Positions 1-64,000 of a stretch of 64,000 bases of DNA are shown here, piece after piece. The DNA comes from an uncultured bacterium (lineage in GTDB: Bacteria > Verrucomicrobiota > Lentisphaeria > Victivallales > UBA1829). The translations under genes and the position numbers were made by a program. The stretch's first letter is position 1. Each line of letters begins with the position of its first letter. The stretch spans positions 25,271-89,270 of the forward strand of contig URNX01000009.1 in the NCBI GenBank assembly GCA_900549415.1, in the 5' to 3' direction. Under the pieces are notes generated by a model that made no database searches, was not told the origin of the DNA, and saw nothing but the letters and a program-made list of their open reading frames with translations.

Positions 1-55
1 ATCCGAACACGGAAACCGAAAACAACGCCACCAGTAAAGATAAAGAAAATTTCAT
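1..55 (-). CDS. 5' end of a secreted protein gene continuing beyond the window start (partial)
   Basis: The reverse complement of 1-55 reads ATG AAA TTT TCT TTA TCT TTA CTG GTG GCG..., giving MKFSLSLLVALFSVSVFG, a signal-peptide-like N-terminus. The start sits 15 bp downstream of the stop of the 71..619 gene on the same strand. Confidence 0.35.
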   Translation of the reverse strand, partial: MKFSLSLLVALFSVSVFG

Positions 56-70
56 CGCCTGCATTCCTTG

Positions 71-619
71 TTACTTTGCGGGAACCTCAGGAAGAAAATC
101 ACACGCTCCAACCGTATACACCGCGGGCGCGCGGAAGGTCAGACGCAGCCGGACGTCTTTCACCGTTGCGGGGAGAAGCTCTTCTATTTCAAATTTCTGC
201 GCGGATTCTTTTGCATTGCATTTTCTGGCTTTCCAGAAATGCTCTCCCTTGCCGTCGACAACATTCTGTCCTTCGAAAAAGAGCTCAAACGGAGTTGCGG
301 GAACCGATGACATTTCCACTGTCAGACGCGCCTTTTTTCCGGGAACAACACCATTAAGCGGAATCCGGACGGTCACTTCCGTTGCAGGGTTTTCGCGGAA
401 AAATTCGCGGACGTCAATCACAAACTTTCCGTCCTTGATTTCCAGTTTCACCAAATCGGCCTTCGCCCTCGGATCGATATGAATATTCCCGAAATATTTC
501 TTTTCCGCTGTCTGCAGCCATGTTTTTTCAGGAGCGATTTTGATTCCATTCCAGTCGGAAACAAATCCGAAGGCGGATGCGGAAAGCATCAGGGCGAATG
601 CGGGGAGAAGTTTTTTCAT
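71..619 (-). CDS. hypothetical secreted protein (182 aa)
   Basis: The ORF begins MKKLLPAFALMLSASAFG, which reads as a signal peptide. It lies 29 bp downstream of the DUF1559 gene on the same strand, so it is an operon member. I recognised no family. Confidence 0.6.
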   Translation of the reverse strand: MKKLLPAFALMLSASAFGFVSDWNGIKIAPEKTWLQTAEKKYFGNIHIDPRAKADLVKLEIKDGKFVIDVREFFRENPATEVTVRIPLNGVVPGKKARLTVEMSSVPATPFELFFEGQNVVDGKGEHFWKARKCNAKESAQKFEIEELLPATVKDVRLRLTFRAPAVYTVGACDFLPEVPAK

Positions 620-648
620 TTCAACTGCCTTTCTGTGTTTTCAGGTTT

Positions 649-1425
649 TTATTGCAATTTTGTGTAGTACAAATCCTGCTCCGGCGTGGTGCCGTCGTAC
701 CAGGTTGGCCGGAATACCTTGATTGCCGCCGCATGACCGTCAAGCATCAGCATATTCGTGTTCAAACTGTGGTTCCAGCCCATTTCATTCGAGCTCCAGA
801 AAACCACCTCTGCGGTGGCTCCGGAAAAACCGCAGGCGGCCTCTCTGCTTCTTGAATTGTCCACAGGACGCTTTCCGGCGGCGTTGTTCTCCGCAAGAAG
901 AACCGCCCTGGACGCAGCCTTGATCTTGCCTGCACGCCTCGCATGAACAGAGGAATCCGTAAGATCAACCCACGAATAAAGCATTGCATAGCTGCGCGGC
1001 GAACCGATTCCGTTCTCAACCAAACGCCCGGAATCCGTCGGACACTGGAACACCTTCCACTTGTTGTCCGGCCAGCCGCCATCCCCGGAACGAACCTTGT
1101 AATTGAGAAAGCTTTTGCCGAAAACATAGTCCCAGTGATACTGTTGAGTGTACAGATGCGGCGCCCTTGCTTTATTGTTGTCGATCGGAGGCGCGATATA
1201 ATCATCAAAAGTGGACTGATACATCATTTCCGCCGTCCCGAGCTGTTTCAAATTGGACATGCAGGAAATCGCCCGTCCCTTTTCCCTTGCGGAATTCAGC
1301 GCGGGCAGCAGCATACCGGCCAAGATAGCAATAATCGCAATTACCACGAGAAGTTCTATAAGGGTGAATCTCCTGGACGCTTTCCCTGCGATGCAGAATG
1401 GATTGAAGATTGATTTCAGTTCCAT
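649..1425 (-). CDS. DUF1559 / prepilin-type N-terminal cleavage-methylation domain protein (type II secretion pseudopilin-like)
   Basis: The sequence [44 protein letters not shown] is the class-III signal and DUF1559 signature. The C-terminus carries LMLDGHA. I placed the start at the internal MELKS (ATG at 1423-1425). The upstream 27 codons of the 649..1506 ORF may not be coding. Confidence 0.8.
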
Positions 1426-1502
1426 AATGCTGTCCTTCCTTTCATTGTATCTTTTCAAAGTTTTGTCTGTCAAGTGTTGAGGGGTGAGCGGGTTTCCTGT
1501 TT

Positions 1503-2535
1503 TCATCTTGCAAAATCCTTTCTGAGCAATACGTTTTCCCTTTCTTCGATGACTGTTTCATAATACGGGTCTCTGCACTGTTCGCCAAAGCGGTCTTTTA
1601 ATGCAGCAGAACTCACGAATTCCATCGGCAGATAACAGGTGCGGACCTGCGGTTCCGGTTTCTCCACCATCTCAATCAGACGCTCGATCAGACGCGGAAC
1701 CTTTTCTTTGAACGGCTCGAACATCGCCCCCAGAACATTCGGAGCCTCAAAATAATCGAACGGCAGAGAGTAACTGTTAATCAGCGGCGGAATGTTCCGG
1801 ATTTCATTGCTGTAACAGTAAATCTGGAACTTTCTCGCAACGATGCTGGACAAAAAGAAGAGACACGCCTTCCGGTCCTGCGCAACGGCAAGGATTTGCG
1901 GAGCCGATCCGAACCGGATGAAATCCACTGCAACGCCGCATTCGGTCCCGCACTTCTTCGCAGCTCCGATCGGCATCTGGTCGCCGACAATCACAAAAAG
2001 GACATTGCGGATACCCTTTTTCACAAGCATCGCAAACGCATCGCGGAAACATTGGCAGTAATCCCGCAGGAACATATTGCATTCCGGATGCTCCGTTGTC
2101 AGAAGGAGGGGATAGTTCCGCACATAATCCGGCAGAGGCTTCTCGGGATCAAAATCCAGCGTGTAAAGAATCCCGTCCGCCTGGCGGTTCATAAGATTCT
2201 GCAGACACTTCTGCTCTTTTTCCTTGTTGAACCGCGTCACGGAAATCAGCAGCTGATACCCGTGTTTGTCCGCCTCGTCAAGCAGCATCTCCGAAGAGAA
2301 GCCGGAATAGACGCTTGCAATATCGGCAATGACAAGCCCGAGCGTTTTGCTTTTCCCTTATCTTCAGCGAACGGGCGGTGGCCGAGGGCTGATAATTCAT
2401 CTCGCGCACGGCCTCATCAATCTTGCGCTTCGTATCTTCCGACATTCGAGCGAGCGGATGATCGTTCAGATACATCGAAACAAGCGCAGTCGAGACGCCG
2501 ACCCGCTCCGCTATATCTTTAATTCTTGTTCTCAT
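1503..2535 (-). pseudogene. LacI-family transcriptional regulator interrupted by a 1-bp insertion frameshift (HTH part 2278..2535, ligand-binding part 1503..2288)
   Basis: The N-terminal HTH reads MRTRIKDIAERVGVSTALVSMYLNDHPLARMSEDTKRKIDEAVREMNYQPSATARSLK. After that the frame is lost. The downstream ORF continues with a LacI-type periplasmic-binding fold homologous to 8873..9916. The DNA near 2358 reads gaagataaggg, against gaagaaaggg in the paralog. Confidence 0.7.
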
Positions 2536-2575
2536 CCGACCTCCGCTGGTTATATGCTGTATCGTTTCAGCACTT

Positions 2576-2608
2576 TTAATTATAGCACATTTCCCTTGTT
2601 TTGTCAAC
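2576..2608 (-). promoter_or_regulatory. sigma70-type promoter on the minus strand: TTGACA (rc of 2602-2607), 17 bp spacer, TGcTATAAT (rc of 2579-2584)
   Basis: The reverse complement reads GTTGACAaaacaagggaaatgtgcTATAATtaa. The LacI start codon at 2535 follows, with a GGAGG site 5-9 nt upstream of it. Confidence 0.5.
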
Positions 2609-2695
2609 CCCCTGTTTTGAAAAAAAAATCAAAAAAAAACGGAAGACACGGCGCCCTCCAGACGCATCTTCCGTTTCCATTACCGGAAAAATCTC

Positions 2696-4129
2696 TCAGA
2701 TAATTTCTATTCCGGAGTGCCCCGCCGGACATGCGAGCTCGCGTCCGCGGAAAATCAGCCGGAACGGCTGAATGCAGTCAACCGAAATCCGGTCGTTCTC
2801 CAGAACCAGCGAAATCCGGTTCCCGCCAAGCGGAAGATTTTTCATCCCCATCCTGCCGCTTCCGCCGGGAAGCCACTCAATCCGCTGTTCCGCCGCATCC
2901 ATCCGGACCAGACCGACGACATTTTCGATCATCAACGCAATCGGACCCAACGCGGACCAGCCGCAGAAGTCCTGACGGACAAGTTCATTCACCTTGTTCG
3001 TCGAAGGTCTGTACGCCGTCGGCGAATAGCACTCCCAGATCGTGTGCGGAGAGAACTCGCGGAAAGTGCGCTCCATCATCTCGACCAGACGTTTCGCAAG
3101 TTCCGCCGCGAGTTCGAAACGTCCGTATTCCTCGCACGCCTTGACGGACATGTAGGCGACGGGCAGCCAGATTCCGCCACGCCAATATGCTCCCTCCGGA
3201 CGAAAATCGGGATCGTCGTGCGCCACGCTTGCGAACGGGAAATCGCCGCCGAGCTTCCGCGGATCGAGCAGAGAACGGATCTGCGACTCCGCCTGCTCCC
3301 TTGTCGCGCAATGCGCCGCAAGCACCCAGAATGACGCCGGAGTCAGCACGCGGCAGAACCCGCTTCCGTCACGGTAACGGTCCAGAAAACAGCCCGTTTC
3401 CGGATCGAAATATTTCGCGAGCAAAGCGGTTTTTTCAGCGTATTCCCGCTCAAAATGTTCCATGGCGGCGCGGTCGCCGGCAATCGCGCCGATCTCGGCG
3501 ATGCAGCGGGCGGAAAGAGCCTGCTGAGCCGGAGCGTCCACCCAGTGAATGGCGTCGTAACGGCCGCGCCCGCGCGGGGTGTTGTCCATGCCGGAGGGAC
3601 AGCCCGCCCAGCAGTAGCCGTCGCGCTCGCGACGCCAGACCGGACGTTCCGCCTGATACGGCATGCGGTCGGGGTCAAGATTTTCGAGCCAGTTGTAATG
3701 GGAAATCAGGACGGGGAGAATCTTCTTCAGCCGCGCCTCGTCGCCCGTCTGACGGTAGAGCAGGAGTTCGGTCCACGCGAACAGCGGCGGATTGTCAAGG
3801 TGGTGGATGTTGATCGGATACCCCGAACGCCCGTCGCGCAAGGCGTAGAGATTGTCGAGCGTGCTGCAAACGGGATACACATCGGCCGCATAGCGGCAGA
3901 ACATGCCCATGAGACAGGAATCCCAGATCCAGATGCGGTCCCGTTTGCAACCCTCTCCGATGTACGGAGAGAAGGGAAGGGATTCCGTTTCATAGATATG
4001 TTCCCACGCCTGCTTCCACGCGAGATAATAAAAGTCGACGAGAGCGGGGTTGGCGTCATAAATGAGTTCCGGCACGAGTTCCCTGCGGAACGGACGGCTG
4101 TTTTCGGTGTAGTGCACTGTTTCCGGCAT
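2696..4129 (-). CDS. six-hairpin (alpha/alpha)6 glycoside hydrolase, GH63/trehalase-like
   Basis: The 477-aa protein contains IWIWDSCLMGMF and AYWRGGIWLPVAYM, typical of (alpha/alpha)6-barrel glycosidases. It is the last gene of a tightly spaced operon. The exact GH family is uncertain. Confidence 0.55.
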   Translation of the reverse strand: MPETVHYTENSRPFRRELVPELIYDANPALVDFYYLAWKQAWEHIYETESLPFSPYIGEGCKRDRIWIWDSCLMGMFCRYAADVYPVCSTLDNLYALRDGRSGYPINIHHLDNPPLFAWTELLLYRQTGDEARLKKILPVLISHYNWLENLDPDRMPYQAERPVWRRERDGYCWAGCPSGMDNTPRGRGRYDAIHWVDAPAQQALSARCIAEIGAIAGDRAAMEHFEREYAEKTALLAKYFDPETGCFLDRYRDGSGFCRVLTPASFWVLAAHCATREQAESQIRSLLDPRKLGGDFPFASVAHDDPDFRPEGAYWRGGIWLPVAYMSVKACEEYGRFELAAELAKRLVEMMERTFREFSPHTIWECYSPTAYRPSTNKVNELVRQDFCGWSALGPIALMIENVVGLVRMDAAEQRIEWLPGGSGRMGMKNLPLGGNRISLVLENDRISVDCIQPFRLIFRGRELACPAGHSGIEII

Positions 4130-4140
4130 GATAAGAATCC

Positions 4141-4839
4141 TTATCTTAATGATTCAAGGGCTTCGAGAATCGAGAGCTTGCCCGGCGTCAGCGGCTGAAG
4201 ACGCGTCAGCGCCTCCGCATAAGGAACACCGAGCTTCTGTCCGTAGAAAATGTTGATCTCCCTTTCTTCCCGGAAGAGCCAGGCGGGGGACTGCGAGCGG
4301 TAGAGGTCGATCATCTCCTCTTTCCGCTTCATCTCCTCTTCGTTCAGCGGGACGAAACAGTTCGGAGAATCGGCCATGCTGTTGCGGAGATAATGATAGA
4401 AGAGGACTTCGGGCCAGGAACCGGTCATCTGCCCCTCGGAGAGTCCGGAAGCGATGCGCAAAGCCTGAAGAGCGGTGTCCGCGGCCGCGGTATGATCAAG
4501 ATGGCGGTCGAGCGGCCACTGAGTGATGATCGCGTGCGGAGGTTCCGCGAGATAGAGCTCCGCAAGTTTGCGGCAGCCGGATTCGGAGGCGAACGCGGCG
4601 CCGTCGGCTTCATCCAGCCAGACGATGTCCGCGCCGAGCTTCCGGCAGACTTCGCTTTCTTCGGCGCTGCGCATTTTCGCGCACTCCTCCGGCGCGATTT
4701 TCCCGACGAGACTGCGCTCTCCATGCGTCAGATCGACGACATGTAGGCGGCAGTTTTTCTTCCGGCTCAGCTTCAGCGCCGTCCCCATGACGGCGCAGAG
4801 ATCATCGGGATGCGCATTGACAAAATAAATATGTTCCAT
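4141..4839 (-). CDS. PIG-L/LmbE family N-acetylglucosaminyl deacetylase (CE14-like)
   Basis: The N-terminus FVNAHPDDLCAVMGT matches the HPDDE zinc-binding motif of PIG-L/LmbE deacetylases. The gene is about 232 aa. Confidence 0.8.
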   Translation of the reverse strand: MEHIYFVNAHPDDLCAVMGTALKLSRKKNCRLHVVDLTHGERSLVGKIAPEECAKMRSAEESEVCRKLGADIVWLDEADGAAFASESGCRKLAELYLAEPPHAIITQWPLDRHLDHTAAADTALQALRIASGLSEGQMTGSWPEVLFYHYLRNSMADSPNCFVPLNEEEMKRKEEMIDLYRSQSPAWLFREEREINIFYGQKLGVPYAEALTRLQPLTPGKLSILEALESLR

Positions 4840-4858
4840 GACAATACCTCAAATGAAA

Positions 4859-7800
4859 TCAGCGGGTGATGCAGTACGCCATTACGCCGCCTTTGAAAAG
4901 ATCCGTCGCAACACGGAAACGGTTGTTTTCAACCCGGACCGCTCCCAGCTCATCCCCATCCGCGGAAAGTGCGGTGACTTTGACTGGACCATCCAGCGCG
5001 AGCTCCACTTCCGCGCTGCCGCGGCGAACCAGGAGCGGAAGGCTTCCGTAATCATCCACGATGCGGCAGTCCGGATCAAAAAAGGTATCGCCCGAGTTCG
5101 CCGTATCCGTGAGATGCAGCAGAAGGATTTTGCGGCTTTCGCGCAGCCCGTCTCCGTCCAGCGACAGCGCGGCAACGGTTCCGAAAGTATCCATTCTACG
5201 CACCGAAAGGATTCCGCCCGTCACAGCATCGCCTGTTCCCGTGAACGACTCCAAGCGGGGAGTGCACACCGTCATGTGTCTGCCGGCGAAATCTGCGGTG
5301 ATTTCCCCTGTGGAACTGACCGCGCGTCTGCCGGCGAGACTTTCCCGCCAGAGTGCAGAAACCGCTCCGGAAAGATTCGCTTCGCTGAACTCCCGCATTT
5401 CTTCCGGCAGACTCATTCCCTTCCGGTGCGAACCCGTGCGGACCAGAAGTCCGAGTTTCGTGAACGGTTCGGGAAACTCAAGCGGCTCCCCTGTGGTGAG
5501 AATGTTTTCCGAAACGGCAAAGGAGTATCCCTCTTCCGCCGGGCGGACGTCGCCCCGCAAAAACATTGCCGCCGTAATCCGGTCCGAAAGCTGCATGACG
5601 GGATCTGCGACCGATTCAAAGCAGCTGAATGCATTGCGGTTCTTCATGTAGAGGAGAACATTGTGCGAGTAGCAGAAACGGAAAATTCCCGTCCAGTCCT
5701 GCAATGCCGGATACGCGCCCATCACCGGCCCGGTCTCCGCACGGAAACGGTTCGGGCGGCAATGATTGTATTCCGTCACAAAAAACGGCTTGCCCGGAAT
5801 GCGGCTTGTCGTCAGAACCGCGGGCAGATCCAGCCCCGTTGCAATCCCGGCCAGCTGATGATGCCCGTTGACCGTGCGTCCCTTGATGCGGACATCCACG
5901 CGGTGGTCGTGATAATAGTGGTCGTCTGTCACATCGAATTTTTCGCGCAGAAGCGTAAAGATTTTTTTCTGATGCCAGTTGATGCTTGTCACATTCGCCT
6001 GAAGTTTCAGTTCTTCTTTGACAAACGCCGTCAGTTCCGCGAGTTCTCCGCGCTTCAGCTCAAAAAGGAAACGGATGAAATCCCTGTCGCCCGTGTCCGC
6101 TTTTGCAGAAGAGCAGCCGTTTTTCTTTTTCCATTCCGCAAAGAGCTGAATGTGGCGGTCGCGCACCGCCGGTTCCGTATTCCAGTCCCAAAGCGGGTCA
6201 TCCTCGTTGATCAGATTTACCATCACCAGAGCGGGATCCTCCGCCCAGGTAAGTCCGGTATACGGGTTGCGGTGCGTCAGCCATGCCCGGACGAACGCTT
6301 TCCAGTTCTCTCTTGCGCGCGGGTCGCTCTGAAACGCGCCCTTGGCATTCCGGTACGGCAGGTTGTCGCCACTCCGGAAACGGCGGCTGGCGTAGAGGTC
6401 GGTGACAACATAAATCCCCTGTTTTTTGAATGCGGCGAACAGATAGTCCAGACGGTCGAGATTTTCTTTGTTCAGCGTCACAGAATCTGCGGAAGCGGGA
6501 TCGACAAGCCCGTCGTCATGGTGATGAAAGCGCACTGCATTGTAACCGTTGCGCGCAATCTGGCGGACAACAGAATCTGCAACTTCATGCGCGGGGAAGT
6601 TCATCGTATTGCAGAAATTGGTTCCGAAAAGACGCAGCCGCTTCTCCGGAGCATTCCGGAAACGGAGCGTTCCATCCGGCGCGGGAACCGCCGCACCGTA
6701 TTTTCCCGCCGGAGCGTCCAGCAGTCCCGAAAAATCCAGCGGGCTGCCCGGACGCGTCGAATTGCGGAACTCCAGCGGGAACCACTCCTTTCCCGCGACA
6801 ATCTTAACCGAGCTTTCCTGAGCGGGAAAGAAAATTTCCCCTTCAGTAAAAGTCATGCCGAGAATCAGCCAGATCACCTGGCTGCTGTTTGTATGGAAAG
6901 TCACGGAAACCGGATTTTTTCCCGCTGGAAAAGGAAAAGTCGAACAATACACACCAAGCATACTGTCCGACCGCATTCCCGTCCATGCGATTGCCGCATT
7001 GGGCAGCGGGCGCGGCCCCACCCAGTTTCCGCAGTCCCGGAGCCCGCTTACCGGAAAAGTCTTTCCGGAACCGTCGGAAAACTGAATCCGGACTTCCCCG
7101 AATTCATCCGGCGGGGTCCACGCGGATGTATGAAAAAGATTCAGTGCGCGGACCGGACGTTTCATTGAAACCGGAATGGTCATTGAGGCGGGAACTCCGC
7201 CGCGTTCTTTCCCGCCGACCGCCGCCGCTCCGCGCGGAGAAACCGCAAAACAGATTCCGAGCGGATTCACCTCCGTCTCCCGGAACATCGAAAGCGAAGC
7301 ATCTTCCCCCTGAAGCGTCCACACCGGAAGCGTGCCGCCCGCGCGTCCGGAGAACGCGCGGTTGATAAACGGCTCCAATGCAACCGGATGAGAAGCGACC
7401 GGCTCGACAGAAAGATTCAGAATGAGCTCCGATTTTGAAAATCCCGTTTTTCCGGTACGGAAGACAAAGAACACGGCAATGCTGTTGCTTCCATACTTTC
7501 GGTTGTCCTGAATCATCACATAGTCGCACGTCTGCGGCTTGACGACCAGCTCCTCCGCGCCGATCCCGCGCAGACGCACGGTTTTCGGATGTCCGAGATA
7601 AAGACGGGGGCTTCCGTTCTGCTTTTCCGGAATCGCAATCTCTTTTCCATCCACGGAAACCGCACATTTTCCAGCCGGCAGGGTAAAGCTCCCCGAAACA
7701 CGGTTCAGCTGACAGGGCTCCTGCATGTTCAGAGTCGAACGGAACGCAATCGAACCGTTTTCAAGCGGAGTTACAGTTTCGGTAATTTCGCCGCGACCGC

Positions 7801-8044
7801 TTCCGGCTTCCGGCAGAACAAATCCGCGGAGATCCACGCCCGCTTTGCCGGATTTCCCGTCTCTCTCCTGCCAGTCCTTATTCGCAAACGGCTGCCATCT
7901 GGCATTCGAAACCGTGATTTCAAACGCAATTCCGTTGAATGTAAACGTCCCGTCCGGTTCGGTTTTCAGCGACGCCGGCAGCTGCGGCGCAGCTGAAACA
8001 AACGCGCAGAGCATGGACAATACAGCGGCAAAGATATGTTTCAT
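4859..8044 (-). CDS. secreted clan GH-A (GH5-like) glycoside hydrolase with a large N-terminal non-catalytic region (1061 aa)
   Basis: There is a signal peptide MKHIFAAVLSMLCAFVSA. NAVRFHHHDDG and VNLINEDDP give the acid/base NE motif. PFFVTEYNHC gives the TE nucleophile motif. Confidence 0.75.
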   Translation of the reverse strand: MKHIFAAVLSMLCAFVSAAPQLPASLKTEPDGTFTFNGIAFEITVSNARWQPFANKDWQERDGKSGKAGVDLRGFVLPEAGSGRGEITETVTPLENGSIAFRSTLNMQEPCQLNRVSGSFTLPAGKCAVSVDGKEIAIPEKQNGSPRLYLGHPKTVRLRGIGAEELVVKPQTCDYVMIQDNRKYGSNSIAVFFVFRTGKTGFSKSELILNLSVEPVASHPVALEPFINRAFSGRAGGTLPVWTLQGEDASLSMFRETEVNPLGICFAVSPRGAAAVGGKERGGVPASMTIPVSMKRPVRALNLFHTSAWTPPDEFGEVRIQFSDGSGKTFPVSGLRDCGNWVGPRPLPNAAIAWTGMRSDSMLGVYCSTFPFPAGKNPVSVTFHTNSSQVIWLILGMTFTEGEIFFPAQESSVKIVAGKEWFPLEFRNSTRPGSPLDFSGLLDAPAGKYGAAVPAPDGTLRFRNAPEKRLRLFGTNFCNTMNFPAHEVADSVVRQIARNGYNAVRFHHHDDGLVDPASADSVTLNKENLDRLDYLFAAFKKQGIYVVTDLYASRRFRSGDNLPYRNAKGAFQSDPRARENWKAFVRAWLTHRNPYTGLTWAEDPALVMVNLINEDDPLWDWNTEPAVRDRHIQLFAEWKKKNGCSSAKADTGDRDFIRFLFELKRGELAELTAFVKEELKLQANVTSINWHQKKIFTLLREKFDVTDDHYYHDHRVDVRIKGRTVNGHHQLAGIATGLDLPAVLTTSRIPGKPFFVTEYNHCRPNRFRAETGPVMGAYPALQDWTGIFRFCYSHNVLLYMKNRNAFSCFESVADPVMQLSDRITAAMFLRGDVRPAEEGYSFAVSENILTTGEPLEFPEPFTKLGLLVRTGSHRKGMSLPEEMREFSEANLSGAVSALWRESLAGRRAVSSTGEITADFAGRHMTVCTPRLESFTGTGDAVTGGILSVRRMDTFGTVAALSLDGDGLRESRKILLLHLTDTANSGDTFFDPDCRIVDDYGSLPLLVRRGSAEVELALDGPVKVTALSADGDELGAVRVENNRFRVATDLFKGGVMAYCITR

Positions 8045-8069
8045 GACTGAGTCTCCTTATTCCTCTGAA

Positions 8070-8825
8070 TTACCAGTGTACTGCCGTGTCTTTCAGAATA
8101 TTTTTGTAAATGAATTCCGAACCGACGACACCCGGCACGCGGCTGACAATGCTGCCGACATGGCCGTCCGCAAACGTAATGTTCACCTGCGTGTTGTTTT
8201 TGTGCGCAACCCACAGAATCCCATTCCACGAAGTATTGAAATCATACGGCGGGCAGAACGAATATTCGCCGCGCGTGATGACTCCGGATGCAACATGTGC
8301 GCTGTCGGCAACAAGCAGTTTTTCAGAAGGTCTCGTCACGCGCGCTTTTTTACTCGGGGTTCCCCATTTCCCCGGCATCATGCGGTAGGGAACACCGTAA
8401 TCCGTATCGCGCCATGCATCGCGATAGGGTTCTTCGCTCGAAAACGGCATGGTCAGCAATCTTTCCTTATAGACTCCTGTTTCACCTTTTCTACCCGCGC
8501 AGAGAAAGATTTTCACGGTTGCATACTTGCTGTTTGCGAACTGCCAGCCCCAGTAATCCTCTTTGGAATTATCCGTCGGGCGGGTATAGCTTGAATACGG
8601 GAGGAAATCATCGTTGTCCCCCACGTACATATCCATCGCCGTTCCGAGCTGCTTCAGATTCGATACACACGACGACGAATACGCCGTATCCCTCGCCTTG
8701 TTCAGAGCAGGCAGAAGCATTCCTGCTAAAATAGCAATAATTGCTATTACGACCAGGAGCTCTATAAGCGTGAAACGCTTCTTCGCACCGTTCCGTTTTC
8801 CGTTCTTCTTTGTTCTGGTAATCAT
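8070..8825 (-). CDS. DUF1559 prepilin-type protein
   Basis: [45 protein letters not shown] is the N-terminal signature. The C-terminus carries [10 protein letters not shown], the conserved H..G.N..F.DGHV motif. Confidence 0.85.
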
Positions 8826-8872
8826 ACTGCGTCCTTTCTGTGTTATTCTGTATTGTTATCCTGTAAAACCTT

Positions 8873-9916
8873 TTACCGGTCCAGATCTTCCTGACTGACA
8901 TTGTCCGCGCGCTCCTGCACAATAACGCTGTAATAGGGATCCGCTTTCTGACGCTCATAATACGCACGGACTCCTGCGCGATCCATAAACTGCGCGGGAA
9001 CCGTCTCCTGGCGCAGATCTTCCGGATTTTCGATCATCTCGATCATCCGCCGCATCTCCCCCGCGACATGTTCCCGGAAGGGACTCACCAGAGCGCCGAT
9101 CACCCGCGGATGCTCGAAGTAATCGTACGGGAGTGTATAGCTGTTCACGACAAGCGGAATCTCACGCACCCCGTTCTCCTTGCAGCAGAGCAGAAACCGG
9201 CGCGCGTGAACGCTCGAAAAGAACACAAGGCACTCCGCGTTCACCCGGCGGGCCTCCTCCAGAATTCCCGCAAGATTTTTATCCGGGAATTTGCAGCCCG
9301 CAAACACGACATCCTCCGGAACGATCCCTTCGCGGTCGGCGGCGGCAAGCGGGTTTTCATCTACGGCCAGCACGCGCCGGATTCCCCGTGCGCCAAGCTC
9401 GGCAAACAGCTTCCGCATCCCCTCCCGGTAGCTCACCGTGAACGAATTGCACACCGGATTCCGGTAATGCGTCAGCAGTATCGGATAGTTGCGCAGATAC
9501 TCCGGAAACGGCGTCGAAGCCCCAAGATAAAGCGTGCACAGAATGCCGTCCGCCTGACGCGAAAAGAGGTTCTGAAGACACTTCAGTTCCTGTTCCCGGC
9601 TGTAGCGCGTGAGGGAGATCAGGAGCTGATAGTCATACTTCTCCGCCTCCTCCAGAAGCATCTGTGAATAGAAGCTTGAGTAGACTCCCGCGATTTCGCC
9701 GATGACAAGCCCGAGCGTTTTGCTTTTCCCTTTCTTCAGCGAACGCGCGGTGGCCGAGGGCTGATAGTTCAGTTCGCGCACGGCTTCGTCTATCCGCTGT
9801 TTCGTCTTCTCCGCCATCCGCGCGGAAAGCGGGTGATGATTCAGATAAAGCGAGACCATCGTCGTGGAAACTCCCGCCCGTTCCGCCACATCTTTGATCC
9901 TGACCCGCATTTCCAT
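8873..9916 (-). CDS. LacI-family transcriptional regulator (intact paralog of 1503..2535)
   Basis: The HTH reads MRVRIKDVAERAGVSTTMVSLYLNHHPLS...ELNYQPSATARSL. A full periplasmic-binding-protein-like domain follows, 347 aa in total. Confidence 0.9.
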   Translation of the reverse strand: MEMRVRIKDVAERAGVSTTMVSLYLNHHPLSARMAEKTKQRIDEAVRELNYQPSATARSLKKGKSKTLGLVIGEIAGVYSSFYSQMLLEEAEKYDYQLLISLTRYSREQELKCLQNLFSRQADGILCTLYLGASTPFPEYLRNYPILLTHYRNPVCNSFTVSYREGMRKLFAELGARGIRRVLAVDENPLAAADREGIVPEDVVFAGCKFPDKNLAGILEEARRVNAECLVFFSSVHARRFLLCCKENGVREIPLVVNSYTLPYDYFEHPRVIGALVSPFREHVAGEMRRMIEMIENPEDLRQETVPAQFMDRAGVRAYYERQKADPYYSVIVQERADNVSQEDLDR

Positions 9917-9930
9917 CTCTCCTGTTAAAA

Positions 9931-9983
9931 TGTTACATCGTTGTAACAGTATTAATTATAGCACATCCCCCCGATTTTGTCAA
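9931..9983 (-). promoter_or_regulatory. sigma70 promoter plus operator-like palindrome for the LacI-DUF1559-GH operon
   Basis: The reverse complement gives TTGACA (9978-9983), a 17-bp spacer and TGcTATAAT (9955-9960). The palindrome TGTTACAtcgtTGTAACA at 9931-9948 lies between the -10 element and the ATG at 9916. Confidence 0.5.
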
Positions 9984-10175
9984 CCCCCTGTTTAAAAGAT
10001 TTTTTAAAAAAAGAGCAAATTCCGCGCTTTTCTTAAGACGATTGAATCGTTTACTCTTGACTTTTTTAAATTCCGTGGTATTTTAAACGCGTGCAAATCC
10101 GGAATCTTCCCTGATTCGGGATAGGATTGCATGGGATGTATTACGATTCTTTGGCAAATAATAAGGAGGTCGCAC

Positions 10176-10394
10176 ATGGCTTCAAATGCGGAATTCAATC
10201 TGAAACGGTTGGAGAAGACAACTCTTCCCATGGATTTCGTCCGTGCACACTCCGGTGAGTGGGATCACCAGGCGTGGCTTGAGTTCTGTGCTTCCCTTGA
10301 AGACAAAGGATACACGCCGATCGACCTCGATCAGGTCGGGCTCCTTCTGGAACAGAAAAAAATGGAATACTGGGCCGAAAGGAACTCGAAATAA
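10176..10394 (+). CDS. small hypothetical protein (72 aa)
   Basis: The ATG at 10176 is preceded by AAGGAGG 7 nt upstream. The protein begins MASNAEFNLKRLEKTTLPMDFVRAHSGEWDHQAW... and sits immediately upstream of rsmI. I recognised no family. Confidence 0.45.
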   Translation: MASNAEFNLKRLEKTTLPMDFVRAHSGEWDHQAWLEFCASLEDKGYTPIDLDQVGLLLEQKKMEYWAERNSK

Positions 10395-10396
10395 CC

Positions 10397-11179
10397 GTGG
10401 CGGATCGGGATACCAATGTCCGGGACGCGGCAGAAGCTCCCGCAAATGCACCATCATGCGGGAGTTTGTCAATCGTCGCAACCCCCATCGGCAATCTGGA
10501 GGATATCACCCTCCGCGCCCTGCGCGTTCTGAAAGAAGCCGACACCATTCTCTGCGAAGACACCCGGCGCACCCGAATCCTCTGCTCGAAATTTGAAATC
10601 TCCTCGCGCCTCGAAAGCTACCACATCTTCAACGAACACGGACGCACTCCCGAACTCATTCGCCGCGTCCGCTCCGGCGAAAAAATCGCCCTTGTGTCCG
10701 ACGCCGGAATGCCCTGCATCGCCGATCCCGGTTTTCTGCTCGTCCGCGAAGCCGTCGAAGCCGGAATTGAGCCGGAAATCGTACCCGGCGTCTCCGCCGT
10801 CATCTTCTCCGTCGCGGCAAGCGCCCTGCCGTCCGACCGCTTTGCGTTCCACGGCTTCCTCCCCGTCAAATCCGGAAGACGCGCCGCACGGCTTGAGGAG
10901 ATCGCAGCAACAAAGCTGACCGCGGTTGTTTTCGAATCGCCATACCGTCTTTCCAAACTCCTCAATGAAATTCCGCGGTACTTCGGTCCGGAAGTCCCGG
11001 TGGTCATCGTCCGCGAAGCCACGAAAGTTCATCAGGAAATCCTGCGCGGCACAGCCGCCGAACTCGCGGAAAAACACGGAAAACGCACATGGAAGGGTGA
11101 ATGCGTCGTCATCATCGGCGCCGCATCCGGCGATGCGGAGAAAGACGGGCGCGCAGAAAACGGGGAACACGATGAATAA
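10397..11179 (+). CDS. rsmI: 16S rRNA (cytidine1402-2'-O)-methyltransferase RsmI
   Basis: ATPIGNLEDITLRALRVLKEADTILCEDTR and ALVSDAGMPCIADPGF are RsmI/tetrapyrrole-methylase-fold signatures. The start is uncertain between GTG at 10397 and TTG at 10463. Confidence 0.85.
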   Translation: MADRDTNVRDAAEAPANAPSCGSLSIVATPIGNLEDITLRALRVLKEADTILCEDTRRTRILCSKFEISSRLESYHIFNEHGRTPELIRRVRSGEKIALVSDAGMPCIADPGFLLVREAVEAGIEPEIVPGVSAVIFSVAASALPSDRFAFHGFLPVKSGRRAARLEEIAATKLTAVVFESPYRLSKLLNEIPRYFGPEVPVVIVREATKVHQEILRGTAAELAEKHGKRTWKGECVVIIGAASGDAEKDGRAENGEHDE

Positions 11180-11750
11180 GGCTTTCTTCCTTGACCGCGA
11201 CGGCGTCATCGTCGAAGAGGAACACTATCTTTCCGATCCCGCGAAGGTCCGGCTCTGCCCGGGATGCATCGAAGCGTTCCGCAAGATCGCCGGAGCCGGA
11301 TATCGGATCATCGTCACCTCGAACCAGTCCGGAATCGCGCGCGGATACTTCACCTTTGCCGACGTCGCCGCCGTTGAACGCCGGATCTGCGACTTGCTGG
11401 CCGCCGGAGGCGCACCGCTTCCGCTCGCATGGTATTATTGCCCCCATCACACAAAAGGAACCGTCGCGGAGTATGTCTGCGACTGCAACTGCCGCAAGCC
11501 GCATCCGGGAATGCTGCTGCAGGCGGCGGAAGACCATGACATTTCCCTGGCGGACTCGGTGATGATCGGCGACAAGCTTTCCGATCTGCGCGCCGCGTTT
11601 GCCGCAGGCTGTCCCGCCGCCGCACTCGTCCGCACCGGTCACGGCTCGGAGCAGACTCTTGAAAAACTCGACCGCGATTATGCGGTTGCCGACCATATTC
11701 TTGATGCCGTGAATCAACTGCTCGCGCTTCGGAAAGGAGTTCCGCAATGA
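11172..11750 (+). CDS. gmhB: D,D-heptose 1,7-bisphosphate phosphatase-like HAD-IIIA hydrolase
   Basis: MNKAFFLDRDGVIVEEEHY carries the DxDGV motif. CDCNCRKPHPGMLL is the GmhB zinc-finger and KP.PGM motif. The gene overlaps the rsmI stop by 8 bp. Confidence 0.7.
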   Translation: MNKAFFLDRDGVIVEEEHYLSDPAKVRLCPGCIEAFRKIAGAGYRIIVTSNQSGIARGYFTFADVAAVERRICDLLAAGGAPLPLAWYYCPHHTKGTVAEYVCDCNCRKPHPGMLLQAAEDHDISLADSVMIGDKLSDLRAAFAAGCPAAALVRTGHGSEQTLEKLDRDYAVADHILDAVNQLLALRKGVPQ

Positions 11751-12106
11751 CATTTGAAGACCTCAAAAACAGACTGGAGGACGGAACCGTTCTCGTTTTC
11801 GGCAAGATTCTGAACGCAACGCACAACGTCCGTGGATGCGGCGCGATGGAACTTGACCACCGCAAGGGATTCCGGATCGTCGAACAGAGCCTGAAACAGA
11901 TCCGCAAAGCCGTCACGGCGGACGGCATTCTGATTCTCCAGATCCGCGAGGACCGTCTGACTCCCGTCTGCTCCTTCGGCGAGGAAGTTGTCACCGACCT
12001 TCCGGAAGAGCTTGAGGAAGAGACTCTCCAGAAGCTCCCGCGCTTTGATTTTTCCGCGAAAGTCCACGCCCAGAAAGTTCTGAGGAAACTGGGCTACACC
12101 GTCTGA
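11747..12106 (+). CDS. hypothetical protein (119 aa)
   Basis: The start overlaps the gmhB stop in an ATGA arrangement. I recognised no motif. Confidence 0.45.
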   Translation: MTFEDLKNRLEDGTVLVFGKILNATHNVRGCGAMELDHRKGFRIVEQSLKQIRKAVTADGILILQIREDRLTPVCSFGEEVVTDLPEELEEETLQKLPRFDFSAKVHAQKVLRKLGYTV

Positions 12107-12110
12107 CCCG

Positions 12111-12638
12111 TCACCCCTGGAATTTCCGGCGGTACTGCAGAGGCGTTTCGCCGTTTACGCGGCGGAAAGCGGAACAGAACCATGCACTGCAGCAGTAGAG
12201 AAGCTCGTCCGCGATGTCGGAGACGGGCATATTCGTCTGTTCCAGAAGCCGCTTCGCCTCCTCCATGCGCAGATCCATGAGATACCTGTTCGGCGGCGGA
12301 AGCCCCGCCTGCTTCCATTGTCTCAGGAAAGAGCGGTAAAAGAGGCCGGGCTGCCGGGCCAGGCTCTCCCAGTGGATCGGTTTCTTGAAATTGAGCTGGA
12401 GCCAGGCAACAATTTTCAGGATTTTGCGGGAATTCACCGGAAGAGGATTCTCTTTTTTGTGATAGACCAGCAGAAATTCCTGCACGAGCCGCCAGCAGAG
12501 CATGTCTATCCGGTCGATTGTTCCGAACTCATCCAGATGCCGGGCTTCCGTCTGAATCTCGCGGAAGATTTCATAAAACGCCGTTTTCCGGGGGAGTTCA
12601 CAGCAGATAAAATCATCGCTGAACGGCGAGCTTGCCAA
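12111..12638 (-). pseudogene. 5'-truncated AraC-family regulator (paralog of 35916..36740 lacking about 95 N-terminal residues)
   Basis: The C-terminal HTH SDIADELLYCCSAWFCSAFRRVNGETPLQYRR is present. It aligns with residues from about 95 to the end of the intact paralog. The 5' end abuts a GH5 fragment on the opposite strand. Confidence 0.6.
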
Positions 12639-12639
12639 A

Positions 12640-13091
12640 TACTACATTCTGCGCCTGAAGCAGTTCGGGATGAACGCGCTCCGTCTGCATCATTTCGACA
12701 ACGGGATCACCAAACCCGGAGCAGGCATCACATTCGATGAAGAGAAACTCGACCGTTTCTTCCGCCAGATTGCGGAATTCAAAAAAGCGGGGTTCTACAT
12801 TACTCTCGACCTCTTCACCTCCCGCAGAAACGGTCTTCCCAAAAGTATGCGAAAGCCGGACCGTTCGAAACGAAGATCCTTGCGCAGATTGATCCGGAAA
12901 TGCGGGAAAACATGCTCGATTTCGCCCGCGGCATCCTCACGCGCAAAAATCCTTACACGGGAATGCCTCTCGCCGGAGACCCCGCGCTGCTCAGCGTTGC
13001 CCTGATGAATGAAGTCCAGCTGATTGACCACCCGACCGTTCGCTACAACAGTCCGAATCCGCTTCTGCGCGAAGCACTCAACAAAGCATAA
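12640..13091 (+). pseudogene. fragment of a GH5-like hydrolase (paralog of the catalytic core of 4859..8044), frameshifted near 12835 and truncated
   Basis: Frame 1 reads NALRLHHFDNG...KKAGFYITLDLFTSRR. After a frame change the sequence reads YAKAGPFETKILAQIDPEMRENMLDFARGILTRKNPYTGMPLAGDPALLSVALMNEVQL and then stops. This aligns to the NAVRFHHHDDG...VNLINEDDP region of the 1061-aa enzyme. Confidence 0.55.
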
Positions 13092-13093
13092 TC

Positions 13094-13435
13094 GTGTATG
13101 GCATGAACATTTTTCTCGGAGGAGGCGCATGGAACAGCAACCGCTTTGTCCGCATGAGCCAGATTGCAAAGAAAAACAACGACTGGGAACCACAGGGGGC
13201 ACTCAGCAATGTCATTCTTCTCGGAGATAGCTATCTCGCGGAAGACGTGTGGAAATGCCAGTTCGCCAGACTCAACGCAGGAAACACCAACAAAATTCAT
13301 CTGCGGCACAACAACCGCGCAAACACGCTGATGTGCGACGGAAGCGGACGCGCCCTCTCCAGCGGAGCCATCGTCACCACGCATAAAGGCAGTCTCGGCG
13401 GGATCGTCGACGAACAGCTGGTTCCGCTGCAATAA
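13094..13435 (+). pseudogene. C-terminal fragment of a DUF1559 protein (no prepilin N-terminus)
   Basis: IHLRHNNRANTLMCDGSGRAL matches the conserved DUF1559 C-terminal motif H.NN..N.LF.DGH. No FTLIELL segment lies upstream. Confidence 0.5.
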
Positions 13436-13463
13436 CAAATTCAAAGCTGCCCGTAAAAACAAC

Positions 13464-13507
13464 CGCCGCCGGACTGCTTTCATAAGCAATCCGGCGGCGA
13501 ATTTTTT
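13464..13507. terminator. bidirectional rho-independent terminator hairpin
   Basis: CGCCGCCGGA-ctgctttcataagcaa-TCCGGCGGCG forms a 10-bp stem and is followed by aatttttt. It sits just beyond the stop of the isomerase gene at 13525 on the minus strand. Confidence 0.5.
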
Positions 13508-13524
13508 ACCATCAAAGGGACGGG

Positions 13525-14520
13525 TTATTTCCGCTTGTCCATCGCATCGTCGAATTTGATTTTCGAGGGGATGAAATCGATTTTCTTCACAAATTCAAAC
13601 GCATTCTGAGCGCCGTATTCGCGATCCATACCGGAGTCCTCCCACTCGACCGAGAGCGGTCCCTGATAGTCGATGCGGTTCAGCTCGCGGATGATGCTTT
13701 CAAAATCAACGTCGCCGTGTCCGGGACTGCGGAAATCCCAGCCGCGGTTCGGCTTGCCGAAGTCAAGATGCGAACACAGAATGCCGGTCTTGCCGTCCAG
13801 CGTAACGGCGGCGTCTTTCACATGAACATGATAAATCCGCTCCGGGAATTCCTTCAGGAAGCAGACCGGATTCATCATCTGCCACTGCAGGTGGCTCGGG
13901 TCGAAATTGAAGCCGAATTCCGGACGGTTTCCGATCGCTTCAAGCGTGCGTTTTGCAGAATAAATATCAAACGCGATTTCGGTCGGGTGAACCTCAAGAG
14001 CAAATTTCACTCCGCAGTTTTTGAACTCATCCATGATCGGATTCCAGGTCTTGGCAAAGAATTCGTAGCCGGCGTCGATCATGTCTTCGGTGACCGGCGG
14101 GAAGCTGTAGAGCATGTGCCAGATCGGCGAGCCGGTGAAGCCGGTGACGACTTCAGCTCCGAGATTCGCGGCGGCGCGGGCGCTGAGCTTCATCTGTTCG
14201 ATCGCCCATTTGCGTTTCGCCTCTTTTTTGCCTGCGAGCTTCGCAGGAGCGAAACGGTCGGTGCGGCAGTCGTCGTCGGGGTCGCAGGTGAGCTGACCGG
14301 CAAGGTGATTGCTGATCGCCCAGAGTTTGAGGTTGTTTTTCTTGAGTGTGTCAAGAAGTTTTTTGCAGTATTTCTTATCGGTTGCGGCCTTGTCGATATC
14401 GAGGTGGTCGCCGGAAGCGGCGAGTTCGAGTCCCTCGTACCCCCAGGATGCGGCTTTTGCGGCCATCGTCTTGAGCGGCAGGTCAGCCCATTGTCCGGTA
14501 AACAGAGTGATTGGTCTCAT
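13525..14520 (-). CDS. sugar phosphate isomerase/epimerase (xylose-isomerase-like TIM barrel) family protein
   Basis: The 331-aa protein contains FALEVHPTEIAFD, FNFDPSHL and HVHVKD, the metal-binding pattern typical of the AP-endonuclease-2 / xylose-isomerase-like fold. Confidence 0.75.
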   Translation of the reverse strand: MRPITLFTGQWADLPLKTMAAKAASWGYEGLELAASGDHLDIDKAATDKKYCKKLLDTLKKNNLKLWAISNHLAGQLTCDPDDDCRTDRFAPAKLAGKKEAKRKWAIEQMKLSARAAANLGAEVVTGFTGSPIWHMLYSFPPVTEDMIDAGYEFFAKTWNPIMDEFKNCGVKFALEVHPTEIAFDIYSAKRTLEAIGNRPEFGFNFDPSHLQWQMMNPVCFLKEFPERIYHVHVKDAAVTLDGKTGILCSHLDFGKPNRGWDFRSPGHGDVDFESIIRELNRIDYQGPLSVEWEDSGMDREYGAQNAFEFVKKIDFIPSKIKFDDAMDKRK

Positions 14521-14636
14521 TCTTTCAGTCTCCTTCCGTTAAATTTGAAGTAACGCTGAAATGTATTCCCGAATTGCGCGATTGTCAAGTTCGAATTCGA
14601 GGGAAAACCGATTTTTGTTGCCCCCCGAAGCTCCGG

Positions 14637-15125
14637 TCAGGCGCGTTTTTTCTCCTGCGGGGCAATCTCCGGCTCGGAGAGACGCACCACAAAGTTTTTC
14701 GGGTTGCAGCGATCCCCTTCTCCGGATGCGAGAATCTTTTTGTAATAATCCTTTTTGTATTTCAGAACCTGCATCTGCTTCCGCAGATTTTTGAGCTGGT
14801 CGCGCAGGATTTTTTCCTGATTGAAAATCAGTTCCGCACGCTGGGGAATCGTGGAATCCCCGATTTTGCACATGTCAATGTAGCTCTTCACTCCTTCGAT
14901 CGAGAGTCCGGTGGAGCGAAGACAGTGTACCAGCTTCAGCCAGCTGATGTTGTAATCGGAAAACAGACGGATGTTGCCGTCCGTGCGGTCGACAAACGGG
15001 ATGAGCCCGATATTGTCGTAATAGCGGACCGTGTAAGGGGAGAGCTCCATCATCTCCGCGACTTCTTTGACGGTATATTTCGGCGTTCTGTCGCGCAGGA
15101 AATCGAACTGTTTTGTTTTCGGCAT
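14637..15125 (-). CDS. MerR-family transcriptional regulator
   Basis: YTVKEVAEMMELSPYTVRYYDNIGLIPFVDRTDGNIRLFSDYNISWLKLVHCLRSTGLSIEGVK is the MerR HTH and the start of the coiled-coil dimerisation helix. Confidence 0.85.
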   Translation of the reverse strand: MPKTKQFDFLRDRTPKYTVKEVAEMMELSPYTVRYYDNIGLIPFVDRTDGNIRLFSDYNISWLKLVHCLRSTGLSIEGVKSYIDMCKIGDSTIPQRAELIFNQEKILRDQLKNLRKQMQVLKYKKDYYKKILASGEGDRCNPKNFVVRLSEPEIAPQEKKRA

Positions 15126-15272
15126 GGCAAGATCCCTTTCATATTAGAGTTGCTCTAATTTATCCACGAAAACATATTTTTCAAGTTTTCTCCATGCAAA
15201 AAGCTGTTTTCCTCTGCGGCATCTGCCATTTTTGAGTTCAAAAAAATAAAATTAAAATTTTTTATTTTTCCC

Positions 15273-15306
15273 TTTGACTTAGAGCTGCTGTAAAGATTAT
15301 GTTACA
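15273..15306 (+). promoter_or_regulatory. putative MerR-type operator/promoter in the region divergent from the MerR gene
   Basis: TTGACT lies at 15273-15278. The perfect dyad CTGTAA-N8-TTACAG (15287-15306) overlaps the spacer and -10 region (TATGTT 15297-15302). The AT-rich tract 15225-15270 lies upstream. The gene downstream has a strong RBS. Confidence 0.45.
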
Positions 15307-15361
15307 GGTATAAACAAAAAAGTGAAGCGTGGCGCTTCGCGAAAACAGAAGGAGGATCAGT

Positions 15362-15481
15362 CATGATGAAAAAGAAAATTGCTGCTTTGGCACTTGCCGC
15401 CACCGGAACAAAAAGCCGGATTCAGACTGTCTCCCTTGCCCTCGAAGCCGGAGGCGGACCGCACATGCTTCACAGGCATAA
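15362..15481 (+). CDS. small ORF, 39 aa (MMKKKIAALALAATGTKSRISDCLPCPRSRRRTAHASQA), possible leader or small peptide
   Basis: It is not in the six-frame track because it is under 60 aa. GAAGGAGGA lies 6 nt upstream of the ATG at 15362. It is the first ORF after the MerR operator. Confidence 0.3.
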   Translation, partial: HDEKENCCFGTCRHRNKKPDSDCLPCPRSRRRTAHASQA

Positions 15482-15562
15482 GCACGCATAGAAAATAAGT
15501 ATTTGCTATTTTCTCAAATGCGGATATTGTAAGTCTCAGATTGGAAAATATGGAGGTGAATC

Positions 15563-15790
15563 TTGAACGGATATCCCCAAACGGATTTTCTGCTGAGGCG
15601 GAACCTGAAGGACGCCGGGTTCGGACCAAAGGGAACTGAAGACTTCCTGCGTCTCAACGGCAATGTGCGGGAACAGCTCGTGCTGCTCGTGCGCCAGAGG
15701 CTCGCATTACTGAAAAAGGTACATGACAATCAGAGCCGGATCGACTGTCTCGACCATCTGATCAACCAAATGAAAGGAATGCAATTATGA
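15563..15790 (+). CDS. hypothetical 75-aa protein (TTG start)
   Basis: GGAGGTG lies 7 nt upstream of the TTG at 15563. The stop overlaps the start of the next gene in an ATGA arrangement, which suggests translational coupling with the flavodoxin gene. Confidence 0.4.
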   Translation: MNGYPQTDFLLRRNLKDAGFGPKGTEDFLRLNGNVREQLVLLVRQRLALLKKVHDNQSRIDCLDHLINQMKGMQL

Positions 15791-16371
15791 AAACCAGACT
15801 CAACATTCTCGCAATGGCGGCCGCAATGTTCGCAGCAGGCGGATGCGCCGCAGACAACGTCTCAACGGAACACGCAACCGCGGAATCTGCGAAAATCCTC
15901 GTAGCCTACTACTCCTACAGCGGAAACACCCGTTTCGCGGCGGAGGAAATCCAGAAGGCGACCAGCGGAACGCTCTTTGAGATTGTCCCCGTCAAGGCGT
16001 ACTCAACCGATTACAACGAATGTGTCGCCGAGGCAAAGAAAGAGATCCGCGCGGGCGTCAAACCGGAACTCAAATCAGTGACGCCAGATCTCTCAAAATA
16101 CGACGTCATCTTCGTCGGCACTCCGAACTGGTGGAGCACGATGGCGCCTCCGGTCCTGACCTTCCTCTCCTCGGGCAACTTCGCCGGCAAGACGGTCATC
16201 CCGTTTGTCACTCATGGAGGCGGCGGAATGGCGAACTGCGAACGCGACATGCACAAAGCTCTCCCGAACGCGAAATTCGCAAAGGGCGGCGCATTCTCCG
16301 GAAGCCGCGTCCGCAGTTCCGGCGACGCAATCCGCAGCTGGCTCAAGGATGTTATCACAATCAAAAAATGA
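15787..16371 (+). CDS. flavodoxin-family lipoprotein
   Basis: There is a signal peptide with a lipobox (AAGGC). ILVAYYSYSGNTRFAAEEI is the flavodoxin FMN-binding loop. VIFVGTPNWWSTMAPP follows. Confidence 0.8.
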   Translation: MKTRLNILAMAAAMFAAGGCAADNVSTEHATAESAKILVAYYSYSGNTRFAAEEIQKATSGTLFEIVPVKAYSTDYNECVAEAKKEIRAGVKPELKSVTPDLSKYDVIFVGTPNWWSTMAPPVLTFLSSGNFAGKTVIPFVTHGGGGMANCERDMHKALPNAKFAKGGAFSGSRVRSSGDAIRSWLKDVITIKK

Positions 16372-16379
16372 GGTGACGC

Positions 16380-17432
16380 ATGAGAACTCTGCTCGGAATT
16401 CTCCTCGCTCTGTTCTGCACTGCAACTTTTCTGGAGGCAAAAGACATGAACGCATTGAGCACCAATGAACGCAATCTCGCCGCCATCGCCGCAAACACCG
16501 CGCGCGGCGATATGGCAAATCTGAAAACCGCCCTGAACAAAGGTCTCGACGAGGGACTCTCCATCAATGAAATCAAAGAGGTTCTGACTCAGCTTTACGC
16601 CTACTGCGGATTCCCGCGCAGTCTGAACGCGCTCGGCAACTTCATGAGCGTGGTTCAGGAACGCGCCGCAAAAGGAATCAAGGACAACGACGGCAAACTG
16701 CCGGGGCCGCTCCCCGCCGGCAAGAGCATCGACTTCGGAACTGCAAATCAGACAAAACTCTGCGGACGCGAAGTCAAAGGAGCTCTGTTCGACTTCGCTC
16801 CAGCGATCGACTTCTATCTGAAAGCGCATCTGTTCGGCGACATTTTCGGACGTGACAATCTGGACTGGAAGACGCGTGAAATTGCGACAATTGCCGCTCT
16901 CGCCGCGCTCCCCGGAGCGGATTCCCAGCTCAAATCACACATCGGCATCGGCAAGCACAACGGCGTGACCGATGAACAGATCCGCGAAATTCTCGTTCTC
17001 GTCACTCAGAATGAATACGGCGTGCCGCGCATCAGCGACTTCCCCGTCGGACAGGAGAACACCGCGTATGCGAAATACTTCAGCGGCAAATCCTACCTTG
17101 CCCGTCTGGCGAAGGACGATCGCCTGAACGTCCCCGTCGCAAACGTCACCTTCGAGCCCGGCTGCCGCAACAACTGGCACAGCCATACGGGCGGACAGCT
17201 TCTGATCGCAGTCGGCGGAGTCGGCTTCTATCAGGAACGGGGCAAGGCCGCGCGCAAACTGCTCCCCGGCGACGTCGTCGAGATTCCGCCGAATACGGAT
17301 CACTGGCACGGAGCCGCGCCGGACAGCTGGTTCTCGCATCTCGCCATTGAGTGCAATCCGAAGACCAACAAAAACACCTGGCTCGAACCCGTCAGCGACG
17401 CCGACTACGCCGCGGCGACGAAAGGCGGATAA
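16380..17432 (+). CDS. carboxymuconolactone decarboxylase (AhpD-like) domains fused to a C-terminal cupin domain, secreted
   Basis: The 350-aa protein has a signal peptide. Two CMD-like helices are present (EVLTQLYAYCGFPR... and REILVLVTQNEYGVPR). NWHSHTGGQLLIAVGGVGFYQ...DHWHGA is a cupin metal-binding motif. Confidence 0.8.
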   Translation: MRTLLGILLALFCTATFLEAKDMNALSTNERNLAAIAANTARGDMANLKTALNKGLDEGLSINEIKEVLTQLYAYCGFPRSLNALGNFMSVVQERAAKGIKDNDGKLPGPLPAGKSIDFGTANQTKLCGREVKGALFDFAPAIDFYLKAHLFGDIFGRDNLDWKTREIATIAALAALPGADSQLKSHIGIGKHNGVTDEQIREILVLVTQNEYGVPRISDFPVGQENTAYAKYFSGKSYLARLAKDDRLNVPVANVTFEPGCRNNWHSHTGGQLLIAVGGVGFYQERGKAARKLLPGDVVEIPPNTDHWHGAAPDSWFSHLAIECNPKTNKNTWLEPVSDADYAAATKGG

Positions 17433-17614
17433 CCGCCGCACCGTCCCGGAGACGGTGCGGTCCGAAAGCCTGCACATCATGAAGCCGGCGGGACGGCAAA
17501 GCCCCCTTCCGGCTCCGCAGCTAAAAAATGTCTCTCCCCGTATTTCTCCAAAGATTGCATTTCAGGATTTTTATGATATATTGAATCAAAAATTATCTGA
17601 AAGGAATTTATTCC

Positions 17615-18154
17615 ATGCATGCTTCGCAAATAAAAAACTTCTGCCGCGTCCTGGCGTGTCTGCTCGCCGCAATCATCTTCTCCGGCTGCTCGTCCGAAGA
17701 TAAAAAGGAAAACCGCGGGGAAAGAGTCTACCGGAAACTCAAAAACTATACGCTCAATCTATCCATCATCTCGACAAAAGGCGAATACCGGAGGACGGAA
17801 GCGAATCCGGTGCTGCGGTTCTCCGTCAAAAACGAGGGGGCAAACCAGCTCGCAATCCATGAGTGGAAAATGCACGAACAGGAGAATATCCGCGTGCTCT
17901 ATGCGCCGTGCCCCGTGCGCGGTTCGACAAAGGATATTCCAAAGGAGCAATGGAAAGTCTCCGAGCGCGTCATGCTGAAAAATTCCGTTCCGCGATACCC
18001 GCTTGAACTCGCGCCGAACAACGCGGTGCTTGTCGATGTGCCGCTGCTCTTCCTCCGGACCATCGAAAAGCCCGGACGGTATGCCGTGAAGGGCGAACTG
18101 GATCTCCAGTCCGTCTCCGCGCAGAGTCTGCCCATTGAAATCGAAATCCGCTGA
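17615..18154 (+). CDS. hypothetical lipoprotein (179 aa)
   Basis: There is a signal peptide with a lipobox (IFSGCSS). I recognised no family. Confidence 0.6.
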   Translation: MHASQIKNFCRVLACLLAAIIFSGCSSEDKKENRGERVYRKLKNYTLNLSIISTKGEYRRTEANPVLRFSVKNEGANQLAIHEWKMHEQENIRVLYAPCPVRGSTKDIPKEQWKVSERVMLKNSVPRYPLELAPNNAVLVDVPLLFLRTIEKPGRYAVKGELDLQSVSAQSLPIEIEIR

Positions 18155-18168
18155 ACAGGAATGAAATC

Positions 18169-21100
18169 ATGAAACCAATCCAGACCCCCGCACCCGGAAT
18201 CCATCAGCTGCTCTATACCGGCGATGTCTTTCAGGTCACGCTCAAAACCGCTGGCGCAGGACGCGCATTTCTCCGCACCAACCTCGGCAACGCCGCCGTC
18301 CGCCGCGCCGAAACGATCTCCGTCGTCGACCGCGGTCTCGCCTCTCCCGGACAGGACTGGCACGACATTCCCATGACCGATCTCGGAAACGGCGAATTCA
18401 CCATCCGCCTCGCACTCGTCGAAACCGGACACTTCGAGGCAAAAGCTTATTTCATTCCCGCCGATTCCACCACAGAACTCTGGCCCGACGGTCAGAACGT
18501 CCATGTCAACGTCTCCCCCGCGCCCTACTGCTGCGCCAATTCCATCTACTGCGCATTCATCCGCCAGTTCGGTGAAAACAAAACACTCGCTTCCACCGAC
18601 CGCTCGATCCGTCCGTTCCGCGCAATGGCGGAAAATGAACTCGATCATGAAAACTACACCGTTATCCCCTCCTCCGGAACATTCCGCGCGCTGATCCGCG
18701 AACTCGACCACATCTTCGACCGCATGAAGTGCCGCATCCTGCATCTGCTACCCGTCAACCCGACCCCGACCGTTTACGGGCGCATGGGACGCTTCGGCAG
18801 CCCCTACGCATCGCTCGATTTCACTGCAGTCAACCCCGAACTCGCCGAATTCGACAAGACAGCAACTCCGCTGGAACAGTTCCTCGAACTCGTCGATGCA
18901 GTCCACAGCAAAAACGGCAAACTCTTCATCGACATCGCCGTCAACCACACCGGCTGGGCGTCAAAAATCCATGAAATTCACCCCGAATGGCTCAAACGCC
19001 GCGATGACGGAACCATCATCTCCCCCGGCGCATGGGGCACGGTCTGGGAGGATCTCACCGAACTCGATTACTCAAAAAAAGATCTCTGGAAATATATCGC
19101 AGACGTCTTCATCATCTGGTGTCAGCGCGGCGTGGACGGCTTCCGCTGCGATGCCGGCTACATGATCCCCGTTCCCGCGTTGGAATACATCATCGCCCGC
19201 GTCCGTGAGCAGTTCCCCGACATCATTTTCCTGCTCGAAGGACTCGGCGGCGACCCGGCGGTCACCACACGCCTGCTTGATTACGCCAACATGAACTGGG
19301 CCTATTCCGAACTGTTCCAGAACTATTCCAAAGAGCAGATCGAAGGGTATCTGAACTACGCATGGCGCGAATCCAACGGAAACGGGCTCATGGTTCACTA
19401 TGCGGAGACACACGACAACTCACGTCTCGCCGCCGTCTCCGAAAATTATGCGCGGATGCGCACTGCACTCTCCGCGCTCGCTTCCGTCAACGGCGCATTC
19501 GGATTCGCGAACGGCGTCGAATGGTTCGCAAAAGAGAAAATCGACGTTCATGAATCGCGCGGACTCTCCTGGGGCGCAACCCCGAACCTCGTCGAATTCA
19601 TCGGCAAGCTCAACACGCTCCTGCTCACCGTTCCCGCATTCCACAACGGCGCAAACATGGCGTTCCTCAACTCCGGATCACCGAACGCTGTGCTCTTCCG
19701 CCGCACGGACGCCTCCGGAAAAGGAACGGTTCTCTGCGCGGTCAATCTCGACTGCGAACATCCGGCGCTCATCCAGTGGAACGCCGGCGACGCCGGAGCC
19801 TGCGGGCTCGCGGCTTATGACCTCATCTCCGCCCGGACCGTCGATGTCAAACCAGCGGGAGAAATGCGCTTCCAGCTCGAACTCGCCCCCGGCGAAGCGC
19901 TCTGTCTCTCCGGCAATCCGGAGGATCTCCTCCGCATCCGCGAAGCCAGCGCAAAGATTTTCGACCGCTTCTCCAAGAGCGAAGTACAGGAGGCGCAGGC
20001 AATGGCGCTCAAATGCATCGCATTCCTCCGCCGCTCCGTCGTCCTTCAGCCCGGCGATGACCAGAATGCCGCGGCAAAAGCGCTCCTCGAATCCCCGGAA
20101 GCATATCTCAGAACGCTCCAGCCGGATCTCAAGGATCATCCGTATGTTCTCTGGAACTGGCCGGAAGACGCTCACCGGAAAGTAATGGTTCCGCCTGGAA
20201 AAATCATCCTCGCCGTCGCCCCGTTCCGCTTCCGCGCTTCGCTGAACATCGAAAACGGGAATCCGCAGGAGCATAACAGTCTTGTCGATGCGCGCGGACG
20301 CCATTTCGCGATCTTCTATCCGCAGACGCAGGAGCTGCCGCACAAACGCGCCGTCATCCGCTTCTCCGCGTTCTCCGGCGGAAAAGTGCAGCGCTCGGAA
20401 GGACATCTCCTGCTGCTTGCGCCCGACATTCTCGCAACCGCACTCAGCTACTCGCATGACTACATCCGCAAATACGCCCCGCTCACCTGCATGCAGGCGA
20501 ACGGACGCGGCGCACTCATGCATCTGCGTCTCGACCAGCCGGACGTTTCCTCGCGCTACGACGCAGTCATGCTCGCAAACCTCAGCCCGGATCACCCGGA
20601 AGACCGTCACATCATGTTCCGCCGTCTGCGCGTCTGGGTGCTTCACCACGCACGGACTCAGGAGGTTTCGCTCGTCTGCCTCCGCAACTTTGAACGCGCC
20701 GCGGACGGCGGCTGCATCTGGAATTATCATGTCCCGACCGGAAACGGACTTTACACAGACATCAGCCTCAAGATCGAAATGGTCGCAGGCAAAAACCAGA
20801 CCAGAGTTTCATTCCTCCGCCGCGATACGCACGGACGCGAATATCTGGAGCCGGAAAACCCGGTGAAGCTCATCGTCCGCCCCGACGTCGAAGACCGCAA
20901 CTTCCATTATTCGACCAAGGCGAACGGGCTGGAATCCGTCTGGCCCGGCAAAGTGAACTTCCGCGAACGCGGATTCGATTTCACACCCGCCGCCGGACGC
21001 ACGCTGACCCTGACCGCAGGTTCCGGACGCTTCATCCCCGCCGCCGAATGGAACTACATGCTCTGGCAGCCGAACGAAGCGGCGCGCGGACTTGATCCCT

Positions 21101-22452
21101 ACTCCGATGTGTACAGTCCCGGCTACTTTGAAATCAATCTGACCGGCGGCGGCTCCGTGCAGATCGCGGCCTCCATCCTGACCGATGCGGAACCCGATGC
21201 GCTTCCGCCCGCTAAAGTCACCCCCGCCGACTTCCGTGCCGCAACCGATTCAGGAATCGAAACGAATATGCTCGACGCCATGCGCGCATTCGTCGTCAAA
21301 CGCGGCAATCTCAAAACCGTCATCGCCGGCTATCCGTGGTTCCTCGACTGGGGACGCGACACGCTCATTGCGGCGCGCGGACTCATCGCGGCACGGGAAT
21401 TCCGCGACGACGTCAAAGCCATCATCCGCCAGTTCGCCATGTTCGCAGATCAGGGCACGATCCCGAACATCATCCATGGCGACACTGTCGGCAACCGCGA
21501 CACGAGCGACGCACAGCTCTGGCTCTTCACCGCCGTCGAAGACCTCTGCAAGGCCGAACGTTCCAACGACTTCCTCAAAACCGAAGTCCGTCCCGGAAAA
21601 ACCATTCTCGACCAGCTCGAGGAAATCGCTTCCGATCTCATCGCCGGAACTCCGAACGGAATCAAAGCCGATCCGGAATCCGGACTCGTCTTCAGTCCGC
21701 CGCACTTCACCTGGATGGATACCAACTATCCCGCCGGAACGCCGCGCGAGGGCTACCCGGTCGAAATCCAGGCGCTCTGGTTCGCCGCACTCCGCTTCCT
21801 CTCAAGCGTCTCCGCAACTCCCGGACGCTGGAAGACGCTTGCGGAGAAAGTCCGCACTTCCATCCGCACCCTGTTCCTTTCGGACGACGGCAAATATCTC
21901 TCCGACTGTCTGCACTGCACCGCCGGAACGCCTGCTGCAAAGGCGGTCAAAGACGACCACATACGCCCGAACCAGATCTTTGCAATCACCCTCGGCGCGA
22001 TCGATGACAAGGAGCTCGGACGTTCGATTCTGGACACAGCAGCCTGTCTGCTGATCCCCGGCGCAATCCGGAGCCTGGCGGACAAACCGACGCGTTATCC
22101 GCTCCCCGTCCGCGGCATGAACGGCAATCTCCTGAATGATCCGTCACATCCCTACTGGGGACGTTACGAAGGGGACGAGGACACGCGCCGCAAACCCGCC
22201 TACCACAACGGAACCGCATGGACCTGGCCCTTCCCGTCGTACTGCGAAGCCTACGCGATGATGTATGAAAAAACGGGCGCGGCGGTTGCGCGTTCGCTGC
22301 TCTCCTCATGCGAAATGATCATGCGCAACGGCTGCGTCGGCCATCTCGCCGAGATCCTGGATGGTGATTATCCCCACACCCAGCGCGGCTGCGACGCTCA
22401 GGCATGGGGCATCACGGAGTACTACCGTGTCTGGAAACTGCTTCACCGCTGA
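18169..22452 (+). CDS. fusion of a GH13 alpha-amylase-family catalytic domain (N-terminal) with an amylo-alpha-1,6-glucosidase (GDE_C-like) domain: glycogen debranching enzyme-like (1427 aa)
   Basis: All four GH13 conserved regions are present: DIAVNHTG, GVDGFRCDAGYM, FLLEGLGG and YAETHDNSR. The C-terminal half carries GYPWFLDWGRDTLIAARG and YHNGTAWTWPFPSY, typical of the six-hairpin amylo-1,6-glucosidase domain. Confidence 0.8.
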   Translation: MKPIQTPAPGIHQLLYTGDVFQVTLKTAGAGRAFLRTNLGNAAVRRAETISVVDRGLASPGQDWHDIPMTDLGNGEFTIRLALVETGHFEAKAYFIPADSTTELWPDGQNVHVNVSPAPYCCANSIYCAFIRQFGENKTLASTDRSIRPFRAMAENELDHENYTVIPSSGTFRALIRELDHIFDRMKCRILHLLPVNPTPTVYGRMGRFGSPYASLDFTAVNPELAEFDKTATPLEQFLELVDAVHSKNGKLFIDIAVNHTGWASKIHEIHPEWLKRRDDGTIISPGAWGTVWEDLTELDYSKKDLWKYIADVFIIWCQRGVDGFRCDAGYMIPVPALEYIIARVREQFPDIIFLLEGLGGDPAVTTRLLDYANMNWAYSELFQNYSKEQIEGYLNYAWRESNGNGLMVHYAETHDNSRLAAVSENYARMRTALSALASVNGAFGFANGVEWFAKEKIDVHESRGLSWGATPNLVEFIGKLNTLLLTVPAFHNGANMAFLNSGSPNAVLFRRTDASGKGTVLCAVNLDCEHPALIQWNAGDAGACGLAAYDLISARTVDVKPAGEMRFQLELAPGEALCLSGNPEDLLRIREASAKIFDRFSKSEVQEAQAMALKCIAFLRRSVVLQPGDDQNAAAKALLESPEAYLRTLQPDLKDHPYVLWNWPEDAHRKVMVPPGKIILAVAPFRFRASLNIENGNPQEHNSLVDARGRHFAIFYPQTQELPHKRAVIRFSAFSGGKVQRSEGHLLLLAPDILATALSYSHDYIRKYAPLTCMQANGRGALMHLRLDQPDVSSRYDAVMLANLSPDHPEDRHIMFRRLRVWVLHHARTQEVSLVCLRNFERAADGGCIWNYHVPTGNGLYTDISLKIEMVAGKNQTRVSFLRRDTHGREYLEPENPVKLIVRPDVEDRNFHYSTKANGLESVWPGKVNFRERGFDFTPAAGRTLTLTAGSGRFIPAAEWNYMLWQPNEAARGLDPYSDVYSPGYFEINLTGGGSVQIAASILTDAEPDALPPAKVTPADFRAATDSGIETNMLDAMRAFVVKRGNLKTVIAGYPWFLDWGRDTLIAARGLIAAREFRDDVKAIIRQFAMFADQGTIPNIIHGDTVGNRDTSDAQLWLFTAVEDLCKAERSNDFLKTEVRPGKTILDQLEEIASDLIAGTPNGIKADPESGLVFSPPHFTWMDTNYPAGTPREGYPVEIQALWFAALRFLSSVSATPGRWKTLAEKVRTSIRTLFLSDDGKYLSDCLHCTAGTPAAKAVKDDHIRPNQIFAITLGAIDDKELGRSILDTAACLLIPGAIRSLADKPTRYPLPVRGMNGNLLNDPSHPYWGRYEGDEDTRRKPAYHNGTAWTWPFPSYCEAYAMMYEKTGAAVARSLLSSCEMIMRNGCVGHLAEILDGDYPHTQRGCDAQAWGITEYYRVWKLLHR

Positions 22453-22526
22453 CAGGAGTAAAAATCGCGGGGGACGCCCGCAAAGAGGCTGAAAAGGAAC
22501 CGGAACGGATGATTCCGGAGGAAGAA

Positions 22527-23480
22527 TTAATCTTTTTTGCTCTTCCCCGGCTCCAGCACGGCTTTCATATAGCCGAAAATATTGTGTCCCTCGTACAGCA
22601 GAGGTACCGGAACGGTCCGGATGTAAGCGCCGCCGGTCCGGTCCGTCCGCACCATCATCATCCGGAAACGGTCTCCGGCGCGGGGTCCGCGGTTCCACCA
22701 CGGACCGTACTGTTCCGCCAGCGGAATGGAAAGCTCGACGGCATACCCGTCTGCAGTCCGCCGCGCCGCACACTTCGCGGCTGTGGGGAAATCATCGCAG
22801 ATCCGGATCCACGAACCGCGGGGATCGTTGATATGAACCAGACTCCAGAGTTCGCTTTCCGGATTAACCAAGTACTCATAATAAAGAAGAGATTTTTCAT
22901 CCAGACGGACAAACAGTTCAAACGCATCGCCGAGATAGAGCGGGGTTTCGTCCGGCGTATCAAAACGTCCGCGGTATGCAGCGACTTCCGAATCCCGGAA
23001 TTCCGCAGCGACATAAAGATTCTTTCCCGACCAGCCGACCCGCCAGATGCTCCGGACGTCTTTCAGCGGCTCCGTCCGGTTCAGCAGATATTCCTTGCAG
23101 AAAACAAGCGCATCCGCCCACTCCCGTTCTCCGGCTCTCCCGTCAATATCCGGCGGCGTTTCCAGATACGGAATTGAAACTTCCGCGACCGGAATTTTCC
23201 ACTGCAGACCGGTCTGCACCTCATCGTAAATCCGGGCAAAAAGCCGGACGGCGGAGGCATGACGCGGATGACGCGGATTTTTCACCCGCTCCGCAACATG
23301 TTCCCAGCCGCCGCGAAGCTGCGCGGAGTAACGCGCCGGAGAATCCAGCGCACCGCGGCAAAACGCCGGGTCTGCAAATTCCAGCGCCTTCCGCATCTCT
23401 TCCGGCGAAAAGCCCTCCTCTTTGCCGGACAGGATGAAGAATGCCGAAAAAAGAAACAGAACCACGGCGTATTTCATCAT
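22527..23480 (-). CDS. secreted protein, possible CBM9-like/carbohydrate-binding beta-sandwich (317 aa)
   Basis: There is a signal peptide. PDIDGRAGEREWADA resembles the CBM9/DOMON-type IDG...W motif. The start overlaps the stop of the upstream 971-aa gene by 4 bp. Confidence 0.55.
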   Translation of the reverse strand: MMKYAVVLFLFSAFFILSGKEEGFSPEEMRKALEFADPAFCRGALDSPARYSAQLRGGWEHVAERVKNPRHPRHASAVRLFARIYDEVQTGLQWKIPVAEVSIPYLETPPDIDGRAGEREWADALVFCKEYLLNRTEPLKDVRSIWRVGWSGKNLYVAAEFRDSEVAAYRGRFDTPDETPLYLGDAFELFVRLDEKSLLYYEYLVNPESELWSLVHINDPRGSWIRICDDFPTAAKCAARRTADGYAVELSIPLAEQYGPWWNRGPRAGDRFRMMMVRTDRTGGAYIRTVPVPLLYEGHNIFGYMKAVLEPGKSKKD

Positions 23481-26392
23481 CGTTCAATCTCAATCTTCCA
23501 GAGCCGTTTATGCGTTCCCTCCGCCGCGGGAAGCGTGCAGAGGACGGCGCCGTTTTCATACCGGAATTTCAGCGAACCCGCTTCGCTCCGGAGTCCGCGC
23601 GGAGAATACGGAAGCGGGAAAACCGCCTGTTCACCCGGCGCGGCAAAGAGATTCACTGCAGAGTCTGTTATCACAAAAGCGCCGTTTCCGGAAAATTTGC
23701 CGCAGCCGGAAATCACTCCCGCCGTCACGCCGGAGCTCCGGACAAGAAAACCTTCCGGAGCAATCACGATGTTCCCTTCCCGGAGCGGCTCGCCGCAAAG
23801 ATTCGCAATGACGGAAACATCTCCGTAAACGGCACGGACAACTCCCGGCTCCATCCGCTTCCCGCGTTCATGCGAAAACGACACTAGTTCTTTTCCCGTA
23901 TATCTGGAGCAGACCGCTTTCTGGATGCAATCCAGCCAGCGGAACCACCCCCGTCCCGCCGGACTCAGAACATCGGCGCGGCTGACCATGCTGTAGCCGA
24001 GCGCAAGAGTCCATGCAATCCGCGCGGAATTGCTGACGTCTCCCGCAAGATCGTGATGAGTCAGAATCAGCTTGTCGTGCGTCAGCCCCTGCAGAACGGG
24101 GAAGAAATTCCACGTCTCCTCCGGCCATTTGTTCCAGACGCTTCCCTGCCATGACATGAACTGGCAGATTCCGCCGCTGAAACCGCAGACCATGAACTCC
24201 GAATCGACGAGTCCCCACCAGCACTCTTCCGTCGCAAGCGGAACGCGCTTCGCATCGCGGCGCACCTGCGAGAGAAAACCTTCGGTCACCGCATGGGGCG
24301 CGGGAGACGCCGGATTGCGGTCATAGCCGGTCGCCTTCTGCCAGCTCACCGAGAAGCACTGACGCACTCCGCTCTGATCCTGGAAAACAATATCGGACGG
24401 CAGATCTTCCATAAACTGGCGCAGAAGCGAGTCGTTCGCCCGCCGCACCGCCGGATGCCACATGCAGATCTTCCACCCGCCGTTGCCGGCATACGCCTCT
24501 TTCATCGGCTTCCCGCCGAGGTCCTTCTGGAGAGCCTCCTCCCCTGCCGCAAGGAACGTCGGTCCGCGCGGATTGTCGCACCACCAGGTGTTGTTGGTAT
24601 ACGGCATGAACAGAAGTCCGCGCTCCCGGATTTCGCGCACAAGGGAACGGAATCCATCCATCGTTCCCCACCACTTCGCCGGAGGAAGATGATCAGGATA
24701 CTGTTTGTCGAATCCCCCTTTCAAATATTGTGAGATATGAACGATCGTGTTTTCCGGAAGGTACGGCAATGCCCGGCGCGTCCACTTCTCCGAAGTTCTT
24801 CCCTGCCGCGGATGAAACATCACGCCGCGGCTCACCGCGCGCAAAAGCTCCGCCGAAACCTTCTCTTCTAGCTTTTTCTCAATCCGGTTGTCCTCCGCAA
24901 ACGCCTTCAGCGATTCCAGCGCGTTCTTCCGGAATCTCAGACGCGTCACCGGAGTTTGAAAACTTTTGCCTTTTTCCGCATAAATCATGAACGCACGTTC
25001 AAGGAAACCTCCGCGAACGCTTCCTCCGAGTTCAAACACGGAAGGAACAAACACAGCTTTCCGGTCTTTCTGTCCCGCAAACGGTTCCCACGAGACAGGC
25101 TGAACCGCATACAAAGCGGCATTCCTCCCGTTCAATTCGAAGTGAAAGAAATCCGCCAGAGCGCCCGGAACTCCGTTCCGCTTCGTCGTCATATACTCCT
25201 GCACGCCGAGCTGATAATAAAAACTGTAGCCGCTGCCTTCGAACCAGTATCCGCCCTCTTTCACAAACCGCTTCAGATCATCCGTCATCCCGACGAGATC
25301 CTTTCCGGGAAGCGGAAGACAGAATTCGTTCCCCGGATTTACGATCGCCGCCGTTTCCGGCGAATGCAGCGCCCGCTCAAGCTCTTCCGGATTCCGGATC
25401 AGTTCCACATCAACCGACGCTTTGCGGAACGCCGCAAGCCATTCGCGAAGCTCCGGCTTCGGTGCTCCGATTCCGTACGGCAGAAAAATCAGCGCAACCC
25501 GTTTCCGCGGCGATTCCACAACCTCCAGCCGGTGCTTCCGGATCATCCCGACAATCACCTCCATAATCTTCCGGCAGCTGGCATTCGACGGCTGAAAAGT
25601 CCCCGTCCGGAAGAAGAGCCCGCTCCCGCCGAAGCGGGTTCCACCCATCACCACTTTATCTTTGTATTTGAGAAGCGCAACTTCCGCCTGTCCGTCACCA
25701 AACGGACGCGACGGCGTAAGGCGGATTTCCGACAGAAGCTTCATGTCTTCCGGAAGCAGCCACTTCGACGCCTCCTCCGTCACGGTCAGCGGAATATCCC
25801 TGTAGTGATTGCCCAGATTCAAAAACGGCGAACCGAAAAGCTTCCGCACTGCCGCCTCTCCGATCACCTTATCCTTTTCCCAGATCAAATCCTTCCCCGC
25901 TTCCCGAACCGGACGGAAAAACTTTGCATTGAAACGGCTCCCTATATTCGTCGTCACATTCGAGTGGCAGACAACGCCGTCAACGGCATCCGGTGAAAAC
26001 TCCAGCCGTCCGGGAACAGAAAATTCGATCACATCACCCCTCCGCGGCGTCAGATCCGCCTGAAAATCGACGAAATCTTCTTCTGCCGTTATCGTCACCG
26101 ATACCGGAAGCGCACCGTCTTCATACGAAAGAACCAGAAGCTTTCCGTCCCGCACAATCTTTGATATTTTCCCGGCGGAAACAACGGAGCCGTCCAGCAG
26201 ACGCGCACTCCAGAGACCCTTTTTCCCGCTCGCAAGTGTAAGCTCTTTCCCGTCGATGCAAACGGATTCCACCGCCCCCGTTGCACCGTTCAGACGGAGT
26301 TCATAGCCGCCTCCGGAAACGGAAATACTCTCATTCACTTCCGCAAAACAGAACACCGGCAGAAGCAGAAACAATGCAAGAAATTTTTTCAT
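23477..26392 (-). CDS. large secreted protein of unrecognised family (971 aa), candidate CAZyme by operon context
   Basis: There is a signal peptide MKKFLALFLLLPVFCFA. The gene lies 18 bp downstream of a DUF1559 gene. The protein is Trp/aromatic-rich. I recognised no family motif. Confidence 0.7.
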   Translation of the reverse strand: MKKFLALFLLLPVFCFAEVNESISVSGGGYELRLNGATGAVESVCIDGKELTLASGKKGLWSARLLDGSVVSAGKISKIVRDGKLLVLSYEDGALPVSVTITAEEDFVDFQADLTPRRGDVIEFSVPGRLEFSPDAVDGVVCHSNVTTNIGSRFNAKFFRPVREAGKDLIWEKDKVIGEAAVRKLFGSPFLNLGNHYRDIPLTVTEEASKWLLPEDMKLLSEIRLTPSRPFGDGQAEVALLKYKDKVVMGGTRFGGSGLFFRTGTFQPSNASCRKIMEVIVGMIRKHRLEVVESPRKRVALIFLPYGIGAPKPELREWLAAFRKASVDVELIRNPEELERALHSPETAAIVNPGNEFCLPLPGKDLVGMTDDLKRFVKEGGYWFEGSGYSFYYQLGVQEYMTTKRNGVPGALADFFHFELNGRNAALYAVQPVSWEPFAGQKDRKAVFVPSVFELGGSVRGGFLERAFMIYAEKGKSFQTPVTRLRFRKNALESLKAFAEDNRIEKKLEEKVSAELLRAVSRGVMFHPRQGRTSEKWTRRALPYLPENTIVHISQYLKGGFDKQYPDHLPPAKWWGTMDGFRSLVREIRERGLLFMPYTNNTWWCDNPRGPTFLAAGEEALQKDLGGKPMKEAYAGNGGWKICMWHPAVRRANDSLLRQFMEDLPSDIVFQDQSGVRQCFSVSWQKATGYDRNPASPAPHAVTEGFLSQVRRDAKRVPLATEECWWGLVDSEFMVCGFSGGICQFMSWQGSVWNKWPEETWNFFPVLQGLTHDKLILTHHDLAGDVSNSARIAWTLALGYSMVSRADVLSPAGRGWFRWLDCIQKAVCSRYTGKELVSFSHERGKRMEPGVVRAVYGDVSVIANLCGEPLREGNIVIAPEGFLVRSSGVTAGVISGCGKFSGNGAFVITDSAVNLFAAPGEQAVFPLPYSPRGLRSEAGSLKFRYENGAVLCTLPAAEGTHKRLWKIEIER

Positions 26393-26410
26393 AGCTCGCT
26401 CCCCCGCTGA

Positions 26411-27202
26411 TCAAAGGTTGATGAACTGCATGCTTCCGGTGTAATAACGGGTGACCGGAAGAAGCGCATTGCCCTCCAGCCCGGTCCGGTCCATGCTGCC
26501 CGCGTGTCCGTCCGCATATCCGAGCCCGACCCGTCCGGAATGACGGAGATACAGCGCGTTCTGCTCGCTTCCGTTCCGCTTCGGACGCCAGTTCGCCGCG
26601 CCGCAGTTCGTCGAAAGAGTGAATGAATCCCCGACAAGGAAAGTCGACGACGCCATCTTCATTTTCGCCGTGTTGTGATAGATGCTCATGTCCTTCGCCC
26701 AGACGCTGAAGGATCCCAGTGCGGAATGCTGAAGATTGACCGCCGTCGTGCTTCCATCGTGCTGCGGACGGTACATCCCGTACGTCGAATAAAGTCTCCA
26801 GTTCGAAGTTCCGTTATCCGTATCGGAGGGACACCGCAGGCTTTTCGAGGTGATATACTGCCGATTTGCATGAGCATTCCAGCCGAGCGTCCCGTTCCGG
26901 TTGCTCCCGTTTCCGTCCGTCATGACCGCCGTCCACCGCGTGTACGCGCCCTCGCGGTAAACGACGACCGGCATATGGTTTTCGTAATCGTCCGCATAGA
27001 ACTGCAAAGCGCTCATGCTCTGCTTCAGGTTGTTGGTACAGGCGATGCTCCGCGCCTTTTCCCGCGCCGAGTTCAGGGCGGGAAGAAGCATGCCGGCAAG
27101 GATTGCAATGATCGAAATTACGATGAGGAGTTCTATAAGAGTGAACTTGCGGAATCTGTTCCTGAAGTATGGAACGGGTTGACGGATTGCATTCATTTTC
27201 AT
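26411..27202 (-). CDS. DUF1559 prepilin-type protein
   Basis: [43 protein letters not shown] is the N-terminal signature. The C-terminus carries [10 protein letters not shown]. Confidence 0.85.
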
Positions 27203-27214
27203 TTCTGTGTTCCT

Positions 27215-28228
27215 TTATTTTAATTTTTGAAATTGTTCTGTTCGGAGATCCAGCAGTCTCGGAGTCTGGAGCATCAGCACGCCCGGAGCATCCGGATTCG
27301 CAAGCCGCCAGACCAGCATTTCCACCGCGCGCTCCGCCATGACGGAGAGATTCAGATCAATCATCACCGGACTCGGAAAGAAACCGCTGAGCATCAGAGA
27401 TTTGTCGCAGACCACCACACGGTCCGGCGAATATTTCCGCAGCAGCCCCAAGCTCTCCAGCGCGCAGCAGAGCTTCACTCCGCAGAGGGCGTTGAAACCA
27501 AAAAAACCGATCTTTTCATCGCCCGATTCAATCAGATTTCTCATCCGCTCCGTGAAATCCGGGTCTTCACGGTCGAACGGCATCGGTTCCGCCTGAATTC
27601 CGAGAGCTTTCATCCGGCTCAGAAAAAGAGAGATTCGCGGATGATCGGGAATCTGCACCATGTTCCGCTGCCAGACCACCGCCGCGCGGGTCACTCCGGC
27701 GCGGCGAAGCTGCCCGGACGCAAGAGAGACAACTTCATCGTCGTTCGCGGTAATCCGGTCAAGCGCTTCCCCGCGCGGATCCCAGCCGAAAACCTGAACC
27801 CCGGGGAACTTTTCCGGCAGCTGAAACCCCTGAAGATCGTTGCAGAAAACAATCGCCCGGAATTCCGAAAGCAGTTCCGGCTTCTCCAGCAGCCGGCTCA
27901 GGTTCACATACCGGTGCTCAATCCCGTAACGGCTCAACCCCTGCGAAACAACCGGCATGACGCCATCCCGCACGGGGTCTTCCTCGCCATGATCGTTCAT
28001 CAGAAGCATAACCGTCCCGGTCACCGGCTTCACAGCGGTTTTCTCTTTTGCCCGGCGGGTATAGGAGCGCGGCGAAAAACCCGATTCCGCCGCCGTACGC
28101 CGAATCCGTTCGCCCACCTCGGCCGAAAGCAGCGGCGAATTCCGCAGAGCCAGCGAGACCGTTGCCGCCGTAACATTCAGCTGTCTGGCAAGGTCATTCA
28201 GATTTCTCGGTTTCCTGCAAAGAGTCAT
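27215..28228 (-). CDS. LacI-family transcriptional regulator
   Basis: LNDLARQLNVTAATVSLALRNSPLLSAEVGERIRRTAAESGF is the HTH. A periplasmic-binding-like domain follows, 337 aa in total. Confidence 0.9.
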   Translation of the reverse strand: MTLCRKPRNLNDLARQLNVTAATVSLALRNSPLLSAEVGERIRRTAAESGFSPRSYTRRAKEKTAVKPVTGTVMLLMNDHGEEDPVRDGVMPVVSQGLSRYGIEHRYVNLSRLLEKPELLSEFRAIVFCNDLQGFQLPEKFPGVQVFGWDPRGEALDRITANDDEVVSLASGQLRRAGVTRAAVVWQRNMVQIPDHPRISLFLSRMKALGIQAEPMPFDREDPDFTERMRNLIESGDEKIGFFGFNALCGVKLCCALESLGLLRKYSPDRVVVCDKSLMLSGFFPSPVMIDLNLSVMAERAVEMLVWRLANPDAPGVLMLQTPRLLDLRTEQFQKLK

Positions 28229-28239
28229 CTTTCATCCTC

Positions 28240-28287
28240 AAACGTTTCTATGCCTTAAATTATAACACAAAACCGTTTTTTTGTCAA
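28240..28287 (-). promoter_or_regulatory. sigma70 promoter (TTGACA-17-TGtTATAAT, rc) with an AAACGTTT palindrome between -10 and start
   Basis: The reverse complement of 28259-28287 reads TTGACAaaaaaacggttttgtgtTATAAT. AAACGTTT at 28240-28247 is a CG-centred palindrome of the kind LacI-family operators have. Confidence 0.5.
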
Positions 28288-28424
28288 CGGCACTTTAAAA
28301 TTTATTTGAAAATTAATTTTAAATGAATTTTTAAATAAAACGTCCTTCTCCGCAACTTTTTCCCGTTTGATTTGTCAAAAAATATGACTATATTACCACA
28401 TCTCAAACAAGGAGGAACCATACA

Positions 28425-29120
28425 ATGTTTTTCGACCCCGTTTACCTGCTCTTTATGATTCCCGGGCTCATCATCGCCGGAATCGCATCAATGCTGACCA
28501 AATCCACTTTTGAAAAATACTCCCATGTCCCGGCGCAATCCGGAATGACCGGCGCCCAGGCGGCGGCTAGAATGCTCGCCTCGGCGGGAATCCGCAACGT
28601 CCGCATCGAGGCCGTGAACGGTTTCCTCACCGACCATTACGATCCCTCCTGCCGTACGCTCCGCCTCTCCGAAAGCGTCTACGCAAGCTCAAGCCTCTCC
28701 GCGATCGGCGTCGCATGTCATGAGGCCGGACACGCCATTCAGGACGCCGCGGAGTACAAGCCCATGTATCTGCGCAGCGCGCTCGTGCCCGTCACGAACT
28801 TCGCTTCAACATTCTCCTATTTCATTCTGATCGCCGGATTCATCTTCCAGTCTTCCGGACTCGTCCTCTTCGGCGCAATTCTGTTCAGCGCGGCGGTGCT
28901 CTTCGCCATCGTCACCCTTCCCGTCGAGTGGGACGCCTCGTCAAGAGCGAAAAAACTCATGGTCCGGTGCGGAATCGTCTCCGCAAGCGAACAGGAACAG
29001 GCGGGACAGGTGCTCAACGCGGCGTTCATGACCTACCTCGCCGCCGCAATCAGCTCTCTGCTCACGCTCATCTACTACCTCTTCCGCGCCGGAGTCTTCG
29101 GCGGAAGGTCCGATGACTGA
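28425..29120 (+). CDS. membrane zinc metallopeptidase (YugP/Zn_peptidase_2 family)
   Basis: HEAGHAIQ is an HExxH motif. Hydrophobic segments flank it. The size is about 230 aa. Confidence 0.8.
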   Translation: MFFDPVYLLFMIPGLIIAGIASMLTKSTFEKYSHVPAQSGMTGAQAAARMLASAGIRNVRIEAVNGFLTDHYDPSCRTLRLSESVYASSSLSAIGVACHEAGHAIQDAAEYKPMYLRSALVPVTNFASTFSYFILIAGFIFQSSGLVLFGAILFSAAVLFAIVTLPVEWDASSRAKKLMVRCGIVSASEQEQAGQVLNAAFMTYLAAAISSLLTLIYYLFRAGVFGGRSDD

Positions 29121-29244
29121 CGCCTTTTTCCGGATTTATTCCGATTCGCATTTGAATTCATGCCGTTCGCGTGATATTCTATAAAGATTGGTGATTTCAA
29201 TCGCCCGGACTGTTGAAATCACACCAGAGACTGGAGAAAAATAA

Positions 29245-30153
29245 ATGGAAATGTTATACGAAGTACAAGTCGACAGCGGCGTCCGCTACCGTGCGATCGG
29301 CGACGATTCTCTCATGCTCAGGCAGGAGGATTTCTGCGTCGTCCGCAAAGATTTCTATCTGGACATCGCGAAAGTCGTCCGCATCTGCCGCGAGGCAACC
29401 CCCGAGGATCATCATCAGGAACCCCAGGGACCCGACAAGAAGACCGAAACGCCCGTCATTCAGCGCAAAGCCACCGTCATGGACCAGAGCAAGGCCACCG
29501 AAAACGCGGTCCGGGCAAAGTCCGCCATGCGCGTCGCAGCCCAGCACGTCGAACTCCTCCAGCTTCCCATGAAGCTCATCAATGCACATTATTCTTTCGA
29601 CGGAAAGCTCGTCACCGTGCAGTTCAGCGCAGACGGACGCGTCGACTTCCGTGAACTCGTCAAACAGCTCTCCAACGCGCTCAACACCCGCATCGAGCTC
29701 CGTCAGATCGGCGTGCGCGACGAAACCGCCGCAATCGGCGGAATCGCCCCCTGCGGACGCGTTCTCTGCTGCCGATCCTTCCTGCGCGACTTCGCCTCCA
29801 TCAACGTGAAAATGGCGAAAGAACAGGATCTCTCCCTCACGCCCTCCACGATTTCCGGTGTCTGCGGACGTCTCAAATGCTGTCTCAAATACGAGCATGA
29901 GGGCTATCTGGAAATGGAAAAAACCATGCCCCGCCGCGGCGACTGCTGCGAATGTCCGGAAGGACGCGGGCGCATCGTCGACCGCAACCTGCTCACCCAG
30001 ACCGTCGTTGTCGCTCTGGAGGACTCCGGACGCAACGTAACCTTCTCCAAAGACGACGTCCGCGTCGTCTATCCGGAAAAGCACAAAATGCCGAAGAAAG
30101 ACGGAAAGTGCTGCGGCAACTGCTGTAAAAACGACGGCGGCAGAAAACAATGA
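29245..30153 (+). CDS. PSP1 C-terminal domain protein (RicT/YaaT-like)
   Basis: The cysteine cluster APCGRVLCCRSFL...SGVCGRLKCCLKYEHE is characteristic of PSP1/RicT. Confidence 0.8.
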   Translation: MEMLYEVQVDSGVRYRAIGDDSLMLRQEDFCVVRKDFYLDIAKVVRICREATPEDHHQEPQGPDKKTETPVIQRKATVMDQSKATENAVRAKSAMRVAAQHVELLQLPMKLINAHYSFDGKLVTVQFSADGRVDFRELVKQLSNALNTRIELRQIGVRDETAAIGGIAPCGRVLCCRSFLRDFASINVKMAKEQDLSLTPSTISGVCGRLKCCLKYEHEGYLEMEKTMPRRGDCCECPEGRGRIVDRNLLTQTVVVALEDSGRNVTFSKDDVRVVYPEKHKMPKKDGKCCGNCCKNDGGRKQ

Positions 30154-30512
30154 AACCGGGCGATCCAATCAAGTGCCCCCATTGCGGAGCGGATTCTTTT
30201 CTGAAGAAGGAATCCGTCATGGACGGCTGGACGAAAGTCGGGGAAGTGCTGAAATGCGTCTCCTGCTCTGCCGTCATCGAGGACTGTTCAAAACAGGAAA
30301 ACGAGTGTAAAAAGCCGGATTTGACGGATCGTTTCCGTCAATTTCTCGGTTCTGACGGAGAAGAATCCGTCAAAGTTGATTTGTCCGAAAAGGACTGCCG
30401 TTTCTGCAAGGACTGCGCGAACATGGTTCCGCACCCGTTCCAACTCCGCTGCGCGCTGACGGGCCGATCCGTCAATCCGATGGACGACTGCGCTCATTTC
30501 AAGAAGAAATGA
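30150..30512 (+). CDS. cysteine-rich zinc-ribbon protein (120 aa)
   Basis: CPHC...CVSC...CRFCKDC...C are CxxC pairs. The ATGA start overlaps the RicT-like gene stop at 30150. Confidence 0.55.
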   Translation: MKPGDPIKCPHCGADSFLKKESVMDGWTKVGEVLKCVSCSAVIEDCSKQENECKKPDLTDRFRQFLGSDGEESVKVDLSEKDCRFCKDCANMVPHPFQLRCALTGRSVNPMDDCAHFKKK

Positions 30513-30582
30513 CGGATTGACGGATACGCAAAACGGCGAAAAAAACGGAAGCATCCGGAGACGCTTCCGTTTGCACCGGCGG

Positions 30583-31116
30583 TTAATCCGCGTAAACGAT
30601 GCGGACGTTGCGGATCCAGTAGGCGATATTCCGGTCCTTCGCATTCAGGCCGATGCGGAGAGTCCGGATCTGTTCCGGATTCAGATCGTCGCGGAGCAGG
30701 GAAACCGAACGTTCCTCCCATTGTTCCGTCGGAGCGTCGACGTTCAGGTGAACCGACTTGCGCTTGCCTTCCGCATTCACAAACACGGGAATGACAAGCA
30801 TGAACTTCACGTTCTCCGCCGGCACGGCCTTTACTTCGAATCTCAGCTCCACCGCGTTTTTCATCGACTCCGCAGGAAGATTCAGCGAAAATCCCGGATA
30901 AACCCAGAAATCTTTGACATCGTCGCGGAAAACGGGCGTAAATTTCATTCCGCGCGCTTCGCTGTCATAGGCGATGTTGAGTTTTCCCGGCACATTCCGA
31001 TCCCACGCGGAAGGGTCGTTCACCCGTGCGAAGTCCACAGTTTTTTCCCCCGCGAACAGTGCCGCCCCGATGGACAGAGCGGCCATTGCTCCGATAATCT
31101 TTCTCTTCATTTTCAC
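30583..31116 (-). CDS. secreted stand-alone copy of the C-terminal beta-sandwich domain of the upstream hydrolase
   Basis: There is a signal peptide. WVYPGFSLNLPAESMKNAVELRFEVKAVP...LRIGLNAKDRNIAYWIRNVRIVYAD aligns with WIYPTYELQLPQESLKNANSIVFDVKAEP...IRIGLNPNTDSITYWIRNVRILYNK at the C-terminus of 31122..33584. Confidence 0.65.
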   Translation of the reverse strand: MKMKRKIIGAMAALSIGAALFAGEKTVDFARVNDPSAWDRNVPGKLNIAYDSEARGMKFTPVFRDDVKDFWVYPGFSLNLPAESMKNAVELRFEVKAVPAENVKFMLVIPVFVNAEGKRKSVHLNVDAPTEQWEERSVSLLRDDLNPEQIRTLRIGLNAKDRNIAYWIRNVRIVYAD

Positions 31117-31121
31117 TCTCC

Positions 31122-33584
31122 TTATTTGTTGTAAAGGATGCGGACATTCCGGATCCAGTAGGTGATCGAATCGGTGTTCGGATTCAGACCGATGCGGATT
31201 TTCACGATCCGCTCCGGATTCGTTTTGCTCAGGGAAACCTGACAGGTCTTCCAGTCGCCCGACGGCTTCGGCATCCGGAGATGGTCCGTGCGGAACTTCC
31301 CCTGTTCATCCTGTGTCACAGTCATGGTGAGCATGAACAGCACCTTGTCCGACGGTTCCGCCTTCACATCGAAGACAATGCTGTTCGCGTTCTTCAGAGA
31401 TTCCTGCGGAAGCTGGAGCTCGTAGGTCGGATAAATCCAGCGGTCGCCGCGAGCGGAAAATTTCGTTTCAAACCGGATCGCCTGCTCCGCATGGTCGTTT
31501 GTGATGGTCATGCGACCGGAACTGTTACGCTTCCAGTTTCCGGCGTCCTGCATTTCCGGATAGATCACCACGCGCGATTCCGCCTGACGCTTTGCGCTGT
31601 TGAACATATCCATCTCCAGCGGACTGACCGCTTTGCCGTTGAAAGTTCCCGCAACCGTCATGGTCGCGGTGAAGTCTTTCCGGAAAACGGGCACGACTTC
31701 AAGGGGGAAAACCGCTTTGCCGAACGGCTTCAGCGTCACGGTCTGCGGAAGACCGGAGACTTCAACGCCCTCCGGATGAACGGTTCCCGTTTTCGGTTCC
31801 GCCGAGAGGTTCCAGACTTCCAGAGTCAGTTTCGCTTTTTCTTTCGTCACGTCAACCGCGTCTTTTTCCGAACTCAACCGGAAATCTTCCGAAAGCGCGA
31901 CGCGGTAGACGATTGTGCGGTCGTACGGAGTTTCCGCCGGGGCGAAATTTCTTTTGCCGCGCACAAACGGAACGGAAGGTTTCAGCCCCGCGAGTCCGCT
32001 GATGTAAGCGGGCATGCGCGTGGAATTCAGTACCAGTTTCCCGTTCTTCGCCTCCGTACGGAACGGCGTGCCGAAAATATCCGTTCCGCTGTAAACCCCG
32101 TCTTTGGCGGCAAGAGTGAGCGTACGGCTGAAGGGGTCATCCGTAATCTCCGGACGCTCGCCGCCCTCATCGACTTCCGAAACGCTCCAGAACGCAACCG
32201 TCTGCAATCCGTCCGGCTGACGGAACAGGAACGCTCTGATCTCTTTCCCAGCCTCCATCTTCCCCTCAAGGACAGCGGAGCCGAGCATATCGGCAAGGTT
32301 TGAAAACGCCGTGTATCCGGGCTTGACGGTGTAGTCGCGCCGCATCAGCCCCCAGTCTTTGGCTCCTCCGTTTTCATTGTATGCAGGAAGAACAAAGAAA
32401 AAATCGCGATCCGCACCGAGGTTCTGCATTCCGATCATCATTTTCGGAAGATATTCGGCTACAACGAGTTCCTGACGCGGAGAATGGCGCTTGACTCCGC
32501 GGATCCCGCTCTCCTCCTGCGCGGCGCCCTCCGCGCGGCACCCGCTTTCCGTAAACCAGAGCGGACGCTCCGAAACGCCGTACTGTTTCCGGAAAGCTTC
32601 TATCTTCGCAAAGATTTCCGGATAACGGTTAAGCGGCGCGTAGGTGTGAACATTGAAAATGTCAAAATAATCCCGGAGTCCGTTCTTCAGCATGGAGTGC
32701 GCATAAGGCGACACGGTCCGCGCAAGCCCGCCGAATGCAACCGGAAGCGACGGGTCGCCGGCTTTGAATCCAAGATACGCGGCCTTCATCGCGGCGGCAT
32801 AATCCCAGGCGCCTTCCGGAGCGAAACCGATGTCCTGTTCGTTCCAGAACTCCCAGTCCGTCATTTTACCTTTGAAAGCGACTGCGAGCGTTTTGCAGAA
32901 TTCATAGACGGCGCCGAGATCGGCGGGAAGTTTTTCATTGCCGCCGCGGTTCCAGACCGGCGTATCGTGAAACATGCCCGAAATCCCGATTCCGCGGGCG
33001 GAAAGCAGTTCGGCATTCTGCATGTAGCGTCCCCAGGAGAATTCTCCCCGCTTGCGCTCGCAATCCGTCCAGCGCAGACGGTCACGGATAACCGTCATGC
33101 CGCCGCGCCTCGCAGCTTCCGAAACAATCCCGTATGCAGCTTCGGGATGGATTACGTTGCGGCGGTTCGGTTCCGCAAGCCAGCTCTGGGCGCTGTCCAC
33201 CGCATAGAACATCTCGGGATTGTGCGTGCGTTTCGCCGGATCGGGAACGACAGTGAAGGTGCGGACGCCGGAGAACACCGCATCGGACGACGACAGTTTC
33301 AGTTTGTAATATCCGTTCGGCAACGCCTCCAGGGCAAGAGTTCCGTCCGGAGCGAACATTCCGCTGCGCAGTTCGATGTCCTTCCAGTCGAGCAGACTCC
33401 ATTTCACTTCACCGGGATTCCGTAATTTCAGCGTGAACTTCAGCGGTTCCCCCTGAATGAAAACCGTTGCGGGGGCATGAACCGTCACCGCACGCGCAGC
33501 ATCCTCGGCCTCCGCATGAAACGGAGCGAACAGACAGCCTGCGGCAAGCGCGGCGAAAAAAAATGTTTTTTTATGCTTCATCAT
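31122..33584 (-). CDS. secreted clan GH-A (GH5-like) glycoside hydrolase with a C-terminal beta-sandwich domain
   Basis: The start was chosen at the internal MMKHKKTFFFAALAAG signal peptide (ATG rc at 33582-33584). DWEFWNEQD is the acid/base NE motif. LWFTESGC is the nucleophile TE motif. Confidence 0.75.
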   Translation of the reverse strand: MMKHKKTFFFAALAAGCLFAPFHAEAEDAARAVTVHAPATVFIQGEPLKFTLKLRNPGEVKWSLLDWKDIELRSGMFAPDGTLALEALPNGYYKLKLSSSDAVFSGVRTFTVVPDPAKRTHNPEMFYAVDSAQSWLAEPNRRNVIHPEAAYGIVSEAARRGGMTVIRDRLRWTDCERKRGEFSWGRYMQNAELLSARGIGISGMFHDTPVWNRGGNEKLPADLGAVYEFCKTLAVAFKGKMTDWEFWNEQDIGFAPEGAWDYAAAMKAAYLGFKAGDPSLPVAFGGLARTVSPYAHSMLKNGLRDYFDIFNVHTYAPLNRYPEIFAKIEAFRKQYGVSERPLWFTESGCRAEGAAQEESGIRGVKRHSPRQELVVAEYLPKMMIGMQNLGADRDFFFVLPAYNENGGAKDWGLMRRDYTVKPGYTAFSNLADMLGSAVLEGKMEAGKEIRAFLFRQPDGLQTVAFWSVSEVDEGGERPEITDDPFSRTLTLAAKDGVYSGTDIFGTPFRTEAKNGKLVLNSTRMPAYISGLAGLKPSVPFVRGKRNFAPAETPYDRTIVYRVALSEDFRLSSEKDAVDVTKEKAKLTLEVWNLSAEPKTGTVHPEGVEVSGLPQTVTLKPFGKAVFPLEVVPVFRKDFTATMTVAGTFNGKAVSPLEMDMFNSAKRQAESRVVIYPEMQDAGNWKRNSSGRMTITNDHAEQAIRFETKFSARGDRWIYPTYELQLPQESLKNANSIVFDVKAEPSDKVLFMLTMTVTQDEQGKFRTDHLRMPKPSGDWKTCQVSLSKTNPERIVKIRIGLNPNTDSITYWIRNVRILYNK

Positions 33585-33597
33585 TGTCTCCTTTATT

Positions 33598-34368
33598 TTA
33601 CTGCAGTTGAGAATCATCCGGACTGGCGCCCCAGAACCAGGAAACCCAGCGCGCTCCCGCGTTTGCCCAGACGCGCGCCCGCTGATTCGCGACATGACCG
33701 TCACCGAACGTGTGATTCGCCGTCAGCACGGGATGCCGAAACGCGATTACCCCCGTATTCTTCCAGCCCGAAGGAGCCCATTCACCGCTCTCCTCATAAG
33801 AAATCATGTGCGCATAGCCACGCTCCGACTTCATATCCGCATAGAGCAGACGCTCCGTCGGACGCTTCAGCGCGGTGAGGCGCCAGCGGTGCGCATAGGA
33901 TGCGCTGTCCGCTGAAAACATGAAGCGGTTGGGTCCGATATGCTGATTCCCGACCGTCGCATAATCAATCCATTCGGTAACAGCGGGGCATCTCATGCTT
34001 GCAAGTTTCGGACGGTGCAGTCCGTCATTGTTCCGCTCGATGAAGTCTGCATTTCCGTTGATCGCTTTCTTCGCAACATAACTCCAGAGCAAAGTCATGC
34101 AGACCGGTTTGTACATTCCGACCTGGTGTTCAATCGGCAGGAATCCGGCATTATCGTCCGCATACATGAAAGTATAGGTTCCGAGCTGTTTCTGATTCGA
34201 CGCGCAGCTGATCGCTCTCGCCTTGTCACGCGCCTTTCCGAGCGCAGGGAGAAGCATCCCGGCAAGGATGGCGATGATGGCAATTACCACAAGGAGCTCT
34301 ATAAGGGTGAATTCGTTGAAATTTCCCTTGAAATATGAAATATTTCTTCTGGCTGAATGAAGTTTCAT
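33598..34368 (-). CDS. DUF1559 prepilin-type protein
   Basis: [45 protein letters not shown] is the N-terminal signature. The C-terminus carries [10 protein letters not shown]. Confidence 0.85.
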
Positions 34369-34571
34369 TGTGTCACCTGCCTTTCGTTTTCTGGTTCCGG
34401 TTAAGTTCGGGAGAATCTCTGAAATAGAAATTTGTCATTTCGTATTTCCTCTGGTTTTGCGCGTTTTCCGCAATGTGTTCCATACGGAACGGTGATTTCC
34501 GTTTCATTCTGCCGCCTGCCTTTCATTTTGTCTTTTGTTATTTTGCGAAAAATATATACTCTGTTCATTGC

Positions 34572-35585
34572 TCAGCGCCGGAGCTTTCGGGTTGTCGCCC
34601 GTTCGATGATGCGTTCACTGAGTTCCGCACGCGTAACTGTGGCGCGGGGAACGACGCCGCGCATCAGACGGTGCAGTTTGCCCGCGGCGGCATTTCCAAG
34701 CAGCTTCAGCGGAACCGCGACCGTGCTCAGGGCGGGCGACATGTACGCCATGACCGGGAAGTCGTCACAGCTCAGCACGGAAATATCCTCCGGGACACGG
34801 ACGGAACGGCGTTTCAGCGCGTCGATCACGCCGAGCGCAGGCTCCAGCCCGGTCGCAAAAACCGCGGTCAGACCGGGAGCGCGCTCCAGCAGCTTTTCAA
34901 CGCCGAGCACACCCGCAAGAAAACCGTCCGGCTTTGCAAGCTCCAACTCTTCCTCGCGGACGACCGCCGCATCGGGATACACCTCAAGGAAACCGGAAAG
35001 ACGTTCCTTTCCGCCGCGCGCATCCGAGGGAGAAACCAGTATTCCCGTTTTCGTGTGACCGAGTCCGCGCAAATATTCCCCCGCCGTTCTGCCGATTCCG
35101 GAAAAATCAACCGAAACGCTCTTCTTCCTGTCCGGCGCCGTTCCGTTGATGACGCAGTAGGGAAAACGGTTCTTCTCCAGCGTCTCCAGATATCCGCTCT
35201 CCACGTTGGTGCGAATGGCGAGAACGCCGTCGATCCCGCGACGCCCGAGCTCCTTGACAAGGTCGTAGCGGGTCCACTCCTCCGCCGATCCGGAAATCAG
35301 AGTCATGGTCAGCTTTTCCGCATGGCAGTACTCCGCGACGCCCTCCAGGACGCTGCTGAGATAATAGTTGAAATCCAGCGGAATGTTCTCATACTGCTGG
35401 ACAAGCACGCCGATGCACGGAATTTTGCTGCGGACCGCGCGCGGACGGAAATTCATCTCCGCCGCGATCTTCTGAATCTCCCGCCGCATCTCCTCGCTCA
35501 GCTCCGGCGAATTCTTCAGCGCCTTGCTGACCGTGGAAGGCGAAACGTTCGCAATCCGGCTGAGTGTGTATATCGTCGTTTTCAT
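34572..35585 (-). CDS. LacI-family transcriptional regulator
   Basis: YTLSRIANVSPSTVSKALKNSPELSEEMRREIQKIAAEMNF is the HTH. A sugar-binding domain follows. Confidence 0.9.
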   Translation of the reverse strand: MKTTIYTLSRIANVSPSTVSKALKNSPELSEEMRREIQKIAAEMNFRPRAVRSKIPCIGVLVQQYENIPLDFNYYLSSVLEGVAEYCHAEKLTMTLISGSAEEWTRYDLVKELGRRGIDGVLAIRTNVESGYLETLEKNRFPYCVINGTAPDRKKSVSVDFSGIGRTAGEYLRGLGHTKTGILVSPSDARGGKERLSGFLEVYPDAAVVREEELELAKPDGFLAGVLGVEKLLERAPGLTAVFATGLEPALGVIDALKRRSVRVPEDISVLSCDDFPVMAYMSPALSTVAVPLKLLGNAAAGKLHRLMRGVVPRATVTRAELSERIIERATTRKLRR

Positions 35586-35597
35586 GCTCGTCTTTTC

Positions 35598-35662
35598 CGA
35601 AAAATAAAATTGTTTCGATTTGTTTCTGCTTTAATTATAGCATAAAACACTAAAAATGTCAA
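35598..35662 (-). promoter_or_regulatory. sigma70 promoter (TTGACA-17-TGcTATAAT, rc) plus a CGAAA-N10-TTTCG dyad between -10 and start
   Basis: The reverse complement of 35634-35662 reads TTGACAtttttagtgttttatgcTATAAT. The dyad lies at 35598-35617. The LacI ATG is at 35585. Confidence 0.5.
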
Positions 35663-35739
35663 GAGGGAAAAATGAAAAAAAAGAGGATTTTTTCAGAAGC
35701 GTCTGGATCGGCGAAAACCGGAATTCTCCTTTCAGCGGT

Positions 35740-35910
35740 TCAGATGCGTTTCTTTGCCGGACCGGCAATGCGGATTGCCAGGTTTTCCAGACGGCGGCGG
35801 ACCACGCCCTCCGTCACAATCGCGCCGATCGCCTCGAATATGGCGTCGAACACATCCGCCATCTTCTGCGGAGTGAAGCATTTCTCATTTCCCAGCGCGC
35901 GAACGAGAAG
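35740..35910 (-). repeat. diverged duplicate of the 3' end of holA (last about 45 codons and stop), a direct repeat of 44470-44640
   Basis: The translated ...FTPQKMADVFDAIFEAIGAIVTEGVVRRRLENLAIRIAGPAKKRI* is compared with the holA C-terminus ...FTPREMADVFDAIFEANRAIVTGSDARRCLENLAIRIAGPAKKRG*. There is a 34-bp identical core gcctcgaatatggcgtcgaacacatccgccatct. Overall identity is about 80% over about 150 bp. Confidence 0.5.
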
Positions 35911-35915
35911 GCCCG

Positions 35916-36740
35916 TCATTGAAAACGCCTGCGGTAGCGCAGCGGCGTTTTGCCGGTCATACGGCGGAAAACGACGCTGAACCATGCGCTGTCGCAATAC
36001 TGCAAATCTCCGGCGATGTCGGAAATGGACATAGCAGTTTCGGTCAGAAGACGTTTTGCCTCCTCCATGCGCAATTCGGTCAGAAACCGGTTCGGAGGCG
36101 GAAGCCCCGTCTGTTTCCATTTGCGCAGAAAAGAACGATAGGAAAGACCGTGCCGCAGAGCAAGTTTTTCCCAGTTTGGCGTTTCCCTGAAGTTGAGCTG
36201 AAGCCAGGAAACGATTTTCATGACCTGCCGGGATCCGGCGGAAACCGGATTCTTTTTCTGCCTGTATACAAGTAGACATTCCTGAAGGAGTCTCCAGCAG
36301 AGCATGTCGAGCCGATCAACTGCCCCGAATTCATCCAGACGCTCCGTCAGAATTCGGATCTCATGAAACGTCTCATAGAGGCTTTTTTTCTGCGGCAGTT
36401 CGCAAATGACGAAATCGTCAGCAAAACCGATTTCATGCAATCTCTCCGCCATGCTCTTCGGATACGAGAAAAAGAGCGATTGCCTGTAAACGGCTCCGCG
36501 GGATTCATGGAGCTCCCCGGGTCTTTTCAAAACGAGATACGGATAATTCGCTGTATATGGTTTCCCATTGATACGGAAAGACATTCCGGCAGAATTTCCA
36601 TCAAACCGCAGCGCGAAGCCGAACACCTCCAGCGTCTGCTTTTCCGGCTGCGCCGTATCGCCGTAAAGCCCCACGGAACGGATCTCCGGCACAAGATGCA
36701 CAGAGCGCGCAAAATATTCTGTATAAAGTTGTCGTTGCAT
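35916..36740 (-). CDS. AraC-family transcriptional regulator
   Basis: The N-terminal part is a ligand domain. The C-terminal part is the AraC HTH (SISDIAGDLQYCDSAWFSVVFRRMTGKTPLRYRR). The gene runs divergent from the DUF1559-GH-GH operon. Confidence 0.85.
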   Translation of the reverse strand: MQRQLYTEYFARSVHLVPEIRSVGLYGDTAQPEKQTLEVFGFALRFDGNSAGMSFRINGKPYTANYPYLVLKRPGELHESRGAVYRQSLFFSYPKSMAERLHEIGFADDFVICELPQKKSLYETFHEIRILTERLDEFGAVDRLDMLCWRLLQECLLVYRQKKNPVSAGSRQVMKIVSWLQLNFRETPNWEKLALRHGLSYRSFLRKWKQTGLPPPNRFLTELRMEEAKRLLTETAMSISDIAGDLQYCDSAWFSVVFRRMTGKTPLRYRRRFQ

Positions 36741-36840
36741 ACCGTTATTATATATCGCAACGGGAAAATTTCAACTGAAACAGAAAAAATTTCAAAAGAA
36801 TAATTGGCGAAAAACCAAAGAAAAATGGCGAAAACATCTC

Positions 36841-36868
36841 TTGTCAAAAAACTGTTTTATGCTATAAT
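36841..36868 (+). promoter_or_regulatory. sigma70 promoter for the DUF1559-GH-GH operon (TTGTCA-17-TGcTATAAT)
   Basis: The sequence reads ttgtcaaaaaactgttttatgcTATAATatat. The gene start is at 36930. Confidence 0.5.
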
Positions 36869-36929
36869 ATATCCATAGGCAGACAAATGATTCAGAAACA
36901 TCCCAAAACTTAAAAAGGAAACGGCGACA

Positions 36930-37745
36930 ATGAACAACGGAAAAACAGGTTCGGCTACTTCTGGAAAAAGAAATTCGAGACGGTCCGGAAAATTCACACT
37001 CGTAGAACTTCTAATTGTAATTGCGATTATTGCAATTCTCGCAGCGATGTTGCTCCCGGCTCTGGACAAGGCGCGCAGTAAAGCGCAGGGAATATCCTGC
37101 ATGGGAAATCTGAAGCAGCAGGGGCTTGCATTCCGCATGTACGGAAACGACAACGATGACTGGGTTGTTATTTTTCAGGGATCGGATACAGGAGAAAACA
37201 GCTCCAGATTTTTGAAATGGCAGGATCTTCTTCTTGTTTACATCGCGGGGAAGCCGGCGGTCGCTCAAAAAAGCTGGATGACAAATTTCTACAAGAACGG
37301 CACGGCGGTCGACATTATTCCCGTTTTTCAGTGTCCCGGCAACCAGAAGAAAGATGACCCGGGGGGAACTTATGGAGTAAATCAAAATCTCTCTCGACCC
37401 GATCTGACAGAAGCCTACTGGCGGGATCGCTACAGATTAAAGTATTCGCAGGTGAAAACACCGTCCGTACGTCTCCTGGCCGGCGATTTTTCCTGGAGCG
37501 CCCAGCAGCGCGCATCGGACTGCCTCGGAGGCGACATGTATTACAAGTACGATCTTGAACTTCCCTTCCGTCATGGGGGAGGAGTAAATCTCCTGTTTGC
37601 GGACGGGCATGCACGGAGCCGGACAAACCGTCTGCCGGCGCTCCCGGAGTTCAGCGGAACCCTGGTCACCAAGGCAAGCGCGGAAAACCGCGTAAGCACA
37701 TACGGCCAGGAGTATTACATCTGGGGATTCGGATTCAACAACTGA
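36930..37745 (+). CDS. DUF1559 prepilin-type protein
   Basis: [45 protein letters not shown] is the N-terminal signature. The C-terminus carries [10 protein letters not shown]. Confidence 0.85.
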
Positions 37746-37770
37746 ACATTCATACAAGAAAGGCAACAAA

Positions 37771-40700
37771 ATGAAGAAGAACATCATTACTGCGGCACTG
37801 CTGTTCAGCGCTCTCACGGCATTCGCTGTTGAGGCGGTGACAGTAAAAATTGCGGCGGACGGAACCTATGAACGGAACGGGAAAAAAATTTTCCTGATCG
37901 GCCCCTTCATGAAAAATTTTCTTGCTTATCCCCAGCTCCGGGAATACAAGAACAATCCATGCCCGGAAAAGCTCAACTACATCTACAATGAAATTCCGAA
38001 TGCGGAAAACCTGCGCAAGATCGGATTCAATACAATCTGCACCATGCCGGACGACACCATGTACCGCGTCCTGAGTCCGAATTACAAAGGGTTTGCGGCT
38101 GAAAACGCCTTCGAAGGATATAAAAAATTCATTGACAGCGATACGGACCCGAACTATGCGAAACAGAATCGCTGGCGCGTTCATTTCCCGAACAACGAAA
38201 ACTATTACATTGACATTTACCGCAGGGCGCGCGAATTCTTCCGCAGCATCAAAATGCCCATCTACATTGAAACCTCCGCGGCCAACTTTATTTTCAATCA
38301 GCCCTCCGTGTATGCAAAGTTCTTTTCGGACGGCAAGGCGGCATTCAACACGGATCTTTCCGGAACGGTATTCAAGGTAGGCTTCAACCTCTATACAAAA
38401 TCCGGACGGGATTTTTATCTGAAACTTTGGAAGCATGTCGCGGAAGATTTCACATCGGCAGGAGCCGATGTGCTCTGCTACGAACTTTTCAACGAAGTGA
38501 AATGCGTCGACTACTCCCCGTCCGCCCGCGAAGCATTCGCAAAATGGCTTGAACGCAGACACGGAGACCTTGAAACCCTTAACCGCCGCTGGCATACTTC
38601 GAAAAAATCATTTGAAGAAGCCGCCGCATTCAAAACCACCTGGTCGCCGCTCGGTCTCCATGTGGACTGGAAGCTGTTCATGCGCGACACTCTCATTGAT
38701 TACATTAAAGAAGGACGAGCCGTCATCCGCTCCGTCGATCCGAATGCGAAGACCTGCGTTCAGATGAACGGACGCGACATGACCCGCAACGGTATCTGCA
38801 ACATGGAATTCTACCGTATTTCCGAAGCCATGGACGTAGTGAACTCCAATACGGGCGGCTCGGAATACGCTATCGACACAGGCAAACCGGAAACCTCGCC
38901 GATTGCCGAAAACACCAACGTACCGCTGCAGGTTTCAGGTTCCATTCTCGCAAGCCGAATGGCTCTTTCGCTTGCACAGGGGAAACCGATCATCAACAAC
39001 GAATGTTACGCCGGAACAAATTATGAATCCTGTTTCGGACGTTTATGGACGGAATTTGCGCGCGGGCGCAACGCCACCTATCTGTTTCAGTGGTCGAATG
39101 GCAGACATTGGAAAAAAGGCATCTCTCTGCAGGAAACGGCGATGACTGCCCCGTGGACCATGCGCAACCCCTATGCGTTCGACCCCGCCGGAATGTACGC
39201 CATTGCGGATGCGGAACGGGAAATCAGCCGGGTCGCCGACCTCTTCATTCCGCGCGCCAATCATCCCGCCGCAGAGATCGCGATTCTCTTTTCCAACCCC
39301 TCCACTCGTCTGGAAAACCGCGGCGGCGACAGCAATATTTCAGAGGAGATCTACACTCCCGCAATCGCCCTGGAATATGCACATTATCCGTATGACATCC
39401 TCTTCGAAGAACAACTTGCGGAACGCGCGGGAAAATATAAAATTATCCTGGCGCACGGAATACGCAACCTCTATCCGGAAAGCACCCCACTCTTGAAAAA
39501 ATTCGTGGAAAACGGCGGGACTCTCGTTGCCGCCCTCGGCAAAATGGATCTCGACGAATACAGCAACCCGCTTCCGCAACCGCTGCTGGATTTCAAAACG
39601 AAAAAAACAGAGCGGAAAATCCGTCAGACGGAATTCGGGAAAAGCATTCCGTTCTGCGAAACTGTACCCGGCGGAGCGTGGAAGCGCCGCAATTCCGCCA
39701 TGCTGGAACGGAAACTCGGGAAAGGAACCATCATCTATTTCTCCGATTTCACCTCTCAGTACGGGCTCATGCCGTGGTATGAACCGCTTTTCCGCTCCTG
39801 CGGCATCAGACCGCTTGCGAATCTGCTCAAAATCAATCGCGACGAGCGCACCGGAAACGTTGAAATGCGGAAAGCAAGCGCAGACGGAATCACCGGCTTC
39901 TATCTGATGAACGCCGATCCTTTTCCGAAACTCGTCCGACTGAATTCTCCCGAACTTTCCGGAAATACCGCCGTGGAAATCTTCGATGCGAAAGAACAGC
40001 TTCCGCGGGAAAACGGCATGGTCATCGCACTCCTTCCGCCACGCCGGCGCACAGTGATCCTTGTCGGGAAAAAGGAAAAATTTGCGTCCTTCAAGCAGGC
40101 GACCCGCGAAGAGCTTCAAAAACGCTTCGATGAACTCAGCAAAAAAATCAGCAAGAAAAACATCTCCGGCATTCCGGTCAATTTAAGGAAATTCGCAAAC
40201 AAAGGATTCGACAACCAGCAGAATTTCCCCGTAGGGATCGCCTGGTTTGAAGGAAACGAACCCGCCCTCCGAGGAATCCCCATTGACCCAATGCATCTCG
40301 ACGGGGTTTTCTGCGACCTCATCCGCTTCGACTTCAACGACAACAAAACCACCATGGCCTTCCGTTCCGCAAGACTCCCCGACGGTCTCACGGAAAGCAG
40401 GAATATCCCCGCGAGAGGATTCCTCCGCTCAATCTCTTTCTTTCATGCGGTGACTCATGCGAAACCAGGGGAACAGGTCCTGACGTACCGAATTCACTAT
40501 GCGGACGATTCCCATGAGGACATTCCCGTCGTTGTCGGAAAAAACATCGACTCCTGGAAACTCGGAAACGCATCGGAAACCATGAAAAAACACATCGCAT
40601 GGCAAAATCTCGCCAATCTCGGTTTCTACCGCTGGGAATGGATCAACCCGCATCCCGCAAAAGAGGTCGTTTCTCTGGACATCCTGCGCGTCAACGGGGA

Positions 40701-41226
40701 AAGCGACTGCACGCCGCTGGTTGTCGGCATCACGGTCCATGAAGCCGATGAAACGGAAACTCTCGCACGCATGGAAATTCCCGCTAACTGGAAGTCCTCC
40801 ATTCCGAAAAACGCCGACGGCAGCTTCGTCATTCCCCCGGCGCACTCCCTCTCGATTGCTTCCCCCGACCGCACACCGCTTCCACTCTCCGCAGAACAGC
40901 TTTCAGAAGCCTACATCTGCTTTGAATACAATGTCGGCAAAGACAAATGGGGCTCCGTTCCGAGCATCCAGATTTTTCTGGCGGAGGGATACTACATGAA
41001 GAACGGCAAAAAAACAGACTGCCGCGGAAGAGAAAACTTCCGCTCGTTCTTTGCGAAGAACTTCCCGTTCGATCAGGATCCCGAATCCTTCCAGAAAGCC
41101 GCGATTCCGCTGAAACTGTTTCTGACAGACGATGAGATCCGCGGTCTGGTCGAATTCCAGTTCCGACGGAGCGCGGAAAACGGAGACATCATTCTCCGGG
41201 ATCTCCATATCAGGTACAAAAAATGA
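37771..41226 (+). CDS. secreted TIM-barrel glycoside hydrolase, clan GH-A (GH5/GH42-like), 1151 aa
   Basis: There is a signal peptide MKKNIITAALLFSALTAFA. VLCYELFNEVKC is an acid/base NE motif. The gene is large and lies 25 bp downstream of a DUF1559 gene. The exact family is uncertain. Confidence 0.7.
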   Translation: MKKNIITAALLFSALTAFAVEAVTVKIAADGTYERNGKKIFLIGPFMKNFLAYPQLREYKNNPCPEKLNYIYNEIPNAENLRKIGFNTICTMPDDTMYRVLSPNYKGFAAENAFEGYKKFIDSDTDPNYAKQNRWRVHFPNNENYYIDIYRRAREFFRSIKMPIYIETSAANFIFNQPSVYAKFFSDGKAAFNTDLSGTVFKVGFNLYTKSGRDFYLKLWKHVAEDFTSAGADVLCYELFNEVKCVDYSPSAREAFAKWLERRHGDLETLNRRWHTSKKSFEEAAAFKTTWSPLGLHVDWKLFMRDTLIDYIKEGRAVIRSVDPNAKTCVQMNGRDMTRNGICNMEFYRISEAMDVVNSNTGGSEYAIDTGKPETSPIAENTNVPLQVSGSILASRMALSLAQGKPIINNECYAGTNYESCFGRLWTEFARGRNATYLFQWSNGRHWKKGISLQETAMTAPWTMRNPYAFDPAGMYAIADAEREISRVADLFIPRANHPAAEIAILFSNPSTRLENRGGDSNISEEIYTPAIALEYAHYPYDILFEEQLAERAGKYKIILAHGIRNLYPESTPLLKKFVENGGTLVAALGKMDLDEYSNPLPQPLLDFKTKKTERKIRQTEFGKSIPFCETVPGGAWKRRNSAMLERKLGKGTIIYFSDFTSQYGLMPWYEPLFRSCGIRPLANLLKINRDERTGNVEMRKASADGITGFYLMNADPFPKLVRLNSPELSGNTAVEIFDAKEQLPRENGMVIALLPPRRRTVILVGKKEKFASFKQATREELQKRFDELSKKISKKNISGIPVNLRKFANKGFDNQQNFPVGIAWFEGNEPALRGIPIDPMHLDGVFCDLIRFDFNDNKTTMAFRSARLPDGLTESRNIPARGFLRSISFFHAVTHAKPGEQVLTYRIHYADDSHEDIPVVVGKNIDSWKLGNASETMKKHIAWQNLANLGFYRWEWINPHPAKEVVSLDILRVNGESDCTPLVVGITVHEADETETLARMEIPANWKSSIPKNADGSFVIPPAHSLSIASPDRTPLPLSAEQLSEAYICFEYNVGKDKWGSVPSIQIFLAEGYYMKNGKKTDCRGRENFRSFFAKNFPFDQDPESFQKAAIPLKLFLTDDEIRGLVEFQFRRSAENGDIILRDLHIRYKK

Positions 41227-41304
41227 AATCCCTGAACATTGCCGACACGCGGATATGCTGCGGAAAATGAAACTCTTAACCCTCTTTAATGAAAAGGACC
41301 TTGT

Positions 41305-43428
41305 ATGAACAATGATCTCCCACACTCAATGGTGCGCAATTTCGATTCCGCGCCAATCTCCATCAAGTCTGTTGCGAACCGGACCTTCGCTTCGGATTCC
41401 GCCTGGAAAGGCTGGACCGATCAGGGACCGGAAAACGATATGCGGATCTTCCGGAAAGAGGAGTTGCGCGTAAAACAATTCGCTTTTGAGATTCTTCCCG
41501 AAGGCGGACCGCAGTGTCTCGCCCTCTCAAAACGCTTCCCCGGTTTTGCCCGGACCGCGGAAACAGAGACCTCAAACCGGATCGGAAACTATATTCTACT
41601 ACTCCACACCGGCGCATGGCTTGAAACAAATTCCTCCTGCGGATACCTGACCGTTGAATATGCGGATTCAACCCGCGAAGAATTTGAAATTCTCAAAGGT
41701 CGCGATCTCCAAGACTGGCACCAGCCGAAAACGGCAGTCAACTACAAACTTGCATGGTACGGCATGGACGGCCAGAGCTACCGCAATCTCGGATTTTCCG
41801 CATTTCCCGTCCGCCCGAAACCGATCCGTTCTCTGAAATTCACCGCGGGTCCCGGATCCATCTGGCTGGTTGTCGCAGCAGCCTGCGCAACGGGTGAAAA
41901 AAATCCTGCGGAAACCATTTCCGCTCCGCATCTTCTGGATGCGGATCCGCAAACGTTCTACAAGACCGCCGACCCGCTTTCCGGCATTCCCGGTGCAAAA
42001 TTCCTCGGACTCCTGAAAACAAAAAACAGCTCGGAAATCCGCAAATCCATCGTCGGCGTCGGTTTCGAAACACTTGACCGCGAGACCTTCGATCCGGAAA
42101 CCGTGTACGATGTACTCGGCGAATCCGGCATCAAACACGCCCGCGTTCAATGCGGATGGCGAAAATGCGAAAAAAAACCGGGCGTCTACAATTTCTCCTG
42201 GCTGGACGGCATCGTCGACAACCTTCTTCGGCGAGGCGTCGAAGTCTGGCTTCAGCTGTCCTTCGGAAATCCGCTCTATACGCCGAACTCGAAATATGAC
42301 GCATTCAAAAAGGAGCATCCCGGCGAGGAACCTGTTTCAGGATTTCTGCGCGGATTCGTTGCCGACACTCCATTCTACCATGGTCCCGAAGCGATGAACT
42401 CATGGCTCCGTTTCGTCTCCGCGCTAACGGAGCATTACAGGAACCGCATCCGTGATTATGAAGTCTGGAATGAACCGGACGGCAACTTCTTCTGGGCAAT
42501 CAACAGCGTTCCCCCTTATTCCGACGTCTCCCCCGAAGAGATGCAGAAACGGACCGCCCGCGATTTCTTCGAATTCACAAAGCAAACCGCTGAAGCGGTT
42601 CGAAGCGTCAGACCGGACGCGCGGATCGCCATTTGCCCATCAAAACTCCACGGCGTCTATATACGCGAACTTGGAAAACTGGGGATCGGCAAAGTCATCG
42701 ACATTCTGGCGTGCCACACCTATGACGCCACGACACAAGCCTTCGACCAAGCACATTACAATCAGATCCGGGCAATCATCCGCCCGAAGGAAATGTGGAT
42801 GGGAGAAGGCGGAAGCCTTTCAAAGGGTGATCCGACCGCCATTTCGCTCAGTGGACTTCTTTTCGCCGCAACGGAACTGTCCCAGGCAAAGCACAACGCC
42901 CGACGTCTGACCACAGACGCCGGATGCGGAATGCGCCTGTCGTCAATTTACACGATGAGCGATCTCAAAAGCTACTGGTCTAACGGGAACGATTCCTCCG
43001 CCGGGATCTACTGTCGCAAGGAGCGGCGTCCAAAGCTGGCGTATTACGCCATGCAGTCTGTCGCAACGCTGTTCGACGGCATGGAAATTGCGCCGGATCT
43101 CGGACTTTATCCGGAGATCCCGCTCAACAACACATCGGTTCTGGCGAAAAACGCGCTTCAGTGTTTCGCCTTCCGGAAAAACGGCATTCCGCTGTTTGCG
43201 GTCTTCTCGCCGGAAATCATACTCTTCAACCCGGAACCGATCCGCTGCGCCGTTGAATGTTCAATGGACGGACCCGAAATCAAAACCCCCGTCGTCATTG
43301 ATCCTTTGCGTCAGAAGGTCTACAGCCTCCCCGCCTTGTACAGCGAGGGGGGCCTCTCCATTCCCGTTCTCGATGTGCCGAATTATCCTGTTTTCATCAC
43401 AGACCGTTCCGCAATCGAATTGCAGTGA
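41305..43428 (+). CDS. clan GH-A glycoside hydrolase (GH5/GH39/GH30-like), 707 aa
   Basis: DYEVWNEPD is an acid/base motif. MWMGEGGS is a nucleophile-like motif. GVGFETLDRE is present. There is no obvious signal peptide. Confidence 0.7.
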   Translation: MNNDLPHSMVRNFDSAPISIKSVANRTFASDSAWKGWTDQGPENDMRIFRKEELRVKQFAFEILPEGGPQCLALSKRFPGFARTAETETSNRIGNYILLLHTGAWLETNSSCGYLTVEYADSTREEFEILKGRDLQDWHQPKTAVNYKLAWYGMDGQSYRNLGFSAFPVRPKPIRSLKFTAGPGSIWLVVAAACATGEKNPAETISAPHLLDADPQTFYKTADPLSGIPGAKFLGLLKTKNSSEIRKSIVGVGFETLDRETFDPETVYDVLGESGIKHARVQCGWRKCEKKPGVYNFSWLDGIVDNLLRRGVEVWLQLSFGNPLYTPNSKYDAFKKEHPGEEPVSGFLRGFVADTPFYHGPEAMNSWLRFVSALTEHYRNRIRDYEVWNEPDGNFFWAINSVPPYSDVSPEEMQKRTARDFFEFTKQTAEAVRSVRPDARIAICPSKLHGVYIRELGKLGIGKVIDILACHTYDATTQAFDQAHYNQIRAIIRPKEMWMGEGGSLSKGDPTAISLSGLLFAATELSQAKHNARRLTTDAGCGMRLSSIYTMSDLKSYWSNGNDSSAGIYCRKERRPKLAYYAMQSVATLFDGMEIAPDLGLYPEIPLNNTSVLAKNALQCFAFRKNGIPLFAVFSPEIILFNPEPIRCAVECSMDGPEIKTPVVIDPLRQKVYSLPALYSEGGLSIPVLDVPNYPVFITDRSAIELQ

Positions 43429-43436
43429 AAACGAAT

Positions 43437-43464
43437 GGGGACAATCCGAAACGGGATTGTCCCC
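43437..43464 (+). terminator. perfect hairpin after the GH gene stop (GGGGACAATCC-gaaac-GGGATTGTCCCC)
   Basis: The stem is 11 bp and perfect, 8 nt after the TGA at 43426-43428. No U-tract follows, so it may be a terminator or an RNA-stability element. Confidence 0.4.
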
Positions 43465-43638
43465 ATTCATCGCCGGGAGAACGCAGAGAAAAATCAAAAA
43501 AGATTTCACCGGGTGAGACTTTTTTGCTTGACAATCCTCAAACAGCTATTTTATAAACAGAATTCGGGATCGGAATGCGATGTAAGGGTACTCGTAAAAG
43601 CCCGATGTTCAAACAATCACACACATTGGAGAGAAAAA

Positions 43639-44220
43639 ATGAAAAAAACGATTGCTCTGGCTTTGCTTTGCGGACTCACAATGGGATGCTTCGCCGCAGA
43701 AACCATTTATCGCGGCGATTCCAAACAGCCGAAAGACGTCATCTGCTACTATCAGGAAGGAAAGTTTTACAGCGATGCCGCCCGAAAGCAGATTCTTTAC
43801 TCTCATCCAGGAAACATGGTCGCCAAAGGAACTCCGACCGCTTCTCCCTCCAACAGCATTTTCCGCCTGATGGGAAACCGCATCTACAAGGGATTCTCCA
43901 TTGACAGAAAAGATTGTTTCGCCACGCTTCTCGAAACGAAAAGACAGCGCGGCAATATTCTTGAAGCCATCATATACGACGGTTTTGTCACATTTAAAAA
44001 CACCGAGGAAAAGCGCGAAGCCGGCGGAATCACCATCCTTACCCAGCACACCGTTCTGGGGCTGAAGGACAAGGAAATCCCCGGCAAGGTGCTTTACACC
44101 ATCAAAAACAACAAGATATACCGCGGCGCTTCCACCAACGCCAAGGACTGTCTGCTGACCTACACGGGAAGCTTCCCCAGTTCCCGTTTGCTGTTCATGG
44201 CCATAGAATTGGCGAAATAA
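43639..44220 (+). CDS. hypothetical secreted protein (193 aa)
   Basis: The start was chosen at MKKTIALALLCGLTMGCFAA, a signal peptide, with a GGAGAG RBS. The upstream part of the 43435 ORF overlaps the hairpin and is probably non-coding. Confidence 0.6.
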   Translation: MKKTIALALLCGLTMGCFAAETIYRGDSKQPKDVICYYQEGKFYSDAARKQILYSHPGNMVAKGTPTASPSNSIFRLMGNRIYKGFSIDRKDCFATLLETKRQRGNILEAIIYDGFVTFKNTEEKREAGGITILTQHTVLGLKDKEIPGKVLYTIKNNKIYRGASTNAKDCLLTYTGSFPSSRLLFMAIELAK

Positions 44221-44286
44221 CCATCCGGACTCTATCCGGAGCCCCTCTCCGCAAGCGGGGATGGGACAACCGCTGAAAAACAGCTT

Positions 44287-44318
44287 CAGGGAGCGCCCGG
44301 TTTTCCGGGCGCTCCCTG
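44287..44318. terminator. bidirectional rho-independent terminator (CAGGGAGCGCCCGG-tttt-CCGGGCGCTCCCTG)
   Basis: The stem is 14 bp and perfect, and T-rich tracts follow in both orientations. It lies between the convergent 43639..44220 (+) and holA (-). Confidence 0.55.
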
Positions 44319-44468
44319 TGTTTTCAGAGACACTTTCTCTTCAAAGCGGATGCCGTTTCTTTTCTCCGGAGCCGCCCGGGGAAAAGGAAGTCCGCAAGCC
44401 GGACAAATCGCCCGCCGTCCGCGGATCTCCGTTTCAATGCGGATCGTCCGATCCGCAAGATCCGCCGC

Positions 44469-45593
44469 TCAACCCCGTTTCTTCGCGGGTCCGGCAATCC
44501 GGATCGCAAGATTTTCCAGACAGCGGCGAGCGTCGGAACCGGTGACAATCGCCCGGTTCGCCTCGAATATGGCGTCGAACACATCCGCCATCTCCCGCGG
44601 GGTGAAGCGTTTCACATTTCCCCACATCTTGAATGCGCGGAACGGATGCAGAGAAACAAACGAATTCTTCACGCCCCGGCTTTTCAAATCGGCGAAAAGC
44701 GACTCGAAAAACGACGGGCCGGCATTGTTCGGAATCGAATAGCGTTCGCCCTCGCATTTCAGGGTCAGAAGTTTTTTGAACTCCGATGAAACCGCCCCCA
44801 GGATCGCCAGTTCCACTTTGCCCGAACTGCCCTGTTCCAGCGTTCCGATGATCGCCGGAATCAATGCGATCGCCTTCGGGGCGTTGCGTTCGGCAAGCGC
44901 ACCCGAAAACTCCCACGAAAGAGCTTCCGGAGTCACCGTGCAGACCGCATGGCAGTCCGCAAGCGTTATCCCCGGCTGCCCCTCGGTGTACGCAAGAAGT
45001 TTGTCGAGCTCATTGCGCAGACGCGGCAGGTCGCCCGCAGAGGTTTCCGCAAGGAAAGTTGCCGCATCGGGGGCGATGCGTTTATTCTCCGCCGCGCACA
45101 TGTCCTGCACCCGGCGGGTCATGGCAACGCCGAAGTCGCGCGCTTTCGGGTCGATTTTGTCGAACCAGTTCAGCGAGCCGTTCTCCTTGCAGACCGCCGC
45201 GCAGACCTTGTAGAACGTGCGCTTGCGGTCGATGCCGGGTCCGTCGATGACGACAGTGATGCCGTCCATGATTCCGTCTTTGAAAAGCCCGGCAAGATAT
45301 TCGAGCCGGTTTTTCCGTTTTTTGTCGGAAGACTCGGCAAAGGCGGCGTCAAATTTGTCGAAATGACGGAGCCAGATGATCTTTTCGGGCGTGAGAAACG
45401 GCGGAGTCGTGACGGAATTGATCAGTTGATCGAGCAGCGCATCATACTTTTCGGTGTCGGAATCGCCGCGGATGATCTCCAGCGCCGGGTTGTCCTCCGG
45501 CGAATCACCGCAGAGTTTTCGAATGAACTTCGTGACACTCTCCTTGATGGAGAAGTTGTCCGAACCGGAAAAGATGTGAAGCTGTCCGCTCAT
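44469..45593 (-). CDS. holA: DNA polymerase III subunit delta
   Basis: The 374-aa protein contains AGDLPRLRNELDKLLAYTEGQPGITLADCHAVCTVTPEALSWEFSGALAERNAPKAIALIPAIIG. This matches the HolA domain II/III pattern (GGDlr.L.nELeKL.lY....iT..dV...v). Confidence 0.65.
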   Translation of the reverse strand: MSGQLHIFSGSDNFSIKESVTKFIRKLCGDSPEDNPALEIIRGDSDTEKYDALLDQLINSVTTPPFLTPEKIIWLRHFDKFDAAFAESSDKKRKNRLEYLAGLFKDGIMDGITVVIDGPGIDRKRTFYKVCAAVCKENGSLNWFDKIDPKARDFGVAMTRRVQDMCAAENKRIAPDAATFLAETSAGDLPRLRNELDKLLAYTEGQPGITLADCHAVCTVTPEALSWEFSGALAERNAPKAIALIPAIIGTLEQGSSGKVELAILGAVSSEFKKLLTLKCEGERYSIPNNAGPSFFESLFADLKSRGVKNSFVSLHPFRAFKMWGNVKRFTPREMADVFDAIFEANRAIVTGSDARRCLENLAIRIAGPAKKRG

Positions 45594-45595
45594 GT

Positions 45596-46669
45596 TCAGT
45601 CGATCCCCGGAATGAAGGTGCTTGTTTCATCAAGAGACATGATGGTGTCCGCAATGAGTTTTGCAGCGTTCTCGGCGTCGCGCAGGTCGCACATCTCGAT
45701 CGGTGTATGCATATAACGGTTCGGAATGCTGACGAGCGCGGTGGCGACTCCGGCGCGGGAGAGCTGGATCTGTGCGGTGTCGGTTCCGCCGCTTGCACGG
45801 TGGCCGGCTTCAATCTGCACGGGGATTTTGCCCTTCTTCGCGGCGGCGAGAATTTTGGAATAGAGCACGGGGTTGATATCGGCGTTGCGGCAGATGATGG
45901 GACCGCCGCCGAGGGTGACGTCGCCCCACTGCTTCTTTTCCACGCCCGGAACATCCGTCGCAAAACCGACGTCGACCGCGATTGCGGCCTGCGGATCGAT
46001 GGCGAACGAACTGGTCTTGGAACCGCGCAGTCCGAGCTCCTCCTGAACCGTTCCGACGGCATAAACGCCGAGTTTGCATCCGCGTTCCGAGAGGAGACGG
46101 AAGGCCTCCGCAATCACAAACGCGCCGATCTTGTCGTCGAGTCCCTTCGACATGATGCGGTGCTTGCCGAAGCGCGCGGCGTTGACGCGGAACGCAACCG
46201 GATCGCCGATGGAGACGAGCTTTTCCGCCTCCTCTTTGCTTTCAGCGCCGATATCGATCCAGAGTTCGTTGATCTCCATGACCGTTTCGCGCTCTTTCGG
46301 AGTCTGGAGGTGAATCGGCTTGCGTCCGATCACGCCCGGCACCTTGCCGTTCGCCGTGAGGATGTCGACTTCCAGCGCGGGAAGAGTGACCTTGTCGATG
46401 CCGCCGACTGCGCGGAAGGTGATCAGCCCGTCGTCGGTGATGTAGACGACCTGGAAACCGATCTCGTCGTAGTGTCCCGCAAGCATGATGCGGAAGGGGG
46501 AATCGGGGTTCAGAATCCCGATGGTGTTTCCGGTGACATCGGTGTAAACCTCGTCCGCGAAGGCTTCCAGACGCTCCCGGAAGACCTTTGCTGAAGGAAT
46601 TTCGAACCCGGACGGACCGGAAGTTCGTAATAATTCATCAAAAAACTTTAAACTTGCGGCATTTAGCAT
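45596..46669 (-). CDS. M42-family metallo-aminopeptidase (FrvX/YsdC-like)
   Basis: The 357-aa protein carries LAGHYDEIGF, GLDDKIGAFV and IDPQAAIAVDVGFATD, the conserved metal ligands of the M42 family. Confidence 0.8.
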   Translation of the reverse strand: MLNAASLKFFDELLRTSGPSGFEIPSAKVFRERLEAFADEVYTDVTGNTIGILNPDSPFRIMLAGHYDEIGFQVVYITDDGLITFRAVGGIDKVTLPALEVDILTANGKVPGVIGRKPIHLQTPKERETVMEINELWIDIGAESKEEAEKLVSIGDPVAFRVNAARFGKHRIMSKGLDDKIGAFVIAEAFRLLSERGCKLGVYAVGTVQEELGLRGSKTSSFAIDPQAAIAVDVGFATDVPGVEKKQWGDVTLGGGPIICRNADINPVLYSKILAAAKKGKIPVQIEAGHRASGGTDTAQIQLSRAGVATALVSIPNRYMHTPIEMCDLRDAENAAKLIADTIMSLDETSTFIPGID

Positions 46670-46760
46670 TATATTACTCCTTTCGTAAAGTTTTTGCTTT
46701 CGTAACGCCTTCGCGGCTTAAAAAACCGCGGGGAAAAATTTTAACCCATGGAAATGTACC

Positions 46761-47852
46761 ATGAATTTTGAAGAATTAAAACTGAAAACGACAGAAATTT
46801 CAGAAAGAATTGCTTATTTGGCAAAATTTCTGAAGATCGCCGACCACCGGAAGCAGGTCAAGGACCTCGAAGAAGTCATGGCACGTCCGGATTTCTGGGA
46901 TGACAAAGAGAAAGCCCAGGAGACCGTCCAGAAACTCAGCTCCGAAAAAAACATCGTCGAACCTTTCGCCGCACTGGAAAAGCACGGTGAGGATTTCGCC
47001 GCAATCGCGGAATTCGCCGCGGAAGACGAGTCGTTCCTCGCCGAAGCCGACACTGCGCTCGTAGAACTCGAAAAAGAGATCGACAAGATGGAGCTGCTCA
47101 GCTTCCTCTCCGGAAAATTCGACCGCATGAACTGCTTCTTCTTCATCCACGCCGGCGCAGGCGGAACCGAATCCTGCGACTGGGCCTCCATTCTCCTGCG
47201 CATGTACCGCCGCTGGTTCGAGCGCAAGGGCTACAAAGATGAAATCATCGACATGCAGCCCGGCGATGAAGCCGGAATCAAGAGCGCCACCCTCCGCGTC
47301 GAAGGCGACTTCGCATACGGATACCTCAAGTGCGAGCGCGGCGTCCACCGCCTGGTCCGCATCTCCCCGTTCGACAGCAACGCCCGCCGTCACACCTCCT
47401 TCGCCTCCGCCGACGCCTTCCCGGAGCTCAAGGAAGACCTCGATATCCAGATTGACGAAAAAGATCTGCGCATCGACACCTACCGCGCGAGCGGCGCAGG
47501 CGGCCAGTACGTCAACCGTACCGACTCCGCCGTCCGCATCACCCACATCCCCACCGGAATCGTCGTCTCCTGCCAGATGGAACGCTCCCAGCACAAGAAC
47601 CGCGCGATGGCGTACAAAATGCTGCAGGCGCGTCTGTATGAAGCCCAGGAGGAACAGCGCAAGCGCGAAGCCGAACAGATTGCAGGCGAAAAATCCGAAA
47701 TCGGATGGGGCAGCCAGATCCGCTCCTACGTTCTCCAGCCCTACCAGATGGTCAAAGACCTCCGCACCGGCTGCGAAACCGGAAACACCGCTGCTGTGCT
47801 CGACGGCGACATCGACCAGTTCGTCGAAGCCTACCTGCGCTTCTGCAAATAA
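46761..47852 (+). CDS. prfB: peptide chain release factor 2
   Basis: It has the SPF tripeptide (RISPFDSNARRHTSFA) and the GGQ motif (SGAGGQYVNRTDSAVRITHIPTGIVVSCQ). It is full length in one frame, with no +1 frameshift site. Confidence 0.9.
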   Translation: MNFEELKLKTTEISERIAYLAKFLKIADHRKQVKDLEEVMARPDFWDDKEKAQETVQKLSSEKNIVEPFAALEKHGEDFAAIAEFAAEDESFLAEADTALVELEKEIDKMELLSFLSGKFDRMNCFFFIHAGAGGTESCDWASILLRMYRRWFERKGYKDEIIDMQPGDEAGIKSATLRVEGDFAYGYLKCERGVHRLVRISPFDSNARRHTSFASADAFPELKEDLDIQIDEKDLRIDTYRASGAGGQYVNRTDSAVRITHIPTGIVVSCQMERSQHKNRAMAYKMLQARLYEAQEEQRKREAEQIAGEKSEIGWGSQIRSYVLQPYQMVKDLRTGCETGNTAAVLDGDIDQFVEAYLRFCK

Positions 47853-47870
47853 CGGGGAAGGACGGGAATC

Positions 47871-48449
47871 ATGCGGAAAACACTCACCGTTGCGCTCGAC
47901 ATCGGGAACGTCTGCGTCCGGCTGGAATACGAAAACGTATTCCGCGCCGCCGGGCTCGAACCGGGCTCCGCGCTGCCGGAGGACGCCGACCGCGCGTTCT
48001 GCGAACTCGAATGCGGACGCATCGAAACGGAAGAGTGGCTCGACGTTCTCTGGAACTCGCTCGGAAGACGCTTCTCAAAAGAGCATCTTCTCAACGGCTG
48101 GAACAGCATTCTCGCCGAGCCCTTCCCCGGCGTGGAAAAATACATCCGCAAATACACGGAGAGCGGCGTGAAATTCGTCTACCTCTCCGACATCTCCCGT
48201 CTGCACCTCAGCAAAGTCTGCCGCATGCTGCCGTTCGCGCACCTGATTTACGACGGCATCTACAGCTTTGAGGCGGGCGTCCGCAAACCCGGCGCCGCAA
48301 TGTACGAACTTTTTGAAAAGCGTCACGGCGTTCCGGATTTCTATTTTGACGACAAGCTCTGCAACATCGAGGGCGCCCGGAAACGCGGCTGGAATGCAAT
48401 CCAGTTCACACACGCGGAACAGCTCGACCTCATCGGAGACGCATTATGA
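47871..48449 (+). CDS. HAD-superfamily hydrolase
   Basis: The N-terminal VALDIGNV motif and K...GWN/D downstream motifs fit HAD. The gene is 192 aa. The assignment is weak. Confidence 0.55.
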   Translation: MRKTLTVALDIGNVCVRLEYENVFRAAGLEPGSALPEDADRAFCELECGRIETEEWLDVLWNSLGRRFSKEHLLNGWNSILAEPFPGVEKYIRKYTESGVKFVYLSDISRLHLSKVCRMLPFAHLIYDGIYSFEAGVRKPGAAMYELFEKRHGVPDFYFDDKLCNIEGARKRGWNAIQFTHAEQLDLIGDAL

Positions 48450-49621
48450 CTTTGCGCGAACTCGGCGAACATATCGAACAGTACTTCATCGAAGTCATCC
48501 GCGAACGGCGGAAGGGGCCGTTCGATTCATTTGTCAAAGGCTTCCTGTTCGTCGCATCGCGCTTCTACCTGCGCGCGATCAACACGCGGATCTGGCTTTA
48601 CGACAACCGAGTCATCCGCAACCGCGCAATCGGATGCCTCGTGGTCAGCATCGGCAACCTCACCTGCGGCGGCACGGGCAAAACCCCGATTGTGGAAATC
48701 TTCGCCCGCACACTCTCCCAGAAGGGACGCCGCGTCGCCATCCTCAGCCGCGGATACCGCAGCCGCGACAAGCGCGGGTTCTTCGAGAAGCTCGGCAAAC
48801 GCCTCTTCTCCAAGAAAATGCAGGTTCTGCCCCGCGTCGTCTCCGACGGCAAAAACCTGAAGCTCGACTCCATCACTGCAGGCGACGAGCCCTACATGCT
48901 CGCCTCCAACCTCAAAGACGTCGCCGTCCTCGTCGACAAAGACCGCGTCAAATCCGGCCTTCACGCCATCGACGAATTCAGAACCGACGTCCTGATTCTC
49001 GACGACGGCTTTCAGTATCTGCGCTTGAAACCGCACATCAACATTGTGCTTGTAGACTCAACTTCGCCGTTTGACAACCACCATGTCCTCCCCCGCGGTC
49101 TCATGCGCGAACCAATTGAACACATTCAGCGAGCCGACTATATCTTTCTGACCAAATCCGACGGATCGCCGCGTCTGCGTCACCTGAAGGAGTTCATCCA
49201 CAAGCACAATCACCGTGCGGAAATCATCGAATGCTGTCACCGTCCGAAGTACCTGGAAGCGGTGTTCGATCGCGGCCGCCGCTATCCGCTCACCTCTCTG
49301 AAAGGGAAAAAACTCGCTTCCATCTCCGCGATTGCAAAACCGGCGAGCTTTGAATTTTTCCTTGAGGAACTCGGCGGCGAACTGGTTTTGAAGCGTCATT
49401 TTGCCGACCACCACCGCTACCGCCAACAGGAGATGATCGACTTTATCAACGATGCGAAAGCCGCCGGAGCCGAACTGATCGTCACCACGGAAAAGGACGC
49501 CGTCCGCATGCCGCGCCTTGACCGCCGCGACATTGACATTCAATTTCTGCGGGTGGAGATTGACATTCTGAGCGGACAGGAAAGTTTCGACCAGTGCATT
49601 TCCCGTATCTGTTTTATCTGA
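48446..49621 (+). CDS. lpxK: tetraacyldisaccharide 4'-kinase
   Basis: VVSIGNLTCGGTGKTPIVE is the LpxK P-loop signature. The start overlaps the upstream gene stop by 4 bp. Confidence 0.85.
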   Translation: MTLRELGEHIEQYFIEVIRERRKGPFDSFVKGFLFVASRFYLRAINTRIWLYDNRVIRNRAIGCLVVSIGNLTCGGTGKTPIVEIFARTLSQKGRRVAILSRGYRSRDKRGFFEKLGKRLFSKKMQVLPRVVSDGKNLKLDSITAGDEPYMLASNLKDVAVLVDKDRVKSGLHAIDEFRTDVLILDDGFQYLRLKPHINIVLVDSTSPFDNHHVLPRGLMREPIEHIQRADYIFLTKSDGSPRLRHLKEFIHKHNHRAEIIECCHRPKYLEAVFDRGRRYPLTSLKGKKLASISAIAKPASFEFFLEELGGELVLKRHFADHHRYRQQEMIDFINDAKAAGAELIVTTEKDAVRMPRLDRRDIDIQFLRVEIDILSGQESFDQCISRICFI

Positions 49622-49735
49622 AAAAGTGACGGAATGACGACCCGTCACTCCGTCACTCAAGATTCTTGTAATATTTTTACTTTTTGAGCTTGTAATTTTT
49701 TAATCAGGGTATATATTAAATGCATTATCTTCAAT

Positions 49736-49813
49736 CGGGATATAGCGCAGCCTGGTTAGCGCGTTTGTCTGGGGGACAAAAGGTCGCGAGTTCAAATCTC
49801 GCTATCCCGACCA
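49736..49813 (+). tRNA. tRNA-Pro (anticodon GGG), CCA encoded
   Basis: I folded it by hand. The acceptor stem pairs CGGGATA with TATCCCG. The D-stem pairs GCGC with GCGC. The anticodon stem pairs TTTGT with ACAAA, and the loop reads ctGGGgg. The T-arm reads GCGAG-ttcaaat-CTCGC. The discriminator is A, followed by CCA. Confidence 0.85.
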
Positions 49814-50247
49814 TTTTTGTTTTAAATCCGAATTCAAATTACTCTTCCGAAACCTCTTGAAATCCCTTTCTGTATCAACTCCTCGATAGTCTTTGCATAA
49901 CAACCACTTAATTTCAAGAACATGCATTGCCGATATGCTGTCCTCTACATTTATCCTGGAGCATCAAAAGTTCTGACATGATAACCAATTAGCAGCATTG
50001 CAAACAGAAGTAATTGGCTGCCGCCCGATGCTCATGCACGGCCGAAGGATTACATATTCTATCTGCAGTCCGCAGAAAGAATCTTGAAAAAGCGCTTGTT
50101 CCTCTCTTTTATAAAAAAACATACTTATTTTTATCCGTCACTTTCATCGGTCAATCCGTCGTTTTTTTGTTTTCAAGTTCAAATTAAACTTGAAAAATCC
50201 GGTTTTCCGGTTTATATTCTAACAAACAACCACGGGGGAGGTATACC

Positions 50248-51321
50248 ATGATCCATTCAAAAATCAAAATCGCTTTTTTCGACACGAAGCCCTATGACCG
50301 CCGTTTCTTTGACGAGGCAAATCAAAACGCCCGGTTCGGATTCGATATCCGGTACTATGAAACACGGCTCGCTCCCGCATCGGCAAAAATCGCCGAAGGT
50401 GCTCAAGTAGTCTGTGCATTCGTCAACGACGATCTCTCAGCAGAAACCATACGCACACTTCATGATGTCGGTGTGGAACTCGTTGCGATGCGGTGCGCGG
50501 GCTACAACAACGTCAATCTCACCGAGGCGCACGGCAAGCTCCGCGTGGTGCGCGTGCCCGAATACTCGCCGCATGCCGTCGCGGAATACACGCTTGCGCT
50601 TCTGCTGACACTGAACCGCAATCTGCACCGCGCCTATTGCCGCGTCCGAGAAAACAATTTCTCCATCAACGGATTCATCGGATTCGACGTCTACGGAAAA
50701 ACCGTCGGAATCATCGGAACTGGTAAAATCGGGCGCACCTTCGCGGAACTGCTTCAGGGATTCGGCGTTAAAATCCTCGCGTACGACCTCTATCCGAACG
50801 AAGCGGAGGCAAAACGACTTAATATTGAATACGTTCCGCTGGAAGAACTCTTCCGTCGCAGCGACATCATTTCCCTCCACTGCCCGCTGACGCCCGAAAA
50901 CCGACACCTCATCAACCGCGAAACCATCGCCATGATGAAGCCTGGCGTCTTCCTCCTGAACACAAGCCGCGGCGGACTCATTGATGCGGCGGCGCTCATC
51001 AAAGGACTGAAAAAGAAGCTCATTGGAGCCGCCGGCCTCGATGTCTATGAGGAGGAGACCGAATACTTCTTCGAAGACCGCTCCGACTCCGCGATCGACG
51101 ACGATATTCTCGCCCGTCTCATGACTTTCCCGAACGTCCTCATCACCTCGCATCAGGCGTTTTTCACAAAGGAAGCAGAGAGCAATATCGCACGAACCAC
51201 ACTCGACAATATTCTCGACTATTTCTACAAACGTCCGCTGGCAAACGAAATCTGCCGCGACTGCGACGGACACCTCTCCTGTCCCGCCAAACAGGAAGCA
51301 CACAGCAAAGCAAAAGTCTAA
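50248..51321 (+). CDS. ldhA: D-lactate dehydrogenase (D-isomer-specific 2-hydroxyacid dehydrogenase)
   Basis: It is collinear with E. coli LdhA. Matching segments are KIAFFDTKPYD, VCAFVNDD, LRCAGYNNV, HAVAEYTLALLLTLNRNLHRAY, YGKTVGIIGTGKIG, ISLHCPLTPEN, LLNTSRGGLID, GLDVYEEE and SHQAFFT. Confidence 0.9.
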   Translation: MIHSKIKIAFFDTKPYDRRFFDEANQNARFGFDIRYYETRLAPASAKIAEGAQVVCAFVNDDLSAETIRTLHDVGVELVAMRCAGYNNVNLTEAHGKLRVVRVPEYSPHAVAEYTLALLLTLNRNLHRAYCRVRENNFSINGFIGFDVYGKTVGIIGTGKIGRTFAELLQGFGVKILAYDLYPNEAEAKRLNIEYVPLEELFRRSDIISLHCPLTPENRHLINRETIAMMKPGVFLLNTSRGGLIDAAALIKGLKKKLIGAAGLDVYEEETEYFFEDRSDSAIDDDILARLMTFPNVLITSHQAFFTKEAESNIARTTLDNILDYFYKRPLANEICRDCDGHLSCPAKQEAHSKAKV

Positions 51322-51339
51322 AATAAAGAATCAGTATTA

Positions 51340-51428
51340 AAAACTTGAAAAAGATTGCCGAAAAGCAATTTTTTTCAAGTTTTCTTTTAAAAATGCGAAA
51401 AAGAGGTATTGCTTTTTTCGCATTTTTT
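51340..51428 (+). terminator. tandem rho-independent terminators after ldhA
   Basis: T1 is AAAACTTGAAAAAGATTGC-cgaaaa-GCAATtTTTTTCAAGTTTT (51340-51383), followed by cttttaaaaa. T2 is TGCGAAAAA-gaggtattgc-TTTTTCGCA (51394-51422), followed by ttttttgc. Confidence 0.6.
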
Positions 51429-51605
51429 GCTATAATTAAAGTACGGCGGTGCTGATAAATATTCGGCAGGCCGGTGTCTTCTTGATGGGATTAAGTTGAT
51501 AGGTTTTCGTCAGATTCAGGAGAGTCTGCGGGGATGTGCTTTTCCTCGCGGATTTCGGCAAAACGGGAGGGTGCCGTTTTGCCGAATATTAAAATTTTCC
51601 GTTCC

Positions 51606-52136
51606 TTATTTCCAGTATTTTTCAACTGCGCTTACAGCAGTCACTTCACCGAAAACAATCTTGTGGAAATCCTTCGCCGGATACCAGTCCGCAATGGCTT
51701 TCGTATCAATGAAACACTCCGGTTTCATCCAGTCGGCATAAGTCTTGCGGCATTCGATCACCAGTTCCGCTTCAGCGATTGCGGGAGCGGCGACACTCTG
51801 CGCGGCCTCAGCGGTCAGCCCCGTCTCCTTGAACTTGTCGAACTGAGCGCCCGATTTCGAGCCGAAAAATTTCAGTGCATCCTTATGCTCCGGACCGAAC
51901 GCGCTCAGCGTAAAGCTGTCGCCGTTGTCCAGGAACGGAAGCGTGTGACGCTGCGGACGAACCACGACCATTGCAAACGGTTTCCCCCAGAGCGTGCCGA
52001 ACGAGCCCCAGCTGATCGTCATGCCGTTGTATTCACCCTTCGCGAAATCGCCTGCGGAAAGGATGAACCAGCCGGTGTTGAAAATTTCAAACGGCTGAGT
52101 TTTGAGCTGTGAAAAGGTGATTGGTGTGCGTTTCAT
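51606..52136 (-). CDS. flavin reductase-like (FMN-binding split-barrel) family protein
   Basis: The 176-aa protein has the size and hydrophobic pattern of flavin-reductase-domain proteins. The assignment rests on pattern alone. Confidence 0.55.
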   Translation of the reverse strand: MKRTPITFSQLKTQPFEIFNTGWFILSAGDFAKGEYNGMTISWGSFGTLWGKPFAMVVVRPQRHTLPFLDNGDSFTLSAFGPEHKDALKFFGSKSGAQFDKFKETGLTAEAAQSVAAPAIAEAELVIECRKTYADWMKPECFIDTKAIADWYPAKDFHKIVFGEVTAVSAVEKYWK

Positions 52137-52137
52137 C

Positions 52138-55100
52138 TTATTTCTCCTTGATTTTGATGATCATGTCGTTGGAATTGGCGCGCAGCGCCGGGGCATAAAC
52201 GCCGCGTCCCGTCGCGGGAAGGGCGGTGTAGGAGCCGTCAAACCGCGCGCGGATGCGGTAACGAACCGCGGAAACGCCGCGCGTCAGATTGCGCAGATAA
52301 AAATGCGGTCCCTCCGTCCGGAACTCCGCATAGATTGACGGGAAGTATGAAATATAGCCGCTCTTCGGATTCACATACTCAAAACCGGCGGGCAGGCAAT
52401 CCGCAAATTCAGTGTAGTCATAATCGTTTTTCGCGGACGGAATCAGTTCCACTTCCACAATGTCGCCAGGTTTGACGGATGAGAGATCGTTCAGCAGAAT
52501 CCTTTTTTCCGCCTCGCGGCGCACGGAGACAGACTGTCCAAAGCGGCCGGGAACAGTTCCGGCGTTCTGAGCCGGTTCAATCAGCCAGTAACGCCGCTGA
52601 AGGGTCAGCTCAAGCCCGGCGGCGGAAATGCGCGGTTCACGCGTGAAATACGAAAGCATTCCGTAATACATGACTGCTCCTTTTCCGGTACAGGATATCT
52701 CCACTTCGTGCGCGCCGGGAAGCAGCTGTTCCGCCGGAACAACCGCGCGGAAGTCGGTCTTCCAAAGATTCTCTTCCGTTATGCGGAACGAAGAAACCGT
52801 CACTCCGTCAATTTTGACGGACACTTCATTATCTGGCGTCCCCTCCCCCGAAATTTGAATGTAGCGGGCGAGCACCCCGACAGCTTCACCGAGAGCCCGC
52901 AGCGATGTACGCGACGGAGCGTTGCGCAGGTTGATCGTCAGATAACGCGCCACAGCTTCCGTCAGACGGCTCTCCGGTTCCGTGCGCAGCAGGAGTTCAA
53001 GATATGCCGTCTGAGTTGCCGTATCGTTTCCGCACCAGCTGAAACGCCAGGCAGACGGAATATTCAGATACGCGGTTCCCGTCTGTTCCTCCTGTTTCAG
53101 CAAACCGGACAGCTCCTTCAAAACCGTTTTCTGTTCCGGCGAACCATCCTTGAGCGCGAGCCCCAGAGTAGCCAGACCAAGCGGAGAAAGCTGTTCCCGC
53201 TCCTTAAAGACCAGTTTTTCAAGAGCCTCAGAACGCTTTCCCGCGCGTGCCAAAGTGCGCAGCACCAGAGCATCGGAATTTCCGCAGACAAACTTGCGGG
53301 AGGCGGCACGGCTTCTCGCTTCAGCTTCGAGCCATGCAATGCCGCGCGAAAGAACACGGGCATCAACCTCCCCGCGTCCCATCTCTTTCGCATCGAGCAG
53401 GGCGTTGACAACCGCGGCCGTAGTATCCGGCCAGGAGCGTTCGCCGTAACCGCTGAACCAGCCCCAGCCGCCGTCGGAGTTCACCATTCCCTGAATCATT
53501 TTGAGGGAAGATGCAATCACACGCTCCATATTTTTTTCCAGACTGACGTTTTTTGCAGAAGAACGGTAACTCTTGTAAAGTTCCTTCCGTACATCCGCAC
53601 GGCGGAGCGCTGTTTCAAGTGGAATATTTATTCCCCGCAATGCATATGCCGCCTTCAAAGCAGGCAGGAAACGGGTGACAACACCGAAAACATCTTCCGA
53701 TTTATCCGTCAAAAGTGACGGAAGCAGATCAATCACTGCCGTTGCCGCTCCGGGAGCAAAATCAATTGCAAGCTCAGCTCCTCCGCGAATCTCCGAAGGA
53801 ACAGTGCAGTGGATCGTCGCGATCTGATTCTGAATCCGTCCGGCAAATGGCACATGCTTCTGAATGCCGCGAACCTTCACCGGAAGCGAAAGAGAAACAC
53901 CATCCGCCAGTTTGCCGTCAATGCGGACTGCCAGGGTCGGTTTCACCATTCCTTCCTGCTCCGCACGGATATGGAACGGCAGAGTCACCGATACATCCGG
54001 TTCGATTATGACGGTTCGGCTCTTGGAAATGACGGATACCTCTTTTTCAGGAACTGTGAGTTCAACTTTTACGCGGACCGGCCGTTTCGAGTAGTTGTGA
54101 ACCACCGCAAGAGCATCCGCTGTATCACCTTCCGTCAAAAATGACGGCATTTCAAGACGCGCGATAATCTCTTTGGAAACCACAAATTCCGCCCTCGCCT
54201 CGCCGACACTGGTACGGCTGCCGATGCTCCATGCGCGAACCACCCACGTCGTCAGATTGTCCGGAACCGGAACCATCACGCGAACACGCCCGTCACTGTC
54301 GAACTCGTGCTGCCCGATCCAGAAAATGCTGTCAGCAAAATCGGAACGGATAAACGCCTCATCCGCTTCCGCCCCCGCACCCATGCCTTCCGGAGCCATT
54401 GCCGCCGAAGCCGCTTTTGATTTATACAGAACTCTGTTCGACCTCAACATTCCGGGACTCATATCAGAATAGGCAACGGGACTTCCAAAGCCGTAAAATC
54501 TCTGCATTGCATCTTTGGAGTAAGGCCATGAATCTGCAAGAATTCCACTCTGCAGGTTCAAATAGAAAAACCGTTTCCAGCTCCAGAAGAACTGCTGAAT
54601 CGAGGGAATGTTGTTCCCCGCAACCGCCTCCAGGGACTTGTCATAAACCGTCAGAGCGAACACCCCGGAAACAGGCTTTCCGTTCAGATCCGTTATCGTC
54701 AGATCCACCGGAACCGTGGAGCGCGGACGCGACGGCTGTTTCGGAACATCCAGTCTCACATTCAGCATGCGCTTTTCCGGCGGAATGCAGATCTGTTTCG
54801 TCACATGATGCACCGTGCCGTTGCGAATAGTTGCTGCAGCAGCGAAAATGTTCGGCTGATCCGCTTCCGTAACTTTGTGCGTCACAAGCGCGGAATAATC
54901 TTTCAGTTTCAAATGACGCATTGTTCCGCCAAGACAGAGATAAACATCGGCATCCGGACGGTTGGCGGAAATCAGAATCTTCACAGTTTCGCCGGGCTGA
55001 TACATCGGCTTGTCGAGTGATATTTCTATCGGCAGCTCGGAGAACATGCCGTCAGCGCCGTTATCTTCCGTAATACGGATAATGCACGCGGCGGAGTCTT

Positions 55101-57843
55101 CCCAGCCATCCTTTCCGCGGAACTCAGCAACTGCGCGGTAAACACCCGCACGGTTCGTCACAAATGACGGATTTTCACCATTCTTGAACGGAATTGAGCG
55201 TAATACAGGTCCGTCATTTTCATATTTCAGGTCGTCAGACAACTTTGCGCGGTACAGCCGGATCAGACCCGTACCCTCCACAGGCTTTCCGTTCGGATCG
55301 ACGGCCTCCACTTTCAGAGTTGTCACTTCATTCGGCCGGCGGAAACCGTTGACCGCATAAATAAAGAGCTCAAACGGCTTTGCCGCCGCAATCAGCGAAC
55401 CGGAAGCGGAAATGACCTTGCGGGAGGAATCCGTAACTTCCGCCTTGATGCTGTAACGGTAATTCCGCTCTTTCCGGTCTGCGGAAAGCTTCGTCGGAAT
55501 GCGGATGGAGAATGTCCCGTCAGCAGCAGTCTTTCCGGAAAATTCCGTTACAACCTCCCGGTCGGAATACCACGGGAAACATTTCCAAGTGTAACAGGTT
55601 GACGGCAGTTCACAGCCGTTGCCGTAAAGCCAGGAAAACGGGGAAACAAGCGGAATGTAGCTTCCGGAAACCTCGCGGATCACCGTTCCCCTCACCTCCG
55701 CCCCGGAAACGGGTGCACCGAAATAATAATCCGCATGAAGCGCAGCCGTCACTGTTTCGCCAAGACGGACCGGTTTTGACGGGATATCAAGCTTCACCTC
55801 GTACTCCGGCTTCTTATACTCTTCCACACGGAATGCAATGCTGCCGAACTTCTCCGCTCCAATGCTGTAATGACCGAGCGCCGCCTCTTCCGGAAGCGTG
55901 AATCTTCCGGAAAACGCTCCCGTTTCGGGGCTGACAGGCATTTTTGATGTATAGAGAATCTTTCCACGCGGTTCACGAACCTTAACCGTCACAAATGACG
56001 GATATTTTTCCGTCATTTGCGTGTAGGAGGCAAGACGGATAAAGCCGGAAAATTTCACCTTATCTCCCGGCTTGTAAACCGGACGGTCGGTCAGCATGAA
56101 TGCGCGTGAACGTTCATAAACGCCCGGATTTCTGCCTGAAGCCGGACTCCATCCGCTGTAAAACGCATATTTCCCGTTGAACTCCGCAAACGCCCAGAAG
56201 TTATTCATTTTCTTTTCCTGCGGCAAATCCACCGATCCGTCATTTGCGGAAATGACGGACAAATTCTTCGTCACAATCCGGACACGTCCGTGTTTTTCCA
56301 TTTCCTCCGGATTCCGCGAATAGATATTGCGGAAAAACCGGAAGTCAACCTTTTTTCCCGTAATCGGTGCGCCGTCCGATGCGCGGTTCAAAAGCAGTTT
56401 CGGAGCCAGCAGGTTTGAACTGGTGAGGGTAAACATGTAATCCGTCATCCAGACAATGATCTGACTGGTATTGCCGTTTTCGAGCGCAACGGTGACAAGC
56501 CACGCTCCGGCGTTTTTCAGCGGCAGCGCAATCTTTGTCTCCGTTTCCGCATGGCGCGGTAGAGGATTGAGTTTCAGCGGAATCTTCGCAATCACAGGTC
56601 CGAGTGAACCGGAATATTCCTTCAGAAGATGCGGAACCGGAAGCGAATAAAGATCATAAACCTCGTTTTTCTGCGGTTTTGAATGTGCGGCAAGCAAGGT
56701 TTTCATCAGTTTGGCTTCATCAATACGCTGAATCGAAACCGTGCCGGCTCTGGCGTTACGGAAACAGAATTTGAGTTCAGGTTCCGTCCCTGCGGGAAGA
56801 ATGCGGAGCGGCTCAAGCGAACCGAAATTGCCGGAAATCTGCCGCACAAGCTCCTTCTCTCCGGCGCGGCGCGCCATCTCCAGAGCCTTCTCCATCTGTC
56901 CGCGTCCGAGGTAAATATTCGCGAGAGTCCGCCAATCCTTCAACTCCTTGTAGAGCAAAATAAAATTGTGTTCATCCGGCATCCGGAAACGCATGATTCC
57001 ATTGGCAAGCTGTGCAATCGTTTCGGAATCGGAAAGAGTTTCAAGAACACGGCGGCTTTCCGCGTCGTTCCGTTCCACCTGGAACTGACGGGCAAGAAAA
57101 TCAGCGTAAATTCTGTCAGCTTCAATGTTTTTCCGGTCATGCGCGAGCTTGCGGAAAAACTGAAAACGTTCCCCGTCATTTGCCGCATCATCATACGATT
57201 TCGGCGTATTGTAAAAAACCGGAAGACCGTTTTTGCCAACCGGCGGACGGGAAAAGGAAGAATCTTTCCACATATTCTCTTCGTAATCGGGCAGCGAATT
57301 GAGCGCCGTCTTCTGCTGAAGTTTCCATGAATTGGAATCATTCCGTCCGGTAAACCAAAGCGCGGCGAATTTCGCGTAGAATTCCGCCGGGAGCGCATCC
57401 GGATTTTTGCGGTAAAGGTGATCGAACAGGCGCAGCAGCCGGACGCGGTCGCGCTCCGCGCAATTCAAAAACACACCGTATCCGCCGCGGTTGTTTCCGC
57501 GCGTAAAACTTTCACCGATGCGGTATCCGTAACTGGGAATCACATTCGATTTATCGTACAGGGCAAGAACAACCGGCACGCTCTCCGCGTACTTTGTCCG
57601 CACCAGTTCCAGCAGAAAATCAAACTCCTCCGGCTCATTCATCCGGGAAAGCCGCTGAAGCGCGGATACGAGGTTTTCCGCATTCTGTTTTTCCGTTGCT
57701 CCCGGAGGCGGATTCTGAAGAAGTTTTTTGTAATACGGGTAATTTTCCGTTCCGCTTTCCGCCACAACCGGCTTGATTACCGGAATATTCAAAGCGTGAA
57801 CACTTAAAGCCAAAGGGAAAAGCAACGCCAGCAGATATTTCAT
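52138..57843 (-). CDS. bacterial alpha-2-macroglobulin family protein (1901 aa), apparently lacking the CxEQ thioester
   Basis: There is a signal peptide. The C-terminal receptor-binding-type motif reads [65 protein letters not shown] aligns with the post-thioester DGS(W/Y)...TA.VL region of A2Ms. I found no C-[GL]-E-Q. Confidence 0.6.
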   Translation of the reverse strand: [1901 protein letters not shown]

Positions 57844-57849
57844 AAAAAA

Positions 57850-57882
57850 AGTTCCTCCGTATTTTTTATATACAGAGGAACT
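57850..57882 (-). terminator. hairpin plus U-tract terminator for the flotillin gene
   Basis: AGTTCCTC...GAGGAACT forms an 8-bp stem. The minus-strand reading then gives TTTTTTT (57844-57850). It sits immediately upstream of the A2M start codon. Confidence 0.45.
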
Positions 57883-57910
57883 CTATCACGCTTTTCCGAA
57901 AAAGCAAGTG

Positions 57911-59527
57911 TTATTTTGCTTCCGGCTCAACTTCCACTTTTGCCGTTTCCGCTTTTTCCCCGACCTTGCCAAGATATTCGGGAAGATCGAGTCCGGCCAT
58001 ATTAGCCACATCATGCAGCGGCGGCAGGCTCTTGATCATGCCGCTGAGAAAATTGGAGGTGGCAGTCTTGCCGTCTTTGGAATTTCCGCCGTCCCAGACA
58101 GTGACCTTGTCGATCTTGATATTCTTGATTGCCTCGGCCTGGAGTTGGACAACCTGTTCGAGTTTTTCGATGATGAGCATCTTTGCCGCGGCGTCCGGAT
58201 CGTTTCCGCAGGCGGTGACGATCTGGTTGAAGCCCTCGCCTTTCGCCTTCAGGATGGCGAAATTACCTTTTGCTTCCGCTTCGAGCTTGAGATAAATCGC
58301 GTCGGCTTCACCTTTTGCTTCGCGGCGGAGCTTTTCGGCTTCCGCTTCAGCGCGGATGACGGTCTGTTCCTTCTCAATTTCAGTCTTGACGATGTCTTCC
58401 GCTTTCTGACGTTCCATTTCCATCTTGGCGCGGGCAACCTGAGCGGCAGTTTCAGCCTCAAAATCAGCCTGTTTGATCTTGGCTTCCGCTACGCGTTTTG
58501 CAACTTCTCCCAGACGGAACGCCTCCGCTTCCTGAGAGATTCGCGTGGCGTTGGACTTTGCAATTTCAATCGCGGAGAGGTTTTCGCCTTCGATTGCGCT
58601 GGCATCCGCCTGCTTCACGGCAATACGGCGGTCGCGGTCGGCATTCGCTTCACCGGTCTGCGCTTCCGCGTCGGCGAGACGGACGGCGATACGCCGTTCC
58701 TTGTCGGCATTCGCCTCACCTGTCTGTGCTTCCGCGTCGGCCTGCTTGATGGCGACGCGCCGTTCCTTGTCGGCGTTCGCTTCACCGGTCTGCGCTTCGG
58801 CTTCGGCGAGGGAGACGGCGATTCGCTGGGCTTTGCGCGCTTCGGCTTCACCGATTCCGCCCTTCCGTTCCTCTTCGGCAACATCGATACGCGCCTTGTT
58901 GATGGCTTCCGCCGTGGCGCGTTTTCCGATGGCGTCAATGTACCCGCTCTCATCGGTGATGTCGGTGATATTGACGTTCAGGAGCTGGAGACCGAGCTTG
59001 TTGAGTTCTTCCGCGACGTTCTGTTCGATGTTGCGGAGGAAGGTTTCGCGGTCGGCGTTGATCTGTTCGATCGTCATGGAGGCGATCACCAGACGGAGCT
59101 GACCGAAGATAATATCCTTTGCGAGATCCGCAATCTCCTCCTGCGAGATTCCGAGCAGACGGTTTGCCGCGTTGCCCATCAGGGAGTTATCCGTGCTCAC
59201 GCCGACCGTGAAGACCGACGGCACGTTGATTCGGATGTTCTGCATGCAGAGGGCGTTGGTCAGATTGACTTCAATCTGCAGCGGACGCAGGGAAAGGAAT
59301 CCGTAATCCTGAATCACCGGCCAGATGAACGCCGCGCCGCCGTGAATACACCGCGCCGCCTTGTCGCCCTTCGTCTTACCGAAAATGACGAGCACCTGAT
59401 CCGACGGACACTTTTTATAGCGCGCCGCAATGCCGATCAGGACGATGAAGAGGATGAAAAGCAGAAAAATCGTGACGAGGATGCCCCCCGCCAGGAAACC
59501 GCCGGACGATGCAAGAATCAAATTCAT
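57911..59527 (-). CDS. flotillin-like SPFH/band-7 domain protein
   Basis: There is an N-terminal TM helix and an SPFH core (VIFGKTKGDKAARCIHGGAAFIWPVIQDYGFLSLRPLQIEVN). A long EA-rich coiled coil follows, 538 aa in total. Confidence 0.85.
   Translation of the reverse strand: MNLILASSGGFLAGGILVTIFLLFILFIVLIGIAARYKKCPSDQVLVIFGKTKGDKAARCIHGGAAFIWPVIQDYGFLSLRPLQIEVNLTNALCMQNIRINVPSVFTVGVSTDNSLMGNAANRLLGISQEEIADLAKDIIFGQLRLVIASMTIEQINADRETFLRNIEQNVAEELNKLGLQLLNVNITDITDESGYIDAIGKRATAEAINKARIDVAEEERKGGIGEAEARKAQRIAVSLAEAEAQTGEANADKERRVAIKQADAEAQTGEANADKERRIAVRLADAEAQTGEANADRDRRIAVKQADASAIEGENLSAIEIAKSNATRISQEAEAFRLGEVAKRVAEAKIKQADFEAETAAQVARAKMEMERQKAEDIVKTEIEKEQTVIRAEAEAEKLRREAKGEADAIYLKLEAEAKGNFAILKAKGEGFNQIVTACGNDPDAAAKMLIIEKLEQVVQLQAEAIKNIKIDKVTVWDGGNSKDGKTATSNFLSGMIKSLPPLHDVANMAGLDLPEYLGKVGEKAETAKVEVEPEAK
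58604..58801 (-). repeat. three tandem 66-bp coding repeats inside the flotillin gene (AEAQTGEANADKERRVAIKQAD x3)
   Basis: The units are direct repeats with a few substitutions. They are visible in both the DNA and the protein (residues about 243-308). Confidence 0.7.
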
Positions 59528-59823
59528 GGATACAACTCTCCTTTTCTGTTTTTTCGATACATATAATCACAGAAAACAGATTTTTCAAGCGGCGTTTCAT
59601 ATTTTATGCAAATATTTTTTCGCGACCGGATGTTGCCGGACAGCCCTCCGGAAAGCGGCTCAGCGCAAATCCGGATTTTCTTCAGGAAAAAACTTCTTAT
59701 ACTGAAAAAGTTAAAGAAAAAATTCAGTAAACTGTTTGACTTTTCAAAATTAGACTGTATCTTTCCTGTGAGCTGAAATCGACTGCAATTTCAGAAACAA
59801 TAAAATCCTCCGGGAAACGTTAT

Positions 59824-60453
59824 ATGTGCAGCAACCAAAAACGGAGGATAACGGTGAAAAGAAGAATGTTTTTTACTCTGACAGAGCTCCTGACGGCCAT
59901 CGGGGTCATCGCCTTGCTGGCCGCTCTTTTGCTGCCCGCATTGAACAAGGCCCGCGAAAAAGCAAACAGCATCAGCTGCAGAAGCAATTTGCGGCAGATC
60001 GGCATTGCGTTCAAGTCGTATTCCAACGACTTCCAGCGCATTCCGCGCGTCTGCATCATGCCCTCGAAACGTTCCGCCGCACAGGCGACCCCGGGCTCGG
60101 AGGAATACGAACCGAGCATCGCGGAACTGCTCGAAAATGAACTGCCGAAAGGCAGCCGTGTCTTCCGCTGCCCCTCCGACCGCGGCGCATCCGAGGATGT
60201 AATCGGCAAGTTCACAAATGAGGAAGACGACGACAAGCTCACCGAGATAGAGAAAAGCAATTACGTTTCCGACGGCAAGACCGACTTCGAGCGCGAAGGC
60301 TCCAGCTATGAATTCAACTCCTTCATGCGGCGCGTCACCGACCGCACCCGCGCCATGCTCATGCACGACTACCGCCCGTACCACGGGCTCGCCGGAAAAT
60401 CCGGTTCCTGCAACTACCTTTTCGCCGACGGTCACGTCGGTGATATGATATGA
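59824..60453 (+). CDS. DUF1559 prepilin-type protein (divergent N-terminus)
   Basis: The N-terminus reads [46 protein letters not shown]. The C-terminus carries LFADGHVGD. The start is ambiguous between 59824 and 59866. Confidence 0.75.
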
Positions 60454-61109
60454 GGAGGCGCATCATGACCGGAATGTTCAAAAGCTGGAAATTCTATGCA
60501 ATTGTTGCGCTGCTCCTCTGCGGACTCGTCACAACCTATGCAGTCACCCGAAAACCGCGCCCGAAATCGGATAAACCGGAAGACATTGCAAGATTCGTGG
60601 CGTCCGACGGTTTCAAAAAACTCTCCGATGACGAGCAGAAAGCGTATATGCGCCAAATGCGTCCACCGCGCGGCGCAAACCGCGAGGACATGCGAAAACG
60701 CATGGATTCCCTCACAGAAGCGGAACGGCAGGCCATGTTCAGGAACATGCATGAACTGCGCGAAAGAGAACGGATCGCGGAACTGAAAAAATACTTTGCT
60801 CTCTCCAAAGCGGAGCGCGAAAAATATCTCGATGAAAAAATTGCGGAAGAAGACCGCCGTTTTGCCGAGTTTGAAAAACGCATGGCTCAGCATCGCGCAC
60901 AGGCGGCTCAAAACGCCAAGAACGGCGAACAGCCGCAGCGTCCGCCCCGTCCGTCAGAAGCCCAGCGCGCCGCCTTCATGAAGGAGCGGATTGAGACCAC
61001 GCCTCCGGAAGTCCGTGCTGCACGTCAGCAATTTCATAAAGATATGCAGGCGCGCAGAAAAGCGACTGGAAAAGAGAGGAAGCGTCCACAGCGCCCGCCG
61101 CGCGGATAA
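60450..61109 (+). CDS. hypothetical membrane-anchored, highly charged protein (219 aa)
   Basis: There is one N-terminal TM segment ([18 protein letters not shown]). An R/K/E-rich region follows. The ATGA start overlaps the DUF1559 stop. Confidence 0.55.
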
Positions 61110-61430
61110 AAAAGGTTCTTTGAAAAAACGGGTGCCCGGACAACCGGGCATTTTATCTGAATTAGGACAGAGAAAATCCGGCTGCCGCGGTGACCGGCGG
61201 AAGAAATTCCGTCAGTTGCCGGGCGCCTATTTAATTTGTTCTGAAAGAAAAAATGAAATCCGAACGACCGCAGCTCCGGGGATGAGTGTTTAGAAAGAAT
61301 TCACGAATGTTATGGCATCCGCCGGAGAACGGAAGGACGGCGATTATTTTTTTGCAGATAAAATGCTCCGGTCCCGGGTGCTCTTTTTCGCGGAGATGCA
61401 TGATCCGAACACTCATGCATCTCCGCTTTT

Positions 61431-62207
61431 TTATTTTAAAAGCTTTCCGGAAGAGCTCCGGTTCTTCCGCTCCTGTTCGTCCAGCATCCGCTGCATGGCG
61501 CGGGAAATCTCGCGCAGCATCTGCTCGTCGGAGGGAACAAGCGGAACATCTTTTTTCGGGGAAAGCGCTTCAATGATCCGGTAGATCAGCGGATTTTTCT
61601 TCCGGCTGACACGCTCGAATTCATCGCGAACCGTGTAGAGGTTCTGCGGCGGACGGCGGCGTTCGCCGATATTCAGCGCAGCGCGGTAATGGTATTTTGC
61701 TCTGGAATATTCGCGCAAAGCGGAAAACGAACGCGCAAGATAGACACGGTACAGAATATTGTCGGGAGCCATCGCAACCAGCCTCAGAAAAAGCTGGACA
61801 GCCTCTTTGAACCGCCGCTCCAGATAAAGTCCCCTCGCCTCGCGCCATGTCACAAAAACAAGAGTCCGCTCCAGATCCCTGAACAGCGTCATGAGCGTGG
61901 CGTCTTCCGGCGGTTTGTTGCCCACAATCAGCTCTTCCAGCGTGTCGTCCGACTCGGAATCCATGATCGTTTCAACGGAGGGCGGACGGCTTGAGACTGC
62001 CGCCCGGATCTGAAGATTGTATGCGTACCGCTTTTCCGGATCGGAAAGAATGTTGAACGCCTCGACCAGCAGCTTGAACTCCTCGTTCTTCTCCGGCGAA
62101 TTGCCGAACAGATCGGGATGGCAGGTGCGCACTTTGCGGTAATACGCCTTCTTCAGGGCCGTAAAATCGCAGTTCTGCGCGACTTCAAGCCGTTCGTAAT
62201 GCGTCAT
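61431..62207 (-). CDS. J-domain (DnaJ-like) protein with TPR-like C-terminal region
   Basis: YERLEVAQNCDFTALKKAYYRKVRTCHPDLF is a J domain and includes the HPD tripeptide. Confidence 0.8.
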   Translation of the reverse strand: MTHYERLEVAQNCDFTALKKAYYRKVRTCHPDLFGNSPEKNEEFKLLVEAFNILSDPEKRYAYNLQIRAAVSSRPPSVETIMDSESDDTLEELIVGNKPPEDATLMTLFRDLERTLVFVTWREARGLYLERRFKEAVQLFLRLVAMAPDNILYRVYLARSFSALREYSRAKYHYRAALNIGERRRPPQNLYTVRDEFERVSRKKNPLIYRIIEALSPKKDVPLVPSDEQMLREISRAMQRMLDEQERKNRSSSGKLLK

Positions 62208-63613
62208 AAGAGCGAGAACAGCACGGTCGCGCGTTTATAAAGACGGAGCACTGTAAGACGGAAACCGGAAATCCGGTGTTTGCGGACGGCATTTCCGCGT
62301 GTCATCCATTGCGAATTGCCCACGGTAAGCAGAGAATAAACGCAGATCCATGTCAGGCAGGGCAGACTGTAGAGTCCGAACGCAAACGCCCATGCCGCAT
62401 CCAGCCAGCCGTTCCGGCGCACGCAGATCACAGCGGGAATTCCCGACCAGACCAGAGCCGTGAGTGTCGAATAGAATATAAACGGAAGCGGTGAAACAAC
62501 CAGACACGTCAGCCAAAGCGGAATATAGAACAGCGGAAGAAGCAAATTCATGCTCAGAAAAATCATTCCGAGCTGGAAAGAGACAAGTTCATAGTTGAAC
62601 GGTTCGAAGCGGCGCAGAACCACGCCGAGCATCACCAGATTCTCCCGGACGTCGCTCCGGGTCCAGCGGATCAGCATTTTGCAGAGCGTGCGGTAATTGA
62701 CCGGCATTTTCGTGTATGCCTCCGCTGAACTCTGGTACTCCACGCGCCAGCGTTCGCGCAGAATCATACTGGTGATCGCCCGGTCCTCGCCGATCCCCGA
62801 AGGACGCCCCATGAACGTCTGGTTCACCCACTCGTCCAGCAGCGGACGGATCGCGGAAAGACGGTATGCGCTGAGCGCGCCCGGCGTGCAGAGCACCGAA
62901 CCGATGAAGCTTTGGGCGCAGCGGATCATTTCAAAACCGAACCCGAATGCGGCCTCCATAATCTTCGGAATAAAGCCTTCGTCGCAGTTGCTTACGCGGA
63001 TATTTCCCGCGACAGCGCCGACCTCCGGACGCTGGAACGGAGCCACAAGCGCACGGATTGCATTTTCCGTAATTGCGGAATCGCTGTCGACCGTTACGGC
63101 AATCTCACCGGAGGCTATCTGGAATCCTTCATAGAGCGCCCGCCGCTTGCCGCCGTTCTGCAGCAGATTCAGCGTCCGTATTCGTCCGGGGAACTCATTG
63201 GCGCCGCGTTGAATCCAGTCCCAGGTATCGTCACTTGATCCGTCATTGACGGCTATGATTTCAAGCTTGTCTGACGGGTAATTTGAGTTCATGACACTGC
63301 GAAGAGTCGTCAAAACATACTCGCCTTCATTAAATGCCGGAACAATGACGGAACATTTCGGCAAGCCGGAATCTTTCTGCTGCGGCATTTCACGGTAGAA
63401 AAATGCAAAGACAGCCGTCACCAGAAAATAAAGGAGCGACGCCAGAGCCGCGCAGAATCCGAGAACGGTAATATCGGCATTCACTTCAGAAAGCAGCGGT
63501 TCGCGCCAGTCGAAATCAAAATGGAAAAACGGCATGAGAATTGCAGCAATCACCGCACCTCCGGCCAGACACCACAATCCGGTCTTCACCGTATTTTCTG
63601 TATGCTTTTTCAT
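62204..63613 (-). CDS. family-2 glycosyltransferase, membrane-integrated and processive-type (NodC/cellulose-synthase-like)
   Basis: CSVIVPAFNEG...AVNDGSSDDT and TVDSDSA are the DxD motifs. LIRWTRS is the Q/RxxRW motif. Multiple TM segments flank the catalytic region. Confidence 0.8.
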   Translation of the reverse strand: MKKHTENTVKTGLWCLAGGAVIAAILMPFFHFDFDWREPLLSEVNADITVLGFCAALASLLYFLVTAVFAFFYREMPQQKDSGLPKCSVIVPAFNEGEYVLTTLRSVMNSNYPSDKLEIIAVNDGSSDDTWDWIQRGANEFPGRIRTLNLLQNGGKRRALYEGFQIASGEIAVTVDSDSAITENAIRALVAPFQRPEVGAVAGNIRVSNCDEGFIPKIMEAAFGFGFEMIRCAQSFIGSVLCTPGALSAYRLSAIRPLLDEWVNQTFMGRPSGIGEDRAITSMILRERWRVEYQSSAEAYTKMPVNYRTLCKMLIRWTRSDVRENLVMLGVVLRRFEPFNYELVSFQLGMIFLSMNLLLPLFYIPLWLTCLVVSPLPFIFYSTLTALVWSGIPAVICVRRNGWLDAAWAFAFGLYSLPCLTWICVYSLLTVGNSQWMTRGNAVRKHRISGFRLTVLRLYKRATVLFSLL

Positions 63614-64000
63614 AAGATAATTCTCTTTTTCAATTTTTAAAGGTTATAATTTACACCGGAAAAGCAATAATTCAACGCAGCAAAGCAACAAATCCGGAAA
63701 ATATACCGGCAGCGCATGTTGAAGAGGTGTTCATAATCTGTCGAAAAACTGTTCAGAAAAACTGAATAACTTTCCGCATGTCAATAACAGCTTTTTCATC
63801 CACAGGATTCCTACAAATTCTGCACATGGAGAAAACATAAAAAAATGAGTGTATTTTGATCGTTTATGAACATTTAAACAGCCCCTACTGCTATAAATAA
63901 ATGAATAAAATAGAAAAAGTACAGTAGTAAATCTGTGCATAACCGGCGCCGCATGAAAAATCCGCTTTTTTCGGAATTTTGAACTCTAATATGTCAACAG

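Follow-up and report, generated by a model that had tools for sequence, protein, structure and literature searches.

Pilin-like DUF1559 genes paired with genes for secreted glycanases in operon-like cassettes of Lentisphaerota

In a 64-kb stretch of a gut Victivallales (Lentisphaerota) genome, hereafter the window, five operons share a common layout: a consensus promoter, a sugar regulator, a gene for a DUF1559/H-X9-DG pilin-like protein, a gene for a Sec-exported glycanase, and accessory genes. The order in which a DUF1559 gene leads into a gene for a secreted enzyme is strongly enriched in Lentisphaerota and specific to them, and DUF1559-enzyme pairs are inherited and exchanged together, which favors functional coupling over an effect of copy number. 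The five cassettes had been noticed in a sequence-only reading of this DNA, and that observation is partly confirmed here, whereas the functional interpretation attached to it is partly supported. The promoters, palindromes and a terminator suggest that the cassettes are real, transcription-unit-like modules that would be co-transcribed.

The five DUF1559-type genes, in the cassettes denoted C1 to C5, are located at 8070-8825 (-), 649-1428/1506 (-), 26411-27202 (-), 33598-34368 (-) and 36930-37745 (+), respectively. As originally described, four cassettes (C1 to C4) start with a LacI-family regulator, that of C2 being frameshifted, and C5 has a divergent AraC-family regulator. The direct adjacency of a DUF1559 gene to a large secreted glycoside hydrolase, claimed for all five cassettes, holds in four, where a protein of 819-1151 aa with a Sec signal peptide is encoded 16-25 bp downstream; in C2, a gene for a 182-aa protein intervenes. 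The partner enzymes of C1, C3, C4 and C5 are visible in the window, but that of C2 lies beyond position 1. The gap between the DUF1559 gene and the next gene is 16-29 bp across the five cassettes, but the proposed spacing of 5-50 bp does not hold throughout, the exceptions being the gap between lacI and the DUF1559 gene of C4 (203 bp) and that between the two glycoside hydrolase genes of C5 (78 bp). When the approximately 50 genes of the window were permuted, the probability that at least four of the six DUF1559 genes immediately precede a gene for a large secreted protein in the same orientation was P ~6.5e-5. Stand-alone copies of the beta-sandwich or CBM-like domains of the enzymes are encoded beside the enzymes, and operons with two or more enzymes carry only one DUF1559 gene.

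The control region of C1 (9931-9983, -) consists of a promoter, TTGACA-17-TGnTATAAT (9955-9983), and an operator-like palindrome, TGTTACAACGATGTAACA (9931-9948). On the same strand follow genes for a 347-aa LacI-family regulator (8873-9916; Pfam LacI, E 1.5e-14); a 251-aa DUF1559/H-X9-DG pilin-like protein (8070-8825; PF07596, 25.3 bits against a cut-off of 23.3, and an N_methyl match, with the helix and motifs read directly); and a secreted 1061-aa enzyme (4859-8044; signal peptide read directly). This enzyme is weakly GH5-like, with a Pfam Cellulase match below the cut-off (E 3.4e-4) and matches to GH5 mannanases in the PDB (E 2.5e-4). The cassette continues with a PIG-L family de-N-acetylase (4141-4839, -) and a GH63/MGH1-like hydrolase (2696-4129, -), both without a signal peptide. 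In C2, the control region (2555-2607, -) comprises a promoter (2579-2607) and an imperfect palindrome (2555-2572), and an extra nucleotide near position 2360 splits the lacI gene (1503-2535, -), which in other strains is intact and encodes 343 aa. The DUF1559 gene (649-1428, -; the ORF reaches 1506; PF07596, 35.4 bits; 258 aa in other strains) is followed by one for a small secreted protein of 182 aa (71-619, -), whose sequence shares 52% identity with the first 179 aa of the downstream gene product, a large GH44-like enzyme (1178 aa) that lies beyond the window start and is visible only in contigs of other strains.

C3 is preceded by a promoter with a 12/12 match to the consensus (28259-28287) and a palindrome with a AAACGTTT core (28238-28249), together spanning 28238-28287 (-). 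It encodes, all on the minus strand, a LacI-family regulator (27215-28228); a 263-aa DUF1559 pilin-like protein (26411-27202; PF07596, 30.5 bits); a secreted 971-aa DUF6259 protein (23477-26392), probably a GH129/GH36-like glycosidase; and a secreted CBM9-domain protein (22527-23480), with a terminator-like hairpin 3' of the cassette (22465-22483). C4, also on the minus strand, has a promoter with a 12/12 match (35634-35662), a LacI-family regulator (34572-35585), and a 256-aa pilin-like protein (33598-34368) that yields only an N_methyl match and none to PF07596 but retains the helix and an H-x10-DGH motif. The C4 enzyme (31122-33581, 819 aa) is a secreted, PslG/Asl1-like glycoside hydrolase of clan GH-A, with a profile match to PslG at 1.7e-10 and invariant NE and TE catalytic motifs; the small secreted protein that follows (30583-31116) is 40% identical to residues 667-817 of this enzyme. 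In C5, the AraC-family regulator (35916-36740, -) is divergent from a plus-strand array consisting of a promoter (11/12; 36841-36868) upstream of the DUF1559/H-X9-DG gene (36930-37745; 271 aa; TIGR04294, 26.3 bits against a cut-off of 19; PF07596, 22.3 bits, just below the cut-off), a secreted 1151-aa GH42-like enzyme (37771-41226; Pfam E 1e-15), a second GH42/GH39-like protein without a signal peptide (41305-43428), and a Bflower_3 protein (43435-44220) for which the true start is probably an internal Met preceding a signal peptide.

Thus, each of the four lacI genes, like the DUF1559 gene of C5, has a consensus promoter in front of it. The 18-bp palindrome of C1, the imperfect one of C2 and the palindromic core of C3 are located just past the -10 element and are candidate operators; in the C4 promoter region, no convincing palindrome was found. 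The LacI HTH domain scores above the cut-off in all four regulators; a strong Peripla_BP_3 match is given only by that of C4, and a weak one by that of C3. Together, the promoters and operator-like palindromes suggest that the cassettes are regulated, putatively by the LacI-type proteins in C1 to C4.

Two regions of the window depart from this pattern. The sixth DUF1559 gene (59824-60453, +; 209 aa; PF07596, 36.3 bits) lacks the H-X9-DG motif and is accompanied by a gene for a small helical, membrane-anchored protein (60450-61109), the pair spanning 59824-61109 (+), with no adjoining regulator and no CAZyme partner. A decayed cassette (12111-13435) consists of a truncated AraC gene (12111-12638, -), a GH-like fragment (12670-13005, +) and a C-terminal fragment of a DUF1559 gene with the H-x9-DG motif (13094-13435, +).

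The gene order was then compared across 25 independent loci from other Lentisphaerota, where 32 DUF1559 genes could be scored at position -1 and 29 at position +1. A regulator occupies the -1 position in 16/32 cases and the +1 position in 0/29 (p 3e-6). Large secreted co-directional proteins are encoded at +1 in 13/29 cases, compared with 4/100 at the upstream control positions (-2 to -5; p 4e-7), and nine of these 13 score above the Pfam cut-off for a glycoside hydrolase, lyase or GH-associated domain. The adjacency is not general to PVC bacteria: it is absent in Verrucomicrobiota, with a large secreted co-directional protein at +1 in only 3/32 cases, and in Planctomycetota, where the partner is a small lipoprotein, despite an equally high copy number of DUF1559 genes in both phyla.

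Nevertheless, to call the partnership obligatory and one-to-one, as had been proposed, overstates it. Homologs of the C4 enzyme with 39-50% identity occur in operons lacking DUF1559 in Victivallales, Oligosphaera, Verrucomicrobiota and Kiritimatiellae (loci L097, L098, L099/100 and L101), and so does a homolog of the C3 enzyme with 34% identity (L103); given how often such homologs lack a DUF1559 gene, "obligatory" is too strong. One DUF1559 gene can serve operons with at least two enzymes, and the sixth is not paired with any enzyme. In locus L104, which encodes a C4-family enzyme with 52% identity, orthology of the adjoining DUF1559 protein is not clear (24% identity in the head, E 8e-5). 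Over 17 pairs, DUF1559 and enzyme similarities are uncorrelated (Spearman 0.02, p 0.39).

Two of the pairs have been inherited together across species while the type or position of the regulator changed. The C2 pair has a counterpart in locus L059 (55% identity for the DUF1559 head, 34% for the enzyme), where a GntR-PBP regulator replaces LacI. The C3 pair recurs in L087 (71% and 70%, respectively) and in L102 (34% and 51%), where the LacI gene has moved to the end of the operon; the L102 DUF1559 protein is the best non-orthologous match among 185 DUF1559 proteins. Among strains of the same species, the DUF1559 head of C1 (from approximately codon 45) and the enzyme are exchanged as a single block (4840-8691, -). 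The blastn breakpoints are at 8692 and 4839, with flanks 97-99% identical; outside the block, lacI is 100% identical, PIG-L and GH63 are 98-99% identical, and the whole of C2 is 97-100% identical. The alternative allele encodes an unrelated DUF1559 head, a secreted protein of 183 aa and a GH5-like enzyme of 1003 aa. Physical contiguity alone could account for the joint replacement in C1. Together, co-inheritance and co-replacement argue against the view that adjacency simply follows from copy number.

All five cassette proteins contain an FTL[IV]ELL...LLPAL pilin helix with Glu at +5 within the hydrophobic segment, two conserved Cys and an H-x9-11-DGH motif, but identity between the heads is as low as about 30%. 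PF07596 is matched above the cut-off in C1, C2 and C3, TIGR04294 only in C5, and TIGR02532 in all five (19.4-21.8 bits against 16.3); the C4 protein passes neither of the first two and is assigned to the family by its motifs alone. The model of the C3 protein (pLDDT 87.9) predicts the alpha-beta fold of pilins. The helices of the five paralogs are 82-96% identical in amino acid sequence, whereas third codon positions at identical residues agree in only 29-54% of cases, which indicates purifying selection on the protein rather than gene conversion.

The helix, Glu5 and the predicted fold are consistent with the description of these proteins as type II secretion or type IV pilin-like, but the residue at position -1 limits this to a resemblance. 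The six DUF1559 genes of the window have R, R, K, E, K and F there, with Gly or Ala in 0/6. Gly is found in 2/32 other Lentisphaerota genes, where K, R, S, N and others occur and many leaders comprise only 3-9 residues (for example, MKK|FTLIELL), as opposed to Gly or Ala in 48/48 genes of Verrucomicrobiota and Planctomycetota. Mutagenesis of Pseudomonas aeruginosa pilin by Strom and Lory reportedly identified Gly at -1 as the key determinant of cleavage by prepilin peptidase; as classical prepilin peptidases require Gly or Ala there, its loss makes both processing and filament assembly doubtful. None of the NCBIfam equivalog cut-offs for GspG/H/I or PilA is reached: the best scores to the GspG equivalog are 26-38 bits, compared to a cut-off of 88.85, and the matches span only the N-terminal helix region. 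Both the -1 residue and the GspG score thus depart from what defines type II secretion pseudopilins and type IV pilins.

Like the Sus-like polysaccharide utilization loci (PULs) of Bacteroidota, the cassettes are modular, strain-exchanged clusters of secreted CAZymes, apparently substrate-specific and regulator-controlled, with additional carbohydrate-binding proteins: LacI or AraC regulators are co-localized with GH42-like, clan GH-A, GH5-like, GH63 and CBM9 proteins, although regulation is predicted from sequence. Unlike PULs, which use HTCS or ECF-sigma regulators, they use regulators of the LacI, GntR-PBP or AraC types; no SusC/SusD and no transporter was found in the Pfam matches of any cassette gene, and the recurrent non-enzymatic partner is the pilin-like protein. 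The suggested PUL-like logic, with a pilin-like protein in place of SusC/D, therefore holds for the regulated CAZymes and the lack of SusC/D but is incomplete for want of a transporter. GspG-K and type IVb minor pilins differ from the DUF1559 proteins in the -1 residue and GspG score, and the DUF1559 genes, each with a different head, are spread over catabolic operons instead of forming part of a gsp or pil operon; there appear to be many of them per genome (six intact ones in the 64-kb window). DUF1559 proteins of Planctomycetota and Verrucomicrobiota have in common with those of the window the helix, both conserved Cys residues and, toward the C-terminus, H-x9-DG, but always have Gly or Ala at -1, are not enriched for regulators or large secreted enzymes, and usually have a small lipoprotein as downstream partner (LxGC motif; some weakly CarboxypepD_reg-like). 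In the Sulfolobus bindosome, sugar-binding proteins of ABC transporters, with the PBP fold, carry class III signal peptides; the likeness lies in prepilin-type N-termini on proteins for sugar acquisition rather than motility, but the C3 model shows the fold of pilins instead of that of PBPs, and there is no linked transporter. Akkermansia MUL2 and the crateriform fibers of planctomycetes are likewise cases of PVC bacteria without SusC/D in which pilus-like structures participate in polysaccharide foraging (PMC13174399, PMC5394234), but these are single dedicated loci or structures, whereas here paralogous pilin-like genes each occupy a different enzyme operon.

As a tentative explanation, which we favor while holding it somewhat short of probable, the DUF1559 protein would be a pilin-like adaptor whose N-terminal "plug" is constant and whose head varies, and which links each glycanase with a type II secretion or type IV filament apparatus common to all of them. 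In operons typical of Lentisphaerota (Victivallales) and presumably sugar-inducible, the regulator, the DUF1559 gene and then the Sec-exported enzyme or enzymes would be expressed from a strong sigma-70-type promoter, which a LacI-type operator probably overlaps. The plug, an almost invariant type IV pilin helix with Glu5 that is the same in all paralogs, would allow each of them to engage one inner-membrane platform of the type II secretion/type IV filament kind, or to co-assemble with other paralogs. The fast-evolving head, with its predicted pilin fold, would be matched to the enzyme of the adjoining gene and would dock on it or work with it, such that induction of the operon adds an enzyme-specific adaptor to the common apparatus, resulting in export of the enzyme across the outer membrane and/or its retention at the cell envelope. 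In the C1 exchange, the sensor (lacI) and the cytoplasmic pathway are unchanged while head and enzyme change together, and we count this toward the adaptor. There is a precedent in the binding of secreted proteins by type IVb minor pilins (CofB-CofJ, TcpB-TcpF). In the Lentisphaerae strain WC36, laminarin induces the genes for the T2SS secretin, GspE and GspF, and also that for a 'GspH family' pseudopilin whose expression is very high (PMC11361711, supplementary file 1). Points against an adaptor are the enzyme operons without DUF1559, locus L104, the single DUF1559 gene in multi-enzyme operons, the -1 residue, the physical contiguity of head and enzyme in C1 and the machinery not found nearby: no T2SS/T4P assembly ATPase, platform protein, secretin or prepilin peptidase was detected among the window genes scanned, and the GspE/PilB Walker motif is absent from all fetched loci.

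The enrichment and co-regulation data also apply to a possible, though doubtful, role in glycan capture, analogous to SusD or surface glycan-binding proteins, with the head binding the poly- or oligosaccharide targeted by the operon and the helix inserted into a shared filament or envelope platform, holding the substrate or aiding its uptake. A single DUF1559 gene in operons with at least two enzymes is more in line with a role tied to the substrate than with one tied to the enzyme, homologs of the enzymes without DUF1559 fit an accessory role, and there are precedents in PVC bacteria: planctomycete fibers bind dextran (PMC5394234), and the type IV-like pilus locus MUL2 of Akkermansiaceae is proposed to attach to fucose-rich glycans (PMC13174399). 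However, the C1 head was replaced along with the enzyme while lacI, the sugar sensor, was unchanged and the downstream genes nearly so, suggesting the same or a similar substrate and so arguing against capture. Moreover, the cassettes already encode CBM-like proteins (CBM9 and stand-alone beta-sandwich domains of the enzymes), neither a fold nor a motif known for carbohydrate binding was detected in the head, and the loss of Gly at -1 makes assembly into a filament less likely. The residue at -1, together with the short leaders, the reported importance of Gly for cleavage and the lack of pilus machinery near the cassettes, would fit a protein that is never processed or built into a filament, its N-terminus serving as a signal anchor in the inner membrane, with the protein acting at the outer face of that membrane as a chaperone, organizer or sensor for the co-expressed periplasmic enzyme or its products. 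We consider this improbable: a plain anchor would not need a near-invariant helix, Glu5 included, under protein-level selection; close relatives in sister phyla retain Gly or Ala at -1; and polysaccharide induces T2SS components and a pseudopilin in Lentisphaerae (PMC11361711).

Least likely, in our assessment, is that there is no specific coupling and that an expanded family was passively recruited, for instance, as a generic envelope component scaling with secretion load, with adjacency produced by operon shuffling. The family is indeed very large, with 7968 matches at E<=1e-5 among 8000 scored candidates and 68 paralogs, two of them essential, in P. limnophila (PMC10632474). The many enzyme homologs without DUF1559, the non-orthologous partners in the C4 family and the lack of correlation between DUF1559 and enzyme similarities point the same way. 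Passive recruitment is, however, at odds with the strict asymmetry of regulator at -1 and enzyme at +1 (p 1e-6 to 1e-7), the conservation of pairs while regulators were swapped, the replacement of head and enzyme as a block, and the absence of the pattern in Verrucomicrobiota and Planctomycetota.

DUF1559/H-X9-DG proteins are among the largest paralogous families of Planctomycetota, Verrucomicrobiota and Lentisphaerota, yet are still described as being of unknown function in the searchable literature (PMC10632474), where we found no paper tying them to CAZyme operons. PVC bacteria break down complex glycans without the SusC/D system, which draws attention to the ways in which their enzymes are secreted, displayed or coupled. 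The pairing described here, Lentisphaerota-specific, positionally strict, co-inherited and co-swapped, offers a lead on what one of the largest uncharacterized protein families of PVC bacteria does and yields concrete cognate pairs, including two natural alleles of C1; the unusual residue at -1 draws attention, independently, to the processing of DUF1559 proteins. An unlikely but far-reaching extension of the adaptor is a combinatorial system, in which one shared type II secretion/type IV filament-like machine accepts interchangeable pilin-like subunits, each Lentisphaerota subunit being co-induced with, and specific for, one glycanase. If this were true, a scaffold of pilins would display or export a substrate-tailored set of enzymes, on a principle like that of the cellulosome but with pilins as the building blocks; the lost Gly at -1 would point to a non-canonical route of processing or assembly; and a function would be assigned to one of the largest orphan paralogous families in PVC bacteria.

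ORF listing together with Pfam and NCBIfam scans bore out the five cassettes of the sequence-only reading, each comprising a regulator, a DUF1559/H-X9-DG pilin-like gene (hereafter, DUF gene) and secreted enzyme(s), as well as their division into four headed by LacI (C1 to C4) and one with a divergent AraC (C5). Cassette C1, on the minus strand, encodes LacI (8873-9916), a DUF1559 protein (8070-8825), a secreted, weakly GH5-like protein of 1061 aa (4859-8044), and PIG-L (4141-4839) and GH63/MGH1-like (2696-4129) proteins, both without a signal peptide. Also on the minus strand are C2, with lacI (1503-2535), the DUF1559 gene (649-1428) and a gene for a secreted 182-aa protein (71-619); C3, with LacI (27215-28228), DUF1559 (26411-27202), a secreted 971-aa DUF6259 protein (23477-26392) and a secreted CBM9 protein (22527-23480); and C4, with LacI (34572-35585), the pilin-like gene (33598-34368) and secreted proteins of 819 aa (31122-33581) and 175 aa (30583-31116). 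In C5, AraC (35916-36740) is divergent from the remaining genes, which lie on the plus strand and encode DUF1559 (36930-37745), a secreted GH42-like protein (37771-41226), a GH42/39-like protein without a signal peptide (41305-43428) and Bflower_3 (43435-44220). A 44-aa ORF called by metagenome annotators between the C4 lacI and DUF genes is probably spurious and was set aside.

The proposed placement of the DUF gene directly before a large secreted hydrolase holds for C1, C3, C4 and C5, but not for C2, where the small secreted protein intervenes and the large enzyme (1178 aa, weakly GH44-like) lies beyond position 1 of the window, being seen solely in contigs of other strains. The C2 lacI gene, intact in other strains, is split into two ORFs by a 1-nt insertion near 2360 (an extra T compared with L094, from another strain of the species); if this T is real rather than an assembly error, C2 would be derepressed in the window strain. 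The window contig recurs in many gut metagenome assemblies; Victivallis, Victivallales and Lentisphaeria supply the nearest homologues that bear a name, which places the organism in the Victivallales of the Lentisphaerota. In one metagenome (L003, 9029-9988), the C3 lacI is shortened to 132 aa and has an oppositely oriented ORF of 177 aa beside it; another metagenome (L001, 3622-6082) has the C4 enzyme broken into ORFs of 402 aa and 435 aa.

The intergenic gaps are 12-47 bp, within the 5-50 bp suggested previously, apart from one of 203 bp in C4 and one of 78 bp between the two GH genes of C5. All four lacI genes have directly 5' of them an extended -10 sigma-70 promoter (TTGACA-17-TGnTATAAT) that is perfect or nearly so, at 9955-9983 (C1), 2579-2607 (C2), 28259-28287 (C3) and 35634-35662 (C4), and another precedes the C5 DUF gene (36841-36868), facing an opposite one for araC. 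Between 22000 and 41500, 21 promoter-like sites were found, compared to 8.1 +/- 3.2 in shuffled sequences. The -10 element is followed by palindromes resembling LacI operators, TGTTACAACGATGTAACA in C1 (9931-9948), an imperfect one in C2 (2555-2572) and one with the core AAACGTTT in C3 (28238-28249), and a terminator-like hairpin lies 3' of C3. The lacI promoters have A/T-rich tracts upstream, and C1 and C2 have the upstream sequence AACAGGGGGTTGACAAAA in common. Promoters this strong are uncommon for repressor genes. Judging from the gaps and these signals, every cassette would be transcribed as a single, autoregulated unit.

Among the partner enzymes, that of C5 is GH42-like, and the GH5 signals for the C1 enzyme are weak only. 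A profile built from 31 C4-enzyme homologues matches PslG (GH39) at 1.7e-10 and 5jvk at 1e-15, and its NE (247-248) and TE (344-345) motifs are invariant, which on sequence grounds places this enzyme in clan GH-A; some homologues carry PF11790 or are named 'Asl1-like'. The small secreted proteins are stand-alone copies of the N- or C-terminal domain of the adjoining large enzyme: the one in C4 (30583-31116) matches residues 667-817 of its enzyme at 40% identity, the one in C2 (71-619) matches the N-terminus of the GH44-like enzyme at 52%, and a 183-aa protein encoded by an allele of other strains (L093, 1171-1722) matches the N-terminus of its GH5-like neighbor at 49%. Homologues of the C4 enzyme often reach about 970 aa, some 150 aa more than its 819 aa, and may have the extra domain fused to them.

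By within-window permutation, the probability of at least four of the six window DUF genes lying directly 5' of a co-directional large secreted gene is about 6.5e-5. The arrangement was then assessed in an independent sample of 80 loci with DUF1559 relatives from GTDB species genomes (L007-L086), selected via the conserved helix; genes were called with a self-trained codon-usage model with start trimming, and neighbors were typed with HMMs built from window proteins and a crude signal-peptide test, so that both gene and signal-peptide calls are our own heuristics. In Lentisphaerota (25 loci, 32 DUF genes), a regulator of the LacI, GntR-HTH plus PBP or AraC type occupies position -1 in 16 of 32 cases and position +1 in none of 29 (p = 3e-6), and a large secreted co-directional protein is encoded at +1 in 13 of 29, at +2 in 7 of 23 and at +3 in 4 of 15, compared to 4 of 100 at -2 to -5 (p = 4e-7 for +1 vs -2 to -5). 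Nine of these 13 +1 proteins match a glycoside hydrolase (GH), lyase or GH-associated domain above the Pfam cut-off, namely, DUF4838 with GH2_N, GH67N or CBM9 (three), GH123 (two), GH78, GH42, heparinase-II-like and pectate-lyase-like; two of the other four have weak CBM matches only, and two have none. The corresponding counts for the regulator at -1 and the large secreted protein at +1 are 1/31 and 3/32 in Verrucomicrobiota, and 0/6 and 1/9 in Planctomycetota. Thus, the regulator-DUF-enzyme operon architecture is real and specific to Lentisphaerota. In the other two phyla, the usual gene 3' of DUF1559 encodes a lipoprotein of 120-180 aa with an LxGC lipobox (L064, L068, L070, L073, L077, L080, L028 and L084), beta-rich in planctomycetes, with weak CarboxypepD_reg matches in two, and helical in Verrucomicrobiota; DUF1559 and the lipoprotein may form a conserved two-gene unit.

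The sixth intact DUF1559 gene of the window (59824-60453, plus strand; 209 aa; PF07596, E 8e-9), which lacks the H-X9-DG motif, has neither a regulator nor a CAZyme in attendance. It is followed, with a 4-bp overlap, by a gene for a membrane-anchored, highly charged helical protein of 219 aa, and this pair (59824-61109, plus strand) resembles the verrucomicrobial pairs of DUF1559 and a small helical lipoprotein, unlike the enzyme cassettes. In a decayed cassette at 12111-13435, AraC is truncated (175 aa vs 274 aa), part of a GH-like gene survives (MNALRLHHFDNG...), and a C-terminal DUF1559 fragment in another frame retains H-x9-DG (RHNNRANTLMCDGSG). The window also encodes a bacterial alpha-2-macroglobulin of 1901 aa with MG2, A2M and bMG10 domains (52138-57843, minus strand), adjoining a Band_7/SPFH protein (57911-59527).

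Common to the five cassette DUF proteins are the invariant helix FTL[IV]ELL[IV]VI.IIAILA.MLLPAL, two cysteines and an H-x9-11-DGH motif; elsewhere they are about 30% identical. The AF2 model of the C3 protein (88 homologues; pLDDT 87.9) has a 50-residue N-terminal helix against a beta-sheet domain, that is, a pilin fold, and not that of a periplasmic binding protein, as the Pfam short name SBP_bac_10 would have it; the 2009 description of the family as a 'solute binding protein' (PMC2754498) is likewise unsupported by the model. Among the paralogues, the helix is 82-96% identical at the amino acid level, whereas third codon positions at identical residues agree in just 29-54%, which rules out gene conversion as the source of the identity and implies protein-level selection in each paralogue, as would be expected if all of them must fit one common partner.

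In the prepilin peptidase systems studied, Gly at position -1, preceding Phe+1 of the helix, is the chief determinant of cleavage. This position is Gly or Ala in all family members from Verrucomicrobiota (38/38) and Planctomycetota (10/10), but in none of the six window genes (helix sites at 1368, 8774, 27145, 34311, 36993 and 59872) and in 8 of 88 database homologues; in Lentisphaerota it is K, S, R, N or another residue, with Gly in 2 of 32, and many leaders have just 3-9 residues, down to MKK. Gly at -1 or -2 is kept in L104, a locus of another species, and in one Lentisphaeria MAG (L012). Either the lentisphaerotal peptidase would have an altered specificity or the DUF proteins would be unprocessed. 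T2SS and T4P genes, including the ATPases, were sought in the window and the fetched loci for comparison of position -1 in bona fide pseudopilins, and none were found.

Several comparisons bear on whether the DUF gene and the enzyme travel together. Orthologous C3 cassettes (LacI-DUF-DUF6259-CBM9; DUF 70% identical) occur in wholly different genomic flanks. The C2 pair recurs in another species (L059) with 55% identity in the head, the variable part of the DUF protein following the helix, and 34% full-length identity in the enzyme, under a GntR-PBP regulator instead of LacI. In L102 the C3 pair is present with 51% identity in the enzyme and 34% in the head, which is the top non-orthologue match among 185 DUFs, and LacI is relocated to the operon end. 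The DUF-enzyme pair thus persists across species despite regulator change. Within the species, C1 exists in two alleles. The nucleotide sequence of loci L093-L095, from other strains, agrees with that of the window at 98-99% from lacI to 8692, which falls at DUF codon ~44, precisely where the helix-coding part ends; similarity is absent over 8691-4840, the block encoding the head and the enzyme, and resumes at 97-99% from 4839, the start of PIG-L, through GH63 and all of C2. The alternative allele encodes a different head, the 183-aa protein and a GH5-like enzyme of 1003 aa that is 30% identical to the window C1 enzyme in the C-terminal part only. Because LacI is 100% identical between the alleles, the inducer is presumably unchanged, although head and enzyme have both changed.

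The pairing is, however, frequent and durable but not, as had been supposed, obligatory, because enzyme homologues occur without a DUF1559 gene in the operon. For C4, they come from a Victivallales CCUG 44730-like contig (50% identity), from Oligosphaera (39%), from one genome of Verrucomicrobiota (42%) and from one Kiritimatiellae MAG (48%); for C3, there is one with 34% identity. The syntenic L097 locus has neither regulator nor DUF gene, and L104 has the order GntR-PBP, DUF, enzyme (52% to C4), yet a head merely 24% identical. In a Mantel-type comparison, the similarities among DUF proteins and those among enzymes showed no correlation across 17 pairs (Spearman 0.02, p 0.39), no two enzymes of which are similar enough to be informative.

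As a tentative reading, we favor a two-part adaptor, in which the pilin helix is constant and the head varies to suit the neighboring secreted enzyme; by the mechanism that we infer, the helix would engage a shared envelope machine and the head would fit the enzyme. That the head instead captures glycans is possible but rather doubtful: each multi-enzyme operon has a single DUF gene and some enzyme homologues have none, as such a role would allow, but the swap of C1 head and enzyme next to an unchanged sensor gene, together with the separate CBM-like proteins of the cassettes, favors matching to the enzyme over matching to the glycan. The missing Gly at -1 would suit an unprocessed, membrane-anchored accessory protein, which we consider improbable. 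Passive hitch-hiking of the DUF genes, slightly more improbable again, is at odds with both the positional statistics and the co-inheritance.

In the searched literature, no paper ties DUF1559/H-X9-DG proteins to CAZyme operons, no earlier description was found for Lentisphaerae, Victivallis or Kiritimatiella under DUF1559/H-X9-DG, prepilin or pseudopilin, and the function of the family is still given as unknown (PMC10632474). Planctomycete fibers bind dextran (PMC5394234), and a type IV-like pilus locus has been proposed for attachment of Akkermansiaceae to fucose-rich glycans (PMC13174399). In Lentisphaerae strain WC36, the source of one sampled locus (L035), laminarin raises transcripts of a T2SS secretin, GspE and GspF and of the very abundant 'GspH family' pseudopilin LJT99_12295 (15,123 vs 3,729; PMC11361711 supplementary file 1). 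Laminarin- or starch-induced filaments of 0.4-8 um in WC36/zth2 were read as filamentous phages (PMC11361711); we speculate that some may be pilus-like instead. The cassettes described here are CAZyme gene clusters, previously undescribed in the literature searched, that are set apart from known ones by a pilin-like core component.
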